Source of the DNA: an uncultured virus (IMG/VR IMGVR_UViG_3300042257_000233)
Lineage: Duplodnaviria > Heunggongvirae > Uroviricota > Caudoviricetes
IMG/VR virus record: IMGVR_UViG_3300042257_000233
Length of the DNA stretch: 64,000 nucleotides
Reading direction: 5' to 3' (one strand)
Below the pieces are notes generated by a model, which made no database searches, had not been told where the DNA came from, and worked only from the letters and a program-made list of their open reading frames with translations. The position numbers and the translations under genes are program-made. Of this stretch, positions 1 through 64,000 are shown one piece after another; positions within the stretch are counted from its first letter, which is position 1; the number at the start of each line of letters is the position of its first letter.

Positions 1-73
1 CGCAGTAGGCGGCAAGGCAAAGCGCCGCCGTGGTCACGATAATAAGCGGTAGTAGCTTTTTCATGTCCCCTCC

Positions 74-328
74 CTACAGCTCTACTTTTTGTGCGGTCAT
101 TTCAAATGTTGTCCGCATTATTTCAGTGTATTTGTATATCTTTTCGTGCATTTCATCAATTGTATCTTTTACAATTGTGTTCTCGTCGGTGATCGGCAGC
201 AGCAAATCACCCGTGTCACGCACCAGAAGCGGTTTCTTGTGCAGGCGCATATATTCGTCCTGTTGTTCCGTGCATGCGTGTTTTAAGATGCGGAACGTAG
301 ATTTCTTGTAAAGGTAGCATTCTTTCAT
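74..328 (-). CDS. hypothetical phage protein (leftward small-gene operon)
   Basis: ORF with AGGAG RBS, overlapping the neighbouring gene. Confidence 0.6.
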   Translation of the reverse strand: MKECYLYKKSTFRILKHACTEQQDEYMRLHKKPLLVRDTGDLLLPITDENTIVKDTIDEMHEKIYKYTEIMRTTFEMTAQKVEL

Positions 329-522
329 TTCTCCTCCTTTGATATTAACTTTTTACCACATACAGGGCAATACTCGATAGGTAGTCTTACTATAGTGTGA
401 AAAACTTTTTTACCGTACACATTTGTAATGTGAAACCCTATCTTTATTGTTCTCCCATCAATAAAACCATTTTTTTCATGGGAAATAATAGGTTGGCCTA
501 AATCACAATATTGACATTTCAT
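325..522 (-). CDS. small Zn-binding phage protein (CxxC...CPxCG)
   Basis: MKCQYC...YCPVCGKKL; start placed at ATG 522 behind GGGGAG rather than the track start. Confidence 0.6.
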   Translation of the reverse strand: MKCQYCDLGQPIISHEKNGFIDGRTIKIGFHITNVYGKKVFHTIVRLPIEYCPVCGKKLISKEEK

Positions 523-734
523 TTCTCCCCCTTGGTTAGATATTCGATACACGCTTTGAGTTTTGCGCTATCGTAGAACGGGTCAAGGCTGGTTATCCTT
601 ATATGCTCGGAAATATCTCTGTGTGAAACGGATAGTGCATTGTAAAACGCCTGTCCCTGTCTTAGCTCTGGGAACCTGCGGCGCATTCGCCGCGATTCTT
701 CCAAGACCGCATTAACTTCTGCTTTTGTTAGCAT
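519..734 (-). CDS. hypothetical phage protein
   Basis: RBS-preceded ORF; LRQGQAFYN...DPFY pattern typical of small phage proteins. Confidence 0.65.
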   Translation of the reverse strand: MLTKAEVNAVLEESRRMRRRFPELRQGQAFYNALSVSHRDISEHIRITSLDPFYDSAKLKACIEYLTKGEK

Positions 735-742
735 TTCCCCTC

Positions 743-949
743 CTATATCGTAGGCGCAAATTGTTCGATGTAGCGCACTTTTGCCTCAAAGTCCCAGTCG
801 GCCGGGAAATAGTATCTGCAAAAATTAGCTTCCATTGAGTTGTTTGTGGGGTAGCCGCACCGCTTGGCTGCGGATGTGCTTGAAAACGTCACCTCTTCGG
901 TTTGCCCAGCAAGGCAGAATACGAAGATCACAGGAATTGGCTGGCTCAT
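743..949 (-). CDS. hypothetical phage protein
   Basis: Tightly packed ORF with GAGG RBS. Confidence 0.5.
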   Translation of the reverse strand: MSQPIPVIFVFCLAGQTEEVTFSSTSAAKRCGYPTNNSMEANFCRYYFPADWDFEAKVRYIEQFAPTI

Positions 950-1185
950 ATCATCCTCTCCGCTTTTTCAATTAAACGCAGCTTTTCAGCCGGGTCGGTG
1001 GTGTCTCTTGCCATCAGCACAACATCACAGAAACGGTTGCCAATTTCTGTGAGATTAGAACCATTATCTTCCATTAGCTCCATCTCAAATATTAGATCGC
1101 GGAGCCGGGTTTGGGTGTTCACTGTGTTGTCAGCAAGCTGGATATTAGAATCATCCAGCAACATGTCGTTGATTTCTATGCACAT
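946..1185 (-). CDS. hypothetical phage protein
   Basis: Packed ORF in the leftward operon. Confidence 0.5.
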   Translation of the reverse strand: MCIEINDMLLDDSNIQLADNTVNTQTRLRDLIFEMELMEDNGSNLTEIGNRFCDVVLMARDTTDPAEKLRLIEKAERMI

Positions 1186-1394
1186 TATTCCTCCATTGCC
1201 CGGATATTACGGGCTCTTATTTCTTTTTGCAGACGTTCGACATCTGCCTGTAAATCTTGGCAGGTGCGCTTGTAAATGTCGCGATCTTCGGTGCGACGCG
1301 TCAGAGATTTCAGCAATCCCCGGCATATTTCAGCCAAGATTGCTGTAGATGCGCCCAATATTAGCGCAAGTGAACTAATTATTAGAATCAACAT
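1185..1394 (-). CDS. small membrane-anchored coiled-coil protein
   Basis: ATG 1394 behind AAGGAGG; hydrophobic N-terminus (LILIISSLALILGA) then coiled coil. Confidence 0.5.
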   Translation of the reverse strand: MLILIISSLALILGASTAILAEICRGLLKSLTRRTEDRDIYKRTCQDLQADVERLQKEIRARNIRAMEE

Positions 1395-1460
1395 TTTTCC
1401 CTCCTTAGTTTTTTTTGTTAGTGGTGTTATCACCTTCTCCTCCTGTGCCTTCCTGGCGTT

Positions 1461-1498
1461 GGGTGGGCCATTCATTCGGCCTCTTAGGTTCACCCGTG
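1461..1498 (-). repeat. 38-nt structured leader motif, copy 2 (copy 1 at 2130-2167)
   Basis: 35/38 identical to 2130-2167; GGGUG/CACCC stem enclosing AACCUAAGA and a GGCCG hairpin. Confidence 0.85.
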
Positions 1499-1557
1499 AC
1501 CTGTCTCATCAGTGCCGGGCGGTCATCTCCGGCAGACGCCCCGAAGGGCGTTTCGAC
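1497..1557 (-). ncRNA. type II hammerhead ribozyme with loop I pseudoknot
   Basis: Minus strand GUC-GAAA-CGCCC(UUCG)GGGCG-UC/-UGCCGG(AGAUGACCGC)CCGGCA-CUGAUGA-GAC-A-GGUCA: full catalytic core, three stems, loop UGACC complementary to tail GGUCA. Confidence 0.93.
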
Positions 1558-2114
1558 TACCAGAATATTGTCCCGGTATTCGTGTCAAAGGCGAACTCCC
1601 AGCAGGTATTGTTTGCCTGCCGGTTTATCGCGGTCAAGATGGCCCACGTGATCTCTTGGCCGTGGTTCCCGTGCCGGCCAACCATGTTGGCCTCAATTTT
1701 AGCCCTCTCTTCAGGGCTAATCGGAGTTTCGGCCAGCTGTGGCTGACCGTAACAATCCGTGTACGACACAGCCACAACTGTGTCGTCAACTTCCTCAACA
1801 GGCTTTTCGGGGAGTATTTCTACCTCCCCACCTTCTTCTTCAACAGGCTCTTCGGGGGCGTCAATATATGCGTCAGTTTCTGTATCATAAAGACGGAAGG
1901 CATCGATATTTATTGCTTCTTCCTTGCAATAAATTTCGAAAGAAGAAACTGAATTGAAAAATTCATGAGCAAACCGCCCATTTCTCCACGCTGAAAACTC
2001 AATTTCGAAATTATCGACTGTATCGTTGGTTGTCTCTACACAGTAGAGAATGTCATTTTCATCTGTAAATTGCAACTTGTTGCTGCTGTCTAATAATGCT
2101 AATTGTGTTTTCAT
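1557..2114 (-). CDS. acidic hypothetical phage protein
   Basis: 185-aa ORF with AGGAGG RBS; stop codon abuts the ribozyme. Confidence 0.75.
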   Translation of the reverse strand: MKTQLALLDSSNKLQFTDENDILYCVETTNDTVDNFEIEFSAWRNGRFAHEFFNSVSSFEIYCKEEAINIDAFRLYDTETDAYIDAPEEPVEEEGGEVEILPEKPVEEVDDTVVAVSYTDCYGQPQLAETPISPEERAKIEANMVGRHGNHGQEITWAILTAINRQANNTCWEFAFDTNTGTIFW

Positions 2115-2129
2115 CTTATCCTCCTAATC

Positions 2130-2167
2130 GGGTGGGCCGTTCTTGCGGCCTCTTAGGTTCACCCGTG
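2130..2167 (-). repeat. 38-nt structured leader motif, copy 1
   Basis: Lies directly before the AGGAGG RBS of 1557-2114. Confidence 0.85.
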
Positions 2168-2213
2168 GGATGAACATTTTTTCTCTCTTTTCATCCCTCA
2201 CTCTCTAATGCCA

Positions 2214-2241
2214 AAGATAATTAGAACCGAAAGCATGTCAA
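2214..2241 (-). promoter_or_regulatory. putative sigma70 promoter of the leftward operon
   Basis: TTGACA-N16-TATCTT on the minus strand with AT-rich upstream sequence. Confidence 0.55.
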
Positions 2242-2350
2242 GTAAAAAATCAATTTATTTTGAAAAAAATCAAAAAGGCTGTCACTGACGGGGTTTTGGG
2301 TTGACGACAATTTGTATAATTTTAGGGTATTTGCAGGTGTAGGAGGTTGG

Positions 2351-2695
2351 ATGCGTGATGAATCTTTGCTCTCGGAATACTATCCGGGAATCGCTATTGT
2401 GTCGCCGGGGCTGGCTGATGAAGTCATCACCCGGTCGGGTGGGATATGCGAACTTTGCGGGATGCGATTCGCAACGGAGATTCATCACATAGCCGGGAGA
2501 CGCAGAAAAGCACATGCAAAGAATCTGCTCCACCTGTGCGAAGACTGCCACAAGCCGCCGCACGGGGTGCATGGAGACGCGGAGTTGAACGGCTCTGTAA
2601 TGAAGAAGTATCAGGAATGGTGCCTTGGTAATGGCTACACAGAAGAAGAAACCAGATTTTTACTCGGCACTAAGAGCGGGAAGTTGTACATATGA
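2351..2695 (+). CDS. HNH endonuclease
   Basis: CELC...EIHHI...NLLHLCEDCH; ATG 2351 after AGGAGG; overlaps TerS. Confidence 0.8.
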   Translation: MRDESLLSEYYPGIAIVSPGLADEVITRSGGICELCGMRFATEIHHIAGRRRKAHAKNLLHLCEDCHKPPHGVHGDAELNGSVMKKYQEWCLGNGYTEEETRFLLGTKSGKLYI

Positions 2696-3141
2696 AAGAA
2701 GCAAAAAAACGTAAAGTTGGGGCACCCCGAAAGTTCGAGACCCCGGAAGAGCTTGCAGCAGCGATAGATGACTATTTCCAGAATGGGATAAGTAAGCGAC
2801 AAGTGGTGGTAGGGAAAGGGGAATCTGCAAAGACTATAGAGGTAGAGATTCCGACTGTTACCGGATTGTGCATACACTGCGGATTTGCAAGCAGGCAAAG
2901 CCTTTATGATTATGCAAAAAAAGACGGTTTTGCTTACATTATAAAAAGAGCGCAGCTTTTTATCGAAAATGAATACGAAGAATTGCTACAGCACGGCAAC
3001 GTCACAGGTGCTATTTTTGTGCTGAAAAACATGGGATGGATCGACAAGCAGACGATAGACAACAATGTAACAGTAGACAAGTCCGTAGAAGAACGTGCAA
3101 AAACGCTTGTGGATGAGGCACTTGGGCGCACAAATGGATAG
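2692..3141 (+). CDS. terminase small subunit, module A (P22 gp3-like)
   Basis: GAPRKFETPEEL...DYF...PTVTGLC...GAIFVLKN pattern; upstream of TerL. Confidence 0.85.
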   Translation: MKEAKKRKVGAPRKFETPEELAAAIDDYFQNGISKRQVVVGKGESAKTIEVEIPTVTGLCIHCGFASRQSLYDYAKKDGFAYIIKRAQLFIENEYEELLQHGNVTGAIFVLKNMGWIDKQTIDNNVTVDKSVEERAKTLVDEALGRTNG

Positions 3142-3288
3142 TGTATTTATACTACCAGAACCGAGATCGTTCGTTAGAAGCGATATTTCGACGCCTAATA
3201 ATCTGAGTGAGGTAGACTCAGATATGCTATTTTGCCGAAAATGGGGATTTTGTAAACACCATAGTTTGCAAGAGGTTACACTGGTAAA

Positions 3289-4890
3289 ATGAGAAAAGAG
3301 GCACTTTTCAGGCTCGAAGAGCAACCTGTAAAAATAATCCGCAAGCTGGCAGAGATCGACAAAGCCAAGGCGGTAGAATTTGCCAAAATGGTAGCAGCTG
3401 AGCCCTTGAAATACTGGTGCCCGAACCTCGTACAGGAGCAGATGATTGCAGAAACGGTTGCAGCGCAGCAGGAAAGTCCTGTGTCTACAGTACTGTTTAC
3501 ATGCGGCAACGGCGTAGGTAAGACAACGGCGGTGGTGAATATCATCTGCAACCTGATATATGGGCCGCAGAACGGGTGGTTTGATTATCCGCTGTTCAGG
3601 AACTGGCCATATCCGAAGCACATTACCCTTGTTACCACACCGGGGAACATATCGGACAACTACTTTTCAGAGTCATCGGGTGCACCATCATTTCAGAATT
3701 TTTTGGCCGGTAGGGACGTAACCTACAGCAAAGATGGCAAAAATCACATCTCTAAGGTTAAGTTCGGTGGTACTCCGTGGAGCCTGCGAACGATGACGTA
3801 CAATCAGGACAAATCTGAGATGGAATCCTTCACGACCGGTGTTTTTGTGTTCGACGAGCCACCACCAGCGCACTTCTGGGAAGCTGTCCCGGCACGGACA
3901 AGAAAGGGCGCCATTATCCTAATGCCAATGACCCCGCTGGACTGCGACCCATACGTGCAGGACGAGATTATAGACAAGGCAGACGCTAAGGTGCCGGGAT
4001 ATAGGCACATAACAGCATCGGCAACACAGGTATTAGACGACCAGCCACGGGGACATTACCCAAAAGCAGTATTCGAGGCACAGCGGGAACGGTACAGCGA
4101 TGAAGAGGCAGAGGCCCGTGTGGACGGGAAGCTCATGTATTTCTCGGAACGGATTATTCAGGTTGATGAGAGCGTACATCGAGTTGACCCGGAAGACTAC
4201 CCGCTAAAACCTAACTACCTTTATTATCACGTCTTTGACCCCGGAGATGGTAAGCCTAATGCAGAGCTGTGGGGTGCTATTACACCAGAAGGGCGAAAGA
4301 TTGTCTTTGCAGAGGCCCCCCTGGATCAGTCGAAAGACTTCTGGGATATGAAAGGTGGAACGACCGTGAAAGACCACATCCAGCAGTGCCTATTCAGGGA
4401 AAAGGGGTTTGAGAAGCGGTACGGCTTTAAGATGAACTTTACCCGCATTGTTGATTACCACTTTGCGAACCAGACCCGGGGTGGGCTGAAAACGAATCTT
4501 TGGGCTGATTATGCAAGAGAAGCTAAGAAGCTTGGGGTCTCCTTCCATCTTAACCCTTCATACAGCACTACCGGGACAGGTGAAACGGAATTGATATTCG
4601 GTCACAAGCACCTGAGAAACAGCCTTCAATACCTTTCGGATGGGAAGCCGGGCTTTGTCTTTTACCGGGAATGTTATCACTGCTGGAGAGGGATTACACA
4701 CTATGTGCGGAAACGAGCCAAGACAGAGGCTGAAATGATGCAACCAGCAACCACCAGAAAGATCGTGCAAAAGTATAAGGACATGGTGGATGTAATGCGG
4801 TACTTCGATTGCCATGAGGCTTATTTCCCCAAGAAAAGAGATAAGAGCAGCCGCAGAACAACCAGCAACGGAGTTTATAACACGATATGA
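3289..4890 (+). CDS. terL: terminase large subunit, module A
   Basis: Walker A GNGVGKT, Walker B VFVFDE, nuclease FDPG...DMVDVMRY. Confidence 0.9.
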   Translation: MRKEALFRLEEQPVKIIRKLAEIDKAKAVEFAKMVAAEPLKYWCPNLVQEQMIAETVAAQQESPVSTVLFTCGNGVGKTTAVVNIICNLIYGPQNGWFDYPLFRNWPYPKHITLVTTPGNISDNYFSESSGAPSFQNFLAGRDVTYSKDGKNHISKVKFGGTPWSLRTMTYNQDKSEMESFTTGVFVFDEPPPAHFWEAVPARTRKGAIILMPMTPLDCDPYVQDEIIDKADAKVPGYRHITASATQVLDDQPRGHYPKAVFEAQRERYSDEEAEARVDGKLMYFSERIIQVDESVHRVDPEDYPLKPNYLYYHVFDPGDGKPNAELWGAITPEGRKIVFAEAPLDQSKDFWDMKGGTTVKDHIQQCLFREKGFEKRYGFKMNFTRIVDYHFANQTRGGLKTNLWADYAREAKKLGVSFHLNPSYSTTGTGETELIFGHKHLRNSLQYLSDGKPGFVFYRECYHCWRGITHYVRKRAKTEAEMMQPATTRKIVQKYKDMVDVMRYFDCHEAYFPKKRDKSSRRTTSNGVYNTI

Positions 4891-5111
4891 CGGAAATACG
4901 ATTTAACAACTTACTCGAAAGGGTAAACAATGTTCTACCGTACAGCTTGCAGATAATGTACGATAACTCGACGCTGACCTTGTATTCTGTCAGTACAGAT
5001 GAATATGATATGCAGATATTAACCAGACAGCTCGACTATGGAACCGGTAGCATGGAAGAGTTTATACCGTTTTTAGCTGGTATGTTAGACAGGAGTAGAT
5101 GTGGAATATAA
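4887..5111 (+). CDS. hypothetical protein
   Basis: Overlapping ORF between TerL and portal. Confidence 0.5.
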   Translation: MTEIRFNNLLERVNNVLPYSLQIMYDNSTLTLYSVSTDEYDMQILTRQLDYGTGSMEEFIPFLAGMLDRSRCGI

Positions 5112-6969
5112 GCGTTATTTAGAAGATCAACAAGAGTTTAAGATAGTAGATATTATACAAGACCTGCGAGAAGATCAGAGTGAGCGGCAGGATTGGGATG
5201 TACAGGCAACAGACGGGTGGCGTATACGCAACAACCAGCTCCCAACCACAGAATCTATCGATAACCTGAAGAATTTCAAGGGTAAATGGTTTGTAGATAA
5301 CTGGGTTAAAAAGTCATTCCAGTGGTTGCGTTCCTACTTCACAGGTGCCGACCTGTTTGCAGACGTGAAGTCTTACGACGGGATTATAGAGCCAAACATG
5401 GAATTGCTGGAGAATGAAGTTAACTTCTCAATGACTCTAACCAATATCCAAAATATTGCAGCTGAAGCAGTTGAAGATAAGAACTACGTCGGTTATGGTG
5501 TTGTTCGTAGCTATTTCGATCCGCGCAGGATTAATGCTTTCTGGAAAACAGGGACGCCAATGCTGGAGCATATAGACGCGCGCAATGTATGGTTTAAGAA
5601 ATATGGAGACAGAATAGCCAGAATATTCCATGCAGAGGCTGTAGACACAGAAAAGCTAAGAGAGCAGGTGCGGCAATACGACCCAGACTTGGCTGACACA
5701 ATTAAGGAAGATGAAGGTTCAGACGGTCATGTAAAGTTCCCAAACGTGAAGGGAAGAACAATTGTCTATACCGGGGTTTATTGCAAGACAATACGCACAC
5801 AAAAGCGTGAGTTCATCTATGAGTTTACCGACTATGAAACCGGTGAGCAGAAGGAAGAAAACTGGCTGGAGTTTGAGGAAGAGTGGCAGGAGATGAAAGG
5901 GGAAGATCTCCCGGAAGGTGTTTATGTGGCAGACAGCCCCATTGATGTTGATATAGATTGCTATTTTCAGGTTATGTTCATCCCTTCTCAGGCAATATTG
6001 ATCAAGCAGCCAATAGTACAGGATGGGAAAACCGTCTGGAAAGAGGCTATCAATATAGGCGAGTATTGCAACTATCACTTTCTGCTTGGAAGCAAACAGA
6101 ATGAAAGCAACTATCCCTACGGTGATGCCTATGACATGAAGGACATACTTGACCTATCGGTTGTGTTTATGAGTTCCTTGGCCAAACAGATCGGCAATAT
6201 GAACAGGCCACAGCCCCAGATATTTGAGGATGCAATCGTAAATCTCAATGAGTTTATGAATGCGCACTGGAAATCTGATTTTACAACGATACTTGACCCT
6301 GAGTTTTTCCGGGAAAATCCTAACATCTCCCCCGATATGGCTGTGAACTATAAGCAGACACCAATCAATGACCGACTTTTCCTTGTGATGCAGAACTACA
6401 TTACAGAGGCCATTAAATCATCTACTGGTGCGATTGATAGTGCAAGGGGTGAGCAACAATACAGTGGCCAATCAGGAGTGCTGGCAAATCAGCTGCAAAT
6501 GGCAAGTCAAACATATTTGAAGTCAGACGAGAACCTTTACCGTGCATTCATTGATAGCATTTTGAACTGGCTAATGCACACTATAGTGGAATATCGTCAA
6601 TTTGCACACACCGTAAAGGGGTTGGATGCAAACGGGATGCCAACAGCAAGAGACGTAAACACTACGCTATACAACACCCTGAAAGACGATGACTATTTTG
6701 TAGAGGCAAACATGCAGCCGAACCCAGAGCAGCAGAAGCAGATTGAGCGTCAACAGGTGATGGAGTTGCTCGCTGCTGGTAAATTCCCACTTCGTGCAGC
6801 ATTGCAGGTGATGGACATATCGACAATTAACGTAGATCGCGTAATGGAAGAACTCGACCGTGAGCGCGGTGTAGATCAGATTGTAGCACTTATGGAAGAG
6901 TATCCAGAACTGCCACAGATAATCCAGCAGTATGTGCAAACGCAGCAAGGAGGCCAAGGTGCAGTATAA
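5101..6969 (+). CDS. portal protein, module A
   Basis: 622 aa after TerL; G...SGQSGVLANQLQ motif typical of P22-like portals. Confidence 0.8.
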   Translation: MEYKRYLEDQQEFKIVDIIQDLREDQSERQDWDVQATDGWRIRNNQLPTTESIDNLKNFKGKWFVDNWVKKSFQWLRSYFTGADLFADVKSYDGIIEPNMELLENEVNFSMTLTNIQNIAAEAVEDKNYVGYGVVRSYFDPRRINAFWKTGTPMLEHIDARNVWFKKYGDRIARIFHAEAVDTEKLREQVRQYDPDLADTIKEDEGSDGHVKFPNVKGRTIVYTGVYCKTIRTQKREFIYEFTDYETGEQKEENWLEFEEEWQEMKGEDLPEGVYVADSPIDVDIDCYFQVMFIPSQAILIKQPIVQDGKTVWKEAINIGEYCNYHFLLGSKQNESNYPYGDAYDMKDILDLSVVFMSSLAKQIGNMNRPQPQIFEDAIVNLNEFMNAHWKSDFTTILDPEFFRENPNISPDMAVNYKQTPINDRLFLVMQNYITEAIKSSTGAIDSARGEQQYSGQSGVLANQLQMASQTYLKSDENLYRAFIDSILNWLMHTIVEYRQFAHTVKGLDANGMPTARDVNTTLYNTLKDDDYFVEANMQPNPEQQKQIERQQVMELLAAGKFPLRAALQVMDISTINVDRVMEELDRERGVDQIVALMEEYPELPQIIQQYVQTQQGGQGAV

Positions 6970-7077
6970 CATCGTATTTGAAGAGCATGAGCACAACGAT
7001 AGTGTTGTAGGTACTGTAGAAGTACCAGAATATATAACAACATGGGGCAATGAAGAATCATCCCCGAAGGAGACAAA

Positions 7078-7794
7078 ATGAGTGATAAGGTAAATGATGC
7101 TGGCAACATTACCAGCGACAATGTACAAACCGCACAAGTTGACGGTTATGAAGTAAGCGTGAAGCAGCTTGAAGATGGCAGCCATGAGATTGTAGTGCCA
7201 GATGATGCACCTGATACAGATGAATTTGTTGAGAAGGTGAAAAAGGCACAGTCTGTTATGGGAATCATCAACAAGAAGGGCTTCGACGTGAATCGAAAGC
7301 GAGAGGATTTGGAAAAGAAAGAGGCGGAGCTGTTAAAGCGCGAACGGGAGCTACAGTTAAAGGCAATTCCAAAGGAATCCTTACCAGAACTAACTGAGCT
7401 GGTTTATCAGGAGCTTGGCATTAAAACGGAAGATGAGCTTGATGATGTTACACAGGCTGAGTTGTTAAAGGCTCAGACGAAAGCACTCAAGACGTTGGAT
7501 GAAATGCGTAAAAAGAGCACTGATAACCAAGGGCTAATCCAGTCATTCATCAACGATGGCGGTGACTACAATGGATTGGTAGAGTTCGCAGCTATGCTCA
7601 ATGCCCCTATTTCCAAGGCTCTCATTAACCAATACACTAAAACAAACGGGACGAAGAGAAAGTTTTCCACAGAAGAGCTATCCAAGATTCAGGGTCAGGC
7701 GATCAGTGTTGTTCGGCGTGGCGGAGCTGCACCGGGGACAAAGATGAGCAAAGCTGAACGGATATTTAATGCAGGTGGAGGCCCTCGTCTCTAA
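7078..7794 (+). CDS. putative scaffolding protein, module A
   Basis: Charged helical protein between portal and capsid. Confidence 0.6.
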   Translation: MSDKVNDAGNITSDNVQTAQVDGYEVSVKQLEDGSHEIVVPDDAPDTDEFVEKVKKAQSVMGIINKKGFDVNRKREDLEKKEAELLKRERELQLKAIPKESLPELTELVYQELGIKTEDELDDVTQAELLKAQTKALKTLDEMRKKSTDNQGLIQSFINDGGDYNGLVEFAAMLNAPISKALINQYTKTNGTKRKFSTEELSKIQGQAISVVRRGGAAPGTKMSKAERIFNAGGGPRL

Positions 7795-7806
7795 TAGGGA
7801 GCTGAA

Positions 7807-9144
7807 ATGGCTTATGATCCGACAATAAATAGTGGTGCTCGTGGCACCGCTCAAGAAAACTTGCTGAATGGGATTAATTCCCGCCGCGGGTTTAGTGTTG
7901 ACTACAAGATTGCTGAGCTGGAACCAAACGAAACACAGTTTGTGTCCACGCTTTTGGCGTTAAAACGGAAACCAGTTAATGACCCAGATCACAAATATCT
8001 GGAACATCGCCAAGCGTGGCTTGACAATCGTAAGGTTTATTCCACAACGACAGTTGCATGTTCTGCAACATACGCAGGTAAGGCATTTACATCATGGACA
8101 ATTGACGATGGTGACGGTGCTGCACCAGATTACTTTACCAAAAGTGCAGAAGAACCTTACGTGCTTCAAGTTGTAGATACAGACGACACATCGAAATACT
8201 GTAACTTCCTTGTGACGGCGGTAACTGATACTGGTGAAACTACCGCGACCATTTCTGTTGTACAGCTTACAGACAAACCGGGGTTTAACGTCGCAGACAA
8301 TGATCCTATTTATATCATCGGTACAGCGTTTGATGAAGGTGGTAACAAGACTACCGCATACAGTGACATTGTTTCTGTTAAGTGGGCTTCTTGCCAGATT
8401 TTCAAGACTTCGGTTAAAGCGTCTCGTACTACAATGAAAACATGGACTGCCGGTGGTGATGAGTGGGATCGTTTGCAGCGTGAAGCATTAAAAACCCATA
8501 AGGTAGACATGGAGCGAAGCTTCCTGTTTGGCTCTCGCGTTATCGGTAATGCCACAACAGCTGCTGCAAGTACGGCAAACGACCCATTTGGGGCACCTGT
8601 AGCTACTCAGCTTGGTGGCACACCCACTAAACCAGTGCGCACATCAATCTCCATCCAGCAGGCTGCACGTTGGGCCGATGAAGTTGGCATGGGTGGATGT
8701 CGCCTATTCAATAATACTGAAGCAGACTACAAATACGCAAACTTCCTTGATGACATGGAAGAGCTGTTTGAGTTTGGCAGTGACAGCCGCTACTTCTTTG
8801 GTGGTCAGGGTGTCCTCACTATCCTTACCAAAATGGCACTTGACACAAGCACAAACCTTACATCCGAGCAGGGTGTAAACGAGGCTGGTGTTAAGTATAC
8901 CAAGTTCATGACACCTCACGGTGATCTGAAATTCGTTCGCCACAAATTATTCCGTGGCGTTTATGCAAAGAAAGCCTTTGCAGTTGATATGAACAACATC
9001 GATCTGATGGTGTTTGATGGTACGTTTGTACGTGAAGACGTTCAGACACCGGGCTATGATGGTCAGGAAAATGAGATCATTTCCGATATGGGCTTGATTA
9101 TCAACCTTCCAGAAGCTACCGTAGCTGAGTTCAACTGGCAGTAG
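7807..9144 (+). CDS. major capsid protein, module A (SU10/DUF5309-like)
   Basis: CQIFKTSV...HKVDMERSFLFG...TPHGDL pattern; synteny. Confidence 0.85.
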   Translation: MAYDPTINSGARGTAQENLLNGINSRRGFSVDYKIAELEPNETQFVSTLLALKRKPVNDPDHKYLEHRQAWLDNRKVYSTTTVACSATYAGKAFTSWTIDDGDGAAPDYFTKSAEEPYVLQVVDTDDTSKYCNFLVTAVTDTGETTATISVVQLTDKPGFNVADNDPIYIIGTAFDEGGNKTTAYSDIVSVKWASCQIFKTSVKASRTTMKTWTAGGDEWDRLQREALKTHKVDMERSFLFGSRVIGNATTAAASTANDPFGAPVATQLGGTPTKPVRTSISIQQAARWADEVGMGGCRLFNNTEADYKYANFLDDMEELFEFGSDSRYFFGGQGVLTILTKMALDTSTNLTSEQGVNEAGVKYTKFMTPHGDLKFVRHKLFRGVYAKKAFAVDMNNIDLMVFDGTFVREDVQTPGYDGQENEIISDMGLIINLPEATVAEFNWQ

Positions 9145-9151
9145 GGGGTGA

Positions 9152-9547
9152 ATGATGAAATCACTAAATGGCTATAAGGTTCTTATTTATTCCGGCCTTG
9201 CTCTCCCAGACAGTGCTGGAGATAATGTAACATCTGTTTCAACACCAGCAATAAACGATGATTTGTCTAACAAAAAGTTTATTGTTCAGGCTGAAATCAC
9301 AGAGGCTTGTGCTGGTAATGGTGGTCTTGACATTGCAATTCAAGGCTCTTTTGATGGTGATAATTGGGTTGACCTTGATGCTTCTGTTGGGCTTGCTGTT
9401 GATACTACTGGGCTTAATACTGGGATTGCTGTTGCTGATCTTAGTAATCTCTATGCTCCAATGTATCGCCTTAAAGCATATACTAACGGAACAGATACAC
9501 AAGACGCAGCGGCATTAACACTGTCTCTTGCGTATAAACCTGTATAA
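9152..9547 (+). CDS. putative capsid decoration/auxiliary protein
   Basis: Small beta-rich protein right after the capsid gene (IQGSFDGDNWVDL). Confidence 0.5.
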   Translation: MMKSLNGYKVLIYSGLALPDSAGDNVTSVSTPAINDDLSNKKFIVQAEITEACAGNGGLDIAIQGSFDGDNWVDLDASVGLAVDTTGLNTGIAVADLSNLYAPMYRLKAYTNGTDTQDAAALTLSLAYKPV

Positions 9548-9554
9548 CAACAAC

Positions 9555-9572
9555 GGGGCGGTTCGCCGCCCC
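9555..9572 (+). terminator. GC hairpin with UUCG loop after the capsid genes
   Basis: GGGGCGG-TTCG-CCGCCCC followed by TTATT. Confidence 0.65.
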
Positions 9573-9592
9573 TTATTCTGGAGGCATTAGAT

Positions 9593-9946
9593 ATGGCTAA
9601 ATTTATTTCAAAACGTGCGAACGTAAACTTTGAGGGGTGTGCATTTAGAATGTACACGTATAGCACCGAAGAGCCCGAGCGGATACAACGGTTGCGCCGG
9701 TCTTATTGGTATGACAAAGATTTTATTGAGCTGCGCGATGGTGAGGAAGTGGAAAGCACCAATGGTGAAGATGTACTGTCAAGCCTGACAACCGAAGAGA
9801 TAGAACGCATTCTGCGAGAAAGACGAGCTTCTGTTGATTATAGTGAGTGGAAATATCAAGACCTCTATAATGAAGCAAAAAAGCGCGGTGAATCGTTCTC
9901 AAAGCGTCCAACAAAAGATGAGTTAATAGGAATCTTGAATGGATAG
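9593..9946 (+). CDS. virion-module protein with C-terminal HeH/Rho-N-like motif
   Basis: KYQDLYNEAKKRG...TKDELIGIL. Confidence 0.55.
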   Translation: MAKFISKRANVNFEGCAFRMYTYSTEEPERIQRLRRSYWYDKDFIELRDGEEVESTNGEDVLSSLTTEEIERILRERRASVDYSEWKYQDLYNEAKKRGESFSKRPTKDELIGILNG

Positions 9947-10169
9947 AAGAAGTGTAAACCAGAAGCGACGCACTGGGAAGTTGCCCGGCGTGTTCCCACC
10001 TGCACCACATACACACAGGGTGTTTTATAATGATTTTGAGATTGACGGCAACCTTACGGTTTCTGGTGACGTTAGCGTTTCTGGGTCGGTCACTTCGGAT
10101 TTTAGCAAGATTATATGTTATGAAAATAAAGTTGTTTGTTACGAGAACAACGTTGTTTCATTGGTGTGA
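9939..10169 (+). CDS. short fibre-like protein
   Basis: IDGNLTVSGDVSVSGSVT beta-repeat. Confidence 0.45.
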   Translation: MDRRSVNQKRRTGKLPGVFPPAPHTHRVFYNDFEIDGNLTVSGDVSVSGSVTSDFSKIICYENKVVCYENNVVSLV

Positions 10170-10172
10170 TGA

Positions 10173-10547
10173 ATGGATTTAAAGACTGTCGGGATTACAC
10201 TTTTATCAAGCACTGACCTGGTAGATATGCAGACTGTTGGGAAAACAGATTTATACACAGTTCCAGCAGGTTATACCGCATACATAACGCATGTTATCAT
10301 TCGCAATCCTTCAGCATCAATGGCTGGTGGTACCGATTATGATTTTGGTGTTGGGGCAACCGCTACTGGATGGAGGCAAACGGTTGGTCTTAATACAATT
10401 ACATCTACGGCAGATTATCGCGTTATCGATACAAACAATGTAGAAAGGACTGAATGCGCAGCGGGTTCTGTTTTTGGTATTTATGTTAATACGGGCACAA
10501 CCGCTGCCTGTACCGCAACGATAGACGTGTTTGGCTATCTTGCGTAG
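10173..10547 (+). CDS. putative structural protein
   Basis: LYTVPAG motif, T/G/A-rich beta protein. Confidence 0.5.
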   Translation: MDLKTVGITLLSSTDLVDMQTVGKTDLYTVPAGYTAYITHVIIRNPSASMAGGTDYDFGVGATATGWRQTVGLNTITSTADYRVIDTNNVERTECAAGSVFGIYVNTGTTAACTATIDVFGYLA

Positions 10548-10555
10548 GAGATTAT

Positions 10556-11209
10556 ATGGCAACGACGAGAAAATTATCTGAAATAGTAACCGAGATTTGC
10601 ACAAGATTAAATGATCCTGATTTGGTTAAATATGCTAATTCATCAACCTATATAGGCCGGGCATCTGCATACTTCTTTCTTGTTATACGGGAAATGCTTG
10701 ATAACCCCCGGCGATACGGGCTAAAGGAAATTGATTATCGCGGTGCTATTCAACGCGAGGAGGTCGCTATCGGGGATGCCTCCACCGAGAACGGCCTCAC
10801 CCTTTTCTCGTCTTTGTCTGGAAATCCTGAAATTGTGCTTGATGTTTACACAAATCCAGATAGCTCAAACACACAATTGCCGTACAATATTGTTACAATA
10901 AATGAGGAATATCCATCATTTGCTGTAAACGTTGAGAGTAAAAACCTAAACTTTTACACACCAAAGGTTGATGTTTATACGGATCGTGGCTGGTATCTTG
11001 TTGAAACTGGTATCCAGTTATATCCAAAAGAGGGGACAGGCACACAAAGCTATTATTTCACCGTTAAATATATCGACGAACTTGATTTTGGAAGCTACGA
11101 TAAAGATACAGAGTTTTATATTGGTGAAGATGGGCTTTTCTCACTGCGGTTTATAGATAAGGCAATCGATTTAACCGTTGCACGGCTTTTACAGGAACGC
11201 AATATATGA
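10556..11209 (+). CDS. putative head-tail adaptor, module A
   Basis: LSEIVTEICTRLND...IQLYP pattern; precedes the nozzle. Confidence 0.6.
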   Translation: MATTRKLSEIVTEICTRLNDPDLVKYANSSTYIGRASAYFFLVIREMLDNPRRYGLKEIDYRGAIQREEVAIGDASTENGLTLFSSLSGNPEIVLDVYTNPDSSNTQLPYNIVTINEEYPSFAVNVESKNLNFYTPKVDVYTDRGWYLVETGIQLYPKEGTGTQSYYFTVKYIDELDFGSYDKDTEFYIGEDGLFSLRFIDKAIDLTVARLLQERNI

Positions 11210-14200
11210 AACGTGTAGTATTGCCATTTACCGGAAGCATGAACGATGTTGTTGACAGCTCTGCGCTTAAAAATGATGCTCTCAATGATATTGTTAACTA
11301 TGAACATAAAGACCCCGGTAAAATAACCAAGCGAGTATCGGTCGCTACGTATAACGCGACATTTAACTCTATAATTTTTGCGACATTTGATGAGGTTATT
11401 TATCAGCCTGACGAACCATTCTACCCAACGCGTCTCCCATCGGACGCCTATTCAGATGTGCTATTCCCTGTGTTTGGTGTAGATGCTGACGGTTATTACA
11501 GGCTTTGTCTGTTTTATCAATATGGTGCGTCTTCTTGGACGTATGAGGACATAGTAATAGATGGTGTTACTTACAACGATGATTCCGTTCTGCGCATTTC
11601 ATATACCGGTAACAAAATGAACATAGCTGATGGTGTAAACAAGTCTCATTTTGTTACAATAAACAAGGATAATGAGTTTGTTTATGCAATAAATGAGATT
11701 CCAAGGCCACTGAATAAACCAAAGGGCGTTGACACCACAGAATACAACCCGTCCATCTTCCAAGAAAATCTTGAAACCGGCAACTACATAAATTACTGCG
11801 GCGTGTATCGCTACTGGTACACATTTGTCACAGAAGATGGAGACGAAAGCAACCCATCACCGGCATCCAACTGGATAGATATGCAGTTCTTTAAAATTGA
11901 TGATGATGGTGTTGACGAGAGACAGGTTAAATCGGTAACAATATCAAACCTTAAAATTACGGATAATGCCGAAGCGATTAAAGATGAGATTAAGTATTTT
12001 AGGATTTATCGTGAAGAGCTTCAATATACAAACGGAATTGAGACTCGGACTCCTTTGTTTATTAAAGAGATAGAGATTTCAGACAAGGACGGCGACAACC
12101 AGTTCACCGACACTATTGCCATTCTTGCCGACAGTATCACCACTGATATTAATTATGAAAACGACTCTTCGCCGGTTGGCGTTGATGTTTGTAACGTTGG
12201 TGGAGTAACCGTTCTTGGTGGGATTAAAAAACGTATAGAGTTCCCATTTGCATTTGATAACTACCGCGAAGTTAAGATAACCAACAATAACGCAAAGAGC
12301 TTTGTTGATGGTGTTGTCCGCATTAAATTCGACGATATTGACGACTTTGGTGTTGACCCTGAAGTGCCAGACTGGGATTATTTGATGGCGAATAAAGATA
12401 AAGTGCGGATGTTCGACAATGACCTGACAACCCCACTCCCTGTTGTATATGAGGTTGACAGCGGCCTTGATACAACTGGATATGTAGACGGAGTAACTGA
12501 TGGTGATTTTTCTTCTGCACTCAATTGGACTACTGGTAGTAACTGGGTGATTTCTGGTGGTAGTGCCTCAAATACTGGAGCTACAGAAGATACTCTTTCA
12601 CAAGATGGAGTTATGGTTGATAAGGGGGCTAATTCTTATCATATTGTCTCTGCCGATTTCCAAATATCATCTGGCGGAGACACCGACGGGCTAACTATCC
12701 AAGATTATAAGCTGCATTATGGTAGTGGTTCGGGCCGCAGGAATGAGATATTTATTGTTGGCGGGAACGGGGCAGACGAAAAATTAAGCATCACAAAGTC
12801 TGCCGGGGCAAGTATACCGTATCTTGACAACGTAAAGGCTTACAGCGATAGTGGAAGCCCGTTTACTCAAAACCTAACAGACCCGGAAATGGAGAATCCT
12901 TCAGAATGGGCCATTGAAACCGGGTCAAGTTGGGTGCATAATACCGGATATTGGAGAAACGAGGAAACTACTGAAAAAAGCAGTCTAACAGGAGCCACAA
13001 CAACGCCAATTGTGGCAGGGACTAAATATCTTGTGACAATGTATTGCAACATTAAGAACGCCTCACCCGGTGATGAGTTGTTTTACGTTTCACTTGGTAC
13101 AACCTATGGACAAAATGGTTTTAGCATAACTGGAAATGGTCAACAATATATCACCCGTGTGGTTGAAGCTGGTAGCGGTGATTGCTGTAAAATATGGAAA
13201 ACAGACGATGGGACTGGTGATTTTTATTATGTTCGTGTTGTTGAAATTGATTATACAGTAAACAGCATAACAACGTATGTCAAATTGCCAGAAATACCAA
13301 TATCTGACAGCAAGACCATATATCAGACTTGGTGCAATAATGGCGGTGCAGAAGGTGTAAACAAAGCGGAATGGCGTGTTGCTGCCTATGGACAGTTTGT
13401 TGATTACAGCAATGCAATAGATTGGGCTTCACAAGAAACCTTTAAGAATGTATCCGTTGAAACAAACAACACAAAAGTATGCGCACCGCTTCAAATTACC
13501 GATGAGGTGTTTAACCGTGCAAACGCAAACATGAACGGTGAGATTGTTGGTAACTGCTCATTTTATACAAATAAAATCTGTTTACTCCCTGCTCTTGGTG
13601 TTGATTTAACAACATCAACAAAAAGCATAAGAATAAGCAGCGCAGTATCACCACCAACTGGTGTTGAGTTTAACTTCCCAGTGGAGCTTGACATCCCCGA
13701 TCGTGGTATTTTTGCTGCTGGATTTGTGAGTATAGACGGGACATATTTAACGGTAGACTCTGCGATAATAGACTTTGAGTTTGAACGCGAGGGGACACAG
13801 CATAACAGACTTTATATTGACTCCTCAGGTAACTGGAAGTGGACGGGGCAAGGAACAACATATACATTTTCAAATATTACAGCGGCAAGCACAGCCGCAG
13901 TGAAAGATTATTTCGTCTGCATATCTTGGGCCGAAGACGATAAAATAAGTCTGTTTGTATACAACCTTACTGACGATGACTTTAGTTATGAGGAAAAAAC
14001 TGGCAGTGAAAGCTATGCAAGATACCAGAACTTGAATATTATATGCCTTGGGTCAAGCAAGGATTCGTTTTATCCGGTACGTAATTCATATTTTGCAAAC
14101 TGGATAGTTGATACGAGCTTTTATCTTTCTGCTTCTGATGAAGCAAACATAAACGCAGTGCAGAACATGGCAAACAGAATGCCATGCACAAACGATGCCG

Positions 14201-15381
14201 TTATTGGATACGATTGGGTTAACGACACGGAAAATACAAACATCGTAATTGGCGATATTGAGAGTGCTGAATATGAAGATTATCTTGATTGGGTAGCGTA
14301 TTCAAAAGTGAACGGTCTTTCTTTCCCCGATAAATACATCAAAAAAGCCGCTGGTGAGGTTTTAAGGATAGTGCCGGTGCCGTCATACCTTAGGAACAGA
14401 ACGTCGTTCTCAAACTCAATTGTCGCGTTTTACAGGAATGGATTTAACGTATTCCCGTTAGAGGGCGACCCGTCCACGTGGAATGATTCTGCGGAGAACC
14501 TGATACCAGAGCGAAAGCGTGATGGTTTGGCTGCACTTAATTCTGTTGTTGTCACACCGTATGGGTTATTCTGGAGATCAGAGGCTGGTGTGATGATGTG
14601 GAATGCGTCACAGTACTCAAACGTATCGCTGAACAGGATAGATATTCCAATAAAAGATAGCATGGTGGGTATTTATATTCCGCTTGCGCAACAATATATC
14701 CTTCACGATAATGATGCAAGCTCAGAAACACTCGAAATATCAATAGCCGATGATAGAATTACACGAACAATCGGAAGCTGGGACACAGACACATACAAGG
14801 TTGGAGATAAGATATTTATATCAGACATGGATACTACGGCTAATAATAAGGGTTTTGTCCTTACTTACGTCAGTTCTTGGCAGCTTTGCATAGATGGTTC
14901 GACAGATGCTGAGACAGAACGGGCAACAATATCAACAACAAAGTCGTATGTTTATGACATCCCAGAAGATAAGTGGACAACATTCACTGGGCTTGATATT
15001 TTATTTGCATCGGCACTAAGTGGCGGTAACACAATTGAAAATGTAAACTTGTTCCTTGACAGATATGGGGAGATTAATAAATATCCAGACTATGACCAAA
15101 GTAAAACAAGTGTTAGTTCTTATGCAACAAAGATTTACAACACATACTACTCAGACTATGAAAACATTGAGCCAGTTATTGAGGGTTCTGGTACTTATGA
15201 GATTGTATCAACTGACACACAGAACTCAAACAGCAAAACAACAACTGGTACGGTTAACAACTACAAAGTTAATCAAATACCGTATGGCTATTATGGAGAA
15301 AAAATTCAGATAAAAATAAAAGATGCTGATGCAATAAAGAACGTTGTTTTAGCATATCGCCCAAGGAATACAAGGAGATAA
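11206..15381 (+). CDS. tail nozzle/stabilisation protein with inserted carbohydrate-binding-like domains, module A
   Basis: 1391 aa; YTFVTEDGDESNPSP, VVTPYGLFWRSEAGV; homologous to 51477-54689 plus 59428-59874. Confidence 0.7.
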   Translation: MKRVVLPFTGSMNDVVDSSALKNDALNDIVNYEHKDPGKITKRVSVATYNATFNSIIFATFDEVIYQPDEPFYPTRLPSDAYSDVLFPVFGVDADGYYRLCLFYQYGASSWTYEDIVIDGVTYNDDSVLRISYTGNKMNIADGVNKSHFVTINKDNEFVYAINEIPRPLNKPKGVDTTEYNPSIFQENLETGNYINYCGVYRYWYTFVTEDGDESNPSPASNWIDMQFFKIDDDGVDERQVKSVTISNLKITDNAEAIKDEIKYFRIYREELQYTNGIETRTPLFIKEIEISDKDGDNQFTDTIAILADSITTDINYENDSSPVGVDVCNVGGVTVLGGIKKRIEFPFAFDNYREVKITNNNAKSFVDGVVRIKFDDIDDFGVDPEVPDWDYLMANKDKVRMFDNDLTTPLPVVYEVDSGLDTTGYVDGVTDGDFSSALNWTTGSNWVISGGSASNTGATEDTLSQDGVMVDKGANSYHIVSADFQISSGGDTDGLTIQDYKLHYGSGSGRRNEIFIVGGNGADEKLSITKSAGASIPYLDNVKAYSDSGSPFTQNLTDPEMENPSEWAIETGSSWVHNTGYWRNEETTEKSSLTGATTTPIVAGTKYLVTMYCNIKNASPGDELFYVSLGTTYGQNGFSITGNGQQYITRVVEAGSGDCCKIWKTDDGTGDFYYVRVVEIDYTVNSITTYVKLPEIPISDSKTIYQTWCNNGGAEGVNKAEWRVAAYGQFVDYSNAIDWASQETFKNVSVETNNTKVCAPLQITDEVFNRANANMNGEIVGNCSFYTNKICLLPALGVDLTTSTKSIRISSAVSPPTGVEFNFPVELDIPDRGIFAAGFVSIDGTYLTVDSAIIDFEFEREGTQHNRLYIDSSGNWKWTGQGTTYTFSNITAASTAAVKDYFVCISWAEDDKISLFVYNLTDDDFSYEEKTGSESYARYQNLNIICLGSSKDSFYPVRNSYFANWIVDTSFYLSASDEANINAVQNMANRMPCTNDAVIGYDWVNDTENTNIVIGDIESAEYEDYLDWVAYSKVNGLSFPDKYIKKAAGEVLRIVPVPSYLRNRTSFSNSIVAFYRNGFNVFPLEGDPSTWNDSAENLIPERKRDGLAALNSVVVTPYGLFWRSEAGVMMWNASQYSNVSLNRIDIPIKDSMVGIYIPLAQQYILHDNDASSETLEISIADDRITRTIGSWDTDTYKVGDKIFISDMDTTANNKGFVLTYVSSWQLCIDGSTDAETERATISTTKSYVYDIPEDKWTTFTGLDILFASALSGGNTIENVNLFLDRYGEINKYPDYDQSKTSVSSYATKIYNTYYSDYENIEPVIEGSGTYEIVSTDTQNSNSKTTTGTVNNYKVNQIPYGYYGEKIQIKIKDADAIKNVVLAYRPRNTRR

Positions 15382-15382
15382 C

Positions 15383-16066
15383 ATGGCGAATCCTTATGAC
15401 AAGTATTTGAATCGGTTGCAGAGCAAGATTTCGCAAGACCCGTATTACCAACAGGCGAGGAGAACAGCCTTTGCAACAATGCCGCAACAAAACAGCTTTG
15501 GTGCATATTTAAACAGAGAGAATGTGCCAGTTGGTGTTGCGTCTCAAATGGAACTTGATAAACAGGCGCAGAGACAGAAGTCACTCACTGGCGTGGTTGA
15601 GAGAGCCGGTGAACTTGATGTTCAGAGAAAGGAACAGATAAGTGATAAGATTGCAGAGATTAAACTTAAACGGGATGAGTATGCAAAGCAGAAAAAAGAC
15701 GCACTAACCAGAACATTGTTTGAGGCTGGTGGTGCCGCGGTTGGAGCTGTTGCAGGCACAGTCGCTGCAGTTGGGACATTGGCTGGTTCTCAAATGGGTG
15801 CCTCTGCCGGACAGATTATCGGCGGGATACAGGGGGATACTCCTGAAGATATTACCGCAGGACTTGGCAATGCAATACAAACATTCTCACAAATATCAAC
15901 AAACAAATCACTGAAAAAACTTGGTGCATCAACCGGTAAGGCAGCAGAGATATTGTCTGGGATAGAAGACCCAGCACAGAGGCAAGCATTTTTAATGGAA
16001 TTTAATGTATTACGCACAACAGGAAATTATGATGGCATCGATGATCTTATCGGTAAATATCAGTAG
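15383..16066 (+). CDS. putative ejection (internal virion) protein
   Basis: Q/A/G-rich helical protein with glycine-zipper segment. Confidence 0.6.
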   Translation: MANPYDKYLNRLQSKISQDPYYQQARRTAFATMPQQNSFGAYLNRENVPVGVASQMELDKQAQRQKSLTGVVERAGELDVQRKEQISDKIAEIKLKRDEYAKQKKDALTRTLFEAGGAAVGAVAGTVAAVGTLAGSQMGASAGQIIGGIQGDTPEDITAGLGNAIQTFSQISTNKSLKKLGASTGKAAEILSGIEDPAQRQAFLMEFNVLRTTGNYDGIDDLIGKYQ

Positions 16067-16080
16067 AGCGGGGGCGGTTC

Positions 16081-16869
16081 ATGGCTTTAGCAGAAAAAAT
16101 TAGTCGGATATGGGATGAGCAAGAGAAAACCAAACAGAAGTTTATGGCTGAGGTGTACCAAAACATGCAGCAGATTGATGCCATGAAAACACAGCGTGAG
16201 GTCGAGAACAGACAGAAACTTGAACGTGAACAACTGCGCAAAGCGCAGACAATAACCGGGACACAGACAACACTAACCGATACCGGGCAAACAATCACAA
16301 CAGCCTACGAATCTGGCCGCACTCGCATGGACGTAACAGAAGACAAGAGAACACCAAAGCCAGTTGCACCAACATACCGTGAAATTAAATCTGGTGACGA
16401 AATTATAACATTACAAAACGGAAAAGAAATTGCAAGAAGTCCACGATTTAAAGAAACACAAAAAGAAGAATTCAAATTAGATGAATACGTTAACAAACAA
16501 AAGGCTCAGGATTATGTTTCTGAAATAACCAAAACAGAAGGAAACATTGCAGCAATAAACTCTGATATAACAACAACAACCGAAGAGATAGACGCAAAAA
16601 AGGCGGAGCTTGCATCTCTTGGTTCTGCAAGAAAGACAAGAGACCAGCGCAATTTACTGAGTCAGGAAATAAGTGAACTTGAAAAAACACTTAAATACTA
16701 CAACGCAGAACTTAAAGCAGAACAGAAAAGATATATGGCTGCTACCGATGGTCTTAAAAAACTTGGCAAGAAAAAAACAAGTGCGGACGTTGGCACAACG
16801 GGTAATAACAGGTTGACTGATGATGAGCGTAACCAAGCAAACAACATAACAGGAAAGTTGGGATTTTGA
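16081..16869 (+). CDS. putative ejection protein (coiled coil)
   Basis: Synteny and composition. Confidence 0.55.
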   Translation: MALAEKISRIWDEQEKTKQKFMAEVYQNMQQIDAMKTQREVENRQKLEREQLRKAQTITGTQTTLTDTGQTITTAYESGRTRMDVTEDKRTPKPVAPTYREIKSGDEIITLQNGKEIARSPRFKETQKEEFKLDEYVNKQKAQDYVSEITKTEGNIAAINSDITTTTEEIDAKKAELASLGSARKTRDQRNLLSQEISELEKTLKYYNAELKAEQKRYMAATDGLKKLGKKKTSADVGTTGNNRLTDDERNQANNITGKLGF

Positions 16870-19800
16870 TGATAGAAAACAAAAAAGTTACATGGCAAGA
16901 TGTTATTAATGACCAAGATTTTATTGATGCGCCAATTGCTGTTAAGCAAGAGGTTGCAAGCAGGTATTATCATAACGTGGTAGCCCAAGATGAGAATTTT
17001 GTTGCTGCTGACGACGCTGTTCGTAAAGAAGTAACAAATCGATTTAATGACGCTCTACAAATAGAGTTTGATAAAGAGAATCAGAGATTTCTTGATTGGC
17101 ACAATAATTTATTTTCATATTACAAAAATGACAATTTCCAAAACATGAACACCGAGCAACAAGTAAACGCAGCAATAGAAAACTTATCTTCGTATAAGTC
17201 TCGGTTTTTAGATTATTTGCCAAAAGAACATCGAGCCGAACTCAGTTCTCTTATTAGAGAAGAGAAAGATAAATTTTTGCAAATAAAAAATGACTATGAT
17301 AATGAAACGGCAGAGATAAAAGATATATTGGAAACTGGTGATGATGCTAAATTCAAGAACAACGACAAGGATGCTGCCTTTAATTCGGCACAACAAATAT
17401 ACCAGAAAACAAATGACATTAATCTTGCATTAGAAACATACCATAATCAAAGAGCATTAACGAAAAGGCTTATTGGAGAGCAATATCAAGAATTACAAAA
17501 TAAGGCAGAAAAACGTGGTATCTTAAACCCACTTTATACCGCTGCTGGTAATTTGGCAATGATGGGTGTTGGATTAGCAGGGTTTACTGACTCATTTCTA
17601 AATCAAGGTAAGCCAAACTCTAAACTAAAAGAAACAATCAAGAACATGAATAAAGTTCAACAGTTTTCAGTTACTACAAAAGCACACGACAAGGACGGAT
17701 TTAAGGGGAATATTTTAAAGGGTCGTGTTGGTGCTGCTGCTGATTTTGTCGTGAGAAAATCTGTTGAGTCATCTCCAATCTCAATGATAGCACTTGCCTC
17801 TGGAATGATTGGGTTGCCAGAAGTGGGGCTTGCATTAATTGGCACACTGTCTACAGGTGGGCAATATGCACAATTAACAGATGACACATTTAATGGTATG
17901 CCGGAGCAAAAAAAGATATTTAATTCTGCATTAAATGGAATGTCCGAGGTTATTACTGAGCAATTTGGTACAATGAAGAATGTAGCAAAATGGGGAAAGT
18001 TGGCCAAAAGAATTGGGCGTCAGCAGGCACAAGATCAATTAAGTAAAGAAATGAAGAGAAGTTTTTTAAAATCTATCGGTGAGAGGACAGCAGAGGGCTT
18101 TAAGGAAGAATTTTTAGAAGAGGGGTTTAATGGTATTGCAGGTAATGCAATTGCTTATGCTACTGGTGAAACAGATGAATTTAATTTAACCGACGGCGTG
18201 ATCGATGACGCATTTATTGGCGGGTTTAGCTCTTTGGGGTTAACCGGGACTGCTGGTGTTGCGCAAATTGCATTAGCAAAGGCACAATACAAGGCACAGT
18301 TAAAAGATATTGAAAGGGCGGCAGAAATTGAAAAACTAATTGGTGCAGAGTATATAAAGTCCGTCATCCCAGCTGTAAATAAATTCAAGAAAAAAATTAA
18401 TGGGAGATATGCACCTGATTATTACGGCGAAGAGAATCTGAATACGTTAAACAAACAAATAGAGAACATTGAAGCATCAATTGAAAGTGGTGATGCAGAC
18501 GGTGTGAAATTAAAAATATCAGTATTAAACCATTGGTTACAATCAGGCCAAATACAGCCAATAATCTTCAATGAAAATAATACAATGGGCAAAGACGCTG
18601 CCTTTGGATCAGAAGAGGTAACGGAAGAAACACCTGCTCCCGGGCAATTCACCCCAGAACAGGAAATGGCAAACACCGCAACGATCCTCACCAACAAGGC
18701 AGATGCAATAACTGAGCTATTAAATTCCGGTGATCTTGCTAATGCCGGGATTGAGCTTGATAGTATTGCAAAGGCAATTGAAGAACGCCCAGACAGCTTT
18801 AACCGACTCTTTGCAACCGAAGAGGGTAAAGAGCTGGCAATACTCCTTGATGAGCTTGACAAGCAATACACAGAGGCACAGGAAAACCTTACGACATTTG
18901 AGCGCAGGGCAGTGGACGCTAAGAAAAAACAAGTAGAGGAAGCTCAGGCCGAAGAGGAACAGACCGAAGAAGCCACCGAAACAGAGGTAATTGAGCAAGC
19001 AGAGATTCAAGCCGAAGAACCGGTAGAGCAAGAAGAAATAACCGAGCAGGCCGAAAGCACACCGAAACCGACGGTGAAATCAAAAAGCAGGAAGCCAAAG
19101 GCAGAGGCCAAGAAGCAGAAGACCTATGTACGTACCAGCAAGGGAGTATTTGAAGTAGAGCGAGAGACCGATAAAAGCTGGATACTCACCAATGGTACCA
19201 TTGCACGCAAAAGTGCCAAAGGCAACAGCATATCTACCGAGATGGCGTATAAGCGAAGTCTTGCCCGGCGCAAAGCACCCAGAAAACGCAAAGTAACCGA
19301 CGAGGTGAACTTGCGCACCAGCAATATCACGCCAGAGCGCACACCATTTCTTGACCATTTTAAAAGCACCGGGATGCAAACCAGTGATGTTGATTTGAAG
19401 AACTACCGCATCGGGATAAAGCCATTATTCAGCAAAGACGGTGTTGAGCTGGACAGAGTAATGGAGACCCTGAGTGACGACCACCCATTATGGGCTATGA
19501 CTCAGGGTGATACCGAAGCGTACAAACAAGGACTGCTGGGCGAGATAGACAAACTGTATAATCTTGGTGATGGGAGCTGGGATGAAGCAGATATGGAGCA
19601 GCAGGAAGCACTTGCAAATCAGCGCCAGGCAGAAGAAGAAGCTGCACAGCTTTTGAAGAAAGCTGAGAAGATACCGGCCATGGATCTAAACTTGAATGAC
19701 AAAGTAAAGTGGGTAGACCCGGAAACCGGGCTGGTGCATGAAGGAGTGGTGGTAGATGAAATGCCATGGTCAAAGGTGATTCAGAATAACGTGACAATGG

Positions 19801-22800
19801 AACTTGATGACTTTGAATCTTTGTATGTGCTGGATGTGCAGAAAGCTACCCCAGCTGAGGTGGCAGAGAAAAAAGAGGAGTTTGAGGAGAGTACGCAGCC
19901 TACTGAGGAGCAGCTGGAACACGGGGTAATACCGGAGCTGGACAACCAGATGGCGCAGTTTGGCCGCAGGGCAAATGAAAAGGCAGAGCAGGGTGAGCTT
20001 TTTGGTGAAACCGAAACGCCAGAGAAAGGCAAACCCCGGCAACTACCTAAAGATGAGCTGAAGAAGCTGGAAGAAAAGAAGCTGGCCGCCATCCAGACGG
20101 GCGGCAAAACCGGGGATGAGATAAAGGCACTGCAAGCCAAAGCCAGAGATGAAGCCCGCCGGGAACTGGAAGAAAAGTATTATGGCCGGGAGATTGACTT
20201 TGGTGAAGGGGTAACCGATACCCAAAAAATTACAGAGAAGCCAGCACCGGGACTTGCACCTCAACAGCCAGATATTGAAAAGCAAGCAGGGGTGAACCAT
20301 GATAATGTTATTGTCCATGACATTGAAACGATAAACGAAATCTCAGACAGGTTAAGTGTATTAGAAAACATTATCGGGAGGGGTAAAAGTTGGACAGAAC
20401 TAACAACGCAACAGCGTAAGGCGTTAATAAAAGAACAAAAAGACCTTGAATATAAATTGAACGATATGAAATCCCCACAGGATAAAATAACGCAAGTTGA
20501 GCACGGAACGGCCTACATTGAATTAGATAAAGAAATTGGATGGGCAATGGGGGATTATGGTAAGGAGGACAAAATATTTGTTTTACGATTTACCGATAAA
20601 CCAGAAACAGATATTTTGCGTAAAACCAGTGTTCATAACATAGGAGATGTTGACTGGAATGATCTTCCTGACTTTATACAAGAGAACTATTCTGAAGAAG
20701 ATGTAATAAATACCGAAACCGGGGAGAGGGCAATTATTCAAAAGGGGCTTAATGGTTTTCCCCTTGAGGCAAAACGACTAAAAGATGCAATAGAGGAGGC
20801 GAACAATGTGATATTGAGTACATCTGGTGGCAATACGTTGCGAACTTACGCAAATAAAAAAGAGGGCAAAAAAGAATATAATTTGATGAACATGAAAAAT
20901 GCTTATATCTTTGAGGGGGTTAATTTGGAATTTGATGATGTTCCAGATGGAATAGTTTTTTATCCTCACAGAATAGCGTTTTCATCACTTGAATCACCTC
21001 GGATCAAAAAAGTAAGTGTTGTCACAAAGCAAATTAAAGATGAACACATCGATAATGCGCACGAAACCGTTGACACATCGACGCAGGAACCGCCAGCACC
21101 GGTAGTGTTCACCGAGGGGCAGCGCAAGGTATTGAAAGCCTATGGTGCACTGAGTGCGCCGGAGGCAGAGCAGCTGGAAGTGCTGAAGATAGATGGAGCC
21201 ATAAAGCTGCTGAACCAGCGGATGAACCAGGCTGAGGAGAACAGCGATATAGACCAGATGAGTGCCATAGCCAAGCAGTTACGCGCCGAGGAGCGCAAGA
21301 TGAAGCGCTTAAAAAAAAACTACGGGGATACAAACAAAGAACGCTATGCTATAGATGTGGACGAACTGATACAGGAGATGAACGAGATTCAGGATTTATT
21401 GATTGGTGAGAGCGACCCCGGAAAACTGGCAGAGCTGCGAGATCGGGCTACGATAGTAAAGGAGATGATAGACGAATATCAAGGGGTGGAGAAACCGAAG
21501 GTTCGTAAGCAGAGTACCCCGAGAACAAAAACCGGCGGATCTATGCTGAAAAAGATACAGCGAGACCAGAAGGGCAATGCTATCGGCATTCGCAGCATTG
21601 TAGAGTTTGTAGACAAAAATCTACCGGTACACACCTATTGGCGCAAAGAACAGACCAGCCGCAAATACCCGGCGCACTACAATAAACGCGGTGGTTTCAT
21701 CCGCAGTCGGGCGATAAACTCTCAGATTGTATTTCATGAGCAGGGGCATGCCATGTATCAACGCATCATAGAACATGACAACGGGTTTGCCAGGAAGTAC
21801 GGCAAAGCATTGAAGGATGTAGCCAGGATGGACATGAGCATGGCCAGTGCCAATAATGCACATGAGGGATTTGCAGAGTGGCTGCGAAGATATATTGTGG
21901 CGCCAGAGACAATACAGGGTTTGAGTATTACCCCTAAGATTGAAGCCTATCTAACCGAGCGTTACCCACAGGCAAAGAAGGTATTTGATGACGCAGGACT
22001 GATGATGGACGCTCATAAGTCACGAAGCAAAGCCGCGCAATTCAGGAGTGCAAGCTCCGATTTACCGCAGCAGAAAATATTTGAGCACATCCGCGAAAAA
22101 GCAGGTATGCTGGGAGTAACCATCGCCAGAGGCTACGGGGTGGAGCATTTTGATCGTAAGATTGTAAATGAGATCATCAAAGAAGCACGTACACGCGCAG
22201 AGGGGATACGGCAAGCCCGGAAATGGCGCAGAGAGACGCTGGACGCCGTAGATCCAAAGGCCAGTTATCAGCAGATAGTACGCATCCCGGCAGAAGTAAA
22301 CGATGTGTTTTATGGCACAGAGCATGGGCGCAACGGGGTAAAGGTGATCGGTGAAGACGGCAATTACCGGTATCTTTATGATAAATCATTCAGGGAAATT
22401 TTTGAAATGGTTGGCAATGATCGATGGGATGATTTTCAGGATTACGTATGGGCCAAGGTAAGCAAAGAGCGTTGGGATGTGAAGCGGGTACGGTATCCGG
22501 GGATATTGGATGGGATAAAGCCAAAAGACCTGGGAGAAATCGCAGCCAGTTACGAAGAGGACAGTCCAGACTTTCCCGTGCTTCTGAATGAGATGAACCG
22601 GTATTTTGATGCATTGCTTGATGTTGCGCAGCTGAGCGGAGAATTCAGCGAAGATGCAGTGCAGGCTATGAAGGACACCTATGACGTGTATGCCCCTATG
22701 CTGCGGGAGACTCCTGATGGGATACGCACAATAACCGGAAGCCGCACTACTCCCAGCAGTGGAATAAAGGGTGTGAGAGGGGGGAGCTTAAACCCGTACA

Positions 22801-24893
22801 AGAACCTGCTGGAGTCGGCAGAAAAGCGAACCAGAGATGTATTGGGTGGGTATTACTGGAATAAACTGATTGGTGATCTGTACAAAGTAGGGCGAGAGAC
22901 AAGCAGCGATGAAACGTTACCCTATGATGTACGCAAGATGGCCGGAGAAATGATCACGGAGCTGCATCTTGACACGACAGTACCGGTACATCTTACTGAG
23001 GCAGAACAGCGACAGATCATTGCAGATTATTTAAATGAGAAGGAGGCAGAACAAGTGCCAGATGGCATGATGACGCTGGATAAGCTGGAAGCCGATGACA
23101 TAGACTTTGCGCCTGGGCACATGCCGATATTCAGAAAGAAAGCACCCAATGCAGTATATGTGGTAGCTCCGACCATCCCAAATAAAGGCAGAGTGTATTT
23201 GCAGATTAATGACCCAGTGCTTTTTTCGGTATTTGCCGAAAGCAAAGAACCGGCAAAAGTGTTTAAGCTGATGGACAAACTGTTTGGCCCGGTAGTGGCG
23301 GCATGGAAGCCAGGGATTACAGGAACAATACCATTTGCCTTGATTAATGGGCTGGCGCGGGACATAGCCAATGCTTCGTTTATGGGTACGGGATTGAAAG
23401 GAGCCATCCCTTACTATTATTTTCTCAAGGGAGCAGCAGGGCGAATTACCGGAAAAAGCAAGGACATACGTAAATCCAGTGAGCTGCTGGTAAAATCATT
23501 GGAATCTGCAGGAAGTGATGCGCAGAAGATGCGCCGGGATAAATTTATGGAAGAGCTGCGTAAGGGAATTGTGTTGCCGGAGTGGAAACGACTGGACTTC
23601 ACTGATAAAATGTTATCGATACCGGGAATTGCCATGCATGCAGCATTGAAGCCGTTACATCTCTTTTTGTATGGGACTGGGCAGATACAGTTAAGCGAAT
23701 TTTTGGAGTCACTACCTCGTGAAGGTGCAGCCATGCAAGAGAAAGAGAAAGGTGGGAGTGACCAACGGGTGAGCATGGCGTATGATACGATTACCGGTAA
23801 CTTTGCAGAGCACAGTGGCAGCGCTGATGTGCGCGCGATAATGCATACACTCGGGTTTGTTCAAGCAGGCCTTAACATTAGCTATCGCCAGTTTTTAAAA
23901 CTGACCGATCCGTTAGATTGGAAAAAAAATCTGATGCGTTTAGCTTGGAGCGGAGTAGGGATAACGGCAATAACCTGGGCTCTGAAAGAGTTGCTGAGTA
24001 CTGAACAGGATAATGAACGAGAGAACGAACGGCCAGAGGAAGATAGATTTGCCTACATGGACATCAAGGGATTGCGAATACCCTTTGACTATGGAATGAT
24101 CGGAGGATTACAGACATTTACATGGAACGTGCTGGACAGCACCGTAGGAGGTAAGTCGTTAGCACGGCGCAAGCTGTTTGCCAAGGCGATAGCAAAACGA
24201 GTGCTCGATGCGCCAGGGCCTACTGCGTTGATGGCGCCACAGGTGAAGGCATGGATTGAGATGAAAGCGAACTACAGCTTTTATTTTGATAAAGAGATTG
24301 AGCCATGGTGGATGCAAAACCTTCCGGAGGAAGAGCGGAGATATGCTGCAACACCTGAGATTTACAGCAAGGTCGGGAAATTGGCAAAGATGAGCCCGTT
24401 GAAACTCAAGTACTTGGTAGATCAGGGTTTCAATAGACAGTACAGTTATGCCTTTGGTCTGGCACAACGTGCCAAACGGGGAACACTTGATGCAGAATAC
24501 TTGCTGCGCGAGCCTGCCGACATCCCGTTTATTGGGCGGTTGTTTATACGTGAGCCCCTTGGCTGGGGTAGTGAATCGGTAAAAGTAGTGTCAGAGGCTG
24601 CGAATGATGCGGCTAAAGCAGAAGAGCAGATGCAGCAGGAGCTTGCATCTCTGGTGCAGCAATATGGTGAAGGCTGGAAAGATACTGAAGCCGGGCGAGC
24701 CGTTACGCTGCAATACATTACACTGAAAAAGATGAAAGAAGCGCAGCAAACAATAGATGCTATTTACAAAAAGATAAAAGAAGAAGAAAAGAAAGAGAAA
24801 CCAGACTGGGGCAAAGTGTATGCTTCAAGACAAGCAATGACCCGGACTGCACAAGAAGCATTAATGGCAACGAAATTACTGGAGGAAAAATGA
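16866..24893 (+). CDS. giant ejection/polyvalent protein with zincin-like metallopeptidase and LPD38-like C-terminus
   Basis: 2675 aa; HEQGH (21735-21749) plus HEGFAE; C-terminal LRIPFDYG...P.IE..ANYSFY. Confidence 0.8.
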   Translation: MMIENKKVTWQDVINDQDFIDAPIAVKQEVASRYYHNVVAQDENFVAADDAVRKEVTNRFNDALQIEFDKENQRFLDWHNNLFSYYKNDNFQNMNTEQQVNAAIENLSSYKSRFLDYLPKEHRAELSSLIREEKDKFLQIKNDYDNETAEIKDILETGDDAKFKNNDKDAAFNSAQQIYQKTNDINLALETYHNQRALTKRLIGEQYQELQNKAEKRGILNPLYTAAGNLAMMGVGLAGFTDSFLNQGKPNSKLKETIKNMNKVQQFSVTTKAHDKDGFKGNILKGRVGAAADFVVRKSVESSPISMIALASGMIGLPEVGLALIGTLSTGGQYAQLTDDTFNGMPEQKKIFNSALNGMSEVITEQFGTMKNVAKWGKLAKRIGRQQAQDQLSKEMKRSFLKSIGERTAEGFKEEFLEEGFNGIAGNAIAYATGETDEFNLTDGVIDDAFIGGFSSLGLTGTAGVAQIALAKAQYKAQLKDIERAAEIEKLIGAEYIKSVIPAVNKFKKKINGRYAPDYYGEENLNTLNKQIENIEASIESGDADGVKLKISVLNHWLQSGQIQPIIFNENNTMGKDAAFGSEEVTEETPAPGQFTPEQEMANTATILTNKADAITELLNSGDLANAGIELDSIAKAIEERPDSFNRLFATEEGKELAILLDELDKQYTEAQENLTTFERRAVDAKKKQVEEAQAEEEQTEEATETEVIEQAEIQAEEPVEQEEITEQAESTPKPTVKSKSRKPKAEAKKQKTYVRTSKGVFEVERETDKSWILTNGTIARKSAKGNSISTEMAYKRSLARRKAPRKRKVTDEVNLRTSNITPERTPFLDHFKSTGMQTSDVDLKNYRIGIKPLFSKDGVELDRVMETLSDDHPLWAMTQGDTEAYKQGLLGEIDKLYNLGDGSWDEADMEQQEALANQRQAEEEAAQLLKKAEKIPAMDLNLNDKVKWVDPETGLVHEGVVVDEMPWSKVIQNNVTMELDDFESLYVLDVQKATPAEVAEKKEEFEESTQPTEEQLEHGVIPELDNQMAQFGRRANEKAEQGELFGETETPEKGKPRQLPKDELKKLEEKKLAAIQTGGKTGDEIKALQAKARDEARRELEEKYYGREIDFGEGVTDTQKITEKPAPGLAPQQPDIEKQAGVNHDNVIVHDIETINEISDRLSVLENIIGRGKSWTELTTQQRKALIKEQKDLEYKLNDMKSPQDKITQVEHGTAYIELDKEIGWAMGDYGKEDKIFVLRFTDKPETDILRKTSVHNIGDVDWNDLPDFIQENYSEEDVINTETGERAIIQKGLNGFPLEAKRLKDAIEEANNVILSTSGGNTLRTYANKKEGKKEYNLMNMKNAYIFEGVNLEFDDVPDGIVFYPHRIAFSSLESPRIKKVSVVTKQIKDEHIDNAHETVDTSTQEPPAPVVFTEGQRKVLKAYGALSAPEAEQLEVLKIDGAIKLLNQRMNQAEENSDIDQMSAIAKQLRAEERKMKRLKKNYGDTNKERYAIDVDELIQEMNEIQDLLIGESDPGKLAELRDRATIVKEMIDEYQGVEKPKVRKQSTPRTKTGGSMLKKIQRDQKGNAIGIRSIVEFVDKNLPVHTYWRKEQTSRKYPAHYNKRGGFIRSRAINSQIVFHEQGHAMYQRIIEHDNGFARKYGKALKDVARMDMSMASANNAHEGFAEWLRRYIVAPETIQGLSITPKIEAYLTERYPQAKKVFDDAGLMMDAHKSRSKAAQFRSASSDLPQQKIFEHIREKAGMLGVTIARGYGVEHFDRKIVNEIIKEARTRAEGIRQARKWRRETLDAVDPKASYQQIVRIPAEVNDVFYGTEHGRNGVKVIGEDGNYRYLYDKSFREIFEMVGNDRWDDFQDYVWAKVSKERWDVKRVRYPGILDGIKPKDLGEIAASYEEDSPDFPVLLNEMNRYFDALLDVAQLSGEFSEDAVQAMKDTYDVYAPMLRETPDGIRTITGSRTTPSSGIKGVRGGSLNPYKNLLESAEKRTRDVLGGYYWNKLIGDLYKVGRETSSDETLPYDVRKMAGEMITELHLDTTVPVHLTEAEQRQIIADYLNEKEAEQVPDGMMTLDKLEADDIDFAPGHMPIFRKKAPNAVYVVAPTIPNKGRVYLQINDPVLFSVFAESKEPAKVFKLMDKLFGPVVAAWKPGITGTIPFALINGLARDIANASFMGTGLKGAIPYYYFLKGAAGRITGKSKDIRKSSELLVKSLESAGSDAQKMRRDKFMEELRKGIVLPEWKRLDFTDKMLSIPGIAMHAALKPLHLFLYGTGQIQLSEFLESLPREGAAMQEKEKGGSDQRVSMAYDTITGNFAEHSGSADVRAIMHTLGFVQAGLNISYRQFLKLTDPLDWKKNLMRLAWSGVGITAITWALKELLSTEQDNERENERPEEDRFAYMDIKGLRIPFDYGMIGGLQTFTWNVLDSTVGGKSLARRKLFAKAIAKRVLDAPGPTALMAPQVKAWIEMKANYSFYFDKEIEPWWMQNLPEEERRYAATPEIYSKVGKLAKMSPLKLKYLVDQGFNRQYSYAFGLAQRAKRGTLDAEYLLREPADIPFIGRLFIREPLGWGSESVKVVSEAANDAAKAEEQMQQELASLVQQYGEGWKDTEAGRAVTLQYITLKKMKEAQQTIDAIYKKIKEEEKKEKPDWGKVYASRQAMTRTAQEALMATKLLEEK
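19081..19431 (+). repeat. direct repeat copy 1 (copy 2 at 63650-64000)
   Basis: 19092-19431 vs 63661-64000: 9 mismatches in 340 nt by manual count; offset 44,569 bp. Confidence 0.97.
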
Positions 24894-25345
24894 AGGTGAT
24901 AGACATTACTTCTCGATTTATGGACAACGCCATAGCGGAGAAAGAGCACCGCAATGCCGTTTGGCATTGGACGGGTGGAGGAACAGCCCAGGGAGCAATC
25001 GACTGGCTGGACAAACGGCTGGAAGGGAAAGGCAGTGTAGGGTACAACTACATTATCGGACGAGATGGAAACGTGTATATGCTGGCAGATCCACGAACGC
25101 ATTACATGCACAACACGGGGTCACACTCTACCATCCCGTCAAAGGGTACGGTTTCGATTTCCTTTGCCTGCCGCAATGCAGAGCATGGCATTACCGAAGC
25201 GCAGATTGCAGCGGCACGAGATCTGGTGAAGCAGCTTAATGACTGGTTTGTGCTCAAGCACTACCATCATGCGCAGGTAAACAGCACAAAAATAGACTTT
25301 CCCAGCGATATGTGGGAAAGTCTGAAGAAACAGATCGGTATTTAG
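24890..25345 (+). CDS. N-acetylmuramoyl-L-alanine amidase (Amidase_2-type endolysin)
   Basis: VWHWTGG, VGYNYIIGRDG, EAQ, HYHH Zn-amidase motifs. Confidence 0.85.
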   Translation: MKVIDITSRFMDNAIAEKEHRNAVWHWTGGGTAQGAIDWLDKRLEGKGSVGYNYIIGRDGNVYMLADPRTHYMHNTGSHSTIPSKGTVSISFACRNAEHGITEAQIAAARDLVKQLNDWFVLKHYHHAQVNSTKIDFPSDMWESLKKQIGI

Positions 25346-26080
25346 TTACCAGATGCGTTGCAGGAAGGCCTCTGTAGTGGAGGCCTTTTTTGCGTATGCG
25401 GCGCGGTAGCGAGATTGCAGCTCGGTGATATTGGTGAACCATGTAATGTAGGCGGCGGCATATTTTTCTTCATTGTGGGAAAGAAGTGATATGCACTGCT
25501 GCAAAATTTCGATCTGGGCGGCGAGAATGGAACGAGGCGGCGCTTTTTTGATAATGCTGAGGTATTTTACCAGATGCGTCTTTTGATCGCGCAGAGAGAG
25601 CATTTGGAGTTTTGAGTAACTTTTGAATTGGTAGGCGGCAAAGTCTTTTGCCCGGCGCTGCAAGATGCGGCGAGAAAGTTCCCCAGATGGGAACACCCAT
25701 ACGGCAGCGATGAGGGGCAGTGTGATGAGTGATGTGAGCTTGGAGATTTCGAGGATAAGTTTGCTGTTGGAATCTACCAGTTGGCTGATCATGGATGGCC
25801 AGCATAAATCTTGTTTGGTTTCATCATTATTTTTTTTTATTCCCTCTGATTTAACGGCTACATTTTCATCCTTTATATATCCTTCTCCGGCGGTAAGCCA
25901 GGCTACGCTTACTCCATATTCCTTATGGAGTATTTCAATATCACTAATTGAAGGTGTGCTTTGACCACGCTTCCAATCTGTTACGATATTATAGGACTTA
26001 CCCAGCTTTTGAGAAAGCTCATGTTGAGTAATTCCATATTTTTTCCTAAACGTCTCGATTCGCTCCACAAGGGCATCCAC
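25346..26080 (-). CDS. CI-like XRE HTH repressor
   Basis: ITQHELSQKLG...VTDWKRGQSTPS...VSVAWLTAGEG; divergent from a cro-like gene; no S24 peptidase motif seen. Confidence 0.85.
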   Translation of the reverse strand: MDALVERIETFRKKYGITQHELSQKLGKSYNIVTDWKRGQSTPSISDIEILHKEYGVSVAWLTAGEGYIKDENVAVKSEGIKKNNDETKQDLCWPSMISQLVDSNSKLILEISKLTSLITLPLIAAVWVFPSGELSRRILQRRAKDFAAYQFKSYSKLQMLSLRDQKTHLVKYLSIIKKAPPRSILAAQIEILQQCISLLSHNEEKYAAAYITWFTNITELQSRYRAAYAKKASTTEAFLQRIW

Positions 26081-26099
26081 ATTGATCTCCTATTAAAAA

Positions 26100-26151
26100 T
26101 GGAATATATCCACAATTTTCCACTTGACATGGAATAATTCCACATCATCTT
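26100..26151 (+). promoter_or_regulatory. two operators and rightward promoter of the genetic switch
   Basis: TGGAATATATCCA (26100-26112), TGGAATAATTCCA (26130-26142), TTGACA at 26124-26129, CATCTT at 26146. Confidence 0.7.
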
Positions 26152-26195
26152 TGACCACGAATGATCATTACAAAAGATCATTCAAAGGGGCTAAA

Positions 26196-26486
26196 ATGCA
26201 AGAAAAAATTTTCGCAGGTATGCGTGCAAAGGACTTCGAGGAGGTTTTATGCCTTCATTTGCACCGGCACTACCGAGAGGCAGCAGAGCCTGGTGGCTGT
26301 CGTGGGCTGAAGGCATTTTGTGAGAAATATGGCATATCGTATAACAGTGCCCGCAAGGTGCAGCGTGGCAGCACGGAGTACCCCGGGGTAAAGGCAGATA
26401 TCATCGAAGCAATGGGCAGGGACGGGGTAGACGTGTCCTGCATCCAGGGAATAGAGCAAACCACGGAAGAGAAGAGGTTGGCGTGA
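26196..26486 (+). CDS. Cro-like HTH protein
   Basis: LKAFCEKYGISYNSARKVQRG; first rightward gene; ATG 26196 preferred. Confidence 0.65.
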   Translation: MQEKIFAGMRAKDFEEVLCLHLHRHYREAAEPGGCRGLKAFCEKYGISYNSARKVQRGSTEYPGVKADIIEAMGRDGVDVSCIQGIEQTTEEKRLA

Positions 26487-26812
26487 TGAATTTATTTTTA
26501 CGTACACAAGAAGCCATGCTGGTACTGGCAGGCAAGCGGGTAATATCTCCTCAACCCGCGAAGGGACAGGCGCCGCAGTTTAATGATATTAATGAGACTG
26601 TGGCGCTTTGCCATACAAAGCAAGAGGATTTGGTGCATGTGCAGGCGCAATGCCCGCTGTGTGGAGAGATGATGACGTCGTATATTACCAAGGCTGAGGC
26701 GGCAGGGATGGATGCGCGGTTCAGCTGTATTGGCTGTGGGGAGCGCTGGCAGGGGATGATGGAGCTGGAGCGGATCACTCGGCAGCGCAAGCATTTTTTA
26801 CGGAGGAGATGA
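26483..26812 (+). CDS. Zn-ribbon hypothetical protein
   Basis: CPLCG...CIGCG. Confidence 0.6.
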   Translation: MMNLFLRTQEAMLVLAGKRVISPQPAKGQAPQFNDINETVALCHTKQEDLVHVQAQCPLCGEMMTSYITKAEAAGMDARFSCIGCGERWQGMMELERITRQRKHFLRRR

Positions 26813-26938
26813 TGAACATGTTTGCAATGGGATTTATTGTAGGTGCTTGGTAGTGCTGCTGGTGATCGTGGCCGGAGTGATAACCGGTGCGCACATGAGC
26901 CGGGAAGAAGCAGAGATGTATGAAGAAGGGGAAAAGCA

Positions 26939-27226
26939 ATGCCAGTAAGAACAGAGCCCCTGCACAAAAACACGTATGTATGCCGCAACTGCGGGTATAT
27001 TACGGTAGTTGGCCCATCGATAGAAGGCAAAGGCTTACCTGCCAAAACCCGCTGCCTGCTGTGTAATGCGGTAGCCTTTAAAGAGCGTGAGCTTACGGCA
27101 TTGCACATGGAGAAGCAGGTGCGAGCCATGAACGCAGAGATGCTGAAACGGCGGTATGAGAACCTGCAGCACGACATTGCCCGCACGGTAGAGCTGGCAA
27201 AGGCAAACGGGGCAGAAGTAGCATGA
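26939..27226 (+). CDS. Zn-ribbon hypothetical protein
   Basis: YVCRNCG...CLLC. Confidence 0.6.
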   Translation: MPVRTEPLHKNTYVCRNCGYITVVGPSIEGKGLPAKTRCLLCNAVAFKERELTALHMEKQVRAMNAEMLKRRYENLQHDIARTVELAKANGAEVA

Positions 27227-27657
27227 AACATGATGAATGTATTTTTAACCGGATAGGGCATATTCAGCCAACTTATATTACGCTGCCGGGATGCAAGCAG
27301 CACGGAGCTGATATAGGAGCTGCACCGCTGCGAGGGTTTAACCAGGGGAGAGTACATATTTTTTTCAAAACCACACCTAATGGTGGACTGCACATCATGG
27401 GCGTGGGGCAGGCGATGCAGGAGCGTAAGCATGAGCTGCGTAAGTATGGGCATTATTACAGGCGCACGTTAGCCGGGCTGGAGCAAGGCCCGGTGCAATA
27501 CACCGAGGCGTTCTTTGCTGAGTTTATTCAGGAAGGCATGCGACCGGTGCCCAGTTACAGCGACAGCACGCTGGTGTATGAAGGCCATGGTGCCACAACC
27601 ATCCTTTTGCCCTATGATGCGCAGGACAATCCTGTGCAGAAGGTAATGGGGCAATAA
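27223..27657 (+). CDS. hypothetical protein
   Basis: Coupled ORF (ATGA overlap). Confidence 0.55.
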   Translation: MKHDECIFNRIGHIQPTYITLPGCKQHGADIGAAPLRGFNQGRVHIFFKTTPNGGLHIMGVGQAMQERKHELRKYGHYYRRTLAGLEQGPVQYTEAFFAEFIQEGMRPVPSYSDSTLVYEGHGATTILLPYDAQDNPVQKVMGQ

Positions 27658-27912
27658 CATGAATTTAAACCGCGGTGACGAAGCCAAGATGGCTCGGCTG
27701 GGTAAATCTATTTCATGCCCGGCGCTGGCAACGACTCTATCAAATAGTTGCATCCTTGTAAAAGGTGACGAAACGCAATCTACGGGGTGTTCCGCGACCC
27801 CACTTTTTCAATGTGAGATGTGAAAGGTGAAATGAGGGGGAGGAGATGAGTACTGATTTAATGAGATTACACCGAGTTGACTTAGGCGAGGAGAAATGCC
27901 AGGGATGCGGCA

Positions 27913-28236
27913 ATGAAGCAGCAGTTTGATTTTATTTTGATTCGTGATTTCATCGGGCGGATAAGCTATGATGAGGAAAGAAATCTCTACAAGGTGGATG
28001 ATGTAACAATTACGCCACCCAAAAGAATCCCAGAAGAAACGAGTGCCTACGAATATCCTTTCGAGATGCCGTCTGCATCACGAAAGGGATGGGCAATTGA
28101 GATGCAAGGGAACTGGCTGAAGGAAAGAGAAATCGAACCGATTACTCCTCATCCGCACGCTGAGAAACCAAGTGAGCAAAAATCGGTACTTCAACGAAGA
28201 CCGAAATCTGTACGAAAGCTATCTGGAGCTGGATAG
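27913..28236 (+). CDS. hypothetical protein
   Basis: ORF on the operon strand. Confidence 0.4.
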   Translation: MKQQFDFILIRDFIGRISYDEERNLYKVDDVTITPPKRIPEETSAYEYPFEMPSASRKGWAIEMQGNWLKEREIEPITPHPHAEKPSEQKSVLQRRPKSVRKLSGAG

Positions 28237-28410
28237 CTATTACATCCGACTGAAGCGGTTCCCAGACCAGAAAGAATGGTTTACCGAGACGGTTGATCTG
28301 CACCCAGACCTACGGAGCAAAGTAGGAGCGAGGGGATTGTGATGATGATGAATGGGTCGCATATGCTGCGTTCCATCGAAGATATGCTTGTTATATGATA
28401 CGGAGGAATC

Positions 28411-29229
28411 TTGAAACCATATTACGAAACAGATAACGGAAAGCTATTTTGCTGTGATAATGTAAAATATCTGAATACAGTAAGGGATAACACTTTCGAT
28501 TTGACAGTTACATCACCACCATACGATAAAATGAGAGACTATAAAGGATATACTTGGAATTATAAAAAATTAGCAAAAGAACTATACCGCATTACAAAGG
28601 ATGGCGGTGTGGTTGTTTGGGTAGTTGGAGACCAGACAATTAACGGAAGTGAAACTGGAACATCGTTTAAGCAAGCATTGTATTTCAAGGAAATAGGCTT
28701 CAATCTTCACGACACCATGATATATGAAAAAGCAGGCACTGGAGCCTGCGGTTCTAACAAGTGTTACTGGCAAGCTTTTGAATATATGTTTGTATTCGTG
28801 AAAGGCAAAATAAAAACCTATAACCTTATTGAAGATGTGGTCAACCTATCCGCAGGGAAAGTAAAAACAAATTCAGCTAGACGCAAGCCGACCGGCGAGC
28901 ACAAACAAGAGGAACGAAAAAAAGGCAAACCTTTTTCAAGGCGGACCAACATATGGAGATATCCGGTAGGAGTCGATACAAGGCGAGAAAAAGCGTTGAA
29001 AGAGCATCCTGCCATATTCCCCGAACAATTAGCAAAAGATCATATTATTTCTTGGAGCAATGAAGGTGATACAGTGTTTGACCCGTTTATGGGAAGCGGA
29101 ACTACTGCAAAGATGTGTGAGAAATCAAATCGAAAGTGGGTTGGCTGTGAAATATCAGAAGAATACTGCAAAATAGCGAAACAAAGAGTGAAAAATGAAA
29201 GAGAACAGCTTAAACCTAGTTTCATATAA
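28411..29229 (+). CDS. orphan N4-C/N6-A DNA methyltransferase (beta class)
   Basis: TSPPY catalytic motif before HPAIFP and FDPFMGSGTT SAM-binding motif. Confidence 0.93.
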   Translation: MKPYYETDNGKLFCCDNVKYLNTVRDNTFDLTVTSPPYDKMRDYKGYTWNYKKLAKELYRITKDGGVVVWVVGDQTINGSETGTSFKQALYFKEIGFNLHDTMIYEKAGTGACGSNKCYWQAFEYMFVFVKGKIKTYNLIEDVVNLSAGKVKTNSARRKPTGEHKQEERKKGKPFSRRTNIWRYPVGVDTRREKALKEHPAIFPEQLAKDHIISWSNEGDTVFDPFMGSGTTAKMCEKSNRKWVGCEISEEYCKIAKQRVKNEREQLKPSFI

Positions 29230-29598
29230 CGCCTTGCTGCCCCGCTGCGCGGGGAGCGGGGGTTATGGATATTGTTCCTGTCGTTGCGACAGAGACAAAC
29301 GTGAAGATCAGTGAAGAAAAAAACGATATCCTGTGAATAGTGTTCACAAAACGGGGTAAAACAGGGTGATTTTACGGTTCTTTATAGTATGGCATAGAAA
29401 TGGTGATTGACAGGCTGCTGGAGCGGCTGTAAGTGGTTTTCCCGCATACAGTGGGTTGAGTGAGGCATACGCAGATTGTGAGGTTTGTTCACACGCTGCG
29501 GATGAGCGTTATCAGGGCGTTTAGCGGAGATTCATGGCCGAAAATGTGTGAGCAAACTGGTGTTAAATCACGCAGGCTGTGATAAACGTGATAATGCA

Positions 29599-29789
29599 GG
29601 GCACCTATGATAACATCTATTAGGTCAATTTGACCTTCACAAAGGGCTATTTTACCGTTATCAGAGAGGTTAGTAAAGCACTGAGGTGAAAATTCCGTGA
29701 CAAAGCGCAGGATATGACACATTAGGTGTGAACAAAATGAAGAAACCGGGTACCTCTGATAACATCCGTTAGGTCATTTTGACCTTCAC
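29599..29789. repeat. 42-bp direct repeats 149 bp apart containing dif-like sites
   Basis: 29599-29640 vs 29748-29789, 37/42 identical; each contains an AGGTCA-N3-TGACCT palindrome. Confidence 0.85.
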
Positions 29790-29905
29790 TCAACCATAAC
29801 AAACCACAACATAACCACTTACTTTCACTGAAACGCTCTTTTGCCGTGAGCAATAGCACCTTCAATCACTGCGATCATGAATAAAATGAACAGAGAGGAG
29901 GGAGC

Positions 29906-30223
29906 ATGGCATCGCAAAGGGCGAAGCAAGCACATCTAACCGAAGAAGAAGCAAATAAACGCATCGAGAGCATTTTGCAGTCGTATGACCTGAATGATCC
30001 GGTACGTGTAAGTATTTTGAGCGCATTTAAGGTGGGGATGATGGTAGAACATCCTCAGCTGAAAATCCAAATGGGGGAGGCAAGCAAGAAAACTGGGATC
30101 GACATAGCTACGATCTCACGCGTGCTGCCGTCGGTAATCGCTGGCGTTGGGGTGTACCTGGCGCAGGCGCACTTTCACGTTAGCCACATCTCCGATATCG
30201 TTCGGGGATTCATGATTTTGTGA
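29906..30223 (+). CDS. hypothetical protein, possible HTH
   Basis: GGAGG RBS; EASKKTGIDIATISRVL. Confidence 0.55.
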   Translation: MASQRAKQAHLTEEEANKRIESILQSYDLNDPVRVSILSAFKVGMMVEHPQLKIQMGEASKKTGIDIATISRVLPSVIAGVGVYLAQAHFHVSHISDIVRGFMIL

Positions 30224-30230
30224 GGACACT

Positions 30231-30506
30231 ATGGATATTAATTTCAATGACGCCATTGATGCTGCCAAAGAGCAGTTCCCAGACCTGATGGCACCTTATG
30301 ACGCAACCAATTCAGAGGCCAGCCTGGGCCTGATACTGGACGGTGTGCTGGAAAACGGCGACAGCCGGGAAGATGCCATCGACATGGCAGTAGATGACGT
30401 GGATGAGTATGATTACAATGCGCCCACAGCAACACTGTATCTGCTGGCACTCATCTGGTATAACGTGCGCAAGAAATTCGCAAAAGACGAACGCAGTTTC
30501 GTGTAG
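30231..30506 (+). CDS. acidic hypothetical protein
   Basis: GAGG RBS. Confidence 0.6.
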   Translation: MDINFNDAIDAAKEQFPDLMAPYDATNSEASLGLILDGVLENGDSREDAIDMAVDDVDEYDYNAPTATLYLLALIWYNVRKKFAKDERSFV

Positions 30507-30517
30507 CAGGAGGACGT

Positions 30518-30802
30518 ATGAACCCAGAAATGAGAGGAAAAGACCCCGTAAAGAACTCTAAAAGCAGAGTAATTGAAGATTCGCTCAGCAGCTTGTCTTG
30601 TGCTATTGAGCACCTTGAGGTAACATGCAACCGTATGATCCAAGATCCAGGCATAGACGGACGTATGGGAACACAGCCGGAGCAACCGAAGCGACCGGAA
30701 CGGACAATCGCAGAGATGATTGCAGACCTTCCTGGAGTACTTGAGAAGTTTACGCACATAATCAACGAAATGGATGCGGTTCTTCAGGAACTTTTTCTGT
30801 AA
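30518..30802 (+). CDS. hypothetical protein
   Basis: AGGAGG RBS. Confidence 0.6.
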   Translation: MNPEMRGKDPVKNSKSRVIEDSLSSLSCAIEHLEVTCNRMIQDPGIDGRMGTQPEQPKRPERTIAEMIADLPGVLEKFTHIINEMDAVLQELFL

Positions 30803-30899
30803 CCCCCACACCACGGGCGCTGGTGGCACGGTTATCTCCTTCCGTGCGAACTTGGTGCTGGCGCCCGATTTTAAAACTCAATACAAACCGGGAGGACGT

Positions 30900-31199
30900 A
30901 TGAGTAACGATTTAGCGAATGGAAAATGGTGGCAGGAAGCCTGGTATATTGCTGCAGGATGCCAGCACATGAGCAGTGGTTGCGACAACTGCTGGGCAGA
31001 GGCATCCCACTGGGTGCGCAGCCACCAGAAAAACTACAAAGTTTTGGCGCAATATCCGCCGGAACTGGTAAAAGACGGGAAGTGGACTGGCGAGGTTCGC
31101 TTTCTGGAGCAAAACAGTAGTGCACCGCATTGGCCGCAAAGCCGCTGGGCGCACGCTGGATGGCCACACGCACGACGAACTGTGCTGGGAGGTGAAATA
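30900..31199 (+). pseudogene. truncated DUF5131 (phage Gp37/Gp68) N-terminus, in frame with the next gene
   Basis: GCQHMSSGCDNCWAE...WTGEVRF, after which similarity is lost. Confidence 0.65.
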
Positions 31200-32006
31200 A
31201 TGAAAAGAACGTTTTATGCTGATTTCGACGGTGGTAGAGTGAAGTTTCAGGTGGTAAATGAAGAAAAACTTCTTAATATAGCAAGGAAAAACGGCAACCC
31301 TGATGCGACAATTGAAGAAGTAATCCAACACTTGATTGAGTATATTGAAAAAGATAAGGCTTTTCCCGAACCTGGTCTTTTTACATTTCAGGAACGAGAG
31401 AAAATTCTAACCTCTGTTGGTGGATACAGGCCAGCGCCATTTCCGAATAATAGATACGAGATGAATCCCCCATGCAAATACTGCGGCAGCGAGTTTGCGT
31501 TATTGCATGTAACGGGTATTAATTACCCTGGTGAAAGCGTATATTTTGAATGCCGGAACTGTGGCGCAAGAACTCCTGTGTCTGGCACAAAAGATGACGC
31601 CTTTGAGTTATGGAAAGATGGGGTTTTGATAAATTCATATCAGAACGCACAGGAAGAGACCGCGCAAAAATGCTCTGTATTCAGCGTGTTTGAATCCGCA
31701 TTAAAAGAGATAAAGAAGCGATATTGTTTTTTGGAAACAGCCGAAGAGAGACTCCCTGCATACATAGGAAGCTACCAGGGAGAGATATTGGGCCTTGCAC
31801 ATGCAGAGGCAATAATTCGCGACAATGATGACTGTCCGGTTAAGCATGTTCTTAATTTGCTTGATGAGCAGATTGACCGATATGCCCCTGAATGGCTTGA
31901 TAAGGAAGCAAGGACGTATTCTGATGTTATAATAGGAATACACATTGGGTTAGGTTGGGCAAAAGACCTTGTTTTTGCCGCAGCGCAGGGAGGAGAGAAT
32001 GAGTAA
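31200..32006 (+). CDS. protein with Lar-like (restriction alleviation) Zn finger
   Basis: Own GGAGG RBS; PCKYCG...FECRNCGART...AFELW. Confidence 0.6.
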   Translation: MKRTFYADFDGGRVKFQVVNEEKLLNIARKNGNPDATIEEVIQHLIEYIEKDKAFPEPGLFTFQEREKILTSVGGYRPAPFPNNRYEMNPPCKYCGSEFALLHVTGINYPGESVYFECRNCGARTPVSGTKDDAFELWKDGVLINSYQNAQEETAQKCSVFSVFESALKEIKKRYCFLETAEERLPAYIGSYQGEILGLAHAEAIIRDNDDCPVKHVLNLLDEQIDRYAPEWLDKEARTYSDVIIGIHIGLGWAKDLVFAAAQGGENE

Positions 32007-32328
32007 CCATGTAACTCGTGAAGATATTCAGGAAGAAGAACGCAGTGAACTTCTTGAACGTAAAGAGAAGATTCGAGTGGAGATAAAATGGAGATACGAC
32101 CTGTACAAGGCCGGAAAAGATCGATACACCCAAGCCGAAGCCAGAGGGTTCAAAACTGCGCTTGATATTGTAGAGACCAAATGGGACGAACCGTGGAATT
32201 GGGTTGATGCAATGGAAGAGGCTGCGAGCGAAGCTGAAGGCACTGCTCATGAAATTCTCGAAATTAAGCACGCTTTGTTTATATCGCAGAAAATAGTGGA
32301 ACGATATGATCTGCTTCAATCCACGTAA
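31999..32328 (+). CDS. hypothetical protein
   Basis: ATG after GGAGGAG, overlapping the previous stop. Confidence 0.55.
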   Translation: MSNHVTREDIQEEERSELLERKEKIRVEIKWRYDLYKAGKDRYTQAEARGFKTALDIVETKWDEPWNWVDAMEEAASEAEGTAHEILEIKHALFISQKIVERYDLLQST

Positions 32329-32346
32329 CAAGCATTAGGAGACTTC

Positions 32347-35300
32347 ATGTCACGTAGTGATTTTCAAATAGTAAAAGAGCGGGTAGACATCGTAGAGTGG
32401 GCGCGTAAGCGGTTTGGTGAGCGGTTGCACAAGCTGGGCGATATTTACCGGGTGAACCCTTGCCCTATCGAAGGCAACCACAATGACGCATTCACGATCT
32501 TCCCCAAAACCCAGAGCTGGAAGTGTTTCAGTTGCAGCAAGGGTGGAGACATCATCTCGCTGGTGCAGGAGCTCAGCAACTTTTCTGAGCCGCTGGATGC
32601 GCTGAAGGAGCTGGCTCGTGAAGTGGGGTATGAGCTGCAGCAGAGTGACAAGGCTAAAGCAAAGAGTGCATCCCGCAAGGAGCTGCATGAGTTGTATGCC
32701 GATGCAATGATGTATATGCATGAGCATCTGATGAACAGCAAGAAGGCGGTGGCGTACCTACAGGAGAAGCGCGGGCGCACTATGGAGATGATAAAGCAGG
32801 CAAAGTACGGGTTGGCGGATGGCAAATTGCATACGTATCTGCTGGGCAAATATGCGCCGGAGCTGGTGTATCGCAGCGGGCTGGTGCGTAGAAGCGCCCG
32901 TGATGGGCAGCCCTACGATCTGTTTGTGCCAAATGCCTTCGTATACCCCTGCACGGCCAACCGCAAAGTGGTGGACTTCTTCAGCAAAGAGTACTTTGAG
33001 CCGGACAAAAAGAAGCGGCGCGATTTTCGCATAGATGCAGATCGGCGGATGCATCCAGAGAAATTCTATGGTCGGGATGCAATCTTTACCCGGTCGTTTG
33101 TGGTGGTGGAAGGTCCGGAAGATCGGCTGAGCATTATGCAGTATGGTGGTAATCAGTTGCCGGTGGTAGCAATGACGGGCAACCCGAGCCAGTATCAGTG
33201 GGACTTTATAGCCCAGCATTGTGCCGACACCACCATCTGGGATGCCTTTGACACCGATGCGGCAGGGCGCAAATACAGCGAAAAGCTGCTGAGCGTGGTC
33301 GCCGGCAAAGCAGAAGTGATGAAGCTGGTTTGGGATGAAGAGTTGGGTGACATTGATGATGTGCTGAAGAAGGCGGAAGATCCGGCGCAGACCTGGGGTG
33401 AGTTGCTGGCAGAGGGACAGGATGCCGTGAAGTGGATGATCAACCGGCTGCCAGAGGAGATAAAGGGGTTGCATGTGAGCCGTCAGGTTGCGCGCTGGGA
33501 GCCCATCTGCAAAGTGATAGCCGCCCATGAGGAGCAGTTCACCCGGGAAGTGTACATGGACGATCTGGCCCATGCGCTGGGTGGCAAGACCAAGAATCTG
33601 GGGCTGATACGGGAGAAGGTAAGTGCGCTGCGCAATGAAAAGCCATCCAGCAACACCTACGACGACGGGGTGCTGGGCATAGTATGCGAGGGCAACCGCT
33701 ACTATCGCATGGATAAGGATGAGAAAAAATGCATCAGTGAGTTTGTGATACGCATCCAGCGCTACATAGAGGCGCCGGAAGGTGGGATGCTGTACGAATG
33801 CACCCTGATAAACAGTGCCGGGATGAACAGCAAGCCGATGCTGTTTGACGCAGCAGAGCAGGTGAACAAAAAGCAGTTCAAAGAGAAGTGCAAGGATGCA
33901 GGGGTAGGGTTTCACTTTCGCGGCACCGATGCTGACATAAGCGCGATATGGATGTTGGAAGAGCAGCGAGCAAACATAAGCACCCGCACTGTGTACCGGC
34001 GCTGCTACGGCTGGCTGGAAGACGAAAAGCTGTGGCTGGTGAAGAATTGCGCGGTTCAGGGACGTGAGGTGTATCCGCTGGGAGAGGACGGGCTGGTGCA
34101 GGTTGGCAACATCCAGTACAAGGTAGAAGGGGTGAATCTGGGTATGGGCGCACCGGTGCTCAACCATGAGTACAAGGTAAGCGAAGAGTTCATCCAGGGT
34201 GTGGCGATGCACTTTTGGAACATGATGGATGCCACCGATAACGACCGGGGCACACCCGCCACCTATCGTGGATTTTTGATGATGGGCTACGTGATGGCGG
34301 TGGCGTATCTGGAAGAGATATTGAATTATGACCGAAAATTCCCGTACATGCTGATTTACGGCCCGTCTGGCACCGGTAAAAGCGAGGCCATGCTGTTGCT
34401 GTACAATATGTTTGGCTTTGAGCAGGTGGGCGAAAACTGGGCAGATGGCACGGCATACGGGATTGCAATGGCATTGAATGAACTGAGCAGCATGCCGTTT
34501 TGGATGGAGGAATACAAAAACCAGAAGGGTAACAGCAAGAAGCAGGACAACAAAATTCAGATGCTGAACAACATCTACAACCGGGTAGGCAGCGGTAAGG
34601 GTGGCCTGGACGGGCGGCAGGTGCAGCAGGTGCGTGGCACGCTGATTTTTACCGGGCAGGACAGGCCCGAGGACAAAGCGATGCTGAGTCGCTGCGTGGT
34701 GATAATGAAAGATGCTCCAGCGGAGAAGGGAAGTAAATCGTATTTTGCCCTTACGGGGATGCGTGAGAACCTGAGCTCGATATTTTTGTGGGCGATCCGC
34801 AATAAAACAGCAGAGAACAAACGCAAGATTGTGGAGCTGATACAGGAGATCAAGGACGAGATCGATAAGAAGATAAAGGAACGGCCAAAGGATGAGCGGG
34901 TGGCCGTGGATGCCCGTGCAATATACAATCACTGTGTGCTGGCAGCAGGCTGGTGCATGTATGGCATGAAGCAGTACGACAGCGAATTTGTGACTTGGCT
35001 GAGTGAGATGATAGTAGCCGACGTGAAGCGGAAAAGCACTGAGGATATTATCTACAAGTTCTTCAGCGAGATCGAGCTGAACTTTGGCACGAACAGCATG
35101 TACGGGCACCTGAACGACGTGATGGTGTACCGGGAACCGGGACGGCTGTACCTTTGGATGAGCAAAATATACAAGGTGTGGGTGCGCGAAGCAAACAGCA
35201 TGGCCGAGTATATCAGCCTGGATGCATTGACGGAGTACATGCGCAATGACCCGCACGACTACTGGATTGGCAAGGAGCGGGCAATACTGCGCAGTGCCAG

Positions 35301-35406
35301 CAAAAACAAACAGCAACGCTGCATCTGCCTGGATGTGAATAAGCTGCCCAATAACCTGCGCGATATTGCGGACTGCTGGCTGCCGGAAATCACAGATGAG
35401 TATTGA
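32347..35406 (+). CDS. DNA primase-helicase (CHC2 Zn finger, TOPRIM, P-loop NTPase)
   Basis: CP..H...WKCFSC..GGD; VVVEG..D; AFDTDAAG; GPSGTGKS. Confidence 0.92.
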   Translation: MSRSDFQIVKERVDIVEWARKRFGERLHKLGDIYRVNPCPIEGNHNDAFTIFPKTQSWKCFSCSKGGDIISLVQELSNFSEPLDALKELAREVGYELQQSDKAKAKSASRKELHELYADAMMYMHEHLMNSKKAVAYLQEKRGRTMEMIKQAKYGLADGKLHTYLLGKYAPELVYRSGLVRRSARDGQPYDLFVPNAFVYPCTANRKVVDFFSKEYFEPDKKKRRDFRIDADRRMHPEKFYGRDAIFTRSFVVVEGPEDRLSIMQYGGNQLPVVAMTGNPSQYQWDFIAQHCADTTIWDAFDTDAAGRKYSEKLLSVVAGKAEVMKLVWDEELGDIDDVLKKAEDPAQTWGELLAEGQDAVKWMINRLPEEIKGLHVSRQVARWEPICKVIAAHEEQFTREVYMDDLAHALGGKTKNLGLIREKVSALRNEKPSSNTYDDGVLGIVCEGNRYYRMDKDEKKCISEFVIRIQRYIEAPEGGMLYECTLINSAGMNSKPMLFDAAEQVNKKQFKEKCKDAGVGFHFRGTDADISAIWMLEEQRANISTRTVYRRCYGWLEDEKLWLVKNCAVQGREVYPLGEDGLVQVGNIQYKVEGVNLGMGAPVLNHEYKVSEEFIQGVAMHFWNMMDATDNDRGTPATYRGFLMMGYVMAVAYLEEILNYDRKFPYMLIYGPSGTGKSEAMLLLYNMFGFEQVGENWADGTAYGIAMALNELSSMPFWMEEYKNQKGNSKKQDNKIQMLNNIYNRVGSGKGGLDGRQVQQVRGTLIFTGQDRPEDKAMLSRCVVIMKDAPAEKGSKSYFALTGMRENLSSIFLWAIRNKTAENKRKIVELIQEIKDEIDKKIKERPKDERVAVDARAIYNHCVLAAGWCMYGMKQYDSEFVTWLSEMIVADVKRKSTEDIIYKFFSEIELNFGTNSMYGHLNDVMVYREPGRLYLWMSKIYKVWVREANSMAEYISLDALTEYMRNDPHDYWIGKERAILRSASKNKQQRCICLDVNKLPNNLRDIADCWLPEITDEY

Positions 35407-35630
35407 GGAGCTTGCATGAAAAAAGGCATGACGAAGTACACGCGCAAAAACAGCCGCATGCCGCTGCGCCTGCCGAAAGTGCCGGCAGCACCACGAGTGC
35501 GGCCCATGCTGCGGGAGCAGCCAGAGCGCAGTATAACAACGGAGACCGTCGTAGAAATTGGATGGGGCCTGTTCAAAACATATCTTTGCATTAACCATAC
35601 GTGGTACCCGCACCGGTGCAGGAGGTAACA

Positions 35631-36089
35631 ATGGGACACCTTAACCTGAGCAAAACACCTGAGAAGGCGCTGGATGAGTTTCTGGCGAAAGTAACGCCAC
35701 AGATGGATGCGATACTTCCATCCAGTGCGTGGCGATACATGGAAGAGTGCGACCAAGAGACCTACAATGGGCTGCTGGCTGCACTAAATAAAGCAGAAAG
35801 GGAATATGTAGAGCACGGCGATATTAAGCGCCTGAGGGACGATTTTGCGGCGGTGTATAAGGTAGCAAAGGGTCACAGCCTGAAATTACTGGGTAAGATG
35901 GAACAACGACAGACATCCCGCATACATGTGCTGCAGAAAGAGGCGAACCTGTGCCGGGCGGCGTATGAAGATGTGTTGGCTGAGTGCAGCGGTGGCAAGC
36001 GCAGTTGCAAGGCGTTGTGCTGGTGTGAGGCAGAGCTGGTGATACGGTCGCTGGTAAAGAAGGTGGAAGATGCCAAGCACGCTGCTTGA
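35631..36089 (+). CDS. hypothetical protein
   Basis: ATG 35631 after AGGAGG. Confidence 0.6.
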   Translation: MGHLNLSKTPEKALDEFLAKVTPQMDAILPSSAWRYMEECDQETYNGLLAALNKAEREYVEHGDIKRLRDDFAAVYKVAKGHSLKLLGKMEQRQTSRIHVLQKEANLCRAAYEDVLAECSGGKRSCKALCWCEAELVIRSLVKKVEDAKHAA

Positions 36090-36441
36090 TCTGCGGCAGC
36101 CGGTGTGCTGCGTGAACTTTGCGCACCACTATTACAAACTGATTGGCAGCCGGTTTACCACCATCCGTGGTGAGACTTGGCCCCGGCGCAAGGGATTGAT
36201 TGCCGGAGATCTGGTGCAGATAAACGTGGATGGCATAAAACAGGGCATCGCTGAAGTGGTTGATATACAGCACACCAGGTTGCGGGATATTAGCCTTGAC
36301 GTATTGCAGCGTGACGGGGATTATCCCGGCGGTAGAATAGAGACAAAGCGAGATTTTCTGCAGCTGATTAACAGCTTCAGGAAGTGGGGTGCCTACGAGT
36401 GGCAAAGCTTGGTAAGCGTGATAACCATGGAATGGAAGTAA
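36070..36441 (+). CDS. ASCH-domain protein
   Basis: FTTIR...GDLV...RLRDIS...DG pattern. Confidence 0.7.
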   Translation: MPSTLLDLRQPVCCVNFAHHYYKLIGSRFTTIRGETWPRRKGLIAGDLVQINVDGIKQGIAEVVDIQHTRLRDISLDVLQRDGDYPGGRIETKRDFLQLINSFRKWGAYEWQSLVSVITMEWK

Positions 36442-36453
36442 CGGGAGGAAATA

Positions 36454-37215
36454 ATGAGAAGACAACTGCGGTTTAGAGAAGGCAATCGCATGGTTACCAT
36501 ACCATTGACTGACTCTACTTATGGACACTGGACGGGGCGAACCATTGCTGTGTTTGTTTTGCTGGATGCCATGCAGACAACACCAAAGATTGAGATGCAG
36601 GAAGTTAAAATGCTGCGGTTTCGCGATGTTGAAAACCTGAAGAATCCCCAAACGAAAGAGCAGATACAGCAGCTAAAAGGAAAAAACGAGCTGACAGATT
36701 ATTACCTGCGTGAACGTGAACGGGTTGATGACTTTATGTGCGAGATATGGGATGATCGACTTGGAGATGGCGAGATAAAGCCACTCTTTGTGATCGATAA
36801 TTTTATGTTTTACGCAGAGCCAAGACACTGTAATATTAACATTTACCGCATCACAAAAAAGAACGAAGCTGGCAGAGAAATAAACGTGTATGAGGGTAAT
36901 GATATGCCATTGTTCCGCTTGGTACATGCATTTGAATTTCATTTGGCAATACAACAGACTAATCGACTGCAATATACTGAAACATCGGACAGCTGGGTTC
37001 CCTTTCCCAAGCATCATGGATTACCCACTGAAGAAGAGATTACCCACATAGAATCAAGAAGGTGGGGTGAGGTTGGCGCTGAGCGAAGAAAATTGCTTGA
37101 GTTTAGTGTGAGAAAGAGAAAAGCATGTTCTGAGGCCGATCAATATCGATTGTTGAGCGTGATGGATATACTAAGCTATGGGAATAAAACGTTTCGATAT
37201 GAGACGGTACTATAA
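36454..37215 (+). CDS. hypothetical protein
   Basis: 253-aa ORF with GGAGG RBS. Confidence 0.65.
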   Translation: MRRQLRFREGNRMVTIPLTDSTYGHWTGRTIAVFVLLDAMQTTPKIEMQEVKMLRFRDVENLKNPQTKEQIQQLKGKNELTDYYLRERERVDDFMCEIWDDRLGDGEIKPLFVIDNFMFYAEPRHCNINIYRITKKNEAGREINVYEGNDMPLFRLVHAFEFHLAIQQTNRLQYTETSDSWVPFPKHHGLPTEEEITHIESRRWGEVGAERRKLLEFSVRKRKACSEADQYRLLSVMDILSYGNKTFRYETVL

Positions 37216-37411
37216 AAAATGAATCAAATTCAGGAAACTGTTGAGGTGGCGTATATAGGCCAGCGGGTACTGTGGCATCGTACTGAGTGGCGGGTGATCG
37301 CGGTTGGCCTGTACATTGCTTGCGTGTACAATGCAGAGTTTCAGCGGCAGTACGCTGCCCTGGATGATTTGATTTTGCTGATATAGATATGTCATACTCC
37401 TCCCGCTGTGT

Positions 37412-37448
37412 GACGCCCTGGGTGGCATTTCTGCCCGGGGTCTTTTTG
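37412..37448 (+). terminator. putative intrinsic terminator
   Basis: GC stem (CCCTGGGTGG/CTGCCCGGGG) followed by TCTTTTTG. Confidence 0.55.
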
Positions 37449-37533
37449 TATCCCAAAAAAAGTATGAATTTATTTTACGCACCCGGATGCATGCTGTGTG
37501 ACGCGCGCACATGTAACATGCAGAAATCAAAAA

Positions 37534-37745
37534 AGCTGTCTATTTTGTCTATAGTATATGTTAACTCTTTAAAGTATAGATATTTATACCATAGACAGCT
37601 CGTAGACAGCGTAGACAAACGCTATTTTCACTGGCCTCAGTGACAGGGTTAAATGTATGCTGTATAATGCGTTACAGAGATTTGTCTACCTGTCTTTTGG
37701 AAACTTACTGTTTTGCAGTAAGTTACGCAATTTAGACAATAGACA
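37534..37745. other. putative replication origin (TAGACA/TGTCTA iterons around an AT-rich core)
   Basis: Eight hexamer copies in inverted arrangement, non-coding, downstream of the primase operon. Confidence 0.6.
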
Positions 37746-37868
37746 GGGTGAACCCGCGTGTGTTATCTTTATTGATGAAAATTTGAATGTGTTTTTTAGA
37801 ACTTGACAAAAAACACGATAAGTGCAAGTTATTGTTTAATTTAAGTGCATTTTAGCATAGGAGGCGTG

Positions 37869-38180
37869 ATGAGCGGTGAAATGCAATGCAAGAGTGGTGC
37901 CAAAGTTTTGCACGATGTTGGCACGGTAGCCAAGTCGATAGGCACAGGCCGGAATCGGCTGTTTGATTTTCTGCGGGAAAAGAATCTGCTTAATCATATG
38001 TCAATCCCCTATCAGCGGTATATTGATCGGGGGTACTTTGAGGTGAAGCAGCAGAAATACAAACAGGGCAAGGTGCTGCGGATGCGGATGAAGACCATGC
38101 TTACCGCATCCGGCGTGGAGTATGTAAAACGGCTGTGGCAAGAGAGTGGCGACGTGCAGGGAGTGTTGGACTTTGGCTAA
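37869..38180 (+). CDS. phage antirepressor KilAC (ANT) domain protein
   Basis: GRNRLFDFLREKN...PYQRYIDRGYFEVK...LTASG. Confidence 0.9.
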   Translation: MSGEMQCKSGAKVLHDVGTVAKSIGTGRNRLFDFLREKNLLNHMSIPYQRYIDRGYFEVKQQKYKQGKVLRMRMKTMLTASGVEYVKRLWQESGDVQGVLDFG

Positions 38181-38901
38181 GAAGCGCAGTTATCCCAGCG
38201 ACCCAATCCGCGATACTGAGAAGCTGGCCGACCTTCAGCGTAGCATGATGGATGCAGGGCTGGTGCGTGAATGCCTGCTTTTTCAGCTGCAATACAATAC
38301 GAATCTGCGGGTGAGTGATGCATTGCGCCTGCGGTGGGGTGATGTGCTGGATGATGACAGGAATATCGTGGAGACGGTGAGTCTGCTCGAGAAGAAGATT
38401 GCCCACACCGGGCGGTACAAGAAGGTGATACTAAACAGCCAGATACGGGCATCCCTGCTGAACTACTACCACAGATACAAGCCAAAGCCCCGGGAATTTA
38501 TCTTTCGCAGCCAGAGCAACCGGATAGGGTATCGGAACCGGCCCTGGACACCCAACTGGCCGCGTCGGGTATTTAATGAGCACGCAAAAAAGGTGGGCAT
38601 AAAGGGTCACATTGGCACCCACACTCCGCGCAAGACCTTTGGCTGGATGGCCTACAACGTGCTGGGCATCCCGCTGGATGAGATTATGACGCTGCTGAAC
38701 CACACCGACCCCAGGGTGACGGCGCTGTATTGCGGGCTGACTGAGGACCGGCAGCGGGAGCAGTACGAGAAGGTGGCCGAGGTAAATTGTGCGGCTGATG
38801 GGCTGATACGGATTGACCGGCTGCCGGACAACCCGTGGCGCGAGAAAACGCTTGCCCGGCACCGGCGTCGAGGCTATAAAAAGACGAAAAAGAAGGCATG
38901 A
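38173..38901 (+). CDS. tyrosine recombinase 1 (catalytic domain only)
   Basis: LRVSD, HTPRKTFG, LNH, ALYCG; TTG start at 38173 preferred. Confidence 0.9.
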   Translation: MAKKRSYPSDPIRDTEKLADLQRSMMDAGLVRECLLFQLQYNTNLRVSDALRLRWGDVLDDDRNIVETVSLLEKKIAHTGRYKKVILNSQIRASLLNYYHRYKPKPREFIFRSQSNRIGYRNRPWTPNWPRRVFNEHAKKVGIKGHIGTHTPRKTFGWMAYNVLGIPLDEIMTLLNHTDPRVTALYCGLTEDRQREQYEKVAEVNCAADGLIRIDRLPDNPWREKTLARHRRRGYKKTKKKA

Positions 38902-38929
38902 AAAAGGCCCCGGATATCCGGGGCCTTTT
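38902..38929. terminator. bidirectional terminator (perfect 28-bp palindrome)
   Basis: AAAAGGCCCCGGAT-ATCCGGGGCCTTTT between convergent operons. Confidence 0.85.
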
Positions 38930-38946
38930 GTGTTGGTGGGGTGGGA

Positions 38947-39204
38947 TTACTTTAGCCTTTCGGCGTTTGCAATCCCCTCAAAAGACAAGGGGATGTTTTG
39001 GGTCTTTATAATTTCTGGTGTGCCTTCGTATACCGCACACACCAGGCACGGCATACCTGCCATGTTTTTGATCTGACGCATTGAAACCAATGCGCCGTTT
39101 TGAAGGGTTTCTAATTCTTTCACCCCGTCTTGAGCGAAAGTGAAAACCATCTGGTTTTCGTCGAACCAGCTCCTTGGAAGCTCTTTCAATTTTGCCTGTG
39201 CCAT
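38947..39204 (-). CDS. hypothetical protein
   Basis: Coupled (TGATG) to recombinase 2. Confidence 0.6.
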   Translation of the reverse strand: MAQAKLKELPRSWFDENQMVFTFAQDGVKELETLQNGALVSMRQIKNMAGMPCLVCAVYEGTPEIIKTQNIPLSFEGIANAERLK

Positions 39205-39839
39205 CAGTCCTCCCTGGCGTTAATTTGCGGGATCTCGTACATGCGAGCCACCGCGTCTTGCATTTCATCCAATTCCTCACGCAGCAGCCCGATATAGCGC
39301 AGCGTGGTGCTTTGCTTGGTGTGGCCGTACCACTCCATCAATTTGACGATGTCAAATTTCGGATTTTTGGAGTTATCTATCAAGACCCGGCCAAAGGTCT
39401 TGCGCAGCGAGTGCGGCGAGATGTGACTTTTAGTGTCGCGGTTGTATTGCTGAAATATCCGCCACACATTTGTGCGGTCTACGGGCCGCATGCCTTTGGT
39501 GTCTTTGTGCGATGGAAACAGGGGCATCCCTGTTTTGATTTTATTGCGGCGGACGTATTCCTTTATCTCGCCGCGGATGCTGTCCTGCACCTTGAAGGTA
39601 AACATCTTGCCGGTTTTGCCCTGCTTCACCTTCACGTACTCCTTAAATCGCAGAGTCCGGTTCTCTTCGCTGTGAAACACATCTTCATAGCGAAGGCGCA
39701 GCACGTCGCCGATGCGCATTGCGCAGTGCGAAGCGAACAAGATGATTGCCCGGTTGCGGCCTGTTTTGTCCATTTCGCCAGCCCAGGCCAGCAGTAGCCT
39801 GAGCTGTTTGGGTGTGAGCGGGTAGGTCGTTGCTCCCAT
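39204..39839 (-). CDS. tyrosine recombinase 2 (catalytic domain only)
   Basis: MRIGD, KTGK, HSLRKTFG, YGH, TLRYIG. Confidence 0.92.
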   Translation of the reverse strand: MGATTYPLTPKQLRLLLAWAGEMDKTGRNRAIILFASHCAMRIGDVLRLRYEDVFHSEENRTLRFKEYVKVKQGKTGKMFTFKVQDSIRGEIKEYVRRNKIKTGMPLFPSHKDTKGMRPVDRTNVWRIFQQYNRDTKSHISPHSLRKTFGRVLIDNSKNPKFDIVKLMEWYGHTKQSTTLRYIGLLREELDEMQDAVARMYEIPQINARED

Positions 39840-40154
39840 TTATGCCTCCTTGTAGAAGTCGAGTTCAAGCCCGAAGGTTTCTTCTTCGATTTCACGTCTG
39901 GCCTGCTCTCGTGCCTGATTTTGTAGTGCTATTATTTCGTCACCGGTTTTGCCGCCGGTCTGGATGCAGGCCAGCTTTTGCCGGGTGCGGTCTTTAAGTT
40001 CGCGGGCGGGCAAGTGCCTGCTCGGAGTGGTTTGGGGTGTGGTGTCCCATATCTCGATCTGGGTTGCTGTCTGGTTATGCTTACGCCACCGTGCAGCCTG
40101 GGGTGTGTCCAGCTCTGGGATTATCCCAGAGCTGAGTTGTTCATCTGTTTGCAT
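39840..40154 (-). CDS. stand-alone homologue of an internal segment of the giant virion protein
   Basis: Shares EQL..G.IPELD and IQTGGKTGDEI.ALQ..AR..ARRE.EE with the 19896-20201 translation. Confidence 0.8.
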   Translation of the reverse strand: MQTDEQLSSGIIPELDTPQAARWRKHNQTATQIEIWDTTPQTTPSRHLPARELKDRTRQKLACIQTGGKTGDEIIALQNQAREQARREIEEETFGLELDFYKEA

Positions 40155-40156
40155 AA

Positions 40157-40471
40157 TCAGTCCTCCACCCTGTCATGAAGTGGGATCGGGTATCTTGAAA
40201 TATCGGTAAAACGTGAATCGCATGTGTAGATGAACGTGCCACCCATCATCCCCCGTTTACCTTTTATCTCGATAGGTTTAGCATAAATGTAATCTACACC
40301 ATTGAACGTCCTGGTGTGAATGGTTACTGCTGGTGCGTCTTCTGTTGGTTCATAAAACTGCGGTAAACGCCTGTCTATAATTGTAACTTGGTTTACTTTT
40401 GAACTGACTCCATTCTTAGATCCATCTCCAAGCTTGGCAGACTTGAAAATTTCAGCGATAAATCCTTTCAT
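40157..40471 (-). CDS. conserved hypothetical phage protein
   Basis: MMGGTF..TCDSRF...PIPLHDR pattern. Confidence 0.7.
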   Translation of the reverse strand: MKGFIAEIFKSAKLGDGSKNGVSSKVNQVTIIDRRLPQFYEPTEDAPAVTIHTRTFNGVDYIYAKPIEIKGKRGMMGGTFIYTCDSRFTDISRYPIPLHDRVED

Positions 40472-40752
40472 TTCTCCTCCAATTTAGCAAACGAGCTAAA
40501 GATAAAGACATCTCTGCCCGCGTCGCTTAACTTTTTGCAATAAGCGCCAAGCGCCGTAACGGGGAATCCGGTTAACGGAATCGGGTTTTCATTGCTTATA
40601 CACTTTGCGGTAAGCGTAATGCCCAGAATTTTGGCTACGGTTTTCGCATCGTCAAAAAAGGTTTCACAAAAATCACCAAGCCTTAAAAGCACCAAAGCGT
40701 TAGGGTGCTTCTCCTTAACAGTAATGAATTGCTTTGTTAATGGCGTCATCAT
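40468..40752 (-). CDS. stand-alone MutS domain I protein
   Basis: TPL.KQF..VK.KHP.ALVLLRLGDFCETF.DDA...LGITLT...GFP; ATG 40752 after AGGAG. Confidence 0.88.
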   Translation of the reverse strand: MMTPLTKQFITVKEKHPNALVLLRLGDFCETFFDDAKTVAKILGITLTAKCISNENPIPLTGFPVTALGAYCKKLSDAGRDVFIFSSFAKLEEK

Positions 40753-41244
40753 CTTCTCCTCCTTGGCCTGTTGGCCTTTTTTGTTTTCAATCACGATGCG
40801 AAACTGCAACAGCGCAACAAAACCGTCAATAAAAATCTCCAAACTGTTGCGCAAGATGAATTCTGAAAATCCACAAACCGGCTGCTGATGCGGGTTTGCA
40901 GCCACAAAAAAAAAATAAAACACTGCAACCCTGCGCAAAAATCGCAAAAATGACAAAATCCGGGGTGAAAATGAGGTGAAAAAAGGGTAATCTTAGCAGC
41001 ACGTAAGTGAACGCAGGCACCTGCACCCGCACCCGCGCAACCGCGCGCGCCCGCATGTTGCGCAGAAAAAGGCAGCAGAAAGAGGGCAGAAATCAGCACC
41101 AGCAGCGGCCTGCAGCCGGGCAGCGGTGAGGAACTGTGTTTTTTCAGGGCGGTTGATGTGAGAAAGTGCTTGACATCGTAGGCAGTAAACTACTACATAA
41201 AAGGCACTTAGATTGCGAATTTAAAAGAGTCGTACCTAAAAATT

Positions 41245-41724
41245 TTGCAAAAATCGGGGTTAAATCTAATGAATTCAATGAGTTACGATGATTCTTTGTC
41301 AATTCCGGAAAATCAGGGAAATCGGCGCTATTCTGTCGCCGACAAACTGGTCACAATCGCGTTGCTCGAAGGAGATCAGCGTGTTCACGGAGGTGAGCTC
41401 ACGCCCCGGTACACGAATGTAAGCCAACTCCTTGATGTGCCTGTTAGTACGCTGCGAAAATGGTATGCTGCGAAGGACGAACTTCGTCAACTCGCGAAGA
41501 CGCGGCAGGACAGCTTCTCTGATTACATAGCCCAGAAGCTCGAGGAGCACAGCGCCGCAATCATCGCAGAGCTGGACAGACGCGGGCTCGCATCCCTTTC
41601 CAATGCGCAGCTGATCAGCTATTTAGGAAAGTCCCTCATGTTTTCCCGCATCTTTAGAGGAAAATCGACCCAGAACGTCGCGCATCAACATGCATTCTAT
41701 ACCCCACCACCTCAGAAGAAGTGA
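41245..41724 (+). CDS. putative terminase small subunit, module B (HTH)
   Basis: RRYS..DKL...VSQLLDVPVSTLRKW HTH; upstream of TerL; start uncertain. Confidence 0.6.
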   Translation: MQKSGLNLMNSMSYDDSLSIPENQGNRRYSVADKLVTIALLEGDQRVHGGELTPRYTNVSQLLDVPVSTLRKWYAAKDELRQLAKTRQDSFSDYIAQKLEEHSAAIIAELDRRGLASLSNAQLISYLGKSLMFSRIFRGKSTQNVAHQHAFYTPPPQKK

Positions 41725-42240
41725 TTTACGCAACAGAATGTGCAGACTGTTGCGCACAACCTTTGCGCTGTAACCACAACGAACACAATAAGATAGCAGC
41801 GCAACAGCACAAGCCGAAACAGGCGGCAACAGCGCAAGAGTATCGTTTGCGCAACATTACAGCTGCGAAATCAACCGCACACCCAGGCACCCCATGCCAT
41901 CGCCGACCCACCTTTGGGGGTGCCCACCCCCCATATATATATTACACGGGCACACGGATTTTTTTTTATTAAACGCCACCTCAGACAGCAAAGCATCCAT
42001 GCCTGATCTCATGAGCGGGAGAGTTCCATGCTTTTTATGGGGAATACAGGAAACTATGCAAGGTGGAAGCATGCACCGGTTTTGCGGTAGCAAAAACGAA
42101 AAAACGTTTCGACCAAAGCGATTAAACAGATAAACTTAAAGTAACACATTAAAAAGATATTGACAAGTATCTGCAAAATAAAGTAAATAGAACCAGATGG
42201 CCGAAAGGCTGCGAAAGAGTGATAAGGCAGGTAACGAGAA

Positions 42241-43878
42241 ATGGCAGTAGAACTTACCAAAAAGCAGGAAATGCTTTTAAACGCCGACGCCGACAACGTA
42301 TTGTATGGTGGCGCCCGTGGCGGTGGTAAGTCGTTTGGAGTAGCAGCCGCAGCTGCCTTGGAGCTTGGAGAATACTATTGGGCAGAAGAAGCCCGCAAGA
42401 TAGAACTCGACGTTTCGCAGTATCGCAAAGCAGAATACGAGGACGGTAGAGTAGCATACTACCGTTATCTTATAGACTACCCCTACTACCGAGGGGTATT
42501 TATCCGGCAAACTCTTCCCGGTTTGCTTTCAATCACGCACCCCGAGTGCCGTAAAATTTTCCCGGCGCTCGGGGCTACCTTCAGTAAAGATCAGAAGATG
42601 TGGACGTTCCCTTCCGGTGCAACCCTGGAGTATCGCCCCCTTGTCACCGAAGATGACGCTGGCTTCTTCCAGGGTGGTAACTATCACCGGATGTTCTTTG
42701 AAGAGCTCACGCAGCTTAACCCGGATCTGGTAGAAATGGCGATGGCTGGCTGCCGTTCGGCAAAGCCAATAGGTGGCGGTTACCACATTAAAGCCAAACG
42801 CATAGCTACCACCAACCCCGGCAACCGGGGGCACAAATGGGTGAAAGAGACGTGGGTAGATAAATGCAAACCGGTTAATGATGGAGACCCCATCTATCTG
42901 GAAGAATTTGATCTTACCTACCAGCCGCAGAAACCGGGCAAAGTGTACACGCATCCAGAAAGCGGTGAAACCTTTCTCTTTATTCCTTCAATGGTGTTTG
43001 ACAACCCACATCTGGCAGAACACGACAAAGCATATATTCGGCAGCTCATGGGTAAAAATGAGATACTGCGCCGCATGTGGCTGTTTGGCGACTGGAGCGT
43101 ATTCGGCGGCCAGTTCTTTGATTGCTGGGATAACACCAAGCATGTGCTGGATGAGAAGGAATTCTTTGGCGCGGTTCATGACTATGAGCTGGATGATAAA
43201 CGGAAACAGTTTGATTGGACGGCTTACCGCCTGTATCTGAGCAATGACTACGGATTCGCTGAAAAATCTGCCTGGGCCTGTGGCGCTTACGCGGTGCACC
43301 AGATCACCGGTGATATTATTAAATTTGCAGAGATCGTGCGTAATAAAATGACCGTATTGCAGCAGGCTGAATATACCAAAGAATATTTTGAAAAGTACTA
43401 CGGGCTGGATGCAACCCGCGACTTTGAGCTGATCATTGCCGACCCGAAGAGTTATTGGCAGCAACGAGACAAAGCCGAAGATGACTTTTATACCTTTGAA
43501 CGGGTGTATGCTGAGCAGGAACTTTTCCTTACCAAAGGAAACAATGAGCGCATTCCCGGAGCAGAGGCAACGCAGGAAGCGTTACGCATCCGGGAAGATG
43601 GAACGCCAAAGCTGCGTATACTTAGTAACTGCGAAGACACCATCTCAACCATCCCCAACCTGCCAGCAGACAAACACAACCTTAACGACGTAGACACCAC
43701 CGTCTTTGATCACTGCTATGACGAGCAGCGCTATTTTTTAATGATGTTAAAAACATTAAACCCCAGAGTTAAACAAGATGAACGACCAAAATACAAAACC
43801 GATTTCCGCAAAGAGATGCGTGAAGCGCAAAATCTGGGCACCTACGAGGGGCGCCCCAATGAATGGAAGGTGGCATGA
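42241..43878 (+). CDS. terL: terminase large subunit, module B
   Basis: LYGGARGGGKS, FFEELTQ, TTNPG, DNPHL, DYG, DHCYDEQRY. Confidence 0.93.
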   Translation: MAVELTKKQEMLLNADADNVLYGGARGGGKSFGVAAAAALELGEYYWAEEARKIELDVSQYRKAEYEDGRVAYYRYLIDYPYYRGVFIRQTLPGLLSITHPECRKIFPALGATFSKDQKMWTFPSGATLEYRPLVTEDDAGFFQGGNYHRMFFEELTQLNPDLVEMAMAGCRSAKPIGGGYHIKAKRIATTNPGNRGHKWVKETWVDKCKPVNDGDPIYLEEFDLTYQPQKPGKVYTHPESGETFLFIPSMVFDNPHLAEHDKAYIRQLMGKNEILRRMWLFGDWSVFGGQFFDCWDNTKHVLDEKEFFGAVHDYELDDKRKQFDWTAYRLYLSNDYGFAEKSAWACGAYAVHQITGDIIKFAEIVRNKMTVLQQAEYTKEYFEKYYGLDATRDFELIIADPKSYWQQRDKAEDDFYTFERVYAEQELFLTKGNNERIPGAEATQEALRIREDGTPKLRILSNCEDTISTIPNLPADKHNLNDVDTTVFDHCYDEQRYFLMMLKTLNPRVKQDERPKYKTDFRKEMREAQNLGTYEGRPNEWKVA

Positions 43879-45722
43879 TACACGGTAAACAGTGCAAAGA
43901 CAAAGATGCGGTTGACCGGGTAAATCACCTGCGACAGGCAAGCATAGACGGCTGGGCAGAGGCAAACCAGCGCACCCGCGAAGTGCGCCGTTATGTGTGC
44001 CATAAGCCATACACGGAACGTGAACTTGCCCTTGCTGCTCAAAACAACAAACCAACCCTGCGCTATAACATGATAGTGAGCAAGGTAACCACTTTGCTGG
44101 GGCAGGAGCAGGCAAACCGCCGGGCCACCAAGATCATTGCCGACTTTGCTCAAAATCAGGAAGTCGCTGAGATTTTGCAGGCTAACTGGGAATATGTACG
44201 GGAACAGCAGGATTTGCAACGTAAACGTGGGCGCCTGCTGGTAGATGGTCTGTTTTACCAGAAGGGTGGCTACATTCGCCGGGTGATTGAGCGGGATGAT
44301 CGCGGACACCTGAGCTTTGCCTATCGCATGTATGAGCCACTTTCTGTGCATCCTGACAGTACTTTTAAAGAGCTGGATATGAGCGATTGCCGCTATGTAT
44401 GCTTTGATGACTGGATGACCATAGACCAAATACGCCAGACCTTTGGCGCTGATGTGTTTAGCTCTGAGGAAGAGGCGCAGGCATGGGAATTGGTAGATGG
44501 CACTATCTCTGCAGATACCTTTGGCAATGGCATGAAGGATGAATACAAACGTGGCGATGAATACTTGGTAGTGCAATGCGAACAGGTGGTACAGCAGCAG
44601 GCATATCTTGTGATGTATGAAGGCAGCGTGGTAAAGCTGGTGGCCGATGAGCTGAAGCAGCTTGATAAAGCTAAAGAGCAGTATACCGTGCTGGACAAAA
44701 CAACCGACAAGCGCGTGCATCTTACTACCATAATACCCGGAACCGATGATGTGGTACTGCAGGACGTTGATCTGGCTATACCATCCCGCAAGGTGAGCTG
44801 CTTCTATTGTGGCAGTTATGACTTTAACATGCCGCGCAGCGAAATACCGTCATTAGGATACTACCTCATAGATCCGCAAGATCGATTGAATAAAGGCAAG
44901 AATCAGGAAGTTGACCACTTGATGCAGGTGTTGTCGCAGCTGTGGTTCTTTGACCAGCGGGACAAAACGGCACGGGAGCAATTTCTGCGGCAGCGGGGCA
45001 ACCCGGTGATCGCCCTGGAAGTAAGCAACCTGCGAAACAAGCCACAGAAAGAGGGCAATGTAGGAGATGGTGGTGCAATTCAAACCATCCAGAACGCCAT
45101 CCAGCAGGACAACTTCTTTATTGATGAAGTGAGCAATGTAACCGACGCGATGCAGGGTAAACGCGGCAACAGCAGTGAAAGCGGGGTGCTGTTTAACCAG
45201 AAGGTAACGCAGAGCCAGAAGAGCACCAACCCATTTTACGAGATGATTGCAGCCGTGGATGAATACCTTACCCGCGACTTTTTGGAATGTGTACCATGGG
45301 TGTACTTTGAGCAAGACCGGGCATTGCCGGTGAAGATGCAGCCCAGCGGAGAATTGGGGTATGAGATGGTAAACCTGAACGTGAATGGCGGCACCATCCG
45401 TGACCTGCGCCAATTTGCAGGACGCGCCGTGCTGGAAGATGCAGCGAGCACACCAAACCGCATAGAAGAAGCCTTTAACCAGAATATCGCTCTGGTGCAG
45501 ATGATGATAAACAGCGGCTTTAATGCCGAGCAGATACCCTGGGATTTGATAATAGCTCACAGCCCACTGCGTGATCGTGATAAGTGGACTAAGCGTTTGC
45601 AGCAGGCACAGCAGCAATTGGCTGAGCAAAACGCAAATGCCGAAGCAATGAACGAATTCAGCCAGATGGCAACGCTGGCACAACAGGTAGCAAACCAAGA
45701 ACCAACGGAGGAAACCGGATGA
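43875..45722 (+). CDS. portal protein, module B
   Basis: PQDRLNK; GNSSESGVLFNQK; follows TerL. Confidence 0.85.
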   Translation: MIHGKQCKDKDAVDRVNHLRQASIDGWAEANQRTREVRRYVCHKPYTERELALAAQNNKPTLRYNMIVSKVTTLLGQEQANRRATKIIADFAQNQEVAEILQANWEYVREQQDLQRKRGRLLVDGLFYQKGGYIRRVIERDDRGHLSFAYRMYEPLSVHPDSTFKELDMSDCRYVCFDDWMTIDQIRQTFGADVFSSEEEAQAWELVDGTISADTFGNGMKDEYKRGDEYLVVQCEQVVQQQAYLVMYEGSVVKLVADELKQLDKAKEQYTVLDKTTDKRVHLTTIIPGTDDVVLQDVDLAIPSRKVSCFYCGSYDFNMPRSEIPSLGYYLIDPQDRLNKGKNQEVDHLMQVLSQLWFFDQRDKTAREQFLRQRGNPVIALEVSNLRNKPQKEGNVGDGGAIQTIQNAIQQDNFFIDEVSNVTDAMQGKRGNSSESGVLFNQKVTQSQKSTNPFYEMIAAVDEYLTRDFLECVPWVYFEQDRALPVKMQPSGELGYEMVNLNVNGGTIRDLRQFAGRAVLEDAASTPNRIEEAFNQNIALVQMMINSGFNAEQIPWDLIIAHSPLRDRDKWTKRLQQAQQQLAEQNANAEAMNEFSQMATLAQQVANQEPTEETG

Positions 45723-46630
45723 TTAACCTTTTGAGAATGCTGGAAAACCAGCGAACCATGAACGAAGAGATAACGCTTGAAGGTGGCGGCTCACCAGATG
45801 CAGGCGGAGGCGCAGGCCCAGACGTAAGTACCGGCCCCGAGGGACAACCGGGAATCAGTGATCTGGCGGATGGACAACCTGAGTACTCACCAGGGTTTCT
45901 GGCGAAGATCGAGGGTAAAGGCTCAGAAGACCTTACCCGCATGCTGCACGAAAGCGAAAAGACCATAGGACAGCTGCGTAACAAAGTTGACGCTCTCAAA
46001 CCAACTGTCCGTACACCTCAGAGCGTAAAAACCGAGATTTCTTCTCTGGCAAAAAAGATGGATACCCTCAAACAGCAGATGGAAGAGCTTGATCCTTCGC
46101 TGGATGCCGAAGCCTACAGCAGCAAGCGCAAAGAACTGCGGAAGCTGGAACAGAGCATGAGCACCAAGCGCGAAGAGTATGAAACCCTACGCTTGGACAG
46201 TCTGGTAACTGCCAAACTGAATGCAGAGCACAATACGCAGTTTGCCGCTGAAAACCGCAACCGGGTAGCAACCGAAATGGGACTGAGATTTACCGACGAA
46301 CAATGGGCTGACGTGGTGGAAGCCGCTCAGCAATTCAGTAACGGAAAACTCACTCAGGAAGATGTGGATGCTGCTCTGTTGAAAACCGTAGGCGCTGCGG
46401 CATACAACAAAGCTCTCACCACTCAGGCAGAGCAGAAGATGCGCTCTGATCTGGAAGCAGCTCGTCGTGGTGAACAGTACCACTTGGGCGGAGATCGTGG
46501 TGGTGGTGTAGATACATCCATCCCCTACGACCAGATGAACGCATCGCAGCAAGCACAGTACATCCGTGGATTGTCTGACGAAGAATTTAAGGCACACTTG
46601 AAGAAGTACAACCCAACTCTACGCTATTAA
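45719..46630 (+). CDS. putative scaffolding protein, module B
   Basis: GKGSEDLTRM..ESEKTIGQLR pattern; coiled coil. Confidence 0.7.
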   Translation: MINLLRMLENQRTMNEEITLEGGGSPDAGGGAGPDVSTGPEGQPGISDLADGQPEYSPGFLAKIEGKGSEDLTRMLHESEKTIGQLRNKVDALKPTVRTPQSVKTEISSLAKKMDTLKQQMEELDPSLDAEAYSSKRKELRKLEQSMSTKREEYETLRLDSLVTAKLNAEHNTQFAAENRNRVATEMGLRFTDEQWADVVEAAQQFSNGKLTQEDVDAALLKTVGAAAYNKALTTQAEQKMRSDLEAARRGEQYHLGGDRGGGVDTSIPYDQMNASQQAQYIRGLSDEEFKAHLKKYNPTLRY

Positions 46631-46648
46631 GCAACATAAGGAGGCGTA

Positions 46649-47965
46649 ATGCCTGGCGTACAAACTCAACACAGTGATACTCATCTTTTCCCGGCTCACG
46701 ATGCAACAGTGGAACGGTTGATTGAGCATGATCTGTTTTTCGCCAACTTTGTGGAAGACATTAAGGGCGATTTGAGACAGCACAATGATGGGCAGGTCTC
46801 ATACGTTCCGGTGGCGATACCCAACAGTATCGTTACAAAGATGGACACCAAAGTGGGCAACAAAGAGCTCTATGGGGAATTTCCCCTGCAGAAGGATCTG
46901 AACGGTGATTTTGAATACGGTGATCAGCTTTTTGAAGACACCGGTGAATCACTCGAATATGTGTGGCGTCGTATCTATGTGAACCAGGCGGGTAAAACCG
47001 TAGCTGGTGCCAAAGGTACCATGAGCGACATGCGAGATGCGAACATCCTGAAGAAAAACCTGAAAGCGTTGTATGAGATGCATACTCCTGCTTTGCAAAA
47101 GTTCTTCTCTTCCCGCAAGAATGCAAACTTCGTTGGTGCTCTTTATGACGGGAACAGCCCCAACGTAACCACTGGCCTGAACGACTCGCCAAATGGTGTG
47201 GGCGCTGTGCGCGTATACCACCCTAACATCTACGTAAACACCGTTGACGCAACATCTGGTGGTACGCTCACCCCGGTAGGTACCGAAGGGTACAGTAAGA
47301 CTGCGGCAGAGATGACCACAGCCCTGAACACCAACTACAGCGACATGGATCCCATTAATGACAAGTTCATCGACGTGATGGCGATCAAATGCAGTGAGCT
47401 TAACATTCAGAAGGCGGTTGAAATTGGCGGCATCTGGTACTGGGTAGCCGTAATAGACCGCAAAACCAAGGCACTGATGAACTGGAGCAGCGAGCTGAAA
47501 GCTACCATCAGAGCCGCTGAAACTGGCAATGGGCCGAAGGGAATATTGTTTGGACAGCTGAATTTCATTTATGGCGAATTCCTGTGGGTGGTAGACGACT
47601 ATCTGCCCCGTGCATGGAACAACGACACTCTTAACTTTGAAGGTACCCTCAGCTATTACGGCAAACCAACCTTTGCTACAGGCAAAGACAACTCGCCGGT
47701 AGTAGTGCTGGGTGGTGGAGCACTCGGCTATTTGAACTCGGTACCATACCACACTCGTTTCCGTGACTTTAACTTTGGCTTGAACAGTGAGTATCTGGCG
47801 CTGAACACCTTTGGTGTATCTCGTGGTGAATATGTGAGCGACGCTAACGCAGCTACATATTATGCTACTGGTAATGCAACCACTACCACCCTGGCTACCG
47901 CCGTTGAAGTTACCAACTTCACGTCTGCGCTGTTCTACCATGACAACGGTCTGACCGTATCATAG
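46649..47965 (+). CDS. major capsid protein, module B (N4 gp56/DUF4043-like)
   Basis: GDQLFEDTGESL...IYVNQ...GTMSDMR; synteny; no visible similarity to the module A capsid. Confidence 0.75.
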   Translation: MPGVQTQHSDTHLFPAHDATVERLIEHDLFFANFVEDIKGDLRQHNDGQVSYVPVAIPNSIVTKMDTKVGNKELYGEFPLQKDLNGDFEYGDQLFEDTGESLEYVWRRIYVNQAGKTVAGAKGTMSDMRDANILKKNLKALYEMHTPALQKFFSSRKNANFVGALYDGNSPNVTTGLNDSPNGVGAVRVYHPNIYVNTVDATSGGTLTPVGTEGYSKTAAEMTTALNTNYSDMDPINDKFIDVMAIKCSELNIQKAVEIGGIWYWVAVIDRKTKALMNWSSELKATIRAAETGNGPKGILFGQLNFIYGEFLWVVDDYLPRAWNNDTLNFEGTLSYYGKPTFATGKDNSPVVVLGGGALGYLNSVPYHTRFRDFNFGLNSEYLALNTFGVSRGEYVSDANAATYYATGNATTTTLATAVEVTNFTSALFYHDNGLTVS

Positions 47966-47976
47966 GGAGGTGATCT

Positions 47977-48351
47977 ATGCGTACAAGCGGATATGATGCA
48001 GGTAAAAACAAAAACGTACAGGTAAAGGTGATCACAGATGATTACACCTTTAACGAATATACCGACGGTGGCTACGCCTTTAGTAATAAAGGCGCCACCA
48101 GCGCAATTGAGATGATGATACCAGCGGCTAAACCAGGACGCAAATTCACGGCGTATGTAGACACGGCCTGTCCGTTCCGGCTACAGCCACAGTCGGGCGA
48201 ATACATTGCACTGCCCAGCACCGGTGCCTATGGCACTGCTGATAAATACATCAGTGCTGATGCTGCAGGTGAGCAGGTAACCCTGATTTGCCGCGAAACC
48301 GGCAAATGGTCTGTAGAGACTTACATCGGCACCTGGACAAAAGAGAGCTGA
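47977..48351 (+). CDS. putative capsid decoration protein
   Basis: Small beta protein directly after the capsid gene. Confidence 0.55.
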   Translation: MRTSGYDAGKNKNVQVKVITDDYTFNEYTDGGYAFSNKGATSAIEMMIPAAKPGRKFTAYVDTACPFRLQPQSGEYIALPSTGAYGTADKYISADAAGEQVTLICRETGKWSVETYIGTWTKES

Positions 48352-48357
48352 CCCAGG

Positions 48358-48378
48358 GGCGGGGGCAATGCCCCCGCC
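48358..48378 (+). terminator. GC hairpin after the capsid genes
   Basis: GGCGGGGGC-AAT-GCCCCCGCC then TTGCTCTT. Confidence 0.6.
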
Positions 48379-48426
48379 TTGCTCTTGAATACAATGTATG
48401 ACGCAACAATCGTGACTGGAGGCTTC

Positions 48427-49773
48427 ATGATAAAAATGACGGTAGGTCTGCCGCTGTATAACAGCAAGAGAACCGCATGGTTAGCATTAACCAGCCTGTG
48501 CGCTCAACGCAATGTAAGTGAGCCATGGGAACTGATAGTGGCAGAAGAAGAAACGGAAGATATGGTAGGGGAGAAGACAATACGGTCGTATGAAAAGCGA
48601 CTGCGTGATGCCGGATGCATTAACATCGTTTATATCTCACTGAGCCAGTGGGTACCTCTGAGTAAGAAATGGCTATTGATGGCGCAGAAAGCAGCTAAGA
48701 GTAGCCGTCTGTTTTTATTGCAGGCATGTGACTGTTACAGTCAACCGTACCGGCTTGCCGATACGTGGACAACCTTTTGGGAAGGTCAGCCAGGATGCAT
48801 GTGGATTCAGGCTCCTACTGGGTTTTTTTACAATGTACGCAGCAACAAAGCTGCACTCTTTGATTGGGATAGCTACCCGGTGTATCACCCCTGCGGTCTG
48901 AATGTGGCGATTCCAACACAAATGCTGCTTCGCATCCCCATGGAAAGAGCAACCGTGAGACGTGGTGTAGATAGCTGGCTGTACAAACAGTGTCATTGCC
49001 CGGGAATACTCTGGATGAGTGACGAGCACGCGCATCTTGGCGTGGATGTGCATGGACTGAATAAATTGAGTGTAAGCCGTGGAGATCGCATTGACGCAGC
49101 AGAACCTCCATTTGTAGAGACAGACTGGAATCCGGAAGGTAACCTGCCAAAGAAGATTGCCAGCTGGCTGCGGGAAGTGGGTAAGACATTACCAGAGCGG
49201 TATGAGAGATTCCCCCTTATCACTATTGGTGTGATCTTCAGCCGTACTGATGAAGTGATGCAGCAACGGGTGATGGGAAGCATCCACAACTTATACTACA
49301 GCAATGTGGAATTTTTGAAAGTGGAAAACTATGATCGCAGCAAAACCATTGGCTATTGCCGCAACCAGATTGTGCAGCAGGCATCTGGCGAGTACGTTGC
49401 CTTTATCGATGATGATGACTGGGTGATGCCGGATTATCTGCATGCGCTTGCCGCAATCAGGGAACGGGCGCTGCGCGCTGGCGAAGATCCGGTGGGGGTG
49501 ATAAGCCACCTTACTCTGATAGATGAAACGCGGTACCAGCATGTGCAGGTGGCAAGCCCGGGCATGTGGAAGCGCCAATATCTGCTCAACCATCCGTTCA
49601 GTGAAACGCTGAAGAAGCACGTAACCGCCACCATGATGCAGGAGGCTGCAAAAGCCAAGCGCCACATTGCCTGCGCCCGTTGGTACTACGGCTACATGTA
49701 CTGTCAGCACAATGACAACGTAAGCGGCAACCACTGGGGAGACGAGAAAGATGGAATACAAACCAAAGCATAA
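48427..49773 (+). CDS. tandem GT-A (GT2-like) glycosyltransferase
   Basis: TVGLPLYN...WELIV; second domain RNQIVQQASGEYVAFIDDDD; ATG 48427 after GGAGG. Confidence 0.85.
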   Translation: MIKMTVGLPLYNSKRTAWLALTSLCAQRNVSEPWELIVAEEETEDMVGEKTIRSYEKRLRDAGCINIVYISLSQWVPLSKKWLLMAQKAAKSSRLFLLQACDCYSQPYRLADTWTTFWEGQPGCMWIQAPTGFFYNVRSNKAALFDWDSYPVYHPCGLNVAIPTQMLLRIPMERATVRRGVDSWLYKQCHCPGILWMSDEHAHLGVDVHGLNKLSVSRGDRIDAAEPPFVETDWNPEGNLPKKIASWLREVGKTLPERYERFPLITIGVIFSRTDEVMQQRVMGSIHNLYYSNVEFLKVENYDRSKTIGYCRNQIVQQASGEYVAFIDDDDWVMPDYLHALAAIRERALRAGEDPVGVISHLTLIDETRYQHVQVASPGMWKRQYLLNHPFSETLKKHVTATMMQEAAKAKRHIACARWYYGYMYCQHNDNVSGNHWGDEKDGIQTKA

Positions 49774-50251
49774 TCGGCCAGGCATGCCAACCCTGCGGGT
49801 GAAAGATCGTCTGCGCGACACCGGGCGATACGTGAACCGTTTTATAATGCCGGCAGAATACGAAAAGCTGCGCCCGGGGATGCCCGTGATGCGCTATGAT
49901 TTTAAGTTTAACCGGTACTGCTGTTTAACCGTAGAGCAGGATTTGGCCGAATATCTGAAGTTGAAATACCCGGACACGATCTACTTTGTGGATGAGCACA
50001 ACCAAGAGATGCGCGTACCTGATGAATTCACCGACATCCCGCACCGCCAGATGATGAAGGTAATGGGAGCCTACAACCGTGCGGCTAAAGAGATGGGGAT
50101 AACCGGTTACACTCTGGTAGGCAAGGCAGATGAGCTGCGTGACCGCTGCCGTGAGCTGAAAGAGAAGGGAGTGGAAATTGATCTGGTAGCCTTGGGAGTG
50201 AAAACAGTAGGAGAGGATGATGCCATCGAATCTGAGGAGAACGACCAATGA
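49751..50251 (+). CDS. hypothetical virion-module protein
   Basis: Syntenic with 9593-9946. Confidence 0.55.
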   Translation: MEYKPKHNRPGMPTLRVKDRLRDTGRYVNRFIMPAEYEKLRPGMPVMRYDFKFNRYCCLTVEQDLAEYLKLKYPDTIYFVDEHNQEMRVPDEFTDIPHRQMMKVMGAYNRAAKEMGITGYTLVGKADELRDRCRELKEKGVEIDLVALGVKTVGEDDAIESEENDQ

Positions 50252-50820
50252 CCTACGAAACATGCATCAACCAGATTCTTGAATTTGCTGGAGAAGGCTA
50301 TACCGGACAAAGCGCACTTGCCCGAACTGTGTTCAGACAGGTGATAGCAGAGAAGATGCTGGATGCTGCGGTGGGCGATGATGAGTTGCCGGGATTGATG
50401 CTGATAGATGCAAAAACCATGGCTGAAGGGGCTTCTACCATTGATCTGACAACCATTGATGGGTTTATGCAATTGATTGATCTTTTCCCTGGGCCAGAAG
50501 ATGAAGATGGATATATGTATCGTGAGCTCAGCAAGGCAGAACGCGACCGCATAGCCTACGATGATTCGTTTTTACCCGGCACAAATGAACTTGGCTGGTA
50601 TCGGGTAGGAAAGACCATTTATTTTGTACCCGCAGCCAATGCGTCTGGCCGCACCGTAAACATTAAATACAAGCGCACGCCGCTTGACTATGCATCTACA
50701 GTTACAGTTGGCAAGTGGGACGACACTACTGAGATGGACAATTACCTTACATACCCGATGCAGAGCTCGTGCATCCTGATGGCAGCAGATAGATTGAAAC
50801 AACTGGCAGAGAGGCGATAA
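50248..50820 (+). CDS. putative head-tail adaptor/ring protein
   Basis: WYRVGKTIYFVP...IKYKRTP pattern. Confidence 0.6.
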   Translation: MTYETCINQILEFAGEGYTGQSALARTVFRQVIAEKMLDAAVGDDELPGLMLIDAKTMAEGASTIDLTTIDGFMQLIDLFPGPEDEDGYMYRELSKAERDRIAYDDSFLPGTNELGWYRVGKTIYFVPAANASGRTVNIKYKRTPLDYASTVTVGKWDDTTEMDNYLTYPMQSSCILMAADRLKQLAERR

Positions 50821-51470
50821 TGAACATCAGTGACATAAAGACCCGATGCATGGATAAAATTGCCGACCTGCGAGACGGCAATGAAGTGGTGCGTGCACTT
50901 AATGCCACCATCGAGATTATTAACAGCAAGATACATGGCATCTACGACCGCCGGACGGTGGTTACCGATGGAGAGGCTGCCACGGGCTACACCTTGAGCA
51001 GTACCGTGCTTACCTTGAGCAGTGTGTTAAAAGAGCTGCAAGGTGTGTGGGTGAGCGGCTACGACAACCCATGGACTCCAATGCCCCGAACAGTGGTAGC
51101 TGCTAACGGAACCAGCACCACGTATGTAGACAACGGTAATGGTTCTATACTGTTTGCTGCGCTGCCTGATGATCCTACTATTTATGTGGAAGGGCTGTTT
51201 TGCATAGATGCAGTGAAATACACCGACACCACCCTGAGTGTGCCAGACAGCTGGAAGGCAGGCATCATGGCCGGTACGCTGGTAGACTTGCTGAGTGGGA
51301 GCCGCTACGAAAACGACAAACTTTTTGACCGAATGAACGCCATGTGGATGAGTTTTCTCGACGATATCTACATGTGGAGTGAGCGCCGCATCCCGCATTG
51401 GGAAGGCCAGGAATATAATTACCAAAACCCCACCGGGTGCATACCCAGTGAGCCAAGCGCCTTTCAGTAG
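50820..51470 (+). CDS. putative head-tail adaptor/ring protein
   Basis: Synteny; ISDIK...VVRALNAT...VPDSW..GI pattern. Confidence 0.55.
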   Translation: MNISDIKTRCMDKIADLRDGNEVVRALNATIEIINSKIHGIYDRRTVVTDGEAATGYTLSSTVLTLSSVLKELQGVWVSGYDNPWTPMPRTVVAANGTSTTYVDNGNGSILFAALPDDPTIYVEGLFCIDAVKYTDTTLSVPDSWKAGIMAGTLVDLLSGSRYENDKLFDRMNAMWMSFLDDIYMWSERRIPHWEGQEYNYQNPTGCIPSEPSAFQ

Positions 51471-51476
51471 GAACTT

Positions 51477-54400
51477 ATGGGAAAAACAATAGAGCTGCCA
51501 ATACCGGGAGTACTGAACAATGCCCAGCCGCCAGAGGAGCTGACTTTGCAGGAGATGCAGACCGCCACCAATTGTGAGATGCGCCGCCGTGGAAGATTGG
51601 ACGTGCGCAAGGGTGAAGTGGACAGCTACATCAACGACGGCTGGAAAGCACTGGTATCTGCCAGTGAAGTAAGCGGTGATATTGAGGATTGGTATATCTG
51701 GAACAGCCCACAGTTGCCAGAAGGCTGCTACGACGACGAAGTAATAGTGGTGTATAGCAGCGTGAAGCGGCTGTATGTGATATGGCGAACGGCAGCAGAA
51801 GTATGGACAGCCGAGAGTGTGAGCGTGAGCGGTGTTACCTTTGATGCTCCCACCTTTGAATTTCGCCCGGGACGGCAGGTGCTCTTAGTAACGGACAACC
51901 AAAACTATCCCTTCCGCATCTGGTTTGATGCAGACAAAGTGCTTCAAGCAGGGATGCTGCGCGTGCCTAACCCGGTGGAGCATGCCACCCTGAGCGCCTA
52001 TGGCAGCAGTTATGACAGTACGTGGTTTGAAGAAACCAGCAGTGACGACAAGCTGGGCGATTGTGCCATAGTACAGATGGCTTACACCGTGATAGATGAG
52101 TATGGAGCAGAGGGCAACCCCAGCCCCCGGAGTTTTAGCCTGAACATGCAGCTTTTTGCCAAAGATGCAGACACTGGCGAAGATGCTCGCTGGCTGGACA
52201 GAATAAAAGCCGACAACCTGAAGCTGCCGCCTGATCTGGATGAAGGTACCCTTGACCGGCAGAAATATTTTGGCATTTACCTGAGCATGGCCCGTAACAG
52301 TAACGGTACCGCTTATGCACCGCTGCTATACAGTGTGCGGGTGCCGATATATGCCAAGTATGATGAAAGCGGTGACCCGCTGCCAAACGAATATGTACTT
52401 ACTCAGATGCCCGACGGCAGCATTCAGGCAAGCTACGGCAACCTGGGCGCACCTATATCTGCCCATATCTGCGAGAATGCAGGGATTATTCAGCTGGGCG
52501 ATATCCGTACCCGGATGGAATTTTTGTGGGACAGTTTTAAATATTACCATCGTATAGAGATAAACAACCCGAATCTGGGGAACATGACGGATGCCAACAT
52601 TGTCTTGAAACTCGATCAATCCAGTATTAATAACTTAACAGTAGCAGACTTTGCTGTCAGCGATGGTGGTGGTGGCGGTGGCGGCCCCAGCATGGCAAAT
52701 ACCGGGCATATCCGCATCTTTGATGCCGACCGGATGACGCCACTTGCAGTGAACCTGCACCGCATTGATCTTGATGATGACTTTCTGCTGGTAGAAGTAC
52801 GCATACCGCAATTACTACCCAAGCAGCAGAACTACGTGTATCTGCTGTGGAACCCTGCCAGTGTAGCAGGAACCGGCACTTATACCGGCGCACCTGCGGC
52901 CTATAACACCTTTGAGTACGGCAAATTCTTTGCCGTGAACGTAGATACCTGGAGTGAGCAGCTGGTGGTGCCCACCGATAACCGGGTGCGTAATGACAAC
53001 CATGTGATATGCACCAGCGAAGAAGTGGCTCTGCAGGATGCCTTTGCCGATGCCGAAAGCGCAAGCATTACCGTGCCCAATGTGGCAGATACCAACAACT
53101 GCGGTGCCAGTGAAGAAGATTCATCGGCAAGCCATGCAGAGTTTGTGGGGCTGGGCTCTGGCAGTGCATTGATAAAGCTGTATGGCGAAGATCATAACAA
53201 TAACGCAATCGACTTCGGCGAAAAGACCAACTGGATAGAGTTAGACAATGTAGGGTTTGAAAATGGGCAGTTTACAGTCTTTGGTTTTTGCAAGATGGAT
53301 AGACTTGGCGTTGCTTTAAATACTTGGTATAGTCTGCTGTTTTCGTGTGGACAAAGTGGGGACACTTGGGACTTTTTTGGATTGCGCTCAAAAGCGGTAT
53401 CTTCTCTTACAACCATTGAATTCTATGACTCTAACGGTGGTGCACCTATCGTAGAGAACTACCGGCTTCTTCAGACAGATAATTATTTTTGCTATGTTAT
53501 TAGCGTAGATATGATTAACAACAAAGCCTTTGTTTTCATTGAAGAACTTTCGACTAAAACAATTTTGTATATAAAAGAGATAACCGCATTAGATTTCTCT
53601 GAAATTTCGGGTGTTGATAAAATCACTATAGGAGGAGAGTATTTTCTGGATGGGAGTACTACGAACTTTAGCCCTGACAACTATTATCATTCTCAATTCA
53701 ACGTAATAAAGGACATGTATGTAAACAATGCATCCAAGGTGCGAGCGCTGCGAATGTTTATGCCCTACTTTGAAACCGAGATGGTGGGCATAGAGTGGTG
53801 GGATGACACCAACCAGATAGCCAACGGAGATTTCAGCACGACGGACAACTGGGTTACGGGTACGGGGTGGAGCATTAACACGGTATCTGGTTTAGCCCGC
53901 TGTGATGGATCGCAGAGCACGGTGAGCGACCTCACCCATACATCCTTTGTATTACGCCACAACGAGATGACTAAGATACGGATAAAGCTGCAAAACGTAA
54001 CCGCGGGAGGTATTTTAGTGTGCAGCACGGCATCAGTGTCGGTTGGATATCATCCACGTTTTTTATCTTCGGACGGAACGTATGACATACCCATAGAAGA
54101 AAGTGGTGATACCTATTTCTTTATACGGGCAACCAGCAGCTTTGCCGGTGAGATAGACTTTGTGTATGGTTATCGGCCAAAGTACAATCAGAATGTCACC
54201 TTTGGCGAGACCAAGGAGATAGAGTGGAAGGATTACCCGCAGCGGGTAGTATGGACACAGCCCCGTGGCTTGAATGTGCCTGCTGCGTTTTACCGTGACT
54301 TCAAGGAGCGGGTAAATGGTTTGATCCCGGTGCGTGGCGGTAACGAAGAGCAGGACAGGGCCGTAACGGTAGTGCTTACCCGCAACCGTTTTTGCACTTT

Positions 54401-54689
54401 TATGCTTGAAGGCAGCGCGGATGCCTGGGCTGCAAGCCCCAGTGCCATAATAGAGGCGGGTGAGAACCAGGGCATCCTGCAGAAATACGCATGGTGCGAG
54501 ATGGACGGAATTTTGTATTGGATAAACGAGCAGGGCCTGATGCGCTGCCGTGACGGGCGCACTGTAGAGCGGCTGGCGGTGGGGCAGGATGGCTTTGACA
54601 CAATAGATTTAAGTATAACCAGTGGTGCCACTTACCGGCTGATACCATGCCCGGTGCGCCACCAGATATTAATAGTGCGTAATTCATAG
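51477..54689 (+). CDS. tail nozzle protein, N-terminal part, module B
   Basis: Homologous to the first ~1170 aa of 11206-15381 (YTVIDEYGAEGNPSP; LEGSADAW; GILYWINEQG). Confidence 0.75.
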   Translation: MGKTIELPIPGVLNNAQPPEELTLQEMQTATNCEMRRRGRLDVRKGEVDSYINDGWKALVSASEVSGDIEDWYIWNSPQLPEGCYDDEVIVVYSSVKRLYVIWRTAAEVWTAESVSVSGVTFDAPTFEFRPGRQVLLVTDNQNYPFRIWFDADKVLQAGMLRVPNPVEHATLSAYGSSYDSTWFEETSSDDKLGDCAIVQMAYTVIDEYGAEGNPSPRSFSLNMQLFAKDADTGEDARWLDRIKADNLKLPPDLDEGTLDRQKYFGIYLSMARNSNGTAYAPLLYSVRVPIYAKYDESGDPLPNEYVLTQMPDGSIQASYGNLGAPISAHICENAGIIQLGDIRTRMEFLWDSFKYYHRIEINNPNLGNMTDANIVLKLDQSSINNLTVADFAVSDGGGGGGGPSMANTGHIRIFDADRMTPLAVNLHRIDLDDDFLLVEVRIPQLLPKQQNYVYLLWNPASVAGTGTYTGAPAAYNTFEYGKFFAVNVDTWSEQLVVPTDNRVRNDNHVICTSEEVALQDAFADAESASITVPNVADTNNCGASEEDSSASHAEFVGLGSGSALIKLYGEDHNNNAIDFGEKTNWIELDNVGFENGQFTVFGFCKMDRLGVALNTWYSLLFSCGQSGDTWDFFGLRSKAVSSLTTIEFYDSNGGAPIVENYRLLQTDNYFCYVISVDMINNKAFVFIEELSTKTILYIKEITALDFSEISGVDKITIGGEYFLDGSTTNFSPDNYYHSQFNVIKDMYVNNASKVRALRMFMPYFETEMVGIEWWDDTNQIANGDFSTTDNWVTGTGWSINTVSGLARCDGSQSTVSDLTHTSFVLRHNEMTKIRIKLQNVTAGGILVCSTASVSVGYHPRFLSSDGTYDIPIEESGDTYFFIRATSSFAGEIDFVYGYRPKYNQNVTFGETKEIEWKDYPQRVVWTQPRGLNVPAAFYRDFKERVNGLIPVRGGNEEQDRAVTVVLTRNRFCTFMLEGSADAWAASPSAIIEAGENQGILQKYAWCEMDGILYWINEQGLMRCRDGRTVERLAVGQDGFDTIDLSITSGATYRLIPCPVRHQILIVRNS

Positions 54690-54694
54690 GAGGA

Positions 54695-55006
54695 ATGATG
54701 GAGAAGAAGACAGGGGCTTTGCCCCGGGTTGCTTTTGGCGATGTTTCCGACAGCTATGCTGACTTTGCGATAGTGCGGGAGACACTAACCGATGGAGAGA
54801 TCAAAGAAATTACGCCTCCCGATTTTGCGGCATGGGCGATAGTAGAGAGTAATGAAGATGTACGGGCGTATCGCCGGGTTACTGGTGAATACCGGCAGAG
54901 CATGGATCATTCTCTGCCTATGATCAACGTTAGTAGTTTTGGTTTACAGCGTACCGCCTCAGGTGAACAGACGGTAACTATAACCTATTACCTTTTTGCA
55001 GGTTAA
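54695..55006 (+). CDS. hypothetical protein
   Basis: GGAGG RBS; first gene of the inserted block. Confidence 0.6.
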   Translation: MMEKKTGALPRVAFGDVSDSYADFAIVRETLTDGEIKEITPPDFAAWAIVESNEDVRAYRRVTGEYRQSMDHSLPMINVSSFGLQRTASGEQTVTITYYLFAG

Positions 55007-55017
55007 GGGGGGAGTAC

Positions 55018-56430
55018 ATGGTTGGACCTATTGCAGTAAACTCTGCGCGATGGAAACGTAAAGATGGTGATTTGGTACCTCGAAAAGATGGAGAAGGAGT
55101 AAGGGTAGATGAGCTTAACGGAGCAGATATTAAAAACGCTCCTGCTGATCTTGCGCTGGCCGCAGATGGTTCTGGTGGGCTACGGTTCATTGACCTCAGC
55201 TACGCAAGCGACGCTTACGGCGTGTGCTATGATCTCGACACCGGTGAGTTTACCCGACTGGGCACACTTGCGGCTATCTCTGCCACGTACGATACAAGCT
55301 ACAAGCCGCTCAGCAATGTACCCGATTTGCTGTTGCCGATACAGCGCAACATGCGCCGGTGCCTGCTGAAAGATGACCGGACGGTAAACTACTATTGCAG
55401 CGCTACGGACACAACCAAAAAGGCAAACGGAGAAGCTGCTGTGCTTGATGGCACCGATGGGCAAGTGATGGTGGAAATTCCTGCGCACTGGTGGAAATTC
55501 GAGCGTATAGGCAACAAGCTGTACTGGTGGGTCGCTCCAACAGAAAAGACGGGTTATGGATGGAACTACTTTCCCAAAAATTATTATGGTACATACGAAG
55601 GGCAGTTGTATGACCATAGCGCTGGCAGTATTGTAGGCGGCCAAGGTGGAGCCGATACAGCCAACGACAAGCTCTGCTCGGTAAGCGGAGTAGAAGCGCA
55701 TACTGATGAGACAATCGTAGAATATCGTGACATAGCAACGAATCGTGGCACCGGTTGGTATCAGCAAGCAAATCACATTGACGCCGCAGTTGCACGACTC
55801 TATCTCATTGAGTATGCCAGCTTTGACACGCAAAGCAAAATATCGGAAGGTTTAACGAATGCGAGTAGTGGAGATTGGGGCGCATATAATGGCTATTGCC
55901 CGCTGCATGCCGCAGGCATTACTAACAGTTTAGGTAACACCTCCGGTGAAGTAGCGCTGAACATCGAAAATTTCGTCGATGGAACGGGGACGTTGAGCAC
56001 ACAGGCAATGAGTTATCGCGGAATAGAGAATTGGTATGGGCATCTTTGGAAGTGGCTGGACGGAGCGAACGTACACAACAGCCTTGCCAGTGGCAGCAGA
56101 TTGTATTTGTGTAGCGATCCTGCAAATTTCGCAAGCGACACCTCAACCAATTATGAGTTAGTCGGGACATTGCCGCAAACCGCGAACTATTACGACGTAT
56201 TACCTCTGGATAACGGGTTTTACCCATCAACAACAGTAAAAGGCTCTACCACAGGGTTGTGCGATTACTTTTACACGGCTTACCCGGCTGAGGGGTGGCG
56301 TGTCGTGGCTGTTGGTGGTGCCGCGTCTTACGGTGTGCTAGCGGGCGCTTTCTGCGTTCTTTCGCTTAGCGCTTCCTCGTATGACCATTCGTACTTTGGC
56401 GGTCGTCTCTGCGCGGCTGCTGGAGAGTAA
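55018..56430 (+). CDS. DGR target protein; putative receptor-binding fibre with C-terminal C-type-lectin-fold VR
   Basis: DGQVMVEIP, YRGIENWYGHLWKW, ends in GG.A..G..AG.F...GGRLC encoded by the VR. Confidence 0.9.
   Translation: MVGPIAVNSARWKRKDGDLVPRKDGEGVRVDELNGADIKNAPADLALAADGSGGLRFIDLSYASDAYGVCYDLDTGEFTRLGTLAAISATYDTSYKPLSNVPDLLLPIQRNMRRCLLKDDRTVNYYCSATDTTKKANGEAAVLDGTDGQVMVEIPAHWWKFERIGNKLYWWVAPTEKTGYGWNYFPKNYYGTYEGQLYDHSAGSIVGGQGGADTANDKLCSVSGVEAHTDETIVEYRDIATNRGTGWYQQANHIDAAVARLYLIEYASFDTQSKISEGLTNASSGDWGAYNGYCPLHAAGITNSLGNTSGEVALNIENFVDGTGTLSTQAMSYRGIENWYGHLWKWLDGANVHNSLASGSRLYLCSDPANFASDTSTNYELVGTLPQTANYYDVLPLDNGFYPSTTVKGSTTGLCDYFYTAYPAEGWRVVAVGGAASYGVLAGAFCVLSLSASSYDHSYFGGRLCAAAGE
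56300..56412 (+). repeat. DGR variable repeat (VR)
   Basis: 113-nt ungapped match to TR; 22 mismatches, all opposite TR adenines. Confidence 0.97.
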
Positions 56431-56456
56431 CAGTATGAGAACAAGCATCTCTGGTA

Positions 56457-56569
56457 GTGTCGTGGCTGTTGGTGGTAACGCGAATAACAGTGTGAAAGCA
56501 GGCGCTTTCTACGTTAATTCGAATAACGATTCCTCGAATGACAATTCGAACATTGGCAGTCGTCTCAGC
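56457..56569 (+). ncRNA. DGR template repeat (TR)
   Basis: AAC/AAT-rich copy of the VR between target and RT. Confidence 0.97.
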
Positions 56570-56680
56570 TTATCTAAACCTTATGCCAGAGTTGCTTTGC
56601 CTCTTGGCAGAACACAAAGCAATGCCTCATTACGTTTTGGTACCATTGAGAATGGGAAGAATCGGAGGTGAAATAAGCAG

Positions 56681-57736
56681 ATGAAACGATATAACAACTT
56701 ATATCAAAAAGTGTATGAAATGGAAAATCTGTTGATGGCCCATAAAAACGCTCGCAAAGGTAAGGCACACTACAAAGAGGTTAGGGAGATAGACCAGGAT
56801 ACTGAGAAGTCTTTGCTTAGCCTTCAGCAATTGCTTATGAACAAAACGTTTGAAAATTCGGCATACACGCACATAACACGCACTATGAAAAGCGGCAAGG
56901 TGCGTAAGATTGCCAAGTTGCCATACTACCCAGACCGAATAGTGCATCATGCGATCATACAAGTTGTTGGAGATATTTGGAAAAAAAGATTCATTAACAA
57001 CACGTATGCCTGCATAAAGGGGCGGGGTATCCATAAGTGTGTGAGGAAAATAAAGCAAGACTTGATAAACAGAGAAGCAACACGGTATTGTCTTAAAATG
57101 GATGTTAAGCAGTTCTATCCATCGGTTAATCATGACGTATTGAAGATGATTATTCGAAAGAAGATAAAAGACAAAGATTTGCTTTGGTTGTTAGATTTAA
57201 TCATTGATTCTGAAGAAGGGCTTCCTATCGGGAATTATTTAAGCCAATTCTTGGGGAATCTATATTTATCAGAGATTGATCATTACATTAAAGAGCAATT
57301 GCACTGTCATTACTATTACCGCTATTGTGACGACATGGTGATATTAAGCGATAACAAGCGTTGGCTACACGATATACGCATAATCTTGGAATCTCAGCTG
57401 AGTACTATACGTCTTGAATTAAAGTCTAACTGGCAGGTGTTCCCCGTTGCTTCCAGAGGCATAGATTTTCTTGGCTATCGTTTTTTCCACGGGTATACAT
57501 TGCTTCGTAAAACTATTGCTAATGGCATAAAAGAGAGCATGAAAGAAGTCAAGCAAAAGTGGGAAAGAATACCTGCTCAGACTGTTATATCGCGAGTCAT
57601 GAGCTATTATGGATGGATGCAATACAGCAATTGTCGTAACCTAAAAAACAAACATATTGATGATGAAATCTTCTGGATAGTGAAGCAGAAGGCGAAAGAG
57701 CTCGGCATTGCAAATCCCCTCCAGGGGGCAGCATGA
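56681..57736 (+). CDS. DGR reverse transcriptase
   Basis: DRIVHHA, KGRG.H, LKMDV.QFY.S, GLPIGNYLSQ, YYRYCDD, GIDFLGY. Confidence 0.97.
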   Translation: MKRYNNLYQKVYEMENLLMAHKNARKGKAHYKEVREIDQDTEKSLLSLQQLLMNKTFENSAYTHITRTMKSGKVRKIAKLPYYPDRIVHHAIIQVVGDIWKKRFINNTYACIKGRGIHKCVRKIKQDLINREATRYCLKMDVKQFYPSVNHDVLKMIIRKKIKDKDLLWLLDLIIDSEEGLPIGNYLSQFLGNLYLSEIDHYIKEQLHCHYYYRYCDDMVILSDNKRWLHDIRIILESQLSTIRLELKSNWQVFPVASRGIDFLGYRFFHGYTLLRKTIANGIKESMKEVKQKWERIPAQTVISRVMSYYGWMQYSNCRNLKNKHIDDEIFWIVKQKAKELGIANPLQGAA

Positions 57737-58023
57737 AAAAGTTTAGTGACTTTGCCAAAGAGAAAGTGCTTGATGGAGAGAAGATGCGTATTGACGACGT
57801 GCTGAACGAAGACATAAAAGTGGTTAACTTCACGATTAAAACGTCAAAATATCCAAAGAATAACAGCGGCAAGTATCTTACTTTGCAAATAGAGCGAAAT
57901 AGCCGGAAATATGTTGTTTTTACCGGTTCTGATGTTTTGATAGAACAAATGGAAAAGTATGGAGATGAGGTTCCATTTGAGGCGACAATCAGAAAAATCA
58001 ATCGATACTACAGTTTAACTTAG
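57733..58023 (+). CDS. small beta-rich protein coupled to the RT (candidate non-Avd accessory)
   Basis: ATGA overlap with the RT stop; alternating hydrophobic strands, VVFTGS motif. Confidence 0.7.
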   Translation: MKKFSDFAKEKVLDGEKMRIDDVLNEDIKVVNFTIKTSKYPKNNSGKYLTLQIERNSRKYVVFTGSDVLIEQMEKYGDEVPFEATIRKINRYYSLT

Positions 58024-58032
58024 GAGGATAGG

Positions 58033-58368
58033 ATGAGGATGAGCGAAAGCAAGCTACGGCAGCCTGATGTGATACCGCAAGGGCAGGCCAAGCTAATTAA
58101 CTTCAATCATGAGCAGGTTACCCGAACAGGTGAGGATGGACTGACTGAAGCCTTTTGGAGATGTGAGCAGGTGCGGGTTCATGCCTACGCATCTCGCGGT
58201 GCGATAATTTCAGCCATAATCCGTAACAAATATGATGAGCCGGGGCAGGAAGCTGCACTTATTAACAATGCTATTGCAAACCCAGAAGAGGCTACAGCAC
58301 AGGCAGAATACGCAGAATACCAGCAGCGCCGGCAGATGGCAAAAGCCGTAGCAGATAGCATCCAGTAA
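58033..58368 (+). CDS. putative fibre-associated/chaperone protein
   Basis: IISAIIRNKY...EYAEYQ..R..AK pattern, recalled next to phage fibre genes. Confidence 0.5.
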   Translation: MRMSESKLRQPDVIPQGQAKLINFNHEQVTRTGEDGLTEAFWRCEQVRVHAYASRGAIISAIIRNKYDEPGQEAALINNAIANPEEATAQAEYAEYQQRRQMAKAVADSIQ

Positions 58369-58377
58369 AGGACGAAC

Positions 58378-58761
58378 ATGAGTGAAGCAGACGTTAGAAT
58401 CGCAAAACTCGAACAGAGACAGGAGAGCTGCGAGTCTCGATTGTCCGCTGTAGAAGACACACAGAAACAGATCACGGAGATCAGAGACCTTCTGCTGGTT
58501 ATACAGTCTGATTTGCAACATGAGATCAAGGACTTCGATGATAAGCGTCTGCGCTGCATGAAGGAATTCGACGCACGCTACGTGCAGCATTCGCAACTGA
58601 ACAGCTGTGTGCAGAAGCAGATCGATAGTGACCGCGAGAAGCGGAGTGAAACCACCAGCCGCAGCACGCTGATATTTGGCAGAGTTTTGGATATCGCCTT
58701 TAAGCTCTGCGTGGTACTGGCGGCAGGATACGCAGTGTACAGCGCTGCGATGGGAGGATAG
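58378..58761 (+). CDS. coiled-coil protein with C-terminal TM helix (lysis-cassette type)
   Basis: RIAKLEQR...hydrophobic C-terminus. Confidence 0.55.
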   Translation: MSEADVRIAKLEQRQESCESRLSAVEDTQKQITEIRDLLLVIQSDLQHEIKDFDDKRLRCMKEFDARYVQHSQLNSCVQKQIDSDREKRSETTSRSTLIFGRVLDIAFKLCVVLAAGYAVYSAAMGG

Positions 58762-58762
58762 G

Positions 58763-59206
58763 GTGATAAAAGAGATAATCGGCGCAGTGGCAGGAGCAAT
58801 AAAACCAGCTACAGACTTGGTGGATAATCTCACCACCACCACCGAAGAAAAAATGCAACTGCGCAATGCGCTGGAACAATTACAGAACCAAGTAACCACC
58901 AAGCTGATAGACTATGATACCGAAGTGGCAAAGGCAAAAGCTGAGATCATGAAAGCAGAATTGCAGCAGGATGACAAATTTACCAAGCGAGCACGTCCAT
59001 GGATTATTTATGGCGGATTGATTGCGCTGGGGCTTAACCACATCATGCTACCATGGGCGGCATGGATAATGACAGCGGTAGGCGCAACCACCGAAGCATT
59101 ACCAGCAATTAACCTGCCAGGTGAATTTTGGCTTGCATGGGGTGGGGCGGCTGGTGTTTACGCTTTTCGCCGGACTTCTGAGAAGCTAACCAAGGCAAAG
59201 GGGTAG
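58763..59206 (+). CDS. holin, 3TM (GTA-holin-like)
   Basis: GTG start after GGAGG; T.EEK...DKFTKRARP + TM...G.Y...RT.EK. Confidence 0.8.
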   Translation: MIKEIIGAVAGAIKPATDLVDNLTTTTEEKMQLRNALEQLQNQVTTKLIDYDTEVAKAKAEIMKAELQQDDKFTKRARPWIIYGGLIALGLNHIMLPWAAWIMTAVGATTEALPAINLPGEFWLAWGGAAGVYAFRRTSEKLTKAKG

Positions 59207-59209
59207 GAT

Positions 59210-59431
59210 ATGGATAAGCTCTATCATTTCTGCGGCTGTGCCGTAGTGGCCTTTGGTGCCGGGGTGCTGTGGAAGAACCCGGCGGCAGGCTACGGTGTGG
59301 CGGTAACGGCAGGCATCCTGAAGGAAGAAGCAGACGATCGGCCCGGCGGCAGCGGCTACGACAAACTGGATATCCGGGCTGATGTAATGGGCGCGCTGGT
59401 AGGGAGCTGCGCTGCAATGCTGGTGTTGTGA
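59210..59431 (+). CDS. small membrane protein (DK..HF...KE..D...D..AD family)
   Basis: MDKLYHF...GILKEEADD...DIRADVMG. Confidence 0.65.
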   Translation: MDKLYHFCGCAVVAFGAGVLWKNPAAGYGVAVTAGILKEEADDRPGGSGYDKLDIRADVMGALVGSCAAMLVL

Positions 59432-59874
59432 TGGCGCAGGAAGTTTTTGTTTTTGATGCCCGTCGTAACGCGGTGACGGGAAAATTCGGCAACATGGATA
59501 TTGTGCGGGGGCAGCCGCTTACCGGGGGTAAATGGTTGAAGAACGTGGTTGTGTTCCAAAACACTGACGGTGATCTGAAAGAGTACCCATCCAGCAGCAA
59601 CACATCAGAGACGGCGACCGTGCGCACAGCACGGTATGCATTAGATGAAGCGGGAGAAGAGCGGATAGGCAAGATAAAAGTGGTGTATGAAGGCACTGCT
59701 ACAGTGATGGTGTACAGTTACAACCACCGTTACGAGACTACCCCGTACCGGGTGATTACCTGCACCGGAATAAGCAGTGACACATGGTTTGTGTTACCGC
59801 TGAACGTGAAATCTTCGTTTATAGAGATACAAGTGAGTGGGTTTACCACTTTGAAGGCAATTTTCATACAGTAG
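59428..59874 (+). CDS. tail nozzle protein, C-terminal part, module B
   Basis: Aligns with the last ~145 aa of 11206-15381. Confidence 0.7.
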   Translation: MMAQEVFVFDARRNAVTGKFGNMDIVRGQPLTGGKWLKNVVVFQNTDGDLKEYPSSSNTSETATVRTARYALDEAGEERIGKIKVVYEGTATVMVYSYNHRYETTPYRVITCTGISSDTWFVLPLNVKSSFIEIQVSGFTTLKAIFIQ

Positions 59875-59883
59875 GAGGCAGGG

Positions 59884-61467
59884 ATGGCATGGTATTCTGC
59901 ACCGTTAGTGCTAGGAGCGATTGACAGCGCGAGACATTATTTTAACAAGCCCAAGCAGCAGCAGCCGGACACGGGCTGGATGCAGAGATTTATAAACAAT
60001 TGGAAGGGTGAAGTGAGTTCTAACACCACCCAGAATCGCATTATGCGGGATGCGCAGCGCACCATAGGCGCGAATGCCACCAGAGCGAACCAGCAGATAG
60101 GGTATGATTTGGCACGTACCGGAAATGAAGGATTAGCCGCCAGTGCAATACTGCAAACGCAGAAGAACAGCAACGCAGCGGGGCAAAACGCATTGCAGTA
60201 TGCCAGCAGGCAGCAGGAGCAGGACAACACCCGCTACCAGAATAAAATAGAGAATCTGGAGATGATGCGGGAGCGGATAGAGGCAGAGGCGCGGCAGCGG
60301 CACAACGTGGCAATGGATGAATGGAAGCAGGGCTGGGGCGATGTGGCCATGAATACCGCTGGTCGATTGGCAACCGCCGGGATGAACGAGATGGCACGCA
60401 ATGCAGCAGAGCTGAAACAGCAGGGCACCAGGGAAGAGAGCGCAGGCATCCTGAACAAACTGATGGACGGGAGCCTGAACGATGCTGACCTGCAGGAAGC
60501 AGTACGCAGCGGCGCAATGACGGTGAACGAAGCATGGCGCTACGCACAGACCATGGACAGCCAGGGTGATGACCAAGCCTATTTTGATGCAGTGAAAAAG
60601 CTGGCAGGTGGCACGCACGAATGGAACCCTGAATTTGATACCGGGCAGAACATGAAGCTGCTGCAACTGAGTATACCGGATGAAACCAACTCTGGAGAAG
60701 CGTATTACAACGAGCTGGCAGGGATATTGAAAAGTGACCGGGCATTTGATCCGAAGATGACGACACAGCAGAACGTGAATATACTGCGTAGCAGCCAGAC
60801 GGCAGACACCGGGGAAGAGCAGAACAAAGTGTATTATGGCATGAGTACCAACCCAGACCTTACCCCGGAGCAGGTAGATGCAGCGGTAAATGCCGGAGCA
60901 ATAACGCCACAGATGGGTTTGAACCTGCAAAAACGCTTTGCCACGGAAGATATTGAGACCGACTGGTACAAAGGCGAAGATGGGCTGGAGCACCAGCAGG
61001 CAAACATTAATGGACAATGGGTGGACACTGGCATCACACGCAAGGCAAACTACAATGCCAGCGCAGACAAACGACAGCAAAAAGCACAGCAGGATTTGGT
61101 TACCTTTGGCAATGAACTGGAGGTATACTCGAAGTTTACTAATAATGCCGCAGCTGAGGATATGCGAGACCTGGTAAGTAACATTACCACCATCCCGCTG
61201 GATGAGGCGCAGGACAGGCTGTATAATTATGTTAACGGAATGGACTTGCCTATCAAAGGTGGAAATAGCATTGAATACCCTGGACCAAAAGGGGAAAAGA
61301 TAAAAATAACTTTGGCCGGTGACAGCGACGAGGCGAAGTTATTTGATGCACGGATGAAGATTTACACCCGGCTCACTAAAGCGTTGAACAACATACGGCT
61401 GAATATGGGCGAGCAGACGACGCCTGATAATTTTAATGATGACTTTAATCAGTTTGATTGGGACTAA
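59884..61467 (+). CDS. putative ejection protein, module B
   Basis: Q/N/A-rich helical protein before the giant gene. Confidence 0.6.
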   Translation: MAWYSAPLVLGAIDSARHYFNKPKQQQPDTGWMQRFINNWKGEVSSNTTQNRIMRDAQRTIGANATRANQQIGYDLARTGNEGLAASAILQTQKNSNAAGQNALQYASRQQEQDNTRYQNKIENLEMMRERIEAEARQRHNVAMDEWKQGWGDVAMNTAGRLATAGMNEMARNAAELKQQGTREESAGILNKLMDGSLNDADLQEAVRSGAMTVNEAWRYAQTMDSQGDDQAYFDAVKKLAGGTHEWNPEFDTGQNMKLLQLSIPDETNSGEAYYNELAGILKSDRAFDPKMTTQQNVNILRSSQTADTGEEQNKVYYGMSTNPDLTPEQVDAAVNAGAITPQMGLNLQKRFATEDIETDWYKGEDGLEHQQANINGQWVDTGITRKANYNASADKRQQKAQQDLVTFGNELEVYSKFTNNAAAEDMRDLVSNITTIPLDEAQDRLYNYVNGMDLPIKGGNSIEYPGPKGEKIKITLAGDSDEAKLFDARMKIYTRLTKALNNIRLNMGEQTTPDNFNDDFNQFDWD

Positions 61468-61470
61468 GCA

Positions 61471-64000
61471 ATGGCACAATATAACAGAGACCAATACCTC
61501 TTTGCACAGAAGATGACAAGTAAGTACAGCGTGCCTGCATACCGGGCAATGCTGCAACCAGAGCAGCGAGATAAGCTGCAAAAGATGCAGAACTACTTGA
61601 ATACCTATCAGCAGAATTTTGAGGCTGAGGAGCGGCAAATGGCGTTTAATACGCTGCCGCTGGACGAACGAACGGGGCAGGGATTACCACAACCACGCAG
61701 GGAGCGCATTGAATCTTTCTCTCAGATGCCGCTTGATGAGAGAACAGGGGAGACTTTGCCTGAGCGTCCACTGGAGAAAAAACCGGGGGTATTTCAGCAG
61801 ATGGTTGATGTGTTCAGGAAGAAACCGGAGCCGGCAGCAGGGCCTACCGTAGACCTGGCAGACCCACAGTCAGAAGAAGATGAACAGCTACAGGACTATA
61901 TAGCACAGAGGGAATACGCTGTGCATCGTATATCTCCGGCAAAAGCATATGAGATGATGCAGCTGAAGCCGATGTACAACCCTAATGATTACTTGAAAAT
62001 GCTTGATCTTGAAGAAGAAAAATATTACCAGAAGAAATACCAACAGATGGATGATACTGCGCGTAATGCTTTTGCTGAAGAATGGGGAATACCAGCAGAG
62101 AAAGTGTTCAGCGAATATGCACCGATAAAAGGGCCGGTTTCTGTTCCTGAAGATTACACTGGACGCGCGGGATTTGAGCCGGTGATGGATGCTGCCACAC
62201 CGACGCTCAGAGCTGAAGCGGAAGAACGCAAGCAAAGGATCGCCGACACAACCATTATGCTTGATGCATTAGCTGCACCATTTGCCGAATTGCCGGTAAA
62301 GAAGATTGAAGGGTTAGTTGATGTAACTAATGCAGCGCTTAGTAAGATTACAGGCATCAACGTACCGGATGACAGAGGTGGCGCACTGGCTGAAGTGCGT
62401 AAAGTGCTGGATGAAGTAGGCGGAGCAGCAGCGGAAAAATACACAACCGCTGCCAAGGTTGGTGGCGCCGGAGCTGGTTTAGCAGAATTTATCGTTGATC
62501 TGGCTGTACTGAAGGGAGCGACCGGGATAACGAGCACCCCTGTTCTTTTTGCCATGAACTCAATGGTAAACAATGCGCCTGAAGTGGTTACTGGGCAGAT
62601 AAGCAGAGAGGACTATCTGAAGTCAATTGGAGTGAGTGGGTTAACCGGTTTAATGTTTAATGCGACAACCGCCGCAGCACGGAGCATTGGGGCAGAGAAG
62701 GCAATAGCTGGCAAATTGGTAAAATGGATGCCGGAAAGCATGAGCGTGGGCGAAGCCGCAGCGTTGTCCGGCAAACTTGGTCGAGTATTAGGAGCCCCCA
62801 TCCCAGCAGCAGGGGCAGCGGCAGCAGGAGCAGGCAGCCAAGTGATGCAGAACGTGCTTAACCACGAAGACGATATACTGAAGGGAGTGCCAGAGAGTGC
62901 AACCCAATTAGCGCTCTACAGTTTTATTACCTCAGTAGCGCCCATGGTGGTGGGGCCAAACCGCATACGTGGTGCAGAGCTGAAGACCGGGATGAAAGCT
63001 GCACAGAAGATGTTCGATGAGACGCTGTTCAGGCAGCAGGTAATTGACCACAAAGTTCCTGACCACGTGATATTGAGTGCGCGACAGCTACGCGATATAT
63101 GGCAGACCGGCAAGCTGACAACTGCAGAAGAAAAGAGCCTGGTGCAAGAGCTGATGGGTAAAAACGATGCCACGATAAAAGATTTGATACGCAGCAAGCA
63201 TGGGCTTGATATCGAGATAGGGGCAGGCAAGATTGTGCGGCTGGTGGATAAACCATATTGGAGCAAGATCAAAGGCATTTTCCGGCTTGATCCGTACATG
63301 AAGACGGTGAAGCGTACAACCGGCGAGATGAAAGCGTACCGCACCAGCTATGGCAAGCGGCTGGGTGAGCAGCTGAATGAGGCTGAGCAGGCGATATTGG
63401 CTGGAGATACAGCAGCAGCGCAGCGCACCATGGGGCTGATAGATGCGAACCGCAAAACCATATTGAAGAATGCAGAAGGTGATGCGCCGGTGATAAAGAA
63501 GCGCATTGCTGCCATAGAAACACAATTGGCAGGAGGAGCCGTTGAAACGCAGGAACCGCTGGAAGTGCCCGCACAACCCACCAAAACAGAAATACGCGAA
63601 CAAGCCGAAGACACTACAAAGCCAAAGGTAAAGAGCAGGAAGCCGAAAGCAAAAAGTAAGAAGCCAAAGGCAGAGCGCAAGAAGCAGAAGACCTATGTAC
63701 GTACCAGCAAGGGAGTATTTGAAGTAGAGCGAGAAACTGATAAAAGCTGGATACTTACCAATGGTACCATTGCGCGCAAAAGTGCCAAAGGCAACAGCAT
63801 ATCTACCGAGATGGCATATAAGCGAAGTCTTGCCCGGCGCAAAGCACCCAGTAAACGCAAAGTAACCGACGAGGTGAACCTGCGCACCAGCAATATCACG
63901 CCAGAGCGCACACCATTTCTTGACCATTTTAAAAGCACCGGGATGCAAACCAGTGATGTTGATTTGAAGAACTACCGCATCGGGATAAAGCCATTATTCA
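61471..64000 (+). CDS. second giant ejection/polyvalent protein (truncated at window end; absent from the ORF track)
   Basis: ATG 61471 MAQYNRDQ...; no stops in the stretches I translated; in frame with the shared KPKAE.KKQKTYVRTSKG segment. Confidence 0.85.
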   Translation, partial: MAQYNRDQYLFAQKMTSKYSVPAYRAMLQPEQRDKLQKMQNYLNTYQQNFEAEERQMAFNTLPLDERTGQGLPQPRRERIESFSQMPLDERTGETLPERPLEKKPGVFQQMVDVFRKKPEPAAGPTVDLADPQSEEDEQLQDYIAQREYAVHRISPAKAYEMMQLKPMYNPNDYLKMLDLEEEKYYQKKYQQMDDTARNAFAEEWGIPAEKVFSEYAPIKGPVSVPEDYTGRAGFEPVMDAATPTLRAEAEERKQRIADTTIMLDALAAPFAELPVKKIEGLVDVTNAALSKITGINVPDDRGGALAEVRKVLDEVGGAAAEKYTTAAKVGGAGAGLAEFIVDLAVLKGATGITSTPVLFAMNSMVNNAPEVVTGQISREDYLKSIGVSGLTGLMFNATTAAARSIGAEKAIAGKLVKWMPESMSVGEAAALSGKLGRVLGAPIPAAGAAAAGAGSQVMQNVLNHEDDILKGVPESATQLALYSFITSVAPMVVGPNRIRGAELKTGMKAAQKMFDETLFRQQVIDHKVPDHVILSARQLRDIWQTGKLTTAEEKSLVQELMGKNDATIKDLIRSKHGLDIEIGAGKIVRLVDKPYWSKIKGIFRLDPYMKTVKRTTGEMKAYRTSYGKRLGEQLNEAEQAILAGDTAAAQRTMGLIDANRKTILKNAEGDAPVIKKRIAAIETQLAGGAVETQEPLEVPAQPTKTEIREQAEDTTKPKVKSRKPKAKSKKPKAERKKQKTYVRTSKGVFEVERETDKSWILTNGTIARKSAKGNSISTEMAYKRSLARRKAPSKRKVTDEVNLRTSNITPERTPFLDHFKSTGMQTSDVDLKNYRIGIKPLF
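63650..64000 (+). repeat. direct repeat copy 2
   Basis: Matches 19081-19431 and runs off the window end. Confidence 0.97.

Follow-up and report, generated by a model that had tools for sequence, protein, structure and literature searches.

The window analysed here is a stretch of 64,000 nucleotides taken from a 75,196-bp record of an uncultured virus. It raises a simple question: does one virus carry two complete sets of virion genes, or have two phages been joined? An earlier note, made from the sequence alone, had offered three answers: a cointegrate or tandem of two phages, one element able to make two particle types, or a misassembly. The distribution of genes, repeats and related contigs was analysed with respect to these answers.

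Two virion modules and one backbone

The two virion sets were found at the positions that the earlier note gave, as checked by ORFs and PHROG/Pfam profile matches. Sets A and B are complete podophage-type packaging, head and tail modules, located at 2.3-19.1 kb and 40.7-63.6 kb, and a single block of lysis, immunity and replication genes lies between them. The runs of leftward small genes described before each set are also present (1-2114 and 39204-40956). The labels scaffold, adaptor A, TerS B and ejection proteins come from gene position alone. Features of the first set, attributed to a phage A, are as follows:

1..2114, minus strand: leftward small-gene operon of phage A (ORFs 74-328, 325-552, 519-734, 743-949, 946-1185 and 1557-2114), running off the left end of the window
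2292..19075, plus strand: module A, the late genes of phage A, ending with the N-terminal 737 codons of a giant ORF
2312-2695, plus strand: HNH
2692-3141, plus strand: TerS A (phrog_606, E 2e-31; PF16677)
3289-4890, plus strand: TerL A (Atlas feature score of 0.99 to terminase clusters)
5101-6969, plus strand: portal A (phrog_156, E 4e-8)
7807-9144, plus strand: major capsid protein (MCP) A (PF17236 SU10_MCP, E 3e-28)
11206-15381, plus strand: tail hub A, homologous to hub B
15383-16869, plus strand: two small virion ORFs
16866..24893, plus strand: hybrid giant ORF, 2675 aa, with an A-specific N-terminus and an LPD38 domain near the C-terminus

TerL A matches the Pfam family Terminase_6N at E 0.027 only, has no match in PHROG, and is 26.6% identical to annotated large terminases (tblastn). 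The remainder of the window, attributed to a phage B, contains the following features:

19076..63644, plus strand: phage B unit, circularly permuted, 44,569 bp by repeat spacing (backbone 19076-40700, module B 40700-63644)
24890-25345, plus strand: amidase endolysin (profile match)
25346-26080, minus strand: CI-like HTH repressor (HTH_3/CI, profile match)
28411..29229, plus strand: N6/N4 DNA methyltransferase, inside a 1.9-kb insertion (28133-30014) absent from the IMG/VR record G002
32347..35406, plus strand: primase with CHC2 zinc finger, Toprim and C-terminal extension, 100% identical in G002
37845-38180: Ant antirepressor (profile match)
38146-38901, plus strand: tyrosine recombinase 1 (PF00589)
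39204-39839, minus strand: tyrosine recombinase 2 (PF00589)
39840..40956, minus strand: leftward small genes of phage B, including an ORF with MutS domain I only (40468-40956)
41245 (start), plus strand: TerS B, from position alone
42241-43878, plus strand: TerL B (phrog_979, E 1e-35)
43863-45722, plus strand: portal B, P22-type (PF16510, E 7e-50; phrog_156)
45719 (start), plus strand: scaffold B, from position alone
46649-47965, plus strand: MCP B (PF13252, E 3e-6)
48379 (start), plus strand: GT2-domain protein of module B
50820-51470, plus strand: SU10-type adaptor B (PF24175 SU10_adaptor)
51477-54689, plus strand: tail hub B, homologous to hub A
58676..59206, plus strand: holin with three TM segments, GTA type (profile match)
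61471..64000, plus strand: first 843 codons of the giant, ejection-type ORF of phage B, which runs off the right end of the window

The repressor, primase, endolysin and holin are each present once in the window, as had been stated. Together with Ant, two PF00589 recombinases, TerL, portal and MCP, all but the primase figure in one unit whose gene content is that of a temperate tailed phage; on this basis phage B is temperate. The two recombinases are short, convergent and 28% identical to each other, and a 28-nt perfect palindrome between them (38902-38929) looks like a candidate bidirectional terminator. The recombinase genes were absent from the earlier note, as were a diversity-generating retroelement (DGR) and a repeat (19076-19431 and 63645-64000) treated below.

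When 56 ORFs were compared all against all by BLASTP, six significant alignments resulted, in five cross pairs; three of these pairs link set A to set B: the tail hubs, the giant ORFs (from aa ~700 only), and hub A with ORF 59428-59874, at a marginal E of 0.008. The other two pairs are recombinase with recombinase, and a 104-aa ORF with the giant ORF. The proposal that the two nozzles are homologous is borne out by the hub alignment (25% over 441 aa, E 8e-29); likewise TerS, TerL and capsid protein do differ between the sets, each pair being without a BLASTP match. The two portals gave no match in the same comparison (both match phrog_156), and an hhalign comparison of the TerL A profile with TerL B returned a probability of 25%. 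By either TerL, the closest phages in GenBank are 40-43 kb in genome size, and TerL identity is below 30% to any GenBank phage.

A repeat at the join inside the giant ORF

The junction between module A and the central block lies inside a gene, in a near-identical stretch of two otherwise unrelated ORFs. Homology between the hybrid giant ORF and the phage B giant ORF begins abruptly at nt 19076, in a low-complexity linker, and the proteins are identical from nt 19620. The stretch, designated repeat X, occurs twice in the window, and no second long repeat was found there:

19076..19996, plus strand: repeat X copy 1, a-type; its right limit, ~19967-19996, is inferred from the start of a k=31 contig of run X1
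63645..64000, plus strand: repeat X copy 2, b-type, identical to G002 (0/356 nt differences), at the start of a second phage B turn

Positions 19076-19431 and 63645-64000 are 96.6% identical and lie 44,569 bp apart. The 12 differences between them fall within 19080-19311, and further a/b amino-acid differences extend up to nt 19619. X is thus about 0.9 kb long, is common to the giant ORFs of both phages, and includes at least ~300 nt with no known a/b difference. The switch zone is likely to be about 19620-19996; the suspicion of a junction at 19.0-19.5 kb was therefore close, since it contains the onset of homology, but falls short of the probable switch. Composition also changes here: GC3 jumps at 19076, from 0.33 over the A-specific segment of the giant ORF (16866-19075) to 0.53 beyond it, and is 0.23-0.41 for genes at 9.1-16.9 kb. 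The join is marked by a near-identical repeat that is encountered again on the return of the path.

The window is, in our view, likely to be a lasso chimera: a fragment of phage A would enter the circle of phage B through this ~0.9-kb inter-phage repeat. Positions 1-19075 would be the late-gene arm of phage A plus the start of its early operon, and 19076-63644 one full turn of a circular (or terminally redundant) phage B of ~44.6 kb, with 63645-64000 beginning a second turn. A short-read assembler would have followed phage A into X, left it on the phage B side, circled phage B once and halted on meeting X again. The link from A to the backbone would then probably be a choice of the assembler and not a molecule. 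Because the contig would arise by such a path, the "shared regulation/replication block" would be the phage B backbone alone.

Short-read virome assembly is documented to yield chimeric contigs among similar viral genomes (PMC4247695). Lasso contigs resemble the window in that two genomes are joined by a repeat longer than k and the read length, the circular one being crossed once; the repeat stands at the join and at the far side, and each partner is recovered alone elsewhere. They differ in that the window has an isolated ~0.9-kb stretch instead of strain-level similarity, with packaging and head genes otherwise unrelated in sequence.

Some points count against a chimera. The first pass through X keeps a-type bases to nt 19619, which a read- or pair-based assembler could phase correctly, and the local sequence and k-mer graph would look no different if the joins were those of a real molecule.

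Such a molecule could come from a single crossover in X between the circles of A and B, giving one cointegrate of at least 75 kb in which module A leads to the phage B backbone and module B leads through X to the phage A backbone, carried as an episome or as a replication or recombination intermediate. The contig order is exactly the one expected from this crossover. As a near-identical, in-frame stretch, X is a bona fide substrate for recombination, and it is native to phage A, as a separate 17,124-bp contig (G003) has the a-type bases; moreover, the hybrid ORF is intact across the join, and the two phages are found together in both assemblies that hold module A. Against this, the phage B circle is completed by its own backbone both in G002 and in a 44,542-bp contig whose proteins are identical to the window, the second assembly of module A is the separate 17-kb contig, relatives have genomes of 40-46 kb, and neither host DNA nor an att junction is present. 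A molecule of 75-90 kb would not fit the heads of phages whose relatives have 40-46-kb genomes, and joint molecules should be a minority of a population. We regard a real cointegrate as unlikely. Equally doubtful is what a real join would entail: a replicon of at least 75 kb in which two unrelated packaging, head and tail modules flank, at a minimum, the phage B immunity/replication block. From such a cointegrate, a single infected or lysogenic cell could build two virion types and package sub-genomic units, and the record would be a rare documented case of two phages forming a cointegrate.

Phages A and B in other assemblies

The partners of the proposed chimera do occur separately: phage B in G002 and in the 44,542-bp contig, module A in G003. 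G002, which was assembled independently, is a closed IMG/VR record of 45,291 bp (127-nt terminal overlap, CheckV 100%) which lacks module A and has the layout of the phage B unit, with the same gene order and the same DGR. The two are collinear, at 94-100% identity overall. Identity is 99.3% for module B (window positions 40749-64000); in the right half of the backbone (30.0-40.7 kb) the aligned parts are 98.8-100% identical, the exceptions being a 778-bp insertion found only in the window (36437-37215) and 560 bp found only in G002. The left half differs more: 19.1-27.4 kb is 94-96% identical, with replaced segments, and 20209-21092 is unaligned. Compared with G002 the window has extra cassettes, namely the methyltransferase insertion at 28133-30014 and ORF 36454-37215, and is without 1.25 kb at 40665-40749. 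Over window positions 1-19000, G002 gave nothing beyond one match of 144 nt and one of 38 nt.

The second source for phage B is a sister contig of 44,542 bp. Its 2663-aa ORF (P0032) has a B-type N-terminus: over 843 aa from its start, the giant ORF of phage B matches both P0032 and the G002 translation at 100%; the last 1757 aa of P0032 are identical to the hybrid ORF, that is, to the window-type backbone and not to the G002 type. Another protein, P0013, whose contig is also 44,542 bp, matches the last 784 residues of hub B at 100%, so that the contig begins near window position 52335. From these two proteins and the length, it appears to wrap the full circle, passing through module B, X and the backbone and back into module B to end ~27 nt before its own start. 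Exact look-ups for a B giant ORF cut at 843-853 aa gave no match.

As for phage A, G003 is 100% identical to window positions 2292-19415 and ends after 340 nt of X. Module A proteins were found on 2 contigs only; the primase was on 5, the minus-strand integrase on 6 and hub B on 4. No continuation of phage A past X was found in any collection searched, which counts against the chimera. Phage A is probably a podophage unrelated to phage B, whose own backbone lies outside the window and into which it would probably continue beyond X.

Depth was assessed with run X1, represented by Logan k=31 contigs and compared over 27-47 kb; this run may be the source sample, in which case its contigs would show the same reads through a second assembler. 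One record (35,342 nt, depth 29.2) matches 28366-47000 without a single difference and by its length ends at ~63707, the first 31-mer in common with X. Another (8,429 nt, depth 29) matches 27001-28395 and, judging by its length, extends back to ~19967. Backbone and module B thus form an unbranched path of equal depth in which the backbone has a single right-hand neighbour, and therefore no second copy of the block exists at comparable depth in that run. Since the middle block is an ordinary phage B backbone, single-copy at phage B depth in X1, the readings as a shared block, as one element making two particle types and as a tandem of two phages are unsupported; among the options of the earlier note, misassembly is the one that the evidence favours.

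These data also bear on a module swap, in which A natively sits on a near-identical backbone, A plus backbone and B plus backbone are real siblings with exchanged virion arms, and the assembler merely merged their common backbone into one path. The abrupt start of giant-ORF homology at 19076 is what a mosaic junction would give, and a 144-nt patch, 96.5% identical, is common to the leftward operons of phage A and G002. In addition, several backbone variants exist, as the left half of the window backbone differs by 4-6% and more from G002. However, the backbone of X1 has the depth of module B, with no second right-hand neighbour from 28366 on, and P0032 ties the window-type backbone to a B-type N-terminus. 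GC3 of distal module A is unlike that of the backbone; tetranucleotide correlation of the backbone (four segments) is 0.59-0.85 with module B among the segments listed and 0.30-0.64 with distal module A. Finally G005, an IMG/VR record with regions 83-96% identical to the leftward operon of phage A and the sole record with an A-like operon, has an unrelated replication set next to it (DnaD/O-like, DnaB, exonuclease, Gam and SSB genes). A swap of this kind is improbable.

A tandem double lysogen would have two related prophages following each other head to tail within a host chromosome, each with its own backbone, the second of which would lie past the window end. X copy 2 does resemble the start of a second backbone, and the recombinases, repressor and Ant suit a temperate lifestyle. 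But the X1 backbone is unbranched and not of double depth, no second backbone, G002-like or identical, occurs at comparable depth, P0032 is on the 44,542-bp contig and not on the 75,196-bp parent, and the backbone joins module B as in circular G002. No host DNA, tRNA or att-type direct repeat was found in the 64-kb window, and no prophage copy of phage B elsewhere, its primase and MutS-like ORF being without relatives in two scans of 185,579 species genomes. We hold a double lysogen to be very improbable. A tandem prophage was rejected as a class for the window, which has one backbone in 64 kb and its join inside an ORF.

The single element with two virion kits is thus probably a product of the assembly rather than a novel type of virus. 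If this reading is right, the 75-kb record does not represent a single virus and ought to be divided; left whole, it would inflate genome-size and gene-content statistics and suggest biology that does not exist. What remains is ordinary but useful: a complete temperate podophage of ~44.6 kb with an active DGR, known from several assemblies, and a second, widespread podophage arm (module A). The pair is also a clear example of phages with unrelated head and packaging genes that share a near-identical segment of a giant internal virion protein, and such patches drive both natural mosaicism and assembler errors.

Tail hub and diversity-generating retroelement

Hubs A and B were compared with solved chains, and neither had a sequence match. 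The model of hub B residues 1-540 is propeller-rich (pLDDT 81.7), and its best long match is the tail muzzle of phicrAss001 (Foldseek E 2e-7; VIA Z 8.0 over 239 residues). Against SU10 chain 7z4f_G, Z is 7.0 over 114 residues, no better than for unrelated beta-propellers.

The tail of Escherichia phage SU10 (Kuravirus) consists of portal, adaptor, nozzle and needle, plus several ejection proteins (PMC9509320). The window resembles SU10 in that MCP A matches PF17236, adaptor B matches PF24175, and a large gene for a beta-propeller tail hub follows the adaptor. It differs by the best fold match of hub B, which is the phicrAss001 muzzle, and by the gene content of the window phages, which suggests a temperate lifestyle. 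A SU10/Kuravirus-type module was considered and rejected: module A has PF17236 without PF24175 and module B the reverse, so that neither has both.

Module B also carries the DGR:

55018..57736, plus strand: DGR, with the target tail protein (55018-56430), VR (56300-56412), TR (56457-56569) and reverse transcriptase (56681-57736)

The reverse transcriptase matches phrog_1423 (E 6e-115) and PF00078. The element in phage B resembles phage DGRs of the Bordetella phage BPP-1 type by its reverse transcriptase, by a TR adjoining a VR that lies at the 3' end of a gene for a tail protein, and by adenine-specific differences; it differs in that no accessory (Avd-like) gene was identified and in its podophage background outside named families. 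TR and VR are 80.5% identical, and substitutions are confined to TR adenines, which account for 22/22 differences. Of the 165 differences between the window and G002 across 40749-64000, 17 are in VR.

Two late-gene sets in the window

Listing the ORFs of the window and scanning them against protein families gave two full late-gene sets of podophage type, both on the plus strand, which bears out the two separate virion gene sets described in the earlier note. They are called here module A (late genes of phage A, ~2.3-19.1 kb) and module B (late genes of phage B, 40.7-63.6 kb); the lysis, immunity and replication genes between them (19076-40700) form the backbone. The labels scaffold, adaptor A, TerS B and ejection proteins were given from gene position alone.

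Features of the window (coordinates, strand, description)
1-2114 (-): second leftward small-gene run
2312-2695 (+): HNH, set A
2692-3141 (+): TerS, set A (phrog_606, PF16677)
3289-4890 (+): TerL, set A (no PHROG match; Pfam Terminase_6N sub-threshold, E 0.027)
5101-6969 (+): portal, set A (phrog_156, E 4e-8)
7807-9144 (+): SU10-type major capsid protein (MCP), set A (PF17236, E 3e-28)
11206-15381 (+): tail hub A, 1391 aa
between hub A and the giant ORF (+): two small ORFs, set A
16866-24893 (+): giant ORF, 2675 aa, LPD38 domain
between the sets: amidase, CI-like repressor (minus strand), methyltransferase, primase, Ant, two convergent short tyrosine recombinases
39204-40956 (-): leftward small-gene run
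42241-43878 (+): TerL, set B (phrog_979)
43863-45722 (+): P22-type portal, set B (PF16510, E 7e-50)
46649-47965 (+): MCP, set B (PF13252)
50820-51470 (+): SU10-type adaptor, set B (PF24175)
51477-54689 (+): tail hub B, 1070 aa
55018-57736: DGR, set B, with VR (56300-56412, at the 3' end of a tail protein, phrog_5302), then TR (56457-56569), then RT (56681-57736)
58676-59206 (+): holin, set B
61471 to window end, open (+): giant ORF of set B

Three lines beyond Pfam and PHROG mark TerL A as a terminase: an Atlas feature score of 0.99, with 10 of the 10 best family-bearing matches in one family or clan; 26.6% identity (tblastn) to annotated large terminases of 42.6-kb phages; and the presence of the invariant motifs NG.GKT and DEP when 8 relatives are aligned. 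When 56 ORFs were compared with one another by BLASTP, three pairs linked set A to set B: the hubs (25% identity over 441 aa, E 8e-29); the two giant ORFs, aligned solely from residue ~700 on; and, marginally, hub A with ORF 59428-59874 (E 0.008). Between the TerL A profile and TerL B, the hhalign probability was 25%. PADLOC, run on ten accessory ORFs, returned generic RT matches and two weak ones at 17-18 bits, nothing else.

SU10 markers are divided between the two sets: the PF17236 MCP is in module A and the PF24175 adaptor in module B. Tested for MCP and adaptor within one module, neither is of Kuravirus type (the SU10 terms come from PMC9509320). The label "N4-like", which the earlier note had applied to module B, has PF13252 as its sole basis. 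A model of hub B residues 1-540 (40 aligned sequences, pLDDT 81.7) is rich in beta-propeller. Among long matches, the top one was to the tail muzzle of phicrAss001 (Foldseek E 2e-7; Z 8.0, rmsd 4.2, 239 residues); the tail chains of podophages, SU10 among them, gave Z 7.0-8.7 over 105-114 residues, a range that generic propellers also reach. The predicted fold supports a tail-hub role. PDB sequence searches with both hubs, TerL A and the TerL A profile gave no match. The TerL of each phage is less than 30% identical to that of any GenBank phage and megablast of three window thirds against 50,697 GenBank phage records gave no match, so both phages are far from cultured ones.

Two ORFs of the leftward run at 39204-40956 have relatives of another kind. 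ORF 39840-40154 (-), of 104 aa, is 53% identical to giant-ORF residues 1013-1112 (E 1e-26), and at the DNA level the two share an inverted similarity of 96 nt (75%; 20079-20174 on the giant-ORF side): a giant virion protein domain appears to have been duplicated as a small early gene. ORF 40468-40956 (-) holds MutS domain I alone (PF01624, E 3e-20).

The repeat and the phage B genome

Comparison of the window with itself gave a sole long repeat, 19076-19431 against 63645-64000 (96.6% identical, spacing 44,569), clipped by the window end. The copies sit inside both giant ORFs and the 60 nt upstream of them are unrelated. From this placement and spacing, 19076-63644 looks like a single circularly permuted genome, with a second turn that would start at 63645. 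An IMG/VR record found via the primase (G002; 45,291 bp, 127-nt terminal overlap, direct-terminal-repeat class, CheckV completeness 100%) is collinear with this unit, with a few cassette differences. Just a 144-nt and a 38-nt match to it were found in window 1-19000. The second repeat copy has 0 differences from G002 in 356 nt, and the first has 12 differing sites, all within 19080-19311.

Identity of window segments to G002
19076-20209: 93.9%
21092-27424: 96.3%
30078-31116: 100%
31109-36437: 99.2%
37215-40665: 98.8%
40749-64000: 99.3%

The methyltransferase cassette (28133-30014) and one with a 253-aa ORF (36437-37215) are present in the window only, which in turn lacks 1.25 kb of G002 at 40665-40749. 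Within these 1.25 kb, 144 nt are 96.5% identical to 1263-1406 in the leftward operon of phage A; the early leftward operons of both phages therefore also swap pieces. In the otherwise near-identical arm, a divergence hot spot at 48.0-51.0 kb accounts for 108 of the 165 differences that separate module B from G002; the genes there are a 464-aa head-module protein (48379-49773) with a GT2 glycosyltransferase-like segment, and three small ORFs.

A sole longer protein containing the B-type N-terminus was found (P0032, 2663 aa, on one 44,542-bp contig). It is identical to the window's B-type ORF over its first 843 residues and to the hybrid giant ORF (nt 19620-24890) over its last 1757; in nt 19080-19619 it differs from the hybrid at nine amino acids, and upstream the two do not align. 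Its C-terminal part is of the window backbone type, not the G002 type. A second protein (P0013), cut at its 5' side, is 100% identical to the C-terminal 784 residues of hub B, and its contig is also 44,542 bp long. If the two contigs are one, it starts near 52335, passes through module B, the repeat, the backbone and module B again, and ends ~27 nt before its start. By this arithmetic on lengths, with both proteins assumed on one contig, it would be the whole circle, with no space for module A.

Probable chimeric joining of the two phages

Composition changes at the repeat. In the giant ORF, GC3 rises from 0.33 ahead of 19076 to 0.53 just beyond it; it is 0.23-0.41 for the genes at 9.1-16.9 kb and mostly 0.45-0.71 for backbone and module B genes. 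Tetranucleotide correlations of the four backbone segments are 0.59-0.85 with module B segments among those listed, versus 0.30-0.64 with distal module A segments. The backbone groups with module B by composition.

TerL A has relatives at 11 IMG/VR loci, two of them close. One (G003, 17,124 bp) is along its full length 100% identical to window 2292-19415 and ends 340 nt into the repeat; the other (G004) matches 2111-8621 at 95%. In a collection of 15 billion proteins, module A proteins occur on 2 contigs, the primase on 5, Int(-) on 6 and hub B on 4. All window proteins looked up are present on a 75,196-bp JGI contig, the parent of the window, 11,196 bp of which lie outside it. The B giant ORF, cut at 843-853 aa, had no exact match in the collection. 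For the A-type giant ORF continuation, near matches there were the window protein alone and shorter ones none, a weak negative as even known fragments were missed. As IMG/VR DNA patterns, the exact run of the repeat stretch and the giant ORF's C-terminal part returned G002 alone, and the window-type stretch 19988-20032 had no match. A scan of metagenome contigs with TerS A gave 29 loci (best 62% identical), none close enough for the left side of module A. Left-operon patterns matched three IMG/VR records (L059, L018, G005), the common part being operon and HNH, not module A or backbone. G005 is the sole record with an A-like leftward operon plus HNH (83-96% identical), sharing nothing else with the window; its operon continues with DnaD/O-like, DnaB, exonuclease, Gam and SSB genes. 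By analogy, phage A's own replication genes should lie left of the window. A 38-nt GC-rich motif occurs twice (1461-1498 and 2130-2167, 92% identical), each time just downstream of a minus-strand stretch in the phage A operon, and is kept in L059 (1139-1176) and L018 (27-64), contigs otherwise diverged; it may be a terminator or regulatory RNA element.

The simplest account of the window, and in our judgment a probable one, is a lasso chimera of two phages: a phage A fragment would enter the phage B circle via the shared stretch, make one turn round and meet the stretch again. At the protein level, the last known difference between the sequence types of the first and second repeat copies is at nt 19619, and the branch in the k=31 contigs is near 19967-19996; the phages therefore seem to share an identical stretch of some 300 nt or more. 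This stretch appears to exceed both a 150-nt read and k=127, the k inferred from the 127-nt overlap of G002, as metaSPAdes-type circular contigs carry a k-long overlap. A merge of sibling phages, likewise a misassembly, is unlikely. For similar viral genomes, chimeric contigs from short reads are well documented (PMC4247695). A real cointegrate, formed by crossover in the shared stretch, would give the same sequence and the same graph as the chimera, but in two other assemblies phage B closes on itself, where module A was assembled a second time it stands apart, relatives of both phages have 40-46 kb genomes, and no host DNA, tRNA or att repeat lies within the 64-kb window; we hold it to be improbable. 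A tandem lysogen is less probable still; scans of species genomes with the primase and the MutS-like ORF gave no relative, and no prophage copy, host or att site. The lasso chimera thus remains preferred: the observation of two modules stands as far as the gene sets go, and the single element in which they share one block is most likely not real.

Public sequencing runs were considered as Logan k=31 contigs, not reads. Twenty hold part of 9076-19075, two hold all its words, and four were compared with 27001-47000. One of them (X1) may be the source sample, and so not independent DNA. Its 35,342-nt record covers 28366-47000 without difference at depth 29.2 and would by its length reach ~63707, the start of the first 31-mer common to both repeat copies (19109-19139). 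Its 8,429-nt record covers 27001-28395 at depth 29 and by its length would reach back to ~19967; it also has a piece that aligns at 39921-39977, in the 96-nt inverted similarity, as would be expected. Contigs of this type are not known to resolve repeats. In X1 the backbone has a single right-hand neighbour, module B, with equal depth and no second converging backbone. A second backbone copy, or sharing with an abundant phage A, is opposed by these records, because either would break them or raise their depth. In the k=31 graph two paths lead into the repeat, one from the A end and one from the B end; two exits near 19967-19996 would balance the flow, the backbone and one outside the sequences seen. 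A minor X1 contig (depth 4.76) branches off at 28395, and its loose end recurs in run X3; one may speculate that it belongs to phage A's backbone, hinting at ~6-fold lower depth. Runs X3, X6 and X10, with 55-68% of module A words, match 27-47 kb at small conserved pieces alone (methyltransferase ends, 40607-40674, palindrome), a gap not counted as evidence.

The 68 nt at 40607-40674 are matched with 6 differences, in 4 of 4 runs, by contigs of other depth with common flanks (in X1, depth 73 and 18 kb). These contigs are probably bacterial mutS, and the match could be a host clue or an integration-site trace.

Small elements of the backbone and the DGR

The recombinase ORFs (38146-39839) are convergent and unusually short (251 and 211 aa, 28% identical), with the catalytic domain alone. 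Between them lies a perfect 28-nt palindrome (38902-38929) resembling a bidirectional terminator. A junction between two prophages was considered here and rejected: the interval is collinear with the circular G002 and the palindrome is a terminator-like hairpin. After the methyltransferase, an intergenic 63-nt direct repeat (29578-29640 and 29727-29789, 78% identical) could be an iteron-like or operator array.

The DGR of phage B is canonical: 22 of 22 TR/VR differences are at TR adenines. Of the 165 positions at which 40749-64000 departs from G002, 17 lie in the VR, and 51.5-64 kb is otherwise identical; the DGR therefore appears active, which suggests ongoing diversification in phage B.

Follow-up and report, generated by a model that had tools for sequence, protein, structure and literature searches.

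In the 64,000-nucleotide stretch of uncultured Caudoviricetes DNA analysed here (the window; IMG/VR record IMGVR_UViG_3300042257_000233), residues 1011-1112 of a giant protein of 2675 amino acids are homologous to the whole of a separate 104-aa ORF (39840..40154, minus strand), and the embedded and the solo module would, judging from their sequences, represent two old paralogues within one phage genome. The reading towards which we tentatively lean is that the module is a non-enzymatic, lineage-specific protein-binding adaptor or effector meeting the same partner via two supply routes, a reading that may well be right while falling short of probable.

The homology itself is clear. BLASTP aligns the embedded and solo modules with 53/100 identities (53%; 68% positives, 2 gaps, E 1e-33), and their local alignment scores 243, whereas 1000 shuffles of the embedded segment average 30.7 (sd 5.3) and reach 58 at most, which confirms the claim of an earlier note on this DNA that a segment of the giant protein aligns along the 104-aa ORF. 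The similarity spans solo residues 3-100 of 104 and ends there, and the limits of the solo ORF match exactly the limits of the homologous stretch in the giant protein. The embedded copy (19896..20201, plus strand; in frame in ORF 16866-24893) reads TEEQLxxGVIPELD, then a variable linker, then LPxxELK...KLAAIQTGGKTGDEIKALQ...ARRELEE..G.EIDF. Both copies share the N-terminal motif EQLxxG[IV]IP[EA]LD; the linker is flexible and poorly conserved, while the hairpin turn IQTGGKTG(D/G)EI is nearly invariant. At the DNA level the core alone can still be aligned (75% over 96 nt). When three giant alleles were compared by tblastn with the remainder of the window, the module stretch was the sole match, and the other proteins of the operon that contains the solo gene gave no match to any of the giant alleles. 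The unnamed domain postulated by the earlier note takes shape here as an autonomous module with an embedded and a solo form, matching no named family.

The gene encoding the giant protein (16866..24893, plus strand, TTG start as listed) sits between tail-region genes and an amidase endolysin gene (24890-25345). Its product is a mosaic in which Pfam LPD38 is found at aa 2404-2538 (E 2.4e-9; 38 bits, the cut-off being 27), and the allele P0008 contains ART-PolyVal (E 7.7e-19) as well as LPD38 (E 1.7e-40); by these diagnostic domains the giant ORF is a phage-type polyvalent protein. HExxH strings were picked out by eye in the window giant (HEQGH) and in P0008 (HECVH), and the Pfam peptidase models gave no match. 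When four giant alleles are compared (window, P0006, P0008 and G001), the sole common part is a segment termed module M (18972..20288, plus strand, aa 703-1141), with aa 703-1115/1141 present in 4/4 alleles and the duplicated module forming its last ~100 aa. The breakpoints between alleles fall at the module end or just beyond. Between the window and G001, the nucleotides are 99-100% identical immediately upstream of the module and 79-93% identical within it, and the DNA is unrelated past about 20210, a shift indicating that the module behaves as an exchangeable unit.

Since the duplicated module belongs to the one segment of the giant that stays constant, one might suppose that the module, or its N-terminal motif, is a virion-incorporation signal targeting the procapsid or portal, the solo product then being a packaged minor virion protein. 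A further point in its favour is an identical GIIPELDTPQA near the N-terminus of a scaffold-position protein on an unrelated 37-kb viral contig; this protein is encoded immediately upstream of the major head gene, and its DNA differs synonymously from that of the module. However, the search pattern forces 8 of the 11 residues and gave 120 pattern hits, so that the rough chance estimate of ~0.01 makes the match suggestive only. Moreover, the giants that share module M go with structural modules of two unrelated kinds, A and B, which speaks against a specific contact with capsid or portal, and the solo gene is not part of the structural module. We regard a role in incorporation as quite unlikely.

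The solo gene has translation signals of its own, with an ATG start preceded at 6 nt by a GGAGGA Shine-Dalgarno sequence, the stop of the upstream gene 2 nt away, and a product with a pI of 5.2. A second allele, P0004, is 87% identical with the same length and the same ends, and frame, start, stop and Shine-Dalgarno sequence are intact in the two alleles. In three of four runs, which may all belong to one campaign, read-set contigs extend over the solo ORF in part or in full and show 0 differences; in the fourth (X3) no contig piece reaches it. The earlier note gave no strand for this ORF, which is open on the minus strand only, the plus reading containing a stop.

Substitution patterns tell the same story for both copies. 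Solo and embedded modules differ with pS 0.86-0.91, at which synonymous sites are saturated, and pN 0.32-0.34, and the embedded alleles of the window and G001 with pS 0.49 and pN 0.04 (dN/dS 0.05); by these counts both module copies are under purifying selection. A pN of 0.34 with saturated pS implies that conservation extends over the whole 100 aa, and it is strongest in the C-terminal hairpin, distant from a palindrome near the start of the solo ORF. The earlier note had allowed for the solo ORF being a decaying duplicate; this is not so, given the intact signals, the second allele P0004 and the purifying selection.

The palindrome is perfect and 25 bp long (40110..40134; 12-nt arms, 1-nt centre), occupies codons 7-15, folds as a 12-bp RNA hairpin and is missing from the embedded copy, and part of the solo sequence may accordingly be constrained at the nucleic-acid level. 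This would suit a reading in which the solo ORF has no function as a protein and is a leftover duplicate or the carrier of the 12+1+12 palindrome, as would the tiny size of the module family and the two replacements S9A and E14A in P0004, which fall on paired positions where, as far as the protein sequence of P0004 tells, single-base changes would keep the pairing. Conservation relative to the embedded copy that peaks in the far hairpin, however, and a reading frame with all its signals kept in two alleles are not what such a leftover would show, and we consider this very improbable, the least plausible of the readings weighed here. The 21-nt core of the palindrome has no exact match in GTDB genomes, and there is no second full site within the window. 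The 12-mer half-site, at up to 2 mismatches, occurs 14 times in the window against 4.8 +/- 2.1 in shuffles, 2 of the 14 being the palindrome itself. Near matches at 41563 and 32508 were considered as att-type sites and are not convincing.

The module family is very small: there are 3 representatives among 1.84 billion proteins, and the few near-identical contigs from which the family is known sample its evolution thinly. Searches of the module against Pfam, PHROG, NCBIfam, PADLOC and PDB-sequence profiles gave nothing above any cut-off, and tblastn searches of INPHARED with the solo ORF and module M gave no match. In IMG/VR, a single-protein query had 1 of 9 pattern hits confirmed, namely G001 itself, and an alignment query 4 of 120, two of them the module copies in G001 and two short and partial. 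The latter comprise a match to an 11-residue motif only (L009) and a match to a repetitive K/E-rich protein (L008), which was judged to be chance. The module was found in 0 of 226 JGI metagenome contigs, and 0 of 149 candidate stretches in GTDB genomes encode it, no lysogen or prophage copy being found. A word-indexed protein search had 2 of 4 near-length candidates and 0 of 500 longer candidates confirmed. The resemblance of KTGDEIIALQN to KSGDEIITLQN in the 262-aa protein encoded upstream of the giant (hhalign probability 23%) was judged to be chance. Within the collections searched the module family is confined to this wastewater phage lineage. Being tiny and lineage-bound, it has modest general importance.

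The AF2 model of the solo protein, built on a 4-row alignment, is of low to moderate confidence (pLDDT 68 overall, 76-87 over the hairpin). It predicts a short N-terminal helix, a disordered stretch at aa 29-49 and a helical hairpin at aa 50-66 and 71-103, and this hairpin recurs in the prediction for the embedded context; the model of module M (pLDDT 49) is too poor for a structure search. A Foldseek search of BFVD with the solo model had its best hit at E 1.2 and none below E 1, and the ESM Atlas gave generic helical matches only, with TM <= 0.55 and no usable hit. As modelled, the module shows no sign of being an enzyme. A P-loop NTPase was considered, as AIQTGGKT fits the pattern [AG]xxxxGK[ST], and rejected: in the models this string forms the turn between two helices, with no beta strand beside it, the alpha/beta fold needs a longer chain than the module offers, and the window solo copy has C at pattern position one.

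A helical hairpin of the predicted kind is typical of bundle-forming modules, and both paralogues retain the same invariant turn and flanking helices. These features would fit self-association, in which the hairpin oligomerises and the solo protein pairs or competes with the embedded copy, an alternative that we hold to be unlikely. In one variant the solo protein could help to assemble or hold the giant protein; in another, if made by a resident phage, it could serve as a dominant-negative decoy and so block the polyvalent protein that related superinfecting phages bring in. The surroundings suit the latter, as the minus-strand operon with the solo gene has recombinases, an ANT gene and a CI-like repressor gene for neighbours in a phage whose gene set is temperate, and a decoy would act on all alleles because the module stays constant where the giants otherwise vary. 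Set against this is the lack of a lysogen or prophage copy among the candidate GTDB stretches mentioned above. The narrower proposal that, for a hypervariable protein that is injected, the solo gene supplies its one constant bead again, as a decoy or as a second dose at another time, is very unlikely; if it were so, a resident or already replicating phage would make the free module, which would occupy the partner needed by the polyvalent proteins of incoming relatives, and superinfection exclusion would rest on a paralogue. A bolder version takes the 25-bp palindrome as a site for the adjacent recombinases that lack a core-binding domain; the solo and giant genes would then form a site-specific cassette system, which would explain why breakpoints cluster at the module.

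The operon runs from a MutS domain-I-only gene (40468..40956, minus strand), whose real product is likely ~94 aa from 40752 given the 95 aa of the G001 version, through a 104-aa phrog_6045 gene (40157..40471, minus strand) directly upstream of the solo ORF, the solo gene and a 211-aa tyrosine recombinase (recombinase 2; 39204..39839, minus strand) to an 85-aa last gene with no family match (38947..39204, minus strand). Convergent with it is recombinase 1 (38146..38901, plus strand; 251 aa, PF00589), which is 28% identical to recombinase 2 and is preceded by a KilAC/ANT-domain gene (37845-38180). Between recombinase 1 and the operon lies a perfect, GC-rich 28-bp palindrome flanked by A and T runs (38902..38929), likely a bidirectional terminator. 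Recombinase 2 matches PF00589 at aa 8-184 (E 3.6e-19) and aligns to positions 104-283 of the 290 of the XerD model only, short of the N-terminal core-binding domain. Its residues R42, K75, H143, R146, H173 and Y182, which we take to be the catalytic residues of tyrosine recombinases, are invariant in 9 aligned sequences.

As the earlier note had stated and the sequence at the junction confirms, the TAA of the solo ORF directly abuts the ATG of recombinase 2 (TAAATG): ...AAGGAGGCATAAATG.... The abutment within one operon invites the idea that the solo protein is a trans-acting accessory subunit or directionality factor for recombinase 2, which might need a partner since it aligns to the catalytic half of Xer recombinases only. 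In addition, the solo allele P0004 (87%) and a recombinase allele, P0010 (91%), each come from a single 2420-bp Logan contig, probably one and the same. In the relative L011, however, whose recombinase 2 homologue is 54% identical, an unrelated STIV_B116-like gene takes the place of the solo ORF upstream of recombinase 2, while both convergent recombinases and the ANT gene have been retained. L011 is the sole more distant relative with visible context, its upstream ORF having been judged by reading and a Pfam scan; as the gene at this place differs, the adjacency looks like dense packing at a site where accessory genes vary. The solo protein is also acidic, whereas excisionases, recombination directionality factors and core-binding domains are usually basic, and it has no HTH, excisionase or Phage_int_SAM match in Pfam. 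Finally, a recombinase cofactor would leave the presence of the module in a virion protein unexplained. The special tie between solo gene and recombinase 2 proposed in the earlier note is thus not supported, their abutment is positional and, on this gene-order comparison, looks incidental, and a cofactor role is distinctly unlikely.

Genes for catalytic-domain-only 'integrases' are also found in Firmicute phages, for example phi3396 gp27 of a Streptococcus phage and TPELB_ph1 CDS0058 of a Terrisporobacter phage, and their products are 29-34% identical to recombinase 2. Lengths are similar, and both kinds of gene lie a few kb upstream of terminase genes. In contrast to the Firmicute cases, however, there are two convergent paralogues here, and recombinase 2 opens the tail part of an accessory operon on the opposite strand. 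In neither of the two Firmicute contexts inspected does a constant ~100-aa partner lie upstream, which again speaks against a cofactor.

Under the adaptor or effector reading that we prefer, the first supply route would bring the module pre-made, carried with the virion in the giant polyvalent protein and possibly cut free by the giant's own HExxH peptidase-like region, and by the second route the solo module would be newly synthesised from the accessory operon. Because the solo ORF consists of the module alone and brings its own ribosome-binding site, start and stop, the likelier direction is that the giant took in a solo gene by accretion. Polyvalent proteins presumably bring into the cell the tools that a phage needs in its first minute there, and most of their beads have no assigned function. 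A constant bead with a selected solo paralogue, small enough to be expressed alone, offers a handle on what such a bead binds.

The arrangement has close precedents. In their survey, Iyer, Burroughs, Anand, de Souza and Aravind infer that proteins of the polyvalent class are packaged and delivered at entry, describe solo versions of their domains as common and the polyvalent proteins as pieced together from solos, and propose that a zincin-type MPTase peptidase domain releases the units (Iyer et al., 2017; PMC5512222). Like the phage polyvalent proteins covered there, the giant carries LPD38, which the survey counts as a phage-only domain, and P0008 adds ART-PolyVal; its units are likewise strung on linkers and shuffled between alleles. 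Unlike the known LPD domains, the module matches no Pfam LPD or other model, although an unnamed counterpart may exist among the survey's own alignments. It also differs from the examples in that survey in being confined to one lineage and in having solo and embedded forms that are paralogues in the same genome.

A second parallel lies in T4, where Alt, ModA and ModB, which we take to be paralogues, are ADP-ribosyltransferases with known targets, whereas the module is without enzyme-like features. Alt is described as injected, and ModA and ModB as proteins made early (PMC2988021). By analogy, paralogues of one phage would in our case, too, be supplied both virion-carried and newly made. The embedded and solo arrangement is already known in kind, and both Iyer et al. 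(2017) and T4 Alt/Mod would lead one to expect it.

The giant 2675-aa ORF of the window (16866-24893, + strand) contains, at aa 1011-1112 (19896-20201), a segment to which residues 3-100 of a free-standing 104-aa ORF (39840-40154, - strand; the solo ORF) align with 53% identity, 68% positives and 2 gaps (E 1e-33). The local alignment score of 243 is to be set against a mean of 30.7 (sd 5.3, maximum 58) in 1000 shuffles of the internal segment, and the homology, pointed out in the earlier note, is genuine and well beyond what chance would give. The strand of the solo ORF is now fixed as minus, the only one on which this stretch is open, the + strand reading containing a stop. Similarity to the giant stops at the solo ORF's own limits, and none of the operon proteins adjoining it match any of the giant alleles. 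When three giant alleles were compared by tblastn with the remainder of the window, the solo stretch was the sole match; between the two DNA sequences the core alone is alignable (75% over 96 nt).

The giant carries LPD38 at aa 2404-2538 (Pfam), and the sister allele P0008 carries ART-PolyVal together with a full-length LPD38. As set out by Iyer et al. (2017; PMC5512222), LPD38 and ART-PolyVal mark the phage-type 'polyvalent proteins', whose units are proposed to be freed by an embedded zincin-type MPTase peptidase domain; several polyvalent domains also occur solo according to that account, and polyvalent proteins are assembled from such solo versions. Comparison of four giant alleles reveals a mosaic: the window allele (2675 aa) joins N-terminus A, module M and C-terminus X; in P0006 (2663 aa) module M stands between N-terminus B and C-terminus X, and in P0008 (3181 aa) between N-terminus B and C-terminus Y; the allele of the related viral contig G001 (2775 aa) has N-terminus B and M, then a different stretch, then X. 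Module M (window aa 703 to 1115/1141) is the sole part common to all four, and its last ~100 residues are the duplicated module, flanked by linkers that are acidic and P/Q/E-rich. Nucleotide identity between the window and G001 is 99-100% just upstream of the module (19620-19889), 79-93% within it and gone beyond ~20210; judging by this shift, the embedded copy lies at an allele boundary and behaves as an exchangeable unit. Its presence in every giant allele could also be that of a virion-incorporation signal, a reading that we regard as distinctly unlikely.

The family is new but very narrow and lineage-restricted. A four-copy profile run with HMMER against 1,835,955,588 representative proteins matched only the solo ORF and two giant alleles (three matches), and INPHARED, IMG/VR, JGI contigs, GTDB genomes and word-indexed proteins held no additional member, yielding only the G001 copies, the second solo allele P0004 and two short partial matches. 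Zero matches were found among Pfam, PHROG, NCBIfam, PADLOC and PDB-sequence models, so that the unnamed domain which the earlier note placed both inside the virion protein and in a solo gene is indeed matched by no named family model. Alignment of four or five copies gives an N-terminal motif, T-x-EQL-x-x-G-[IV]-IP-[EA]-LD, a weakly conserved middle of ~30 residues and a C-terminal block, R-x-LP-x-x-ELK ... KLA-x-IQTGGKTG[D/G]EI-x-ALQ-x-x-AR-x-x-AR-x-E-x-EE ... G-x-E-x-DF. A structure prediction by AF2 from a 4-row alignment (pLDDT 68, pTM 0.29) places short helices at residues 4-8 and 18-28, a disordered stretch at 29-49 and, with pLDDT 76-87, a helical hairpin made up of 50-66 and 71-103; the same hairpin is predicted in the embedded context, the remainder of module M being too poorly modelled (pLDDT 49). 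Although AIQTGGKT agrees with the Walker A pattern, a P-loop reading is rejected: the string is the turn of the all-helical hairpin, the module is too short to accommodate such a fold, and in the solo copy of the window the pattern's first position is C. Features of an enzyme or a DNA binder are absent from these acidic proteins (pI 4.9-5.2), which fit a binding or oligomerising adaptor. A role in self-association, or as a decoy, is an alternative that we consider unlikely.

The solo gene has a GGAGGA 6 nt 5' of its ATG and is separated from the stop of the upstream gene by a gap of 2 nt only. Synonymous sites are saturated between the solo and embedded copies (pS 0.86-0.91) with pN at 0.32-0.34, the two embedded alleles of the window and G001 differ by pS 0.49 and pN 0.04 (dN/dS 0.05), and GC/GC3 is similar in solo and embedded copies (0.55/0.59). 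P0004, of 105 aa and 87% identical to the solo ORF with start and end conserved, is known from a single 2420-bp contig, as is an allele of the downstream recombinase, P0010 (91% identical), and the two probably share that contig. Contigs covering part or all of the solo ORF, in three of four metagenome runs, show zero differences within it. Judging by pN beside saturated pS and by the conserved ends of P0004, the solo ORF does not look like a decaying duplicate, which by the earlier note would have spoken against its reading.

Within the solo ORF, codons 7-15 form a perfect 25-bp palindrome (40110-40134; 12-nt arms, 1-nt centre) that encodes SSGIIPEL on either strand and whose RNA is predicted to fold into a 12-bp hairpin. 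The embedded copy lacks it, a second full site was not found within the window, and its 21-nt core has zero exact matches in GTDB genomes. The replacements of P0004 within this stretch, S9A and E14A, fall at codon positions that pair with each other; provided that each is due to a single-base change (TCT>GCT, GAG>GCG), as read back from the protein sequence only, they would be compensatory and would keep the pairing. Such an element might suggest that the ORF lacks a protein function or is mainly a carrier of a nucleic-acid element, a reading that we hold to be very improbable beside the selection on its protein sequence. In an unrelated 37-kb viral contig, a 379-aa protein in scaffold position (5923-7062, directly upstream of the major head gene) contains GIIPELDTPQA, identical over 11 residues to part of the N-terminal motif in the solo ORF, in DNA that differs synonymously; the match may reflect a short linear motif that the two proteins share, or chance.

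The TAA of the solo ORF is followed directly by the ATG of recombinase 2 (211 aa, PF00589, 39204-39839, - strand), as had been noted earlier and as the minus strand bears out. Recombinase 2 corresponds to the catalytic half only of Xer-type enzymes (positions 104-283 out of 290 in the XerD model), shows R, K, H, R, H and Y as invariant residues, and is convergent with recombinase 1 (38146-38901, + strand; 28% identical), which is preceded by a KilAC/ANT gene and is likewise catalytic-domain-only. A 2302-bp metagenome contig with a 54%-identical recombinase 2 homologue, its convergent recombinase pair lying at 318-1669, conserves recombinase 1 and the ANT gene and has a STIV_B116-like ORF, not the module, directly upstream of the homologue. 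At the operon head, a ~94-aa gene (40471-40752, - strand) comprises MutS domain I only (model positions 1-83, E 9e-25); here G001 differs from the window in carrying one more ORF, of 112 aa, and in the N-terminal part of its MutS-domain-I gene. In two Firmicute-phage contexts, short integrase-like genes lie upstream of terminase genes, as recombinase 2 does, and are without a constant small upstream partner. These comparisons indicate that the position upstream of recombinase 2 behaves as a variable accessory-gene slot, and the TAA/ATG abutment is best read as tight packing. That the solo protein is a recombinase cofactor, an option raised in the earlier note and to which the abutment would lend itself, is unsupported where an unrelated gene takes its place, and appears quite improbable; the early expression that the note proposed for the solo gene is likewise unsupported.

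G001, the closest public record, is a viral contig of 45,291 bp whose terminal repeat measures 127 bp. Window 40749-64000 equals G001 403-23651 (99.3%), window 19076-40665 is matched in pieces by G001 23296-44233, and window 1-19075 constitutes another structural module, which has a terminase and a portal gene set of its own. The unrelated structural modules A and B, both equipped with terminase, portal, head and tail genes, flank the common region; 19109-19431 recurs at 63678-64000, within the two giant genes. From this mapping and the distinct 1-19075 module, the window is longer than one genome, with two variant structural modules joined around a common region, either as two variants in tandem or as co-occurring strains assembled together. 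The phage lies far from cultured ones, no INPHARED record exceeding 29% identity to its large terminase, and its gene set is of temperate type (HTH_3/CI-like repressor, KilAC/ANT gene, two tyrosine recombinases). Its DNA was found solely in metagenome runs from wastewater and bioreactors; of 17 listed runs, 10 contain 0.2 or more of the sampled words, and two of these 10 may be the source sample. Structural module B also holds a diversity-generating retroelement (55018-57736), in which a tail protein (55018-56430, phrog_5302) has at its C-terminal end a repeat of 113 nt (56300-56412), followed by an 81%-identical copy (56457-56569) and a reverse transcriptase gene (56681-57736). Upstream of the module-A packaging genes lies a type II hammerhead ribozyme (1495-1558, - strand; Rfam RF02276, E 2.3e-7, 50.3 bits where the gathering score is 37). 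In the common region, a 410-aa protein (30774-32006, + strand) with weak sub-cut-off matches to Lar restriction-alleviation and DUF5131, and an N6/N4 DNA methyltransferase (28411-29229, + strand; PF01555, E 5.5e-46), are possible anti-restriction functions.

Beyond its established homology, selection, boundaries and distribution, we infer the delivery, timing, processing and partner of the module, which is most likely a non-enzymatic binding bead supplied by two routes: within the polyvalent virion protein, which comes pre-made, and as a small protein expressed on its own. The two forms would act on one common partner. Since the solo ORF coincides with the module and brings translation signals of its own, it is more economical to assume that a solo gene was accreted into the giant than the reverse, and Iyer et al. 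(2017; PMC5512222) argue for solo-to-polyvalent accretion in general. The occurrence of a module in both embedded and solo form is already known in kind, and what is new is the lineage-restricted module; its significance is modest, limited by the tiny family and the absence of a functional lead, and slightly raised by paralogy within one genome, strong selection and the palindrome. A documented analogue of the two proposed supply routes is found in phage T4, for which Alt is described as an internal head protein injected alongside the DNA, and ModA and ModB as products made early (PMC2988021).

What the first reader, a model, noticed from the sequence alone, without database searches (positions are those of the whole stretch)
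54689..59874. Tail nozzle split into two genes with a 4.7-kb DGR-fibre-holin block in the break
Seen: the module B nozzle stops at IPCPVRHQILIVRNS, matching IYIPLAQQYILHDND in module A. ORF 59428-59874 (VFVFDARRNAVTGKFGNMDIVRGQPLTGGKWLKNVVVFQNTDGDLKEYP) matches the module A C-terminus (SYVYDIPEDKWTTFTGLDILFASALSGGNTIENVNLFLDRYGEINKYP). Module A has a ~75-aa insert at the same point. Inference: this surface loop tolerates a chain break, so the fold assembles from two polypeptides, and the locus became a landing site for a host-range and lysis cassette.
Basis: partly seen in the sequence, partly recalled or inferred. Interest (0 to 1): 0.75.

Follow-up and report, generated by a model that had tools for sequence, protein, structure and literature searches.

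The report
Split phage nozzle enclosing DGR cassette
A temperate short-tailed phage encodes its tail nozzle as a 1070-residue piece and a 147-residue piece, separated by 4.7 kb that holds a hypermutating receptor-type gene system and a lysis gene; split nozzles are already known, but this break point and its cargo are new.

Summary
Phage B's nozzle homologue (51477-54689) stops exactly where fused relatives continue. ORF 59428/59431-59874 supplies the missing C-terminus, colinear over its whole length (41.8 bits, E 7e-15, against a profile built without it).

An AF2 model of a fused relative matches podophage nozzles end to end (crAss001 muzzle, SU10, P22, T7). The break is a tight beta-hairpin inside the propeller. 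The small piece therefore carries the last propeller strands plus the C-terminal platform domain.

The 4.7 kb between holds:
- a DGR: an RT, and a TR/VR pair with 22 of 22 mismatches at TR adenines;
- a variable protein with a TaqVP-like fold, whose VR differs between samples only at those adenine-templated sites;
- a holin.

The same hairpin carries 72-450-aa in-frame inserts in relatives, including phage A. Other uncultured phages are split there too, around a different gene or with the small piece moved upstream.

A two-chain fold prediction gave only weak support (0.57; best control 0.00). A split nozzle with fibre genes between its halves was published for Pseudomonas phage A1002 (PMC13730344). 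This scan has also noted split nozzles on other DNA. I class it as a new variant of a known kind.

The parts
50820..51470 (+). Adaptor protein gene (216 aa), directly upstream of the nozzle
   Evidence: PF24175 SU10_adaptor, E 3.4e-7, 31.3 bits against a cut-off of 27
51477..54689 (+). Nozzle N-piece (P0002, 1070 aa). It holds the N-terminal platform strands, most of the beta-propeller and variable inserted domains, and it ends at the first strand of a hairpin.
   Evidence: BLASTP to P0001: E 4e-30 (N-terminal part) and 9e-9 (residues 904-1022). Profile built without it: 52.6 bits. Alignment A1. Fold of the fused relative.
54695..55006 (+). 103-aa ORF of unknown function, first gene of the enclosed block
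   Evidence: No Pfam, PHROG or PDB-sequence match
55018..56430 (+). DGR variable protein (470 aa)
   Evidence: phrog_5302 'tail protein', E 1.7e-92. AF2 model pLDDT 82.3. Best PDB fold match is the Thermus aquaticus DGR variable protein 5vf4, E 6.7e-8, followed by FGE/EgtB-type folds and Mtd.
56300..56412 (+). Variable repeat (VR), at the 3' end of the variable-protein gene
   Evidence: 81% identical to the TR. 22 of 22 mismatches lie at TR adenines. All 14 substitutions seen in a contig of run X6 lie at positions templated by TR adenines.
56457..56569 (+). Template repeat (TR)
56593..56684 (+). RT-17-like RNA motif between the TR and the RT gene (below Rfam's gathering score)
   Evidence: RF03020, 36.3 bits against a gathering score of 40.4, E 3e-4
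56681..57736 (+). DGR reverse transcriptase (351 aa). G+C is 38-39% here against about 51% around it.
   Evidence: phrog_1423 E 5.6e-115; PF00078 E 1.3e-17. Composition.
57733..58761 (+). Three small ORFs (96, 111 and 127 aa) of unknown function
   Evidence: Only PHROGs of unknown function, or no match
58676..59206 (+). Holin. The ORF is listed from TTG 58676. A GGAGGA-TAG-GGTG motif suggests a start at GTG 58763 (inference).
   Evidence: PF11351 GTA_holin_3TM, 75.2 bits; phrog_3427 holin, E 1e-24. Repeated RBS motif D9.
59210..59431 (+). 73-aa small protein; its stop overlaps the start of the C-piece gene
   Evidence: phrog_35767 and phrog_26616
59428..59874 (+). Nozzle C-piece (P0003; probably 147 aa from ATG 59431). 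It holds the second strand of the hairpin, the last propeller strands and the C-terminal platform beta-sandwich.
   Evidence: Database twin P0004, 147 aa, seen on 6 contigs. Two-chain fold prediction 0.57 against 0.00 for the best control.
59884..61467 (+). 527-aa gene whose homologue follows the nozzle gene directly in fused relatives. It serves as the synteny anchor.
   Evidence: BLASTP across the loci
11206..15381 (+). Phage A nozzle (P0001, 1391 aa), fused, with a 72-aa in-frame insert at the same hairpin

Best explanation
Phage B builds its tail nozzle from two polypeptides.

The pieces. The 1070-aa piece carries most of the beta-propeller and ends after the first strand of a hairpin. The 147-aa piece begins with the partner strand, finishes the propeller, and supplies the C-terminal platform jelly-roll. 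In T7, the platform is the domain that contacts the adaptor.

Assembly. The two chains are inferred to re-form the fold by strand complementation, as gp39 and gp42 do in Pseudomonas phage A1002.

Origin. The break lies at a hairpin that this nozzle family uses again and again as an insertion point.
- In fused relatives it carries in-frame domains of 72-450 aa; one of them is weakly lectin-like.
- In other relatives it encloses a whole gene.
- In phage B an ancestral single gene was interrupted there.

Cargo. The interval now holds a DGR (variable protein, TR, RT), a holin and several small genes. All lie on the same strand, tightly packed, in the late operon.

Shown:
- colinear homology of both pieces to fused proteins;
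- the nozzle fold of the family;
- a genuine DGR with natural VR variation;
- recurrence of the split.

Inferred:
- physical assembly of the two chains;
- that the variable protein is a tail-borne receptor-binding protein docking near the break;
- the direction of change (fission, not fusion).
For: Homology of the pieces.
- P0002 ends, and P0003 begins, at adjacent residues of the fused proteins, with no extra residues.
- P0003 scores 41.8 bits, E 6.9e-15, against a profile built without it.

Nozzle fold (model of fused relative P0008).
- Foldseek: crAss001 muzzle 7qol_P E 1.6e-20; SU10 7z4b E 3.9e-16; T7 and P22 nozzles.
- VIA: Z 19-28.5, end to end. WD40 propellers align to model residues about 43 to about 935.
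- The junction is the hairpin E869-874 / E879-884.
- The adaptor gene lies upstream.

Recurrence among 155 proteins: 93 carry both parts, 40 only the N part, 19 only the C part, 3 neither.
- 16 N-type representatives other than P0002/P0029 end within 12 residues of the junction.
- 7 C-type representatives other than P0003/P0004 start at it.
- P0071, 60% identical over its 309 aligned residues, ends at the same site.

Loci.
- L027 and L028 are split around a 166-aa gene. L033 is split around a 592-aa gene with a weak beta-helix hit.
- L079 and L083 have the C-piece in the ORF just upstream of the N-piece gene. Six further loci show the same upstream ORF.

Synteny. g527 follows the fused nozzle gene directly in relatives. 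It follows the C-piece in phage B and in L033.

Tree. The split label needs 5-6 changes; well-supported branches force at least 3.

Two-chain fold prediction: 'weak support'.
- ipSAE 0.57 (runs 0.58, 0.57, 0.57); best of 3 controls 0.00.
- Partner pLDDT at least 65; the runs agree in at least 72% of contacts.
- The mark was reached by 116 of 157 solved complexes and 2 of 215 mismatched pairs. Scores of 0.60 or under came from only 18 of those 157 solved complexes and from both passing mismatches.

DNA support. Both junctions are bridged by contigs of runs X2 and X6 without differences. No contig skips the block.

Precedent. In A1002, the gp39 C-terminus (propeller-C plus platform-C) completes gp42, and gp40 and gp41 are its tail fibre I and II proteins (passages of PMC13730344). 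That those two genes lie between gp39 and gp42 is my inference from the gene numbers.
Against: - No protein-level evidence exists. No RNA run was listed for this DNA.
- The fold prediction is only 'weak support', and it used my own alignments.
- Phage B has only identical copies in the collections, so selection on the small gene cannot be measured.
- P0002 sits on a long branch, so its nearest fused relative is uncertain.
- None of the 18 IMG/VR relatives whose junction was visible is split.
- The representative proteins carry no genomic context, so some 'N-only' or 'C-only' rows may be gene-calling or contig-end artefacts. P0081, P0091, P0093, P0111, P0139, P0143 and P0147 look like such fragments.
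- No homology was found between the enclosed genes and the in-frame inserts of relatives.
Confidence: 0.8

Rival explanations
1. The 147-aa ORF is a leftover of an interrupted gene. It is no longer used, and the truncated 1070-aa protein works alone or with another platform substitute.
For: Only identical copies of phage B are available, so purifying selection on the small ORF was not measured. The fold prediction is weak.
Against: - The ORF is intact and colinear with fused C-termini over its whole length, including the nearly invariant G, Y and P positions.
- Its start overlaps the upstream stop, as in a coupled operon.
- A relative 60% identical over its 309 aligned residues keeps the same stop.
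- Separate C-pieces are kept in several other lineages, also in permuted order.
- In T7 the platform domain, which the small piece carries, is the contact to the adaptor (PMC6702177 passages).
Confidence: 0.07
2. Two genes are the older state and the single-chain proteins are fusions. Phage B then never suffered an insertion into a gene; genes simply accumulated between two neighbours.
For: The tree is unrooted, so gain and loss cannot be told apart. Split forms occur in several branches.
Against: - 93 of 155 proteins carry both parts in one chain.
- 49 of the 56 loci other than phage B with a resolved junction are fused.
- Every solved nozzle that matched is a single chain through this region.
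- Split rows are nested among fused rows.
- The junction is a 4-residue hairpin turn inside a blade, an unlikely place for an ancestral gene boundary.
Confidence: 0.1
3. The block is removed after transcription or translation (an intron, an intein, or a DNA rearrangement), so that a single chain is made.
For: DGR reverse transcriptases are relatives of group II intron reverse transcriptases (general knowledge, not tested here).
Against: - No intron family was found in 54000-60500 at E up to 1; the only hit is the RT-17 motif.
- The two pieces leave no room for intein halves.
- The block is made of 9 same-strand ORFs and no recombinase family was matched in it.
- No contig joins across it.
- Permuted relatives cannot be spliced.
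Confidence: 0.02

Closest known systems
Split nozzle of Pseudomonas podophage A1002: gp42 'nozzle-base' plus gp39 'nozzle-rope' (cryo-EM; PLoS Biol 2026, PMC13730344; passages read)
   Same: - The nozzle is made of two chains.
- One chain ends in a 'propeller-C' (two incomplete blades) plus a 'platform-C' beta-sandwich. These fill what the other chain lacks by strand augmentation.
- The genes numbered between the halves (gp40, gp41) encode tail fibre proteins (their position is inferred from the gene numbers).
- The C-pieces of L027 (Ig-like head, PF10342) and of P0128, P0132 and P0135 (heads of about 280 aa) resemble gp39's layout.
   Different: - No sequence relation was tested, because the A1002 sequences were not on hand.
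- Here the small piece is minimal (147 aa, with no fibre-dock or Ig part).
- The break is a hairpin within a blade.
- The enclosed DNA is 4.7 kb with a DGR and a holin, not two small fibre genes.
- Nothing is solved experimentally here.
Single-chain podophage nozzle and muzzle proteins: crAss001 muzzle (7qok/7qol), SU10 gp17 (7z4b), Pa223, VP1, GP4, P22 gp10, Sf6 gp8, T7 gp12
   Same: - The platform plus beta-propeller fold matches end to end for the fused family member (Z 19-28.5).
- The gene lies directly after the adaptor gene.
- There is a marginal sequence link to the GP4 nozzle 8jov_A at the 'YTVV..GEESNPSP' motif (E 0.0034).
- In T7 the fibre dock lies between the end of the propeller and the platform, on the outer surface (PMC6702177 passages). 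In SU10 a fibre-dock loop sits on blade 1 near the C-terminus (PMC9509320 passages). Topologically this is close to the hairpin broken here (inference; no residue-level mapping was made).
   Different: - Those proteins are one polypeptide.
- Apart from that marginal link to the GP4 nozzle, there is no usable sequence similarity.
Diversity-generating retroelements of phages (BPP-1 Mtd type) and the TaqVP variable protein
   Same: - An RT, and a TR/VR pair with adenine-only mismatches.
- The VR lies at the C-terminus of a protein with a TaqVP / FGE-type C-lectin-like fold.
- The VR varies between samples only at adenine-templated sites.
   Different: - No Avd accessory gene was recognised.
- The element sits inside a broken structural gene.

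Membership tests
Podophage nozzle / muzzle proteins (T7 gp12-like) | Beta-propeller plus platform jelly-roll fold | tested here: met
   - The model of fused relative P0008 (pLDDT 81.4) matches nozzles end to end: Foldseek E 1.6e-20 to 1e-7, VIA Z 19-28.5.
- P0002 and P0003 belong to the same sequence family.
- The fold of P0002 itself was not modelled.
Podophage nozzle / muzzle proteins (T7 gp12-like) | Gene placed directly after the adaptor gene in the tail module | tested here: met
   50820-51470 matches PF24175 SU10_adaptor, 31.3 bits against a cut-off of 27
Podophage nozzle / muzzle proteins (T7 gp12-like) | Hexamer under the adaptor that forms the tail channel | not testable with these tools
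   Needs cryo-EM or biochemistry
Split nozzle (A1002 type) | Two separate genes that together cover the single-chain fold without overlap or gap | tested here: met
   Alignment A1; profile tests; stop and start codons read
Split nozzle (A1002 type) | The two chains bind by completing each other's propeller blades and platform | tested here: inconclusive
   Fold prediction 'weak support': 0.57 against a best control of 0.00; partner pLDDT at least 65; at least 72% contact agreement. No interface was given.
Split nozzle (A1002 type) | Fibre or receptor-binding genes lie between the halves | tested here: inconclusive
   - The enclosed 470-aa protein is a DGR variable protein of a PHROG labelled 'tail protein'.
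- L033 encloses a gene with a sub-threshold beta-helix hit.
- That either protein is a fibre on the nozzle is inferred.
Split nozzle (A1002 type) | Sequence homology to A1002 gp39 and gp42 | not tested
tblastn of P0002 and P0008 against the phage collection found nothing.
Diversity-generating retroelement | Reverse transcriptase of the DGR type | tested here: met
   phrog_1423 E 5.6e-115; PF00078
Diversity-generating retroelement | TR/VR pair that differs only at TR adenines | tested here: met
   22 of 22 mismatches at TR adenines; 22 of the 29 adenines in the span are mismatched
Diversity-generating retroelement | VR in a C-lectin / FGE-type variable protein | tested here: met
   Best fold match is TaqVP 5vf4, E 6.7e-8, probability 1.0
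Diversity-generating retroelement | Accessory protein Avd | tested here: inconclusive
   No Pfam match for the small ORFs at E up to 1
Intein or self-splicing intron | Intein halves at the broken ends, or a ribozyme fold in the intervening DNA | tested here: not met
   No extra residues at either end. No intron family matched at E up to 1.

The most novel reading that the evidence does not exclude
The hairpin between the last propeller blades and the platform may be a family-wide socket for host-range modules. It would be used in three interchangeable ways: an in-frame domain, an enclosed gene, or a small piece moved upstream (sometimes duplicated). In phage B the break would then do more than tolerate cargo. 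The DGR-diversified protein would dock on the re-assembled blade, so dock and hypermutating ligand are inherited as one unit. Nozzle fission would be a regular route by which short-tailed phages exchange receptor-binding equipment.
Probability: 0.3. Interest if true: 0.75.

Novelty: new variant of a known kind. Interest (0 to 1): 0.5.

Why it matters
It gives a second nozzle family, apparently unrelated in sequence, in which the central tail hub is cut in two. A1002 itself was not compared.

It also shows that the cut is not an oddity of one phage. One hairpin is hit repeatedly, by domain insertion, by gene insertion and by a change of gene order.

This makes one question testable: is nozzle fission a general way of swapping host-range modules?

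It also warns annotators. 'Truncated' nozzle genes and orphan ORFs of about 150 aa in podophage tail modules can be halves of one protein.

A DGR that varies in nature and sits inside the break offers a simple system for asking where a diversified protein sits on a short tail.

Tried and rejected
- Close-relative searches with P0003 and P0002 in IMG/VR, and the word-indexed protein search, found only phage B itself.
- tblastn of P0002 and P0008 against 50,697 GenBank phage records found no match.
- PHROGs and Pfam gave no family for either nozzle piece. The only hits were weak 'tail fiber' hits on an inserted domain.
- The window's own assembly is not held.
- Alignments A1 and A3 were too diverse for pattern scans. 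I used A3 on IMG/VR and the narrower A4 on the other two collections.
- The genome scan gave two Cloacimonadota MAG contigs, both cut at the nozzle's N-terminal part, so they give no context.
- A search for the locus of the 60%-identical relative P0071 found nothing.
- BLASTP between the enclosed proteins and the in-frame inserts, heads and tails of relatives gave no cross-matches. The idea that the enclosed genes are freed insert domains therefore has no support.
- No homologue of the RT, variable protein or holin was found in the other 91 loci. Only g96 recurs, 72% identical, far from the nozzle in L009.
- PDB sequence searches with the L027 166-aa gene, the variable protein and the 103-aa ORF gave nothing usable.
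- No RNA holder was listed for this DNA.
- Contigs show no joint across the 4.7-kb block.
I repeated it on the conserved N-terminal 480 residues and the 330 residues before the junction.
- Literature: the search 'diversity-generating retroelement' plus 'nozzle' listed 4 papers, none on this by title or abstract start. The search 'gene fission' plus tail, bacteriophage and beta-propeller listed 0.

Full report
**Setting.** The window holds two related short-tailed temperate phage genomes in tandem.
- Phage A has terminase small and large subunits at 2692 and 3289, a portal at 5101, a major capsid protein at 7807, a 1391-aa protein at 11206-15381 (P0001), a 2675-aa protein, an endolysin-like gene and an integrase at 38146-38901.
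- Phage B has an integrase at 39204-39839 on the minus strand, a terminase at 42241, a portal at 43863 and a capsid protein at 46649, and it runs on to the window's end.
- Phage B is identical to a 45,291-bp IMG/VR contig with direct terminal repeats, rated 100% complete.

**The observation.**
- P0002 (51477-54689, 1070 aa) matches P0001 at its N-terminal 430 residues (E 4e-30) and at residues 904-1022 (E 9e-9), and then stops.
- P0003 (59428-59874) matches P0001 residues 1248-1294 (E 6e-5).
- A word-indexed search with the C-terminal part of P0001 gave four relatives. One of them, P0008 (1021 aa), runs straight through the point in question...QYILHNRATDESYVYHLDNGKW....
- In the alignment of these regions (A1), P0002 ends at the residue before the junction and P0003 starts just after it. 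P0003 is colinear with the fused C-termini to its last residue.
- P0001 and P0005 have an insert of about 72 aa at the junction (P0006, seen, has 73), and P0007 has one of about 300 aa.
- A profile of the four fused C-termini, built without P0003, scores P0003 at 41.8 bits, E 6.9e-15. The matching profile built without P0002 scores P0002 at 52.6 bits.
- The small gene most likely starts at ATG 59431, which overlaps the TGA of the 73-aa ORF before it. This agrees with the 147-aa database twin, seen on 6 contigs.

**What the protein is.**
- An AlphaFold2 model of P0008, made with a 47-row alignment, has mean pLDDT 81.4 and pTM 0.78. Only residues 480-670 are poorly predicted.
- Foldseek against the PDB puts the phicrAss001 tail muzzle first (7qol_P E 1.6e-20; 7qok_A E 3.0e-20). 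Next come the SU10 nozzle, cyanophage A4, GP4, Pa223, VP1, T7 gp12 and P22 gp10.
- VIA-align gives Z 28.5 (Pa223, 433 aligned), 27.2 (crAss001, 557 aligned), 27.2 (SU10), 23.5 (P22 gp10), 22.6 (Sf6 gp8) and about 19.3 (T7 gp12). Each match runs from the first to the last residue of model and chain.
- Unrelated WD40 propellers align to model residues about 43 to about 935. The propeller therefore ends about 55 residues after the junction, and the last 80 or so residues are the C-terminal platform sandwich.
- The junction itself is a hairpin: strand 869-874, a four-residue turn, then strand 879-884.
- The gene just upstream of P0002 is an SU10-type adaptor.
- The family profile has one marginal sequence hit in the PDB, the GP4 nozzle, at the conserved YTVV..GEESNPSP motif (E 0.0034).
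- The label 'nozzle' is therefore supported by fold and by gene order. No Pfam or PHROG family covers the protein.

**What lies in the break.** From 54690 to 59427/59430 (about 4.74 kb), all on the plus strand:
- a 103-aa ORF;
- a 470-aa protein of phrog_5302 ('tail protein', E 1.7e-92);
- a TR;
- an RT (phrog_1423, E 5.6e-115);
- three small ORFs;
- a holin (PF11351, 75.2 bits);
- a 73-aa ORF.

Evidence on the DGR:
- VR 56300-56412 and TR 56457-56569 differ at 22 positions, all of them TR adenines (22 of the 29 adenines in the span).
- The model of the 470-aa protein (pLDDT 82.3) matches the Thermus aquaticus DGR variable protein best (5vf4, E 6.7e-8). FGE/EgtB-type folds and Mtd follow.
- A contig of wastewater run X6 is identical to the window around the VR but differs at 14 positions within it. 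All 14 are templated by TR adenines. The same contig also has one inserted and one deleted base there. The DGR therefore diversifies in nature.
- An RT-17-like RNA motif lies between the TR and the RT, below Rfam's gathering score.
- The RT stretch has 38-39% G+C against about 51% around it. This hints that at least the RT came from elsewhere.
- No Avd gene was recognised.

**Is the split real DNA?**
- In run X2, one contig spans 52335-56319 and another spans 56457-62000, both with no differences.
- In run X6, which is not flagged as a possible source, contigs span 54498-55122 and 58798-59478 with no differences.
- No contig joins across the block.
- No intron family is found, and there is no room for intein halves.

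**How common is it?** A profile search with A1 over 1.84 billion representatives found 268 proteins at E up to 0.001. I scored the best 150, together with the proteins already held, with separate profiles for the 161 positions before the junction and the 151 after it (155 proteins).
- 93 have both parts in one chain, 40 have only the first, 19 have only the second, and 3 have neither.
- Of the 93, the gap between the two parts is under 20 residues in most. It is 72-88 in eight, and 169-448 in fifteen.
- One of these inserts (P0007) has a sub-threshold concanavalin-A-like lectin hit (PF13385, 21.9 bits against 27.6).
- Apart from P0002 and its shorter twin P0029, 16 'first part only' representatives end within 12 residues of the junction.
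- Apart from P0003/P0004, 7 'second part only' proteins begin within 7 residues of it. Seven others look like fragments of fused genes.
- These proteins carry no genomic context, so some may be artefacts.
- P0071, a fragment 60% identical to the last 309 residues of P0002, stops three residues after the aligned end. The stop is therefore older than that divergence.

**Genomic context of relatives.** I fetched 20 IMG/VR loci other than phage B, 2 genome loci and 69 metagenome loci. The metagenome and genome queries were alignments of split-type proteins, which biases towards that subfamily. Counts with the 93-sequence C profile:
- IMG/VR: 12 fused, 6 fused with insert, 2 without the junction.
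- Metagenomes: 21 fused, 10 fused with insert, 3 split with the C-piece downstream, 2 split with the C-piece upstream, 2 where the N-ORF stops at the junction with under 720 nt left, 7 cut by the contig end, and 24 without the junction. Six of those 24 show a C-piece ORF just upstream of the nozzle start.

The split loci in detail:
- L027 and L028 enclose a 166-aa gene. Their C-piece has an Ig-like head of about 155 aa (PF10342, E 2e-5).
- L033 encloses a 592-aa gene with a sub-threshold beta-helix hit (PF13229, 24.9 bits against 25.9).
- In L079 and L083 the N-piece gene is followed directly by the g527 homologue. The C-piece (86.6 bits) is the C-terminal part of the ORF just upstream of the N-piece gene. 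L082 has two such upstream copies.

Synteny: in fused relatives the g527 homologue follows the nozzle gene directly. In phage B and in L033 it follows the C-piece. This is what an interruption of one ancestral gene predicts.

Tree: a FastTree tree of 70 proteins, built on the parts before the junction only, needs 5-6 changes of the split label. Well-supported branches force at least 3. P0002 is a long branch of uncertain place.

**Do the two chains bind?**
- The prediction with residues 855-1070 of P0002 and the 147-aa piece gave 'weak support'. The ipSAE was 0.57 (runs 0.58, 0.57, 0.57) and the best of 3 controls was 0.00.
- Partner pLDDT was at least 65, and the runs agree in at least 72% of contacts.
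- By the tool's calibration, the mark was reached by 116 of 157 solved complexes and 2 of 215 mismatched pairs. Scores of 0.60 or under came from only 18 of those 157 solved complexes and from both passing mismatches. My own alignments were used.
- This result fits the reading and does not prove it.

**Comparison with what is known.**
- Passages of PMC13730344 describe the nozzle of Pseudomonas phage A1002 as two proteins. gp42 is the 'nozzle-base'. gp39 is the 'nozzle-rope', whose residues 469-519 ('propeller-C', two incomplete blades) and 520-620 ('platform-C') fill the parts that gp42 lacks.
- gp40 and gp41, numbered between them, are A1002's tail fibre I and II proteins; that their genes lie between the two nozzle genes is my inference from the numbering.
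- The small piece of phage B has the same composition as the C-terminal end of gp39, without the fibre-dock and Ig parts.
- Passages of PMC9509320 place the short-fibre dock loop of SU10 on blade 1, around residues 839-857.
- That the hairpin broken here is the equivalent position is my inference from topology. I had no coordinates to map residues.
- Of PMC10172136 (the crAss001 atlas) I saw only the search listing.
- This scan's own notes list split nozzles on other DNA: 35 notes in at least 31 genomes hold the search words, and 8 were shown. None is on this genome or on look-alike sequence.

**Verdict.** The general idea, a nozzle cut in two with tail genes nested in the cut, is already in print and has been seen repeatedly in this scan. 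New here:
- the break point, a hairpin about one and a half blades before the end of the propeller;
- the evidence that this one hairpin is used for in-frame inserts, enclosed genes and permuted gene order across an uncultured family;
- a cargo that includes a naturally diversifying DGR and a holin.

Noticed in passing
window 1-38900 and 38900-64000: Two related podophage genomes lie head to tail, with integrase genes at the seam (38146-38901 on the plus strand, 39204-39839 on the minus strand) and no tRNA gene in the window. Phage B alone exists as a 45,291-bp contig with terminal repeats. Whether the tandem is two prophages or an assembly join was not examined.
   Followed up: partly
L082:1-1632: Two tandem ORFs, each with a full nozzle C-piece domain (92.0 and 93.2 bits), lie just upstream of the nozzle N-piece gene. 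These may be alternative small pieces for one large piece.
   Followed up: partly
P0126 (6791 aa), P0148 (7187 aa), P0152 (793 aa): Two giant proteins and a 793-aa one match only profile positions about 167-235, which is the 72-aa insert of the phage A type. They match it 12, 6 and 5 times. The insert looks like a repeat domain of adhesin-like giant proteins.
   Followed up: no
window 56800-58000: G+C drops to 38-39% over the DGR reverse transcriptase and the 96-aa ORF after it, against about 51% around them. The variable-protein gene has the phage's own composition.
   Followed up: no
L009:45-359: A homologue of the 96-aa ORF (57733-58023), 72% identical, lies about 9.6 kb upstream of a fused nozzle gene in another phage. 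That small gene therefore moves independently of the block.
   Followed up: no
window 16866-24893, and 61471 onwards (2774 aa in L001): Both phages encode a giant protein of about 2700 aa after the nozzle region. Phage A's protein has an LPD38 domain (PF18857, 38 bits). It is probably an ejected internal protein.
   Followed up: no
window 53790-53990 (P0002 residues 777-837) and P0001 residues 391-449: A 'GDFS..NW..G.GW' motif domain is inserted at different places in the two nozzles (BLASTP E 0.005; weak phrog_12940 'tail fiber' hit). It may be a mobile sugar-binding-type domain.
   Followed up: no
window 48379-49773: A 464-aa ORF between the capsid gene and the adaptor gene has weak glycosyltransferase PHROG hits over about 70 residues.
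   Followed up: no
L024, L025: The only matches among 185,579 species genomes are in two Candidatus Cloacimonadota MAG contigs. This is a possible host lead for the subfamily that includes most split forms.
   Followed up: no
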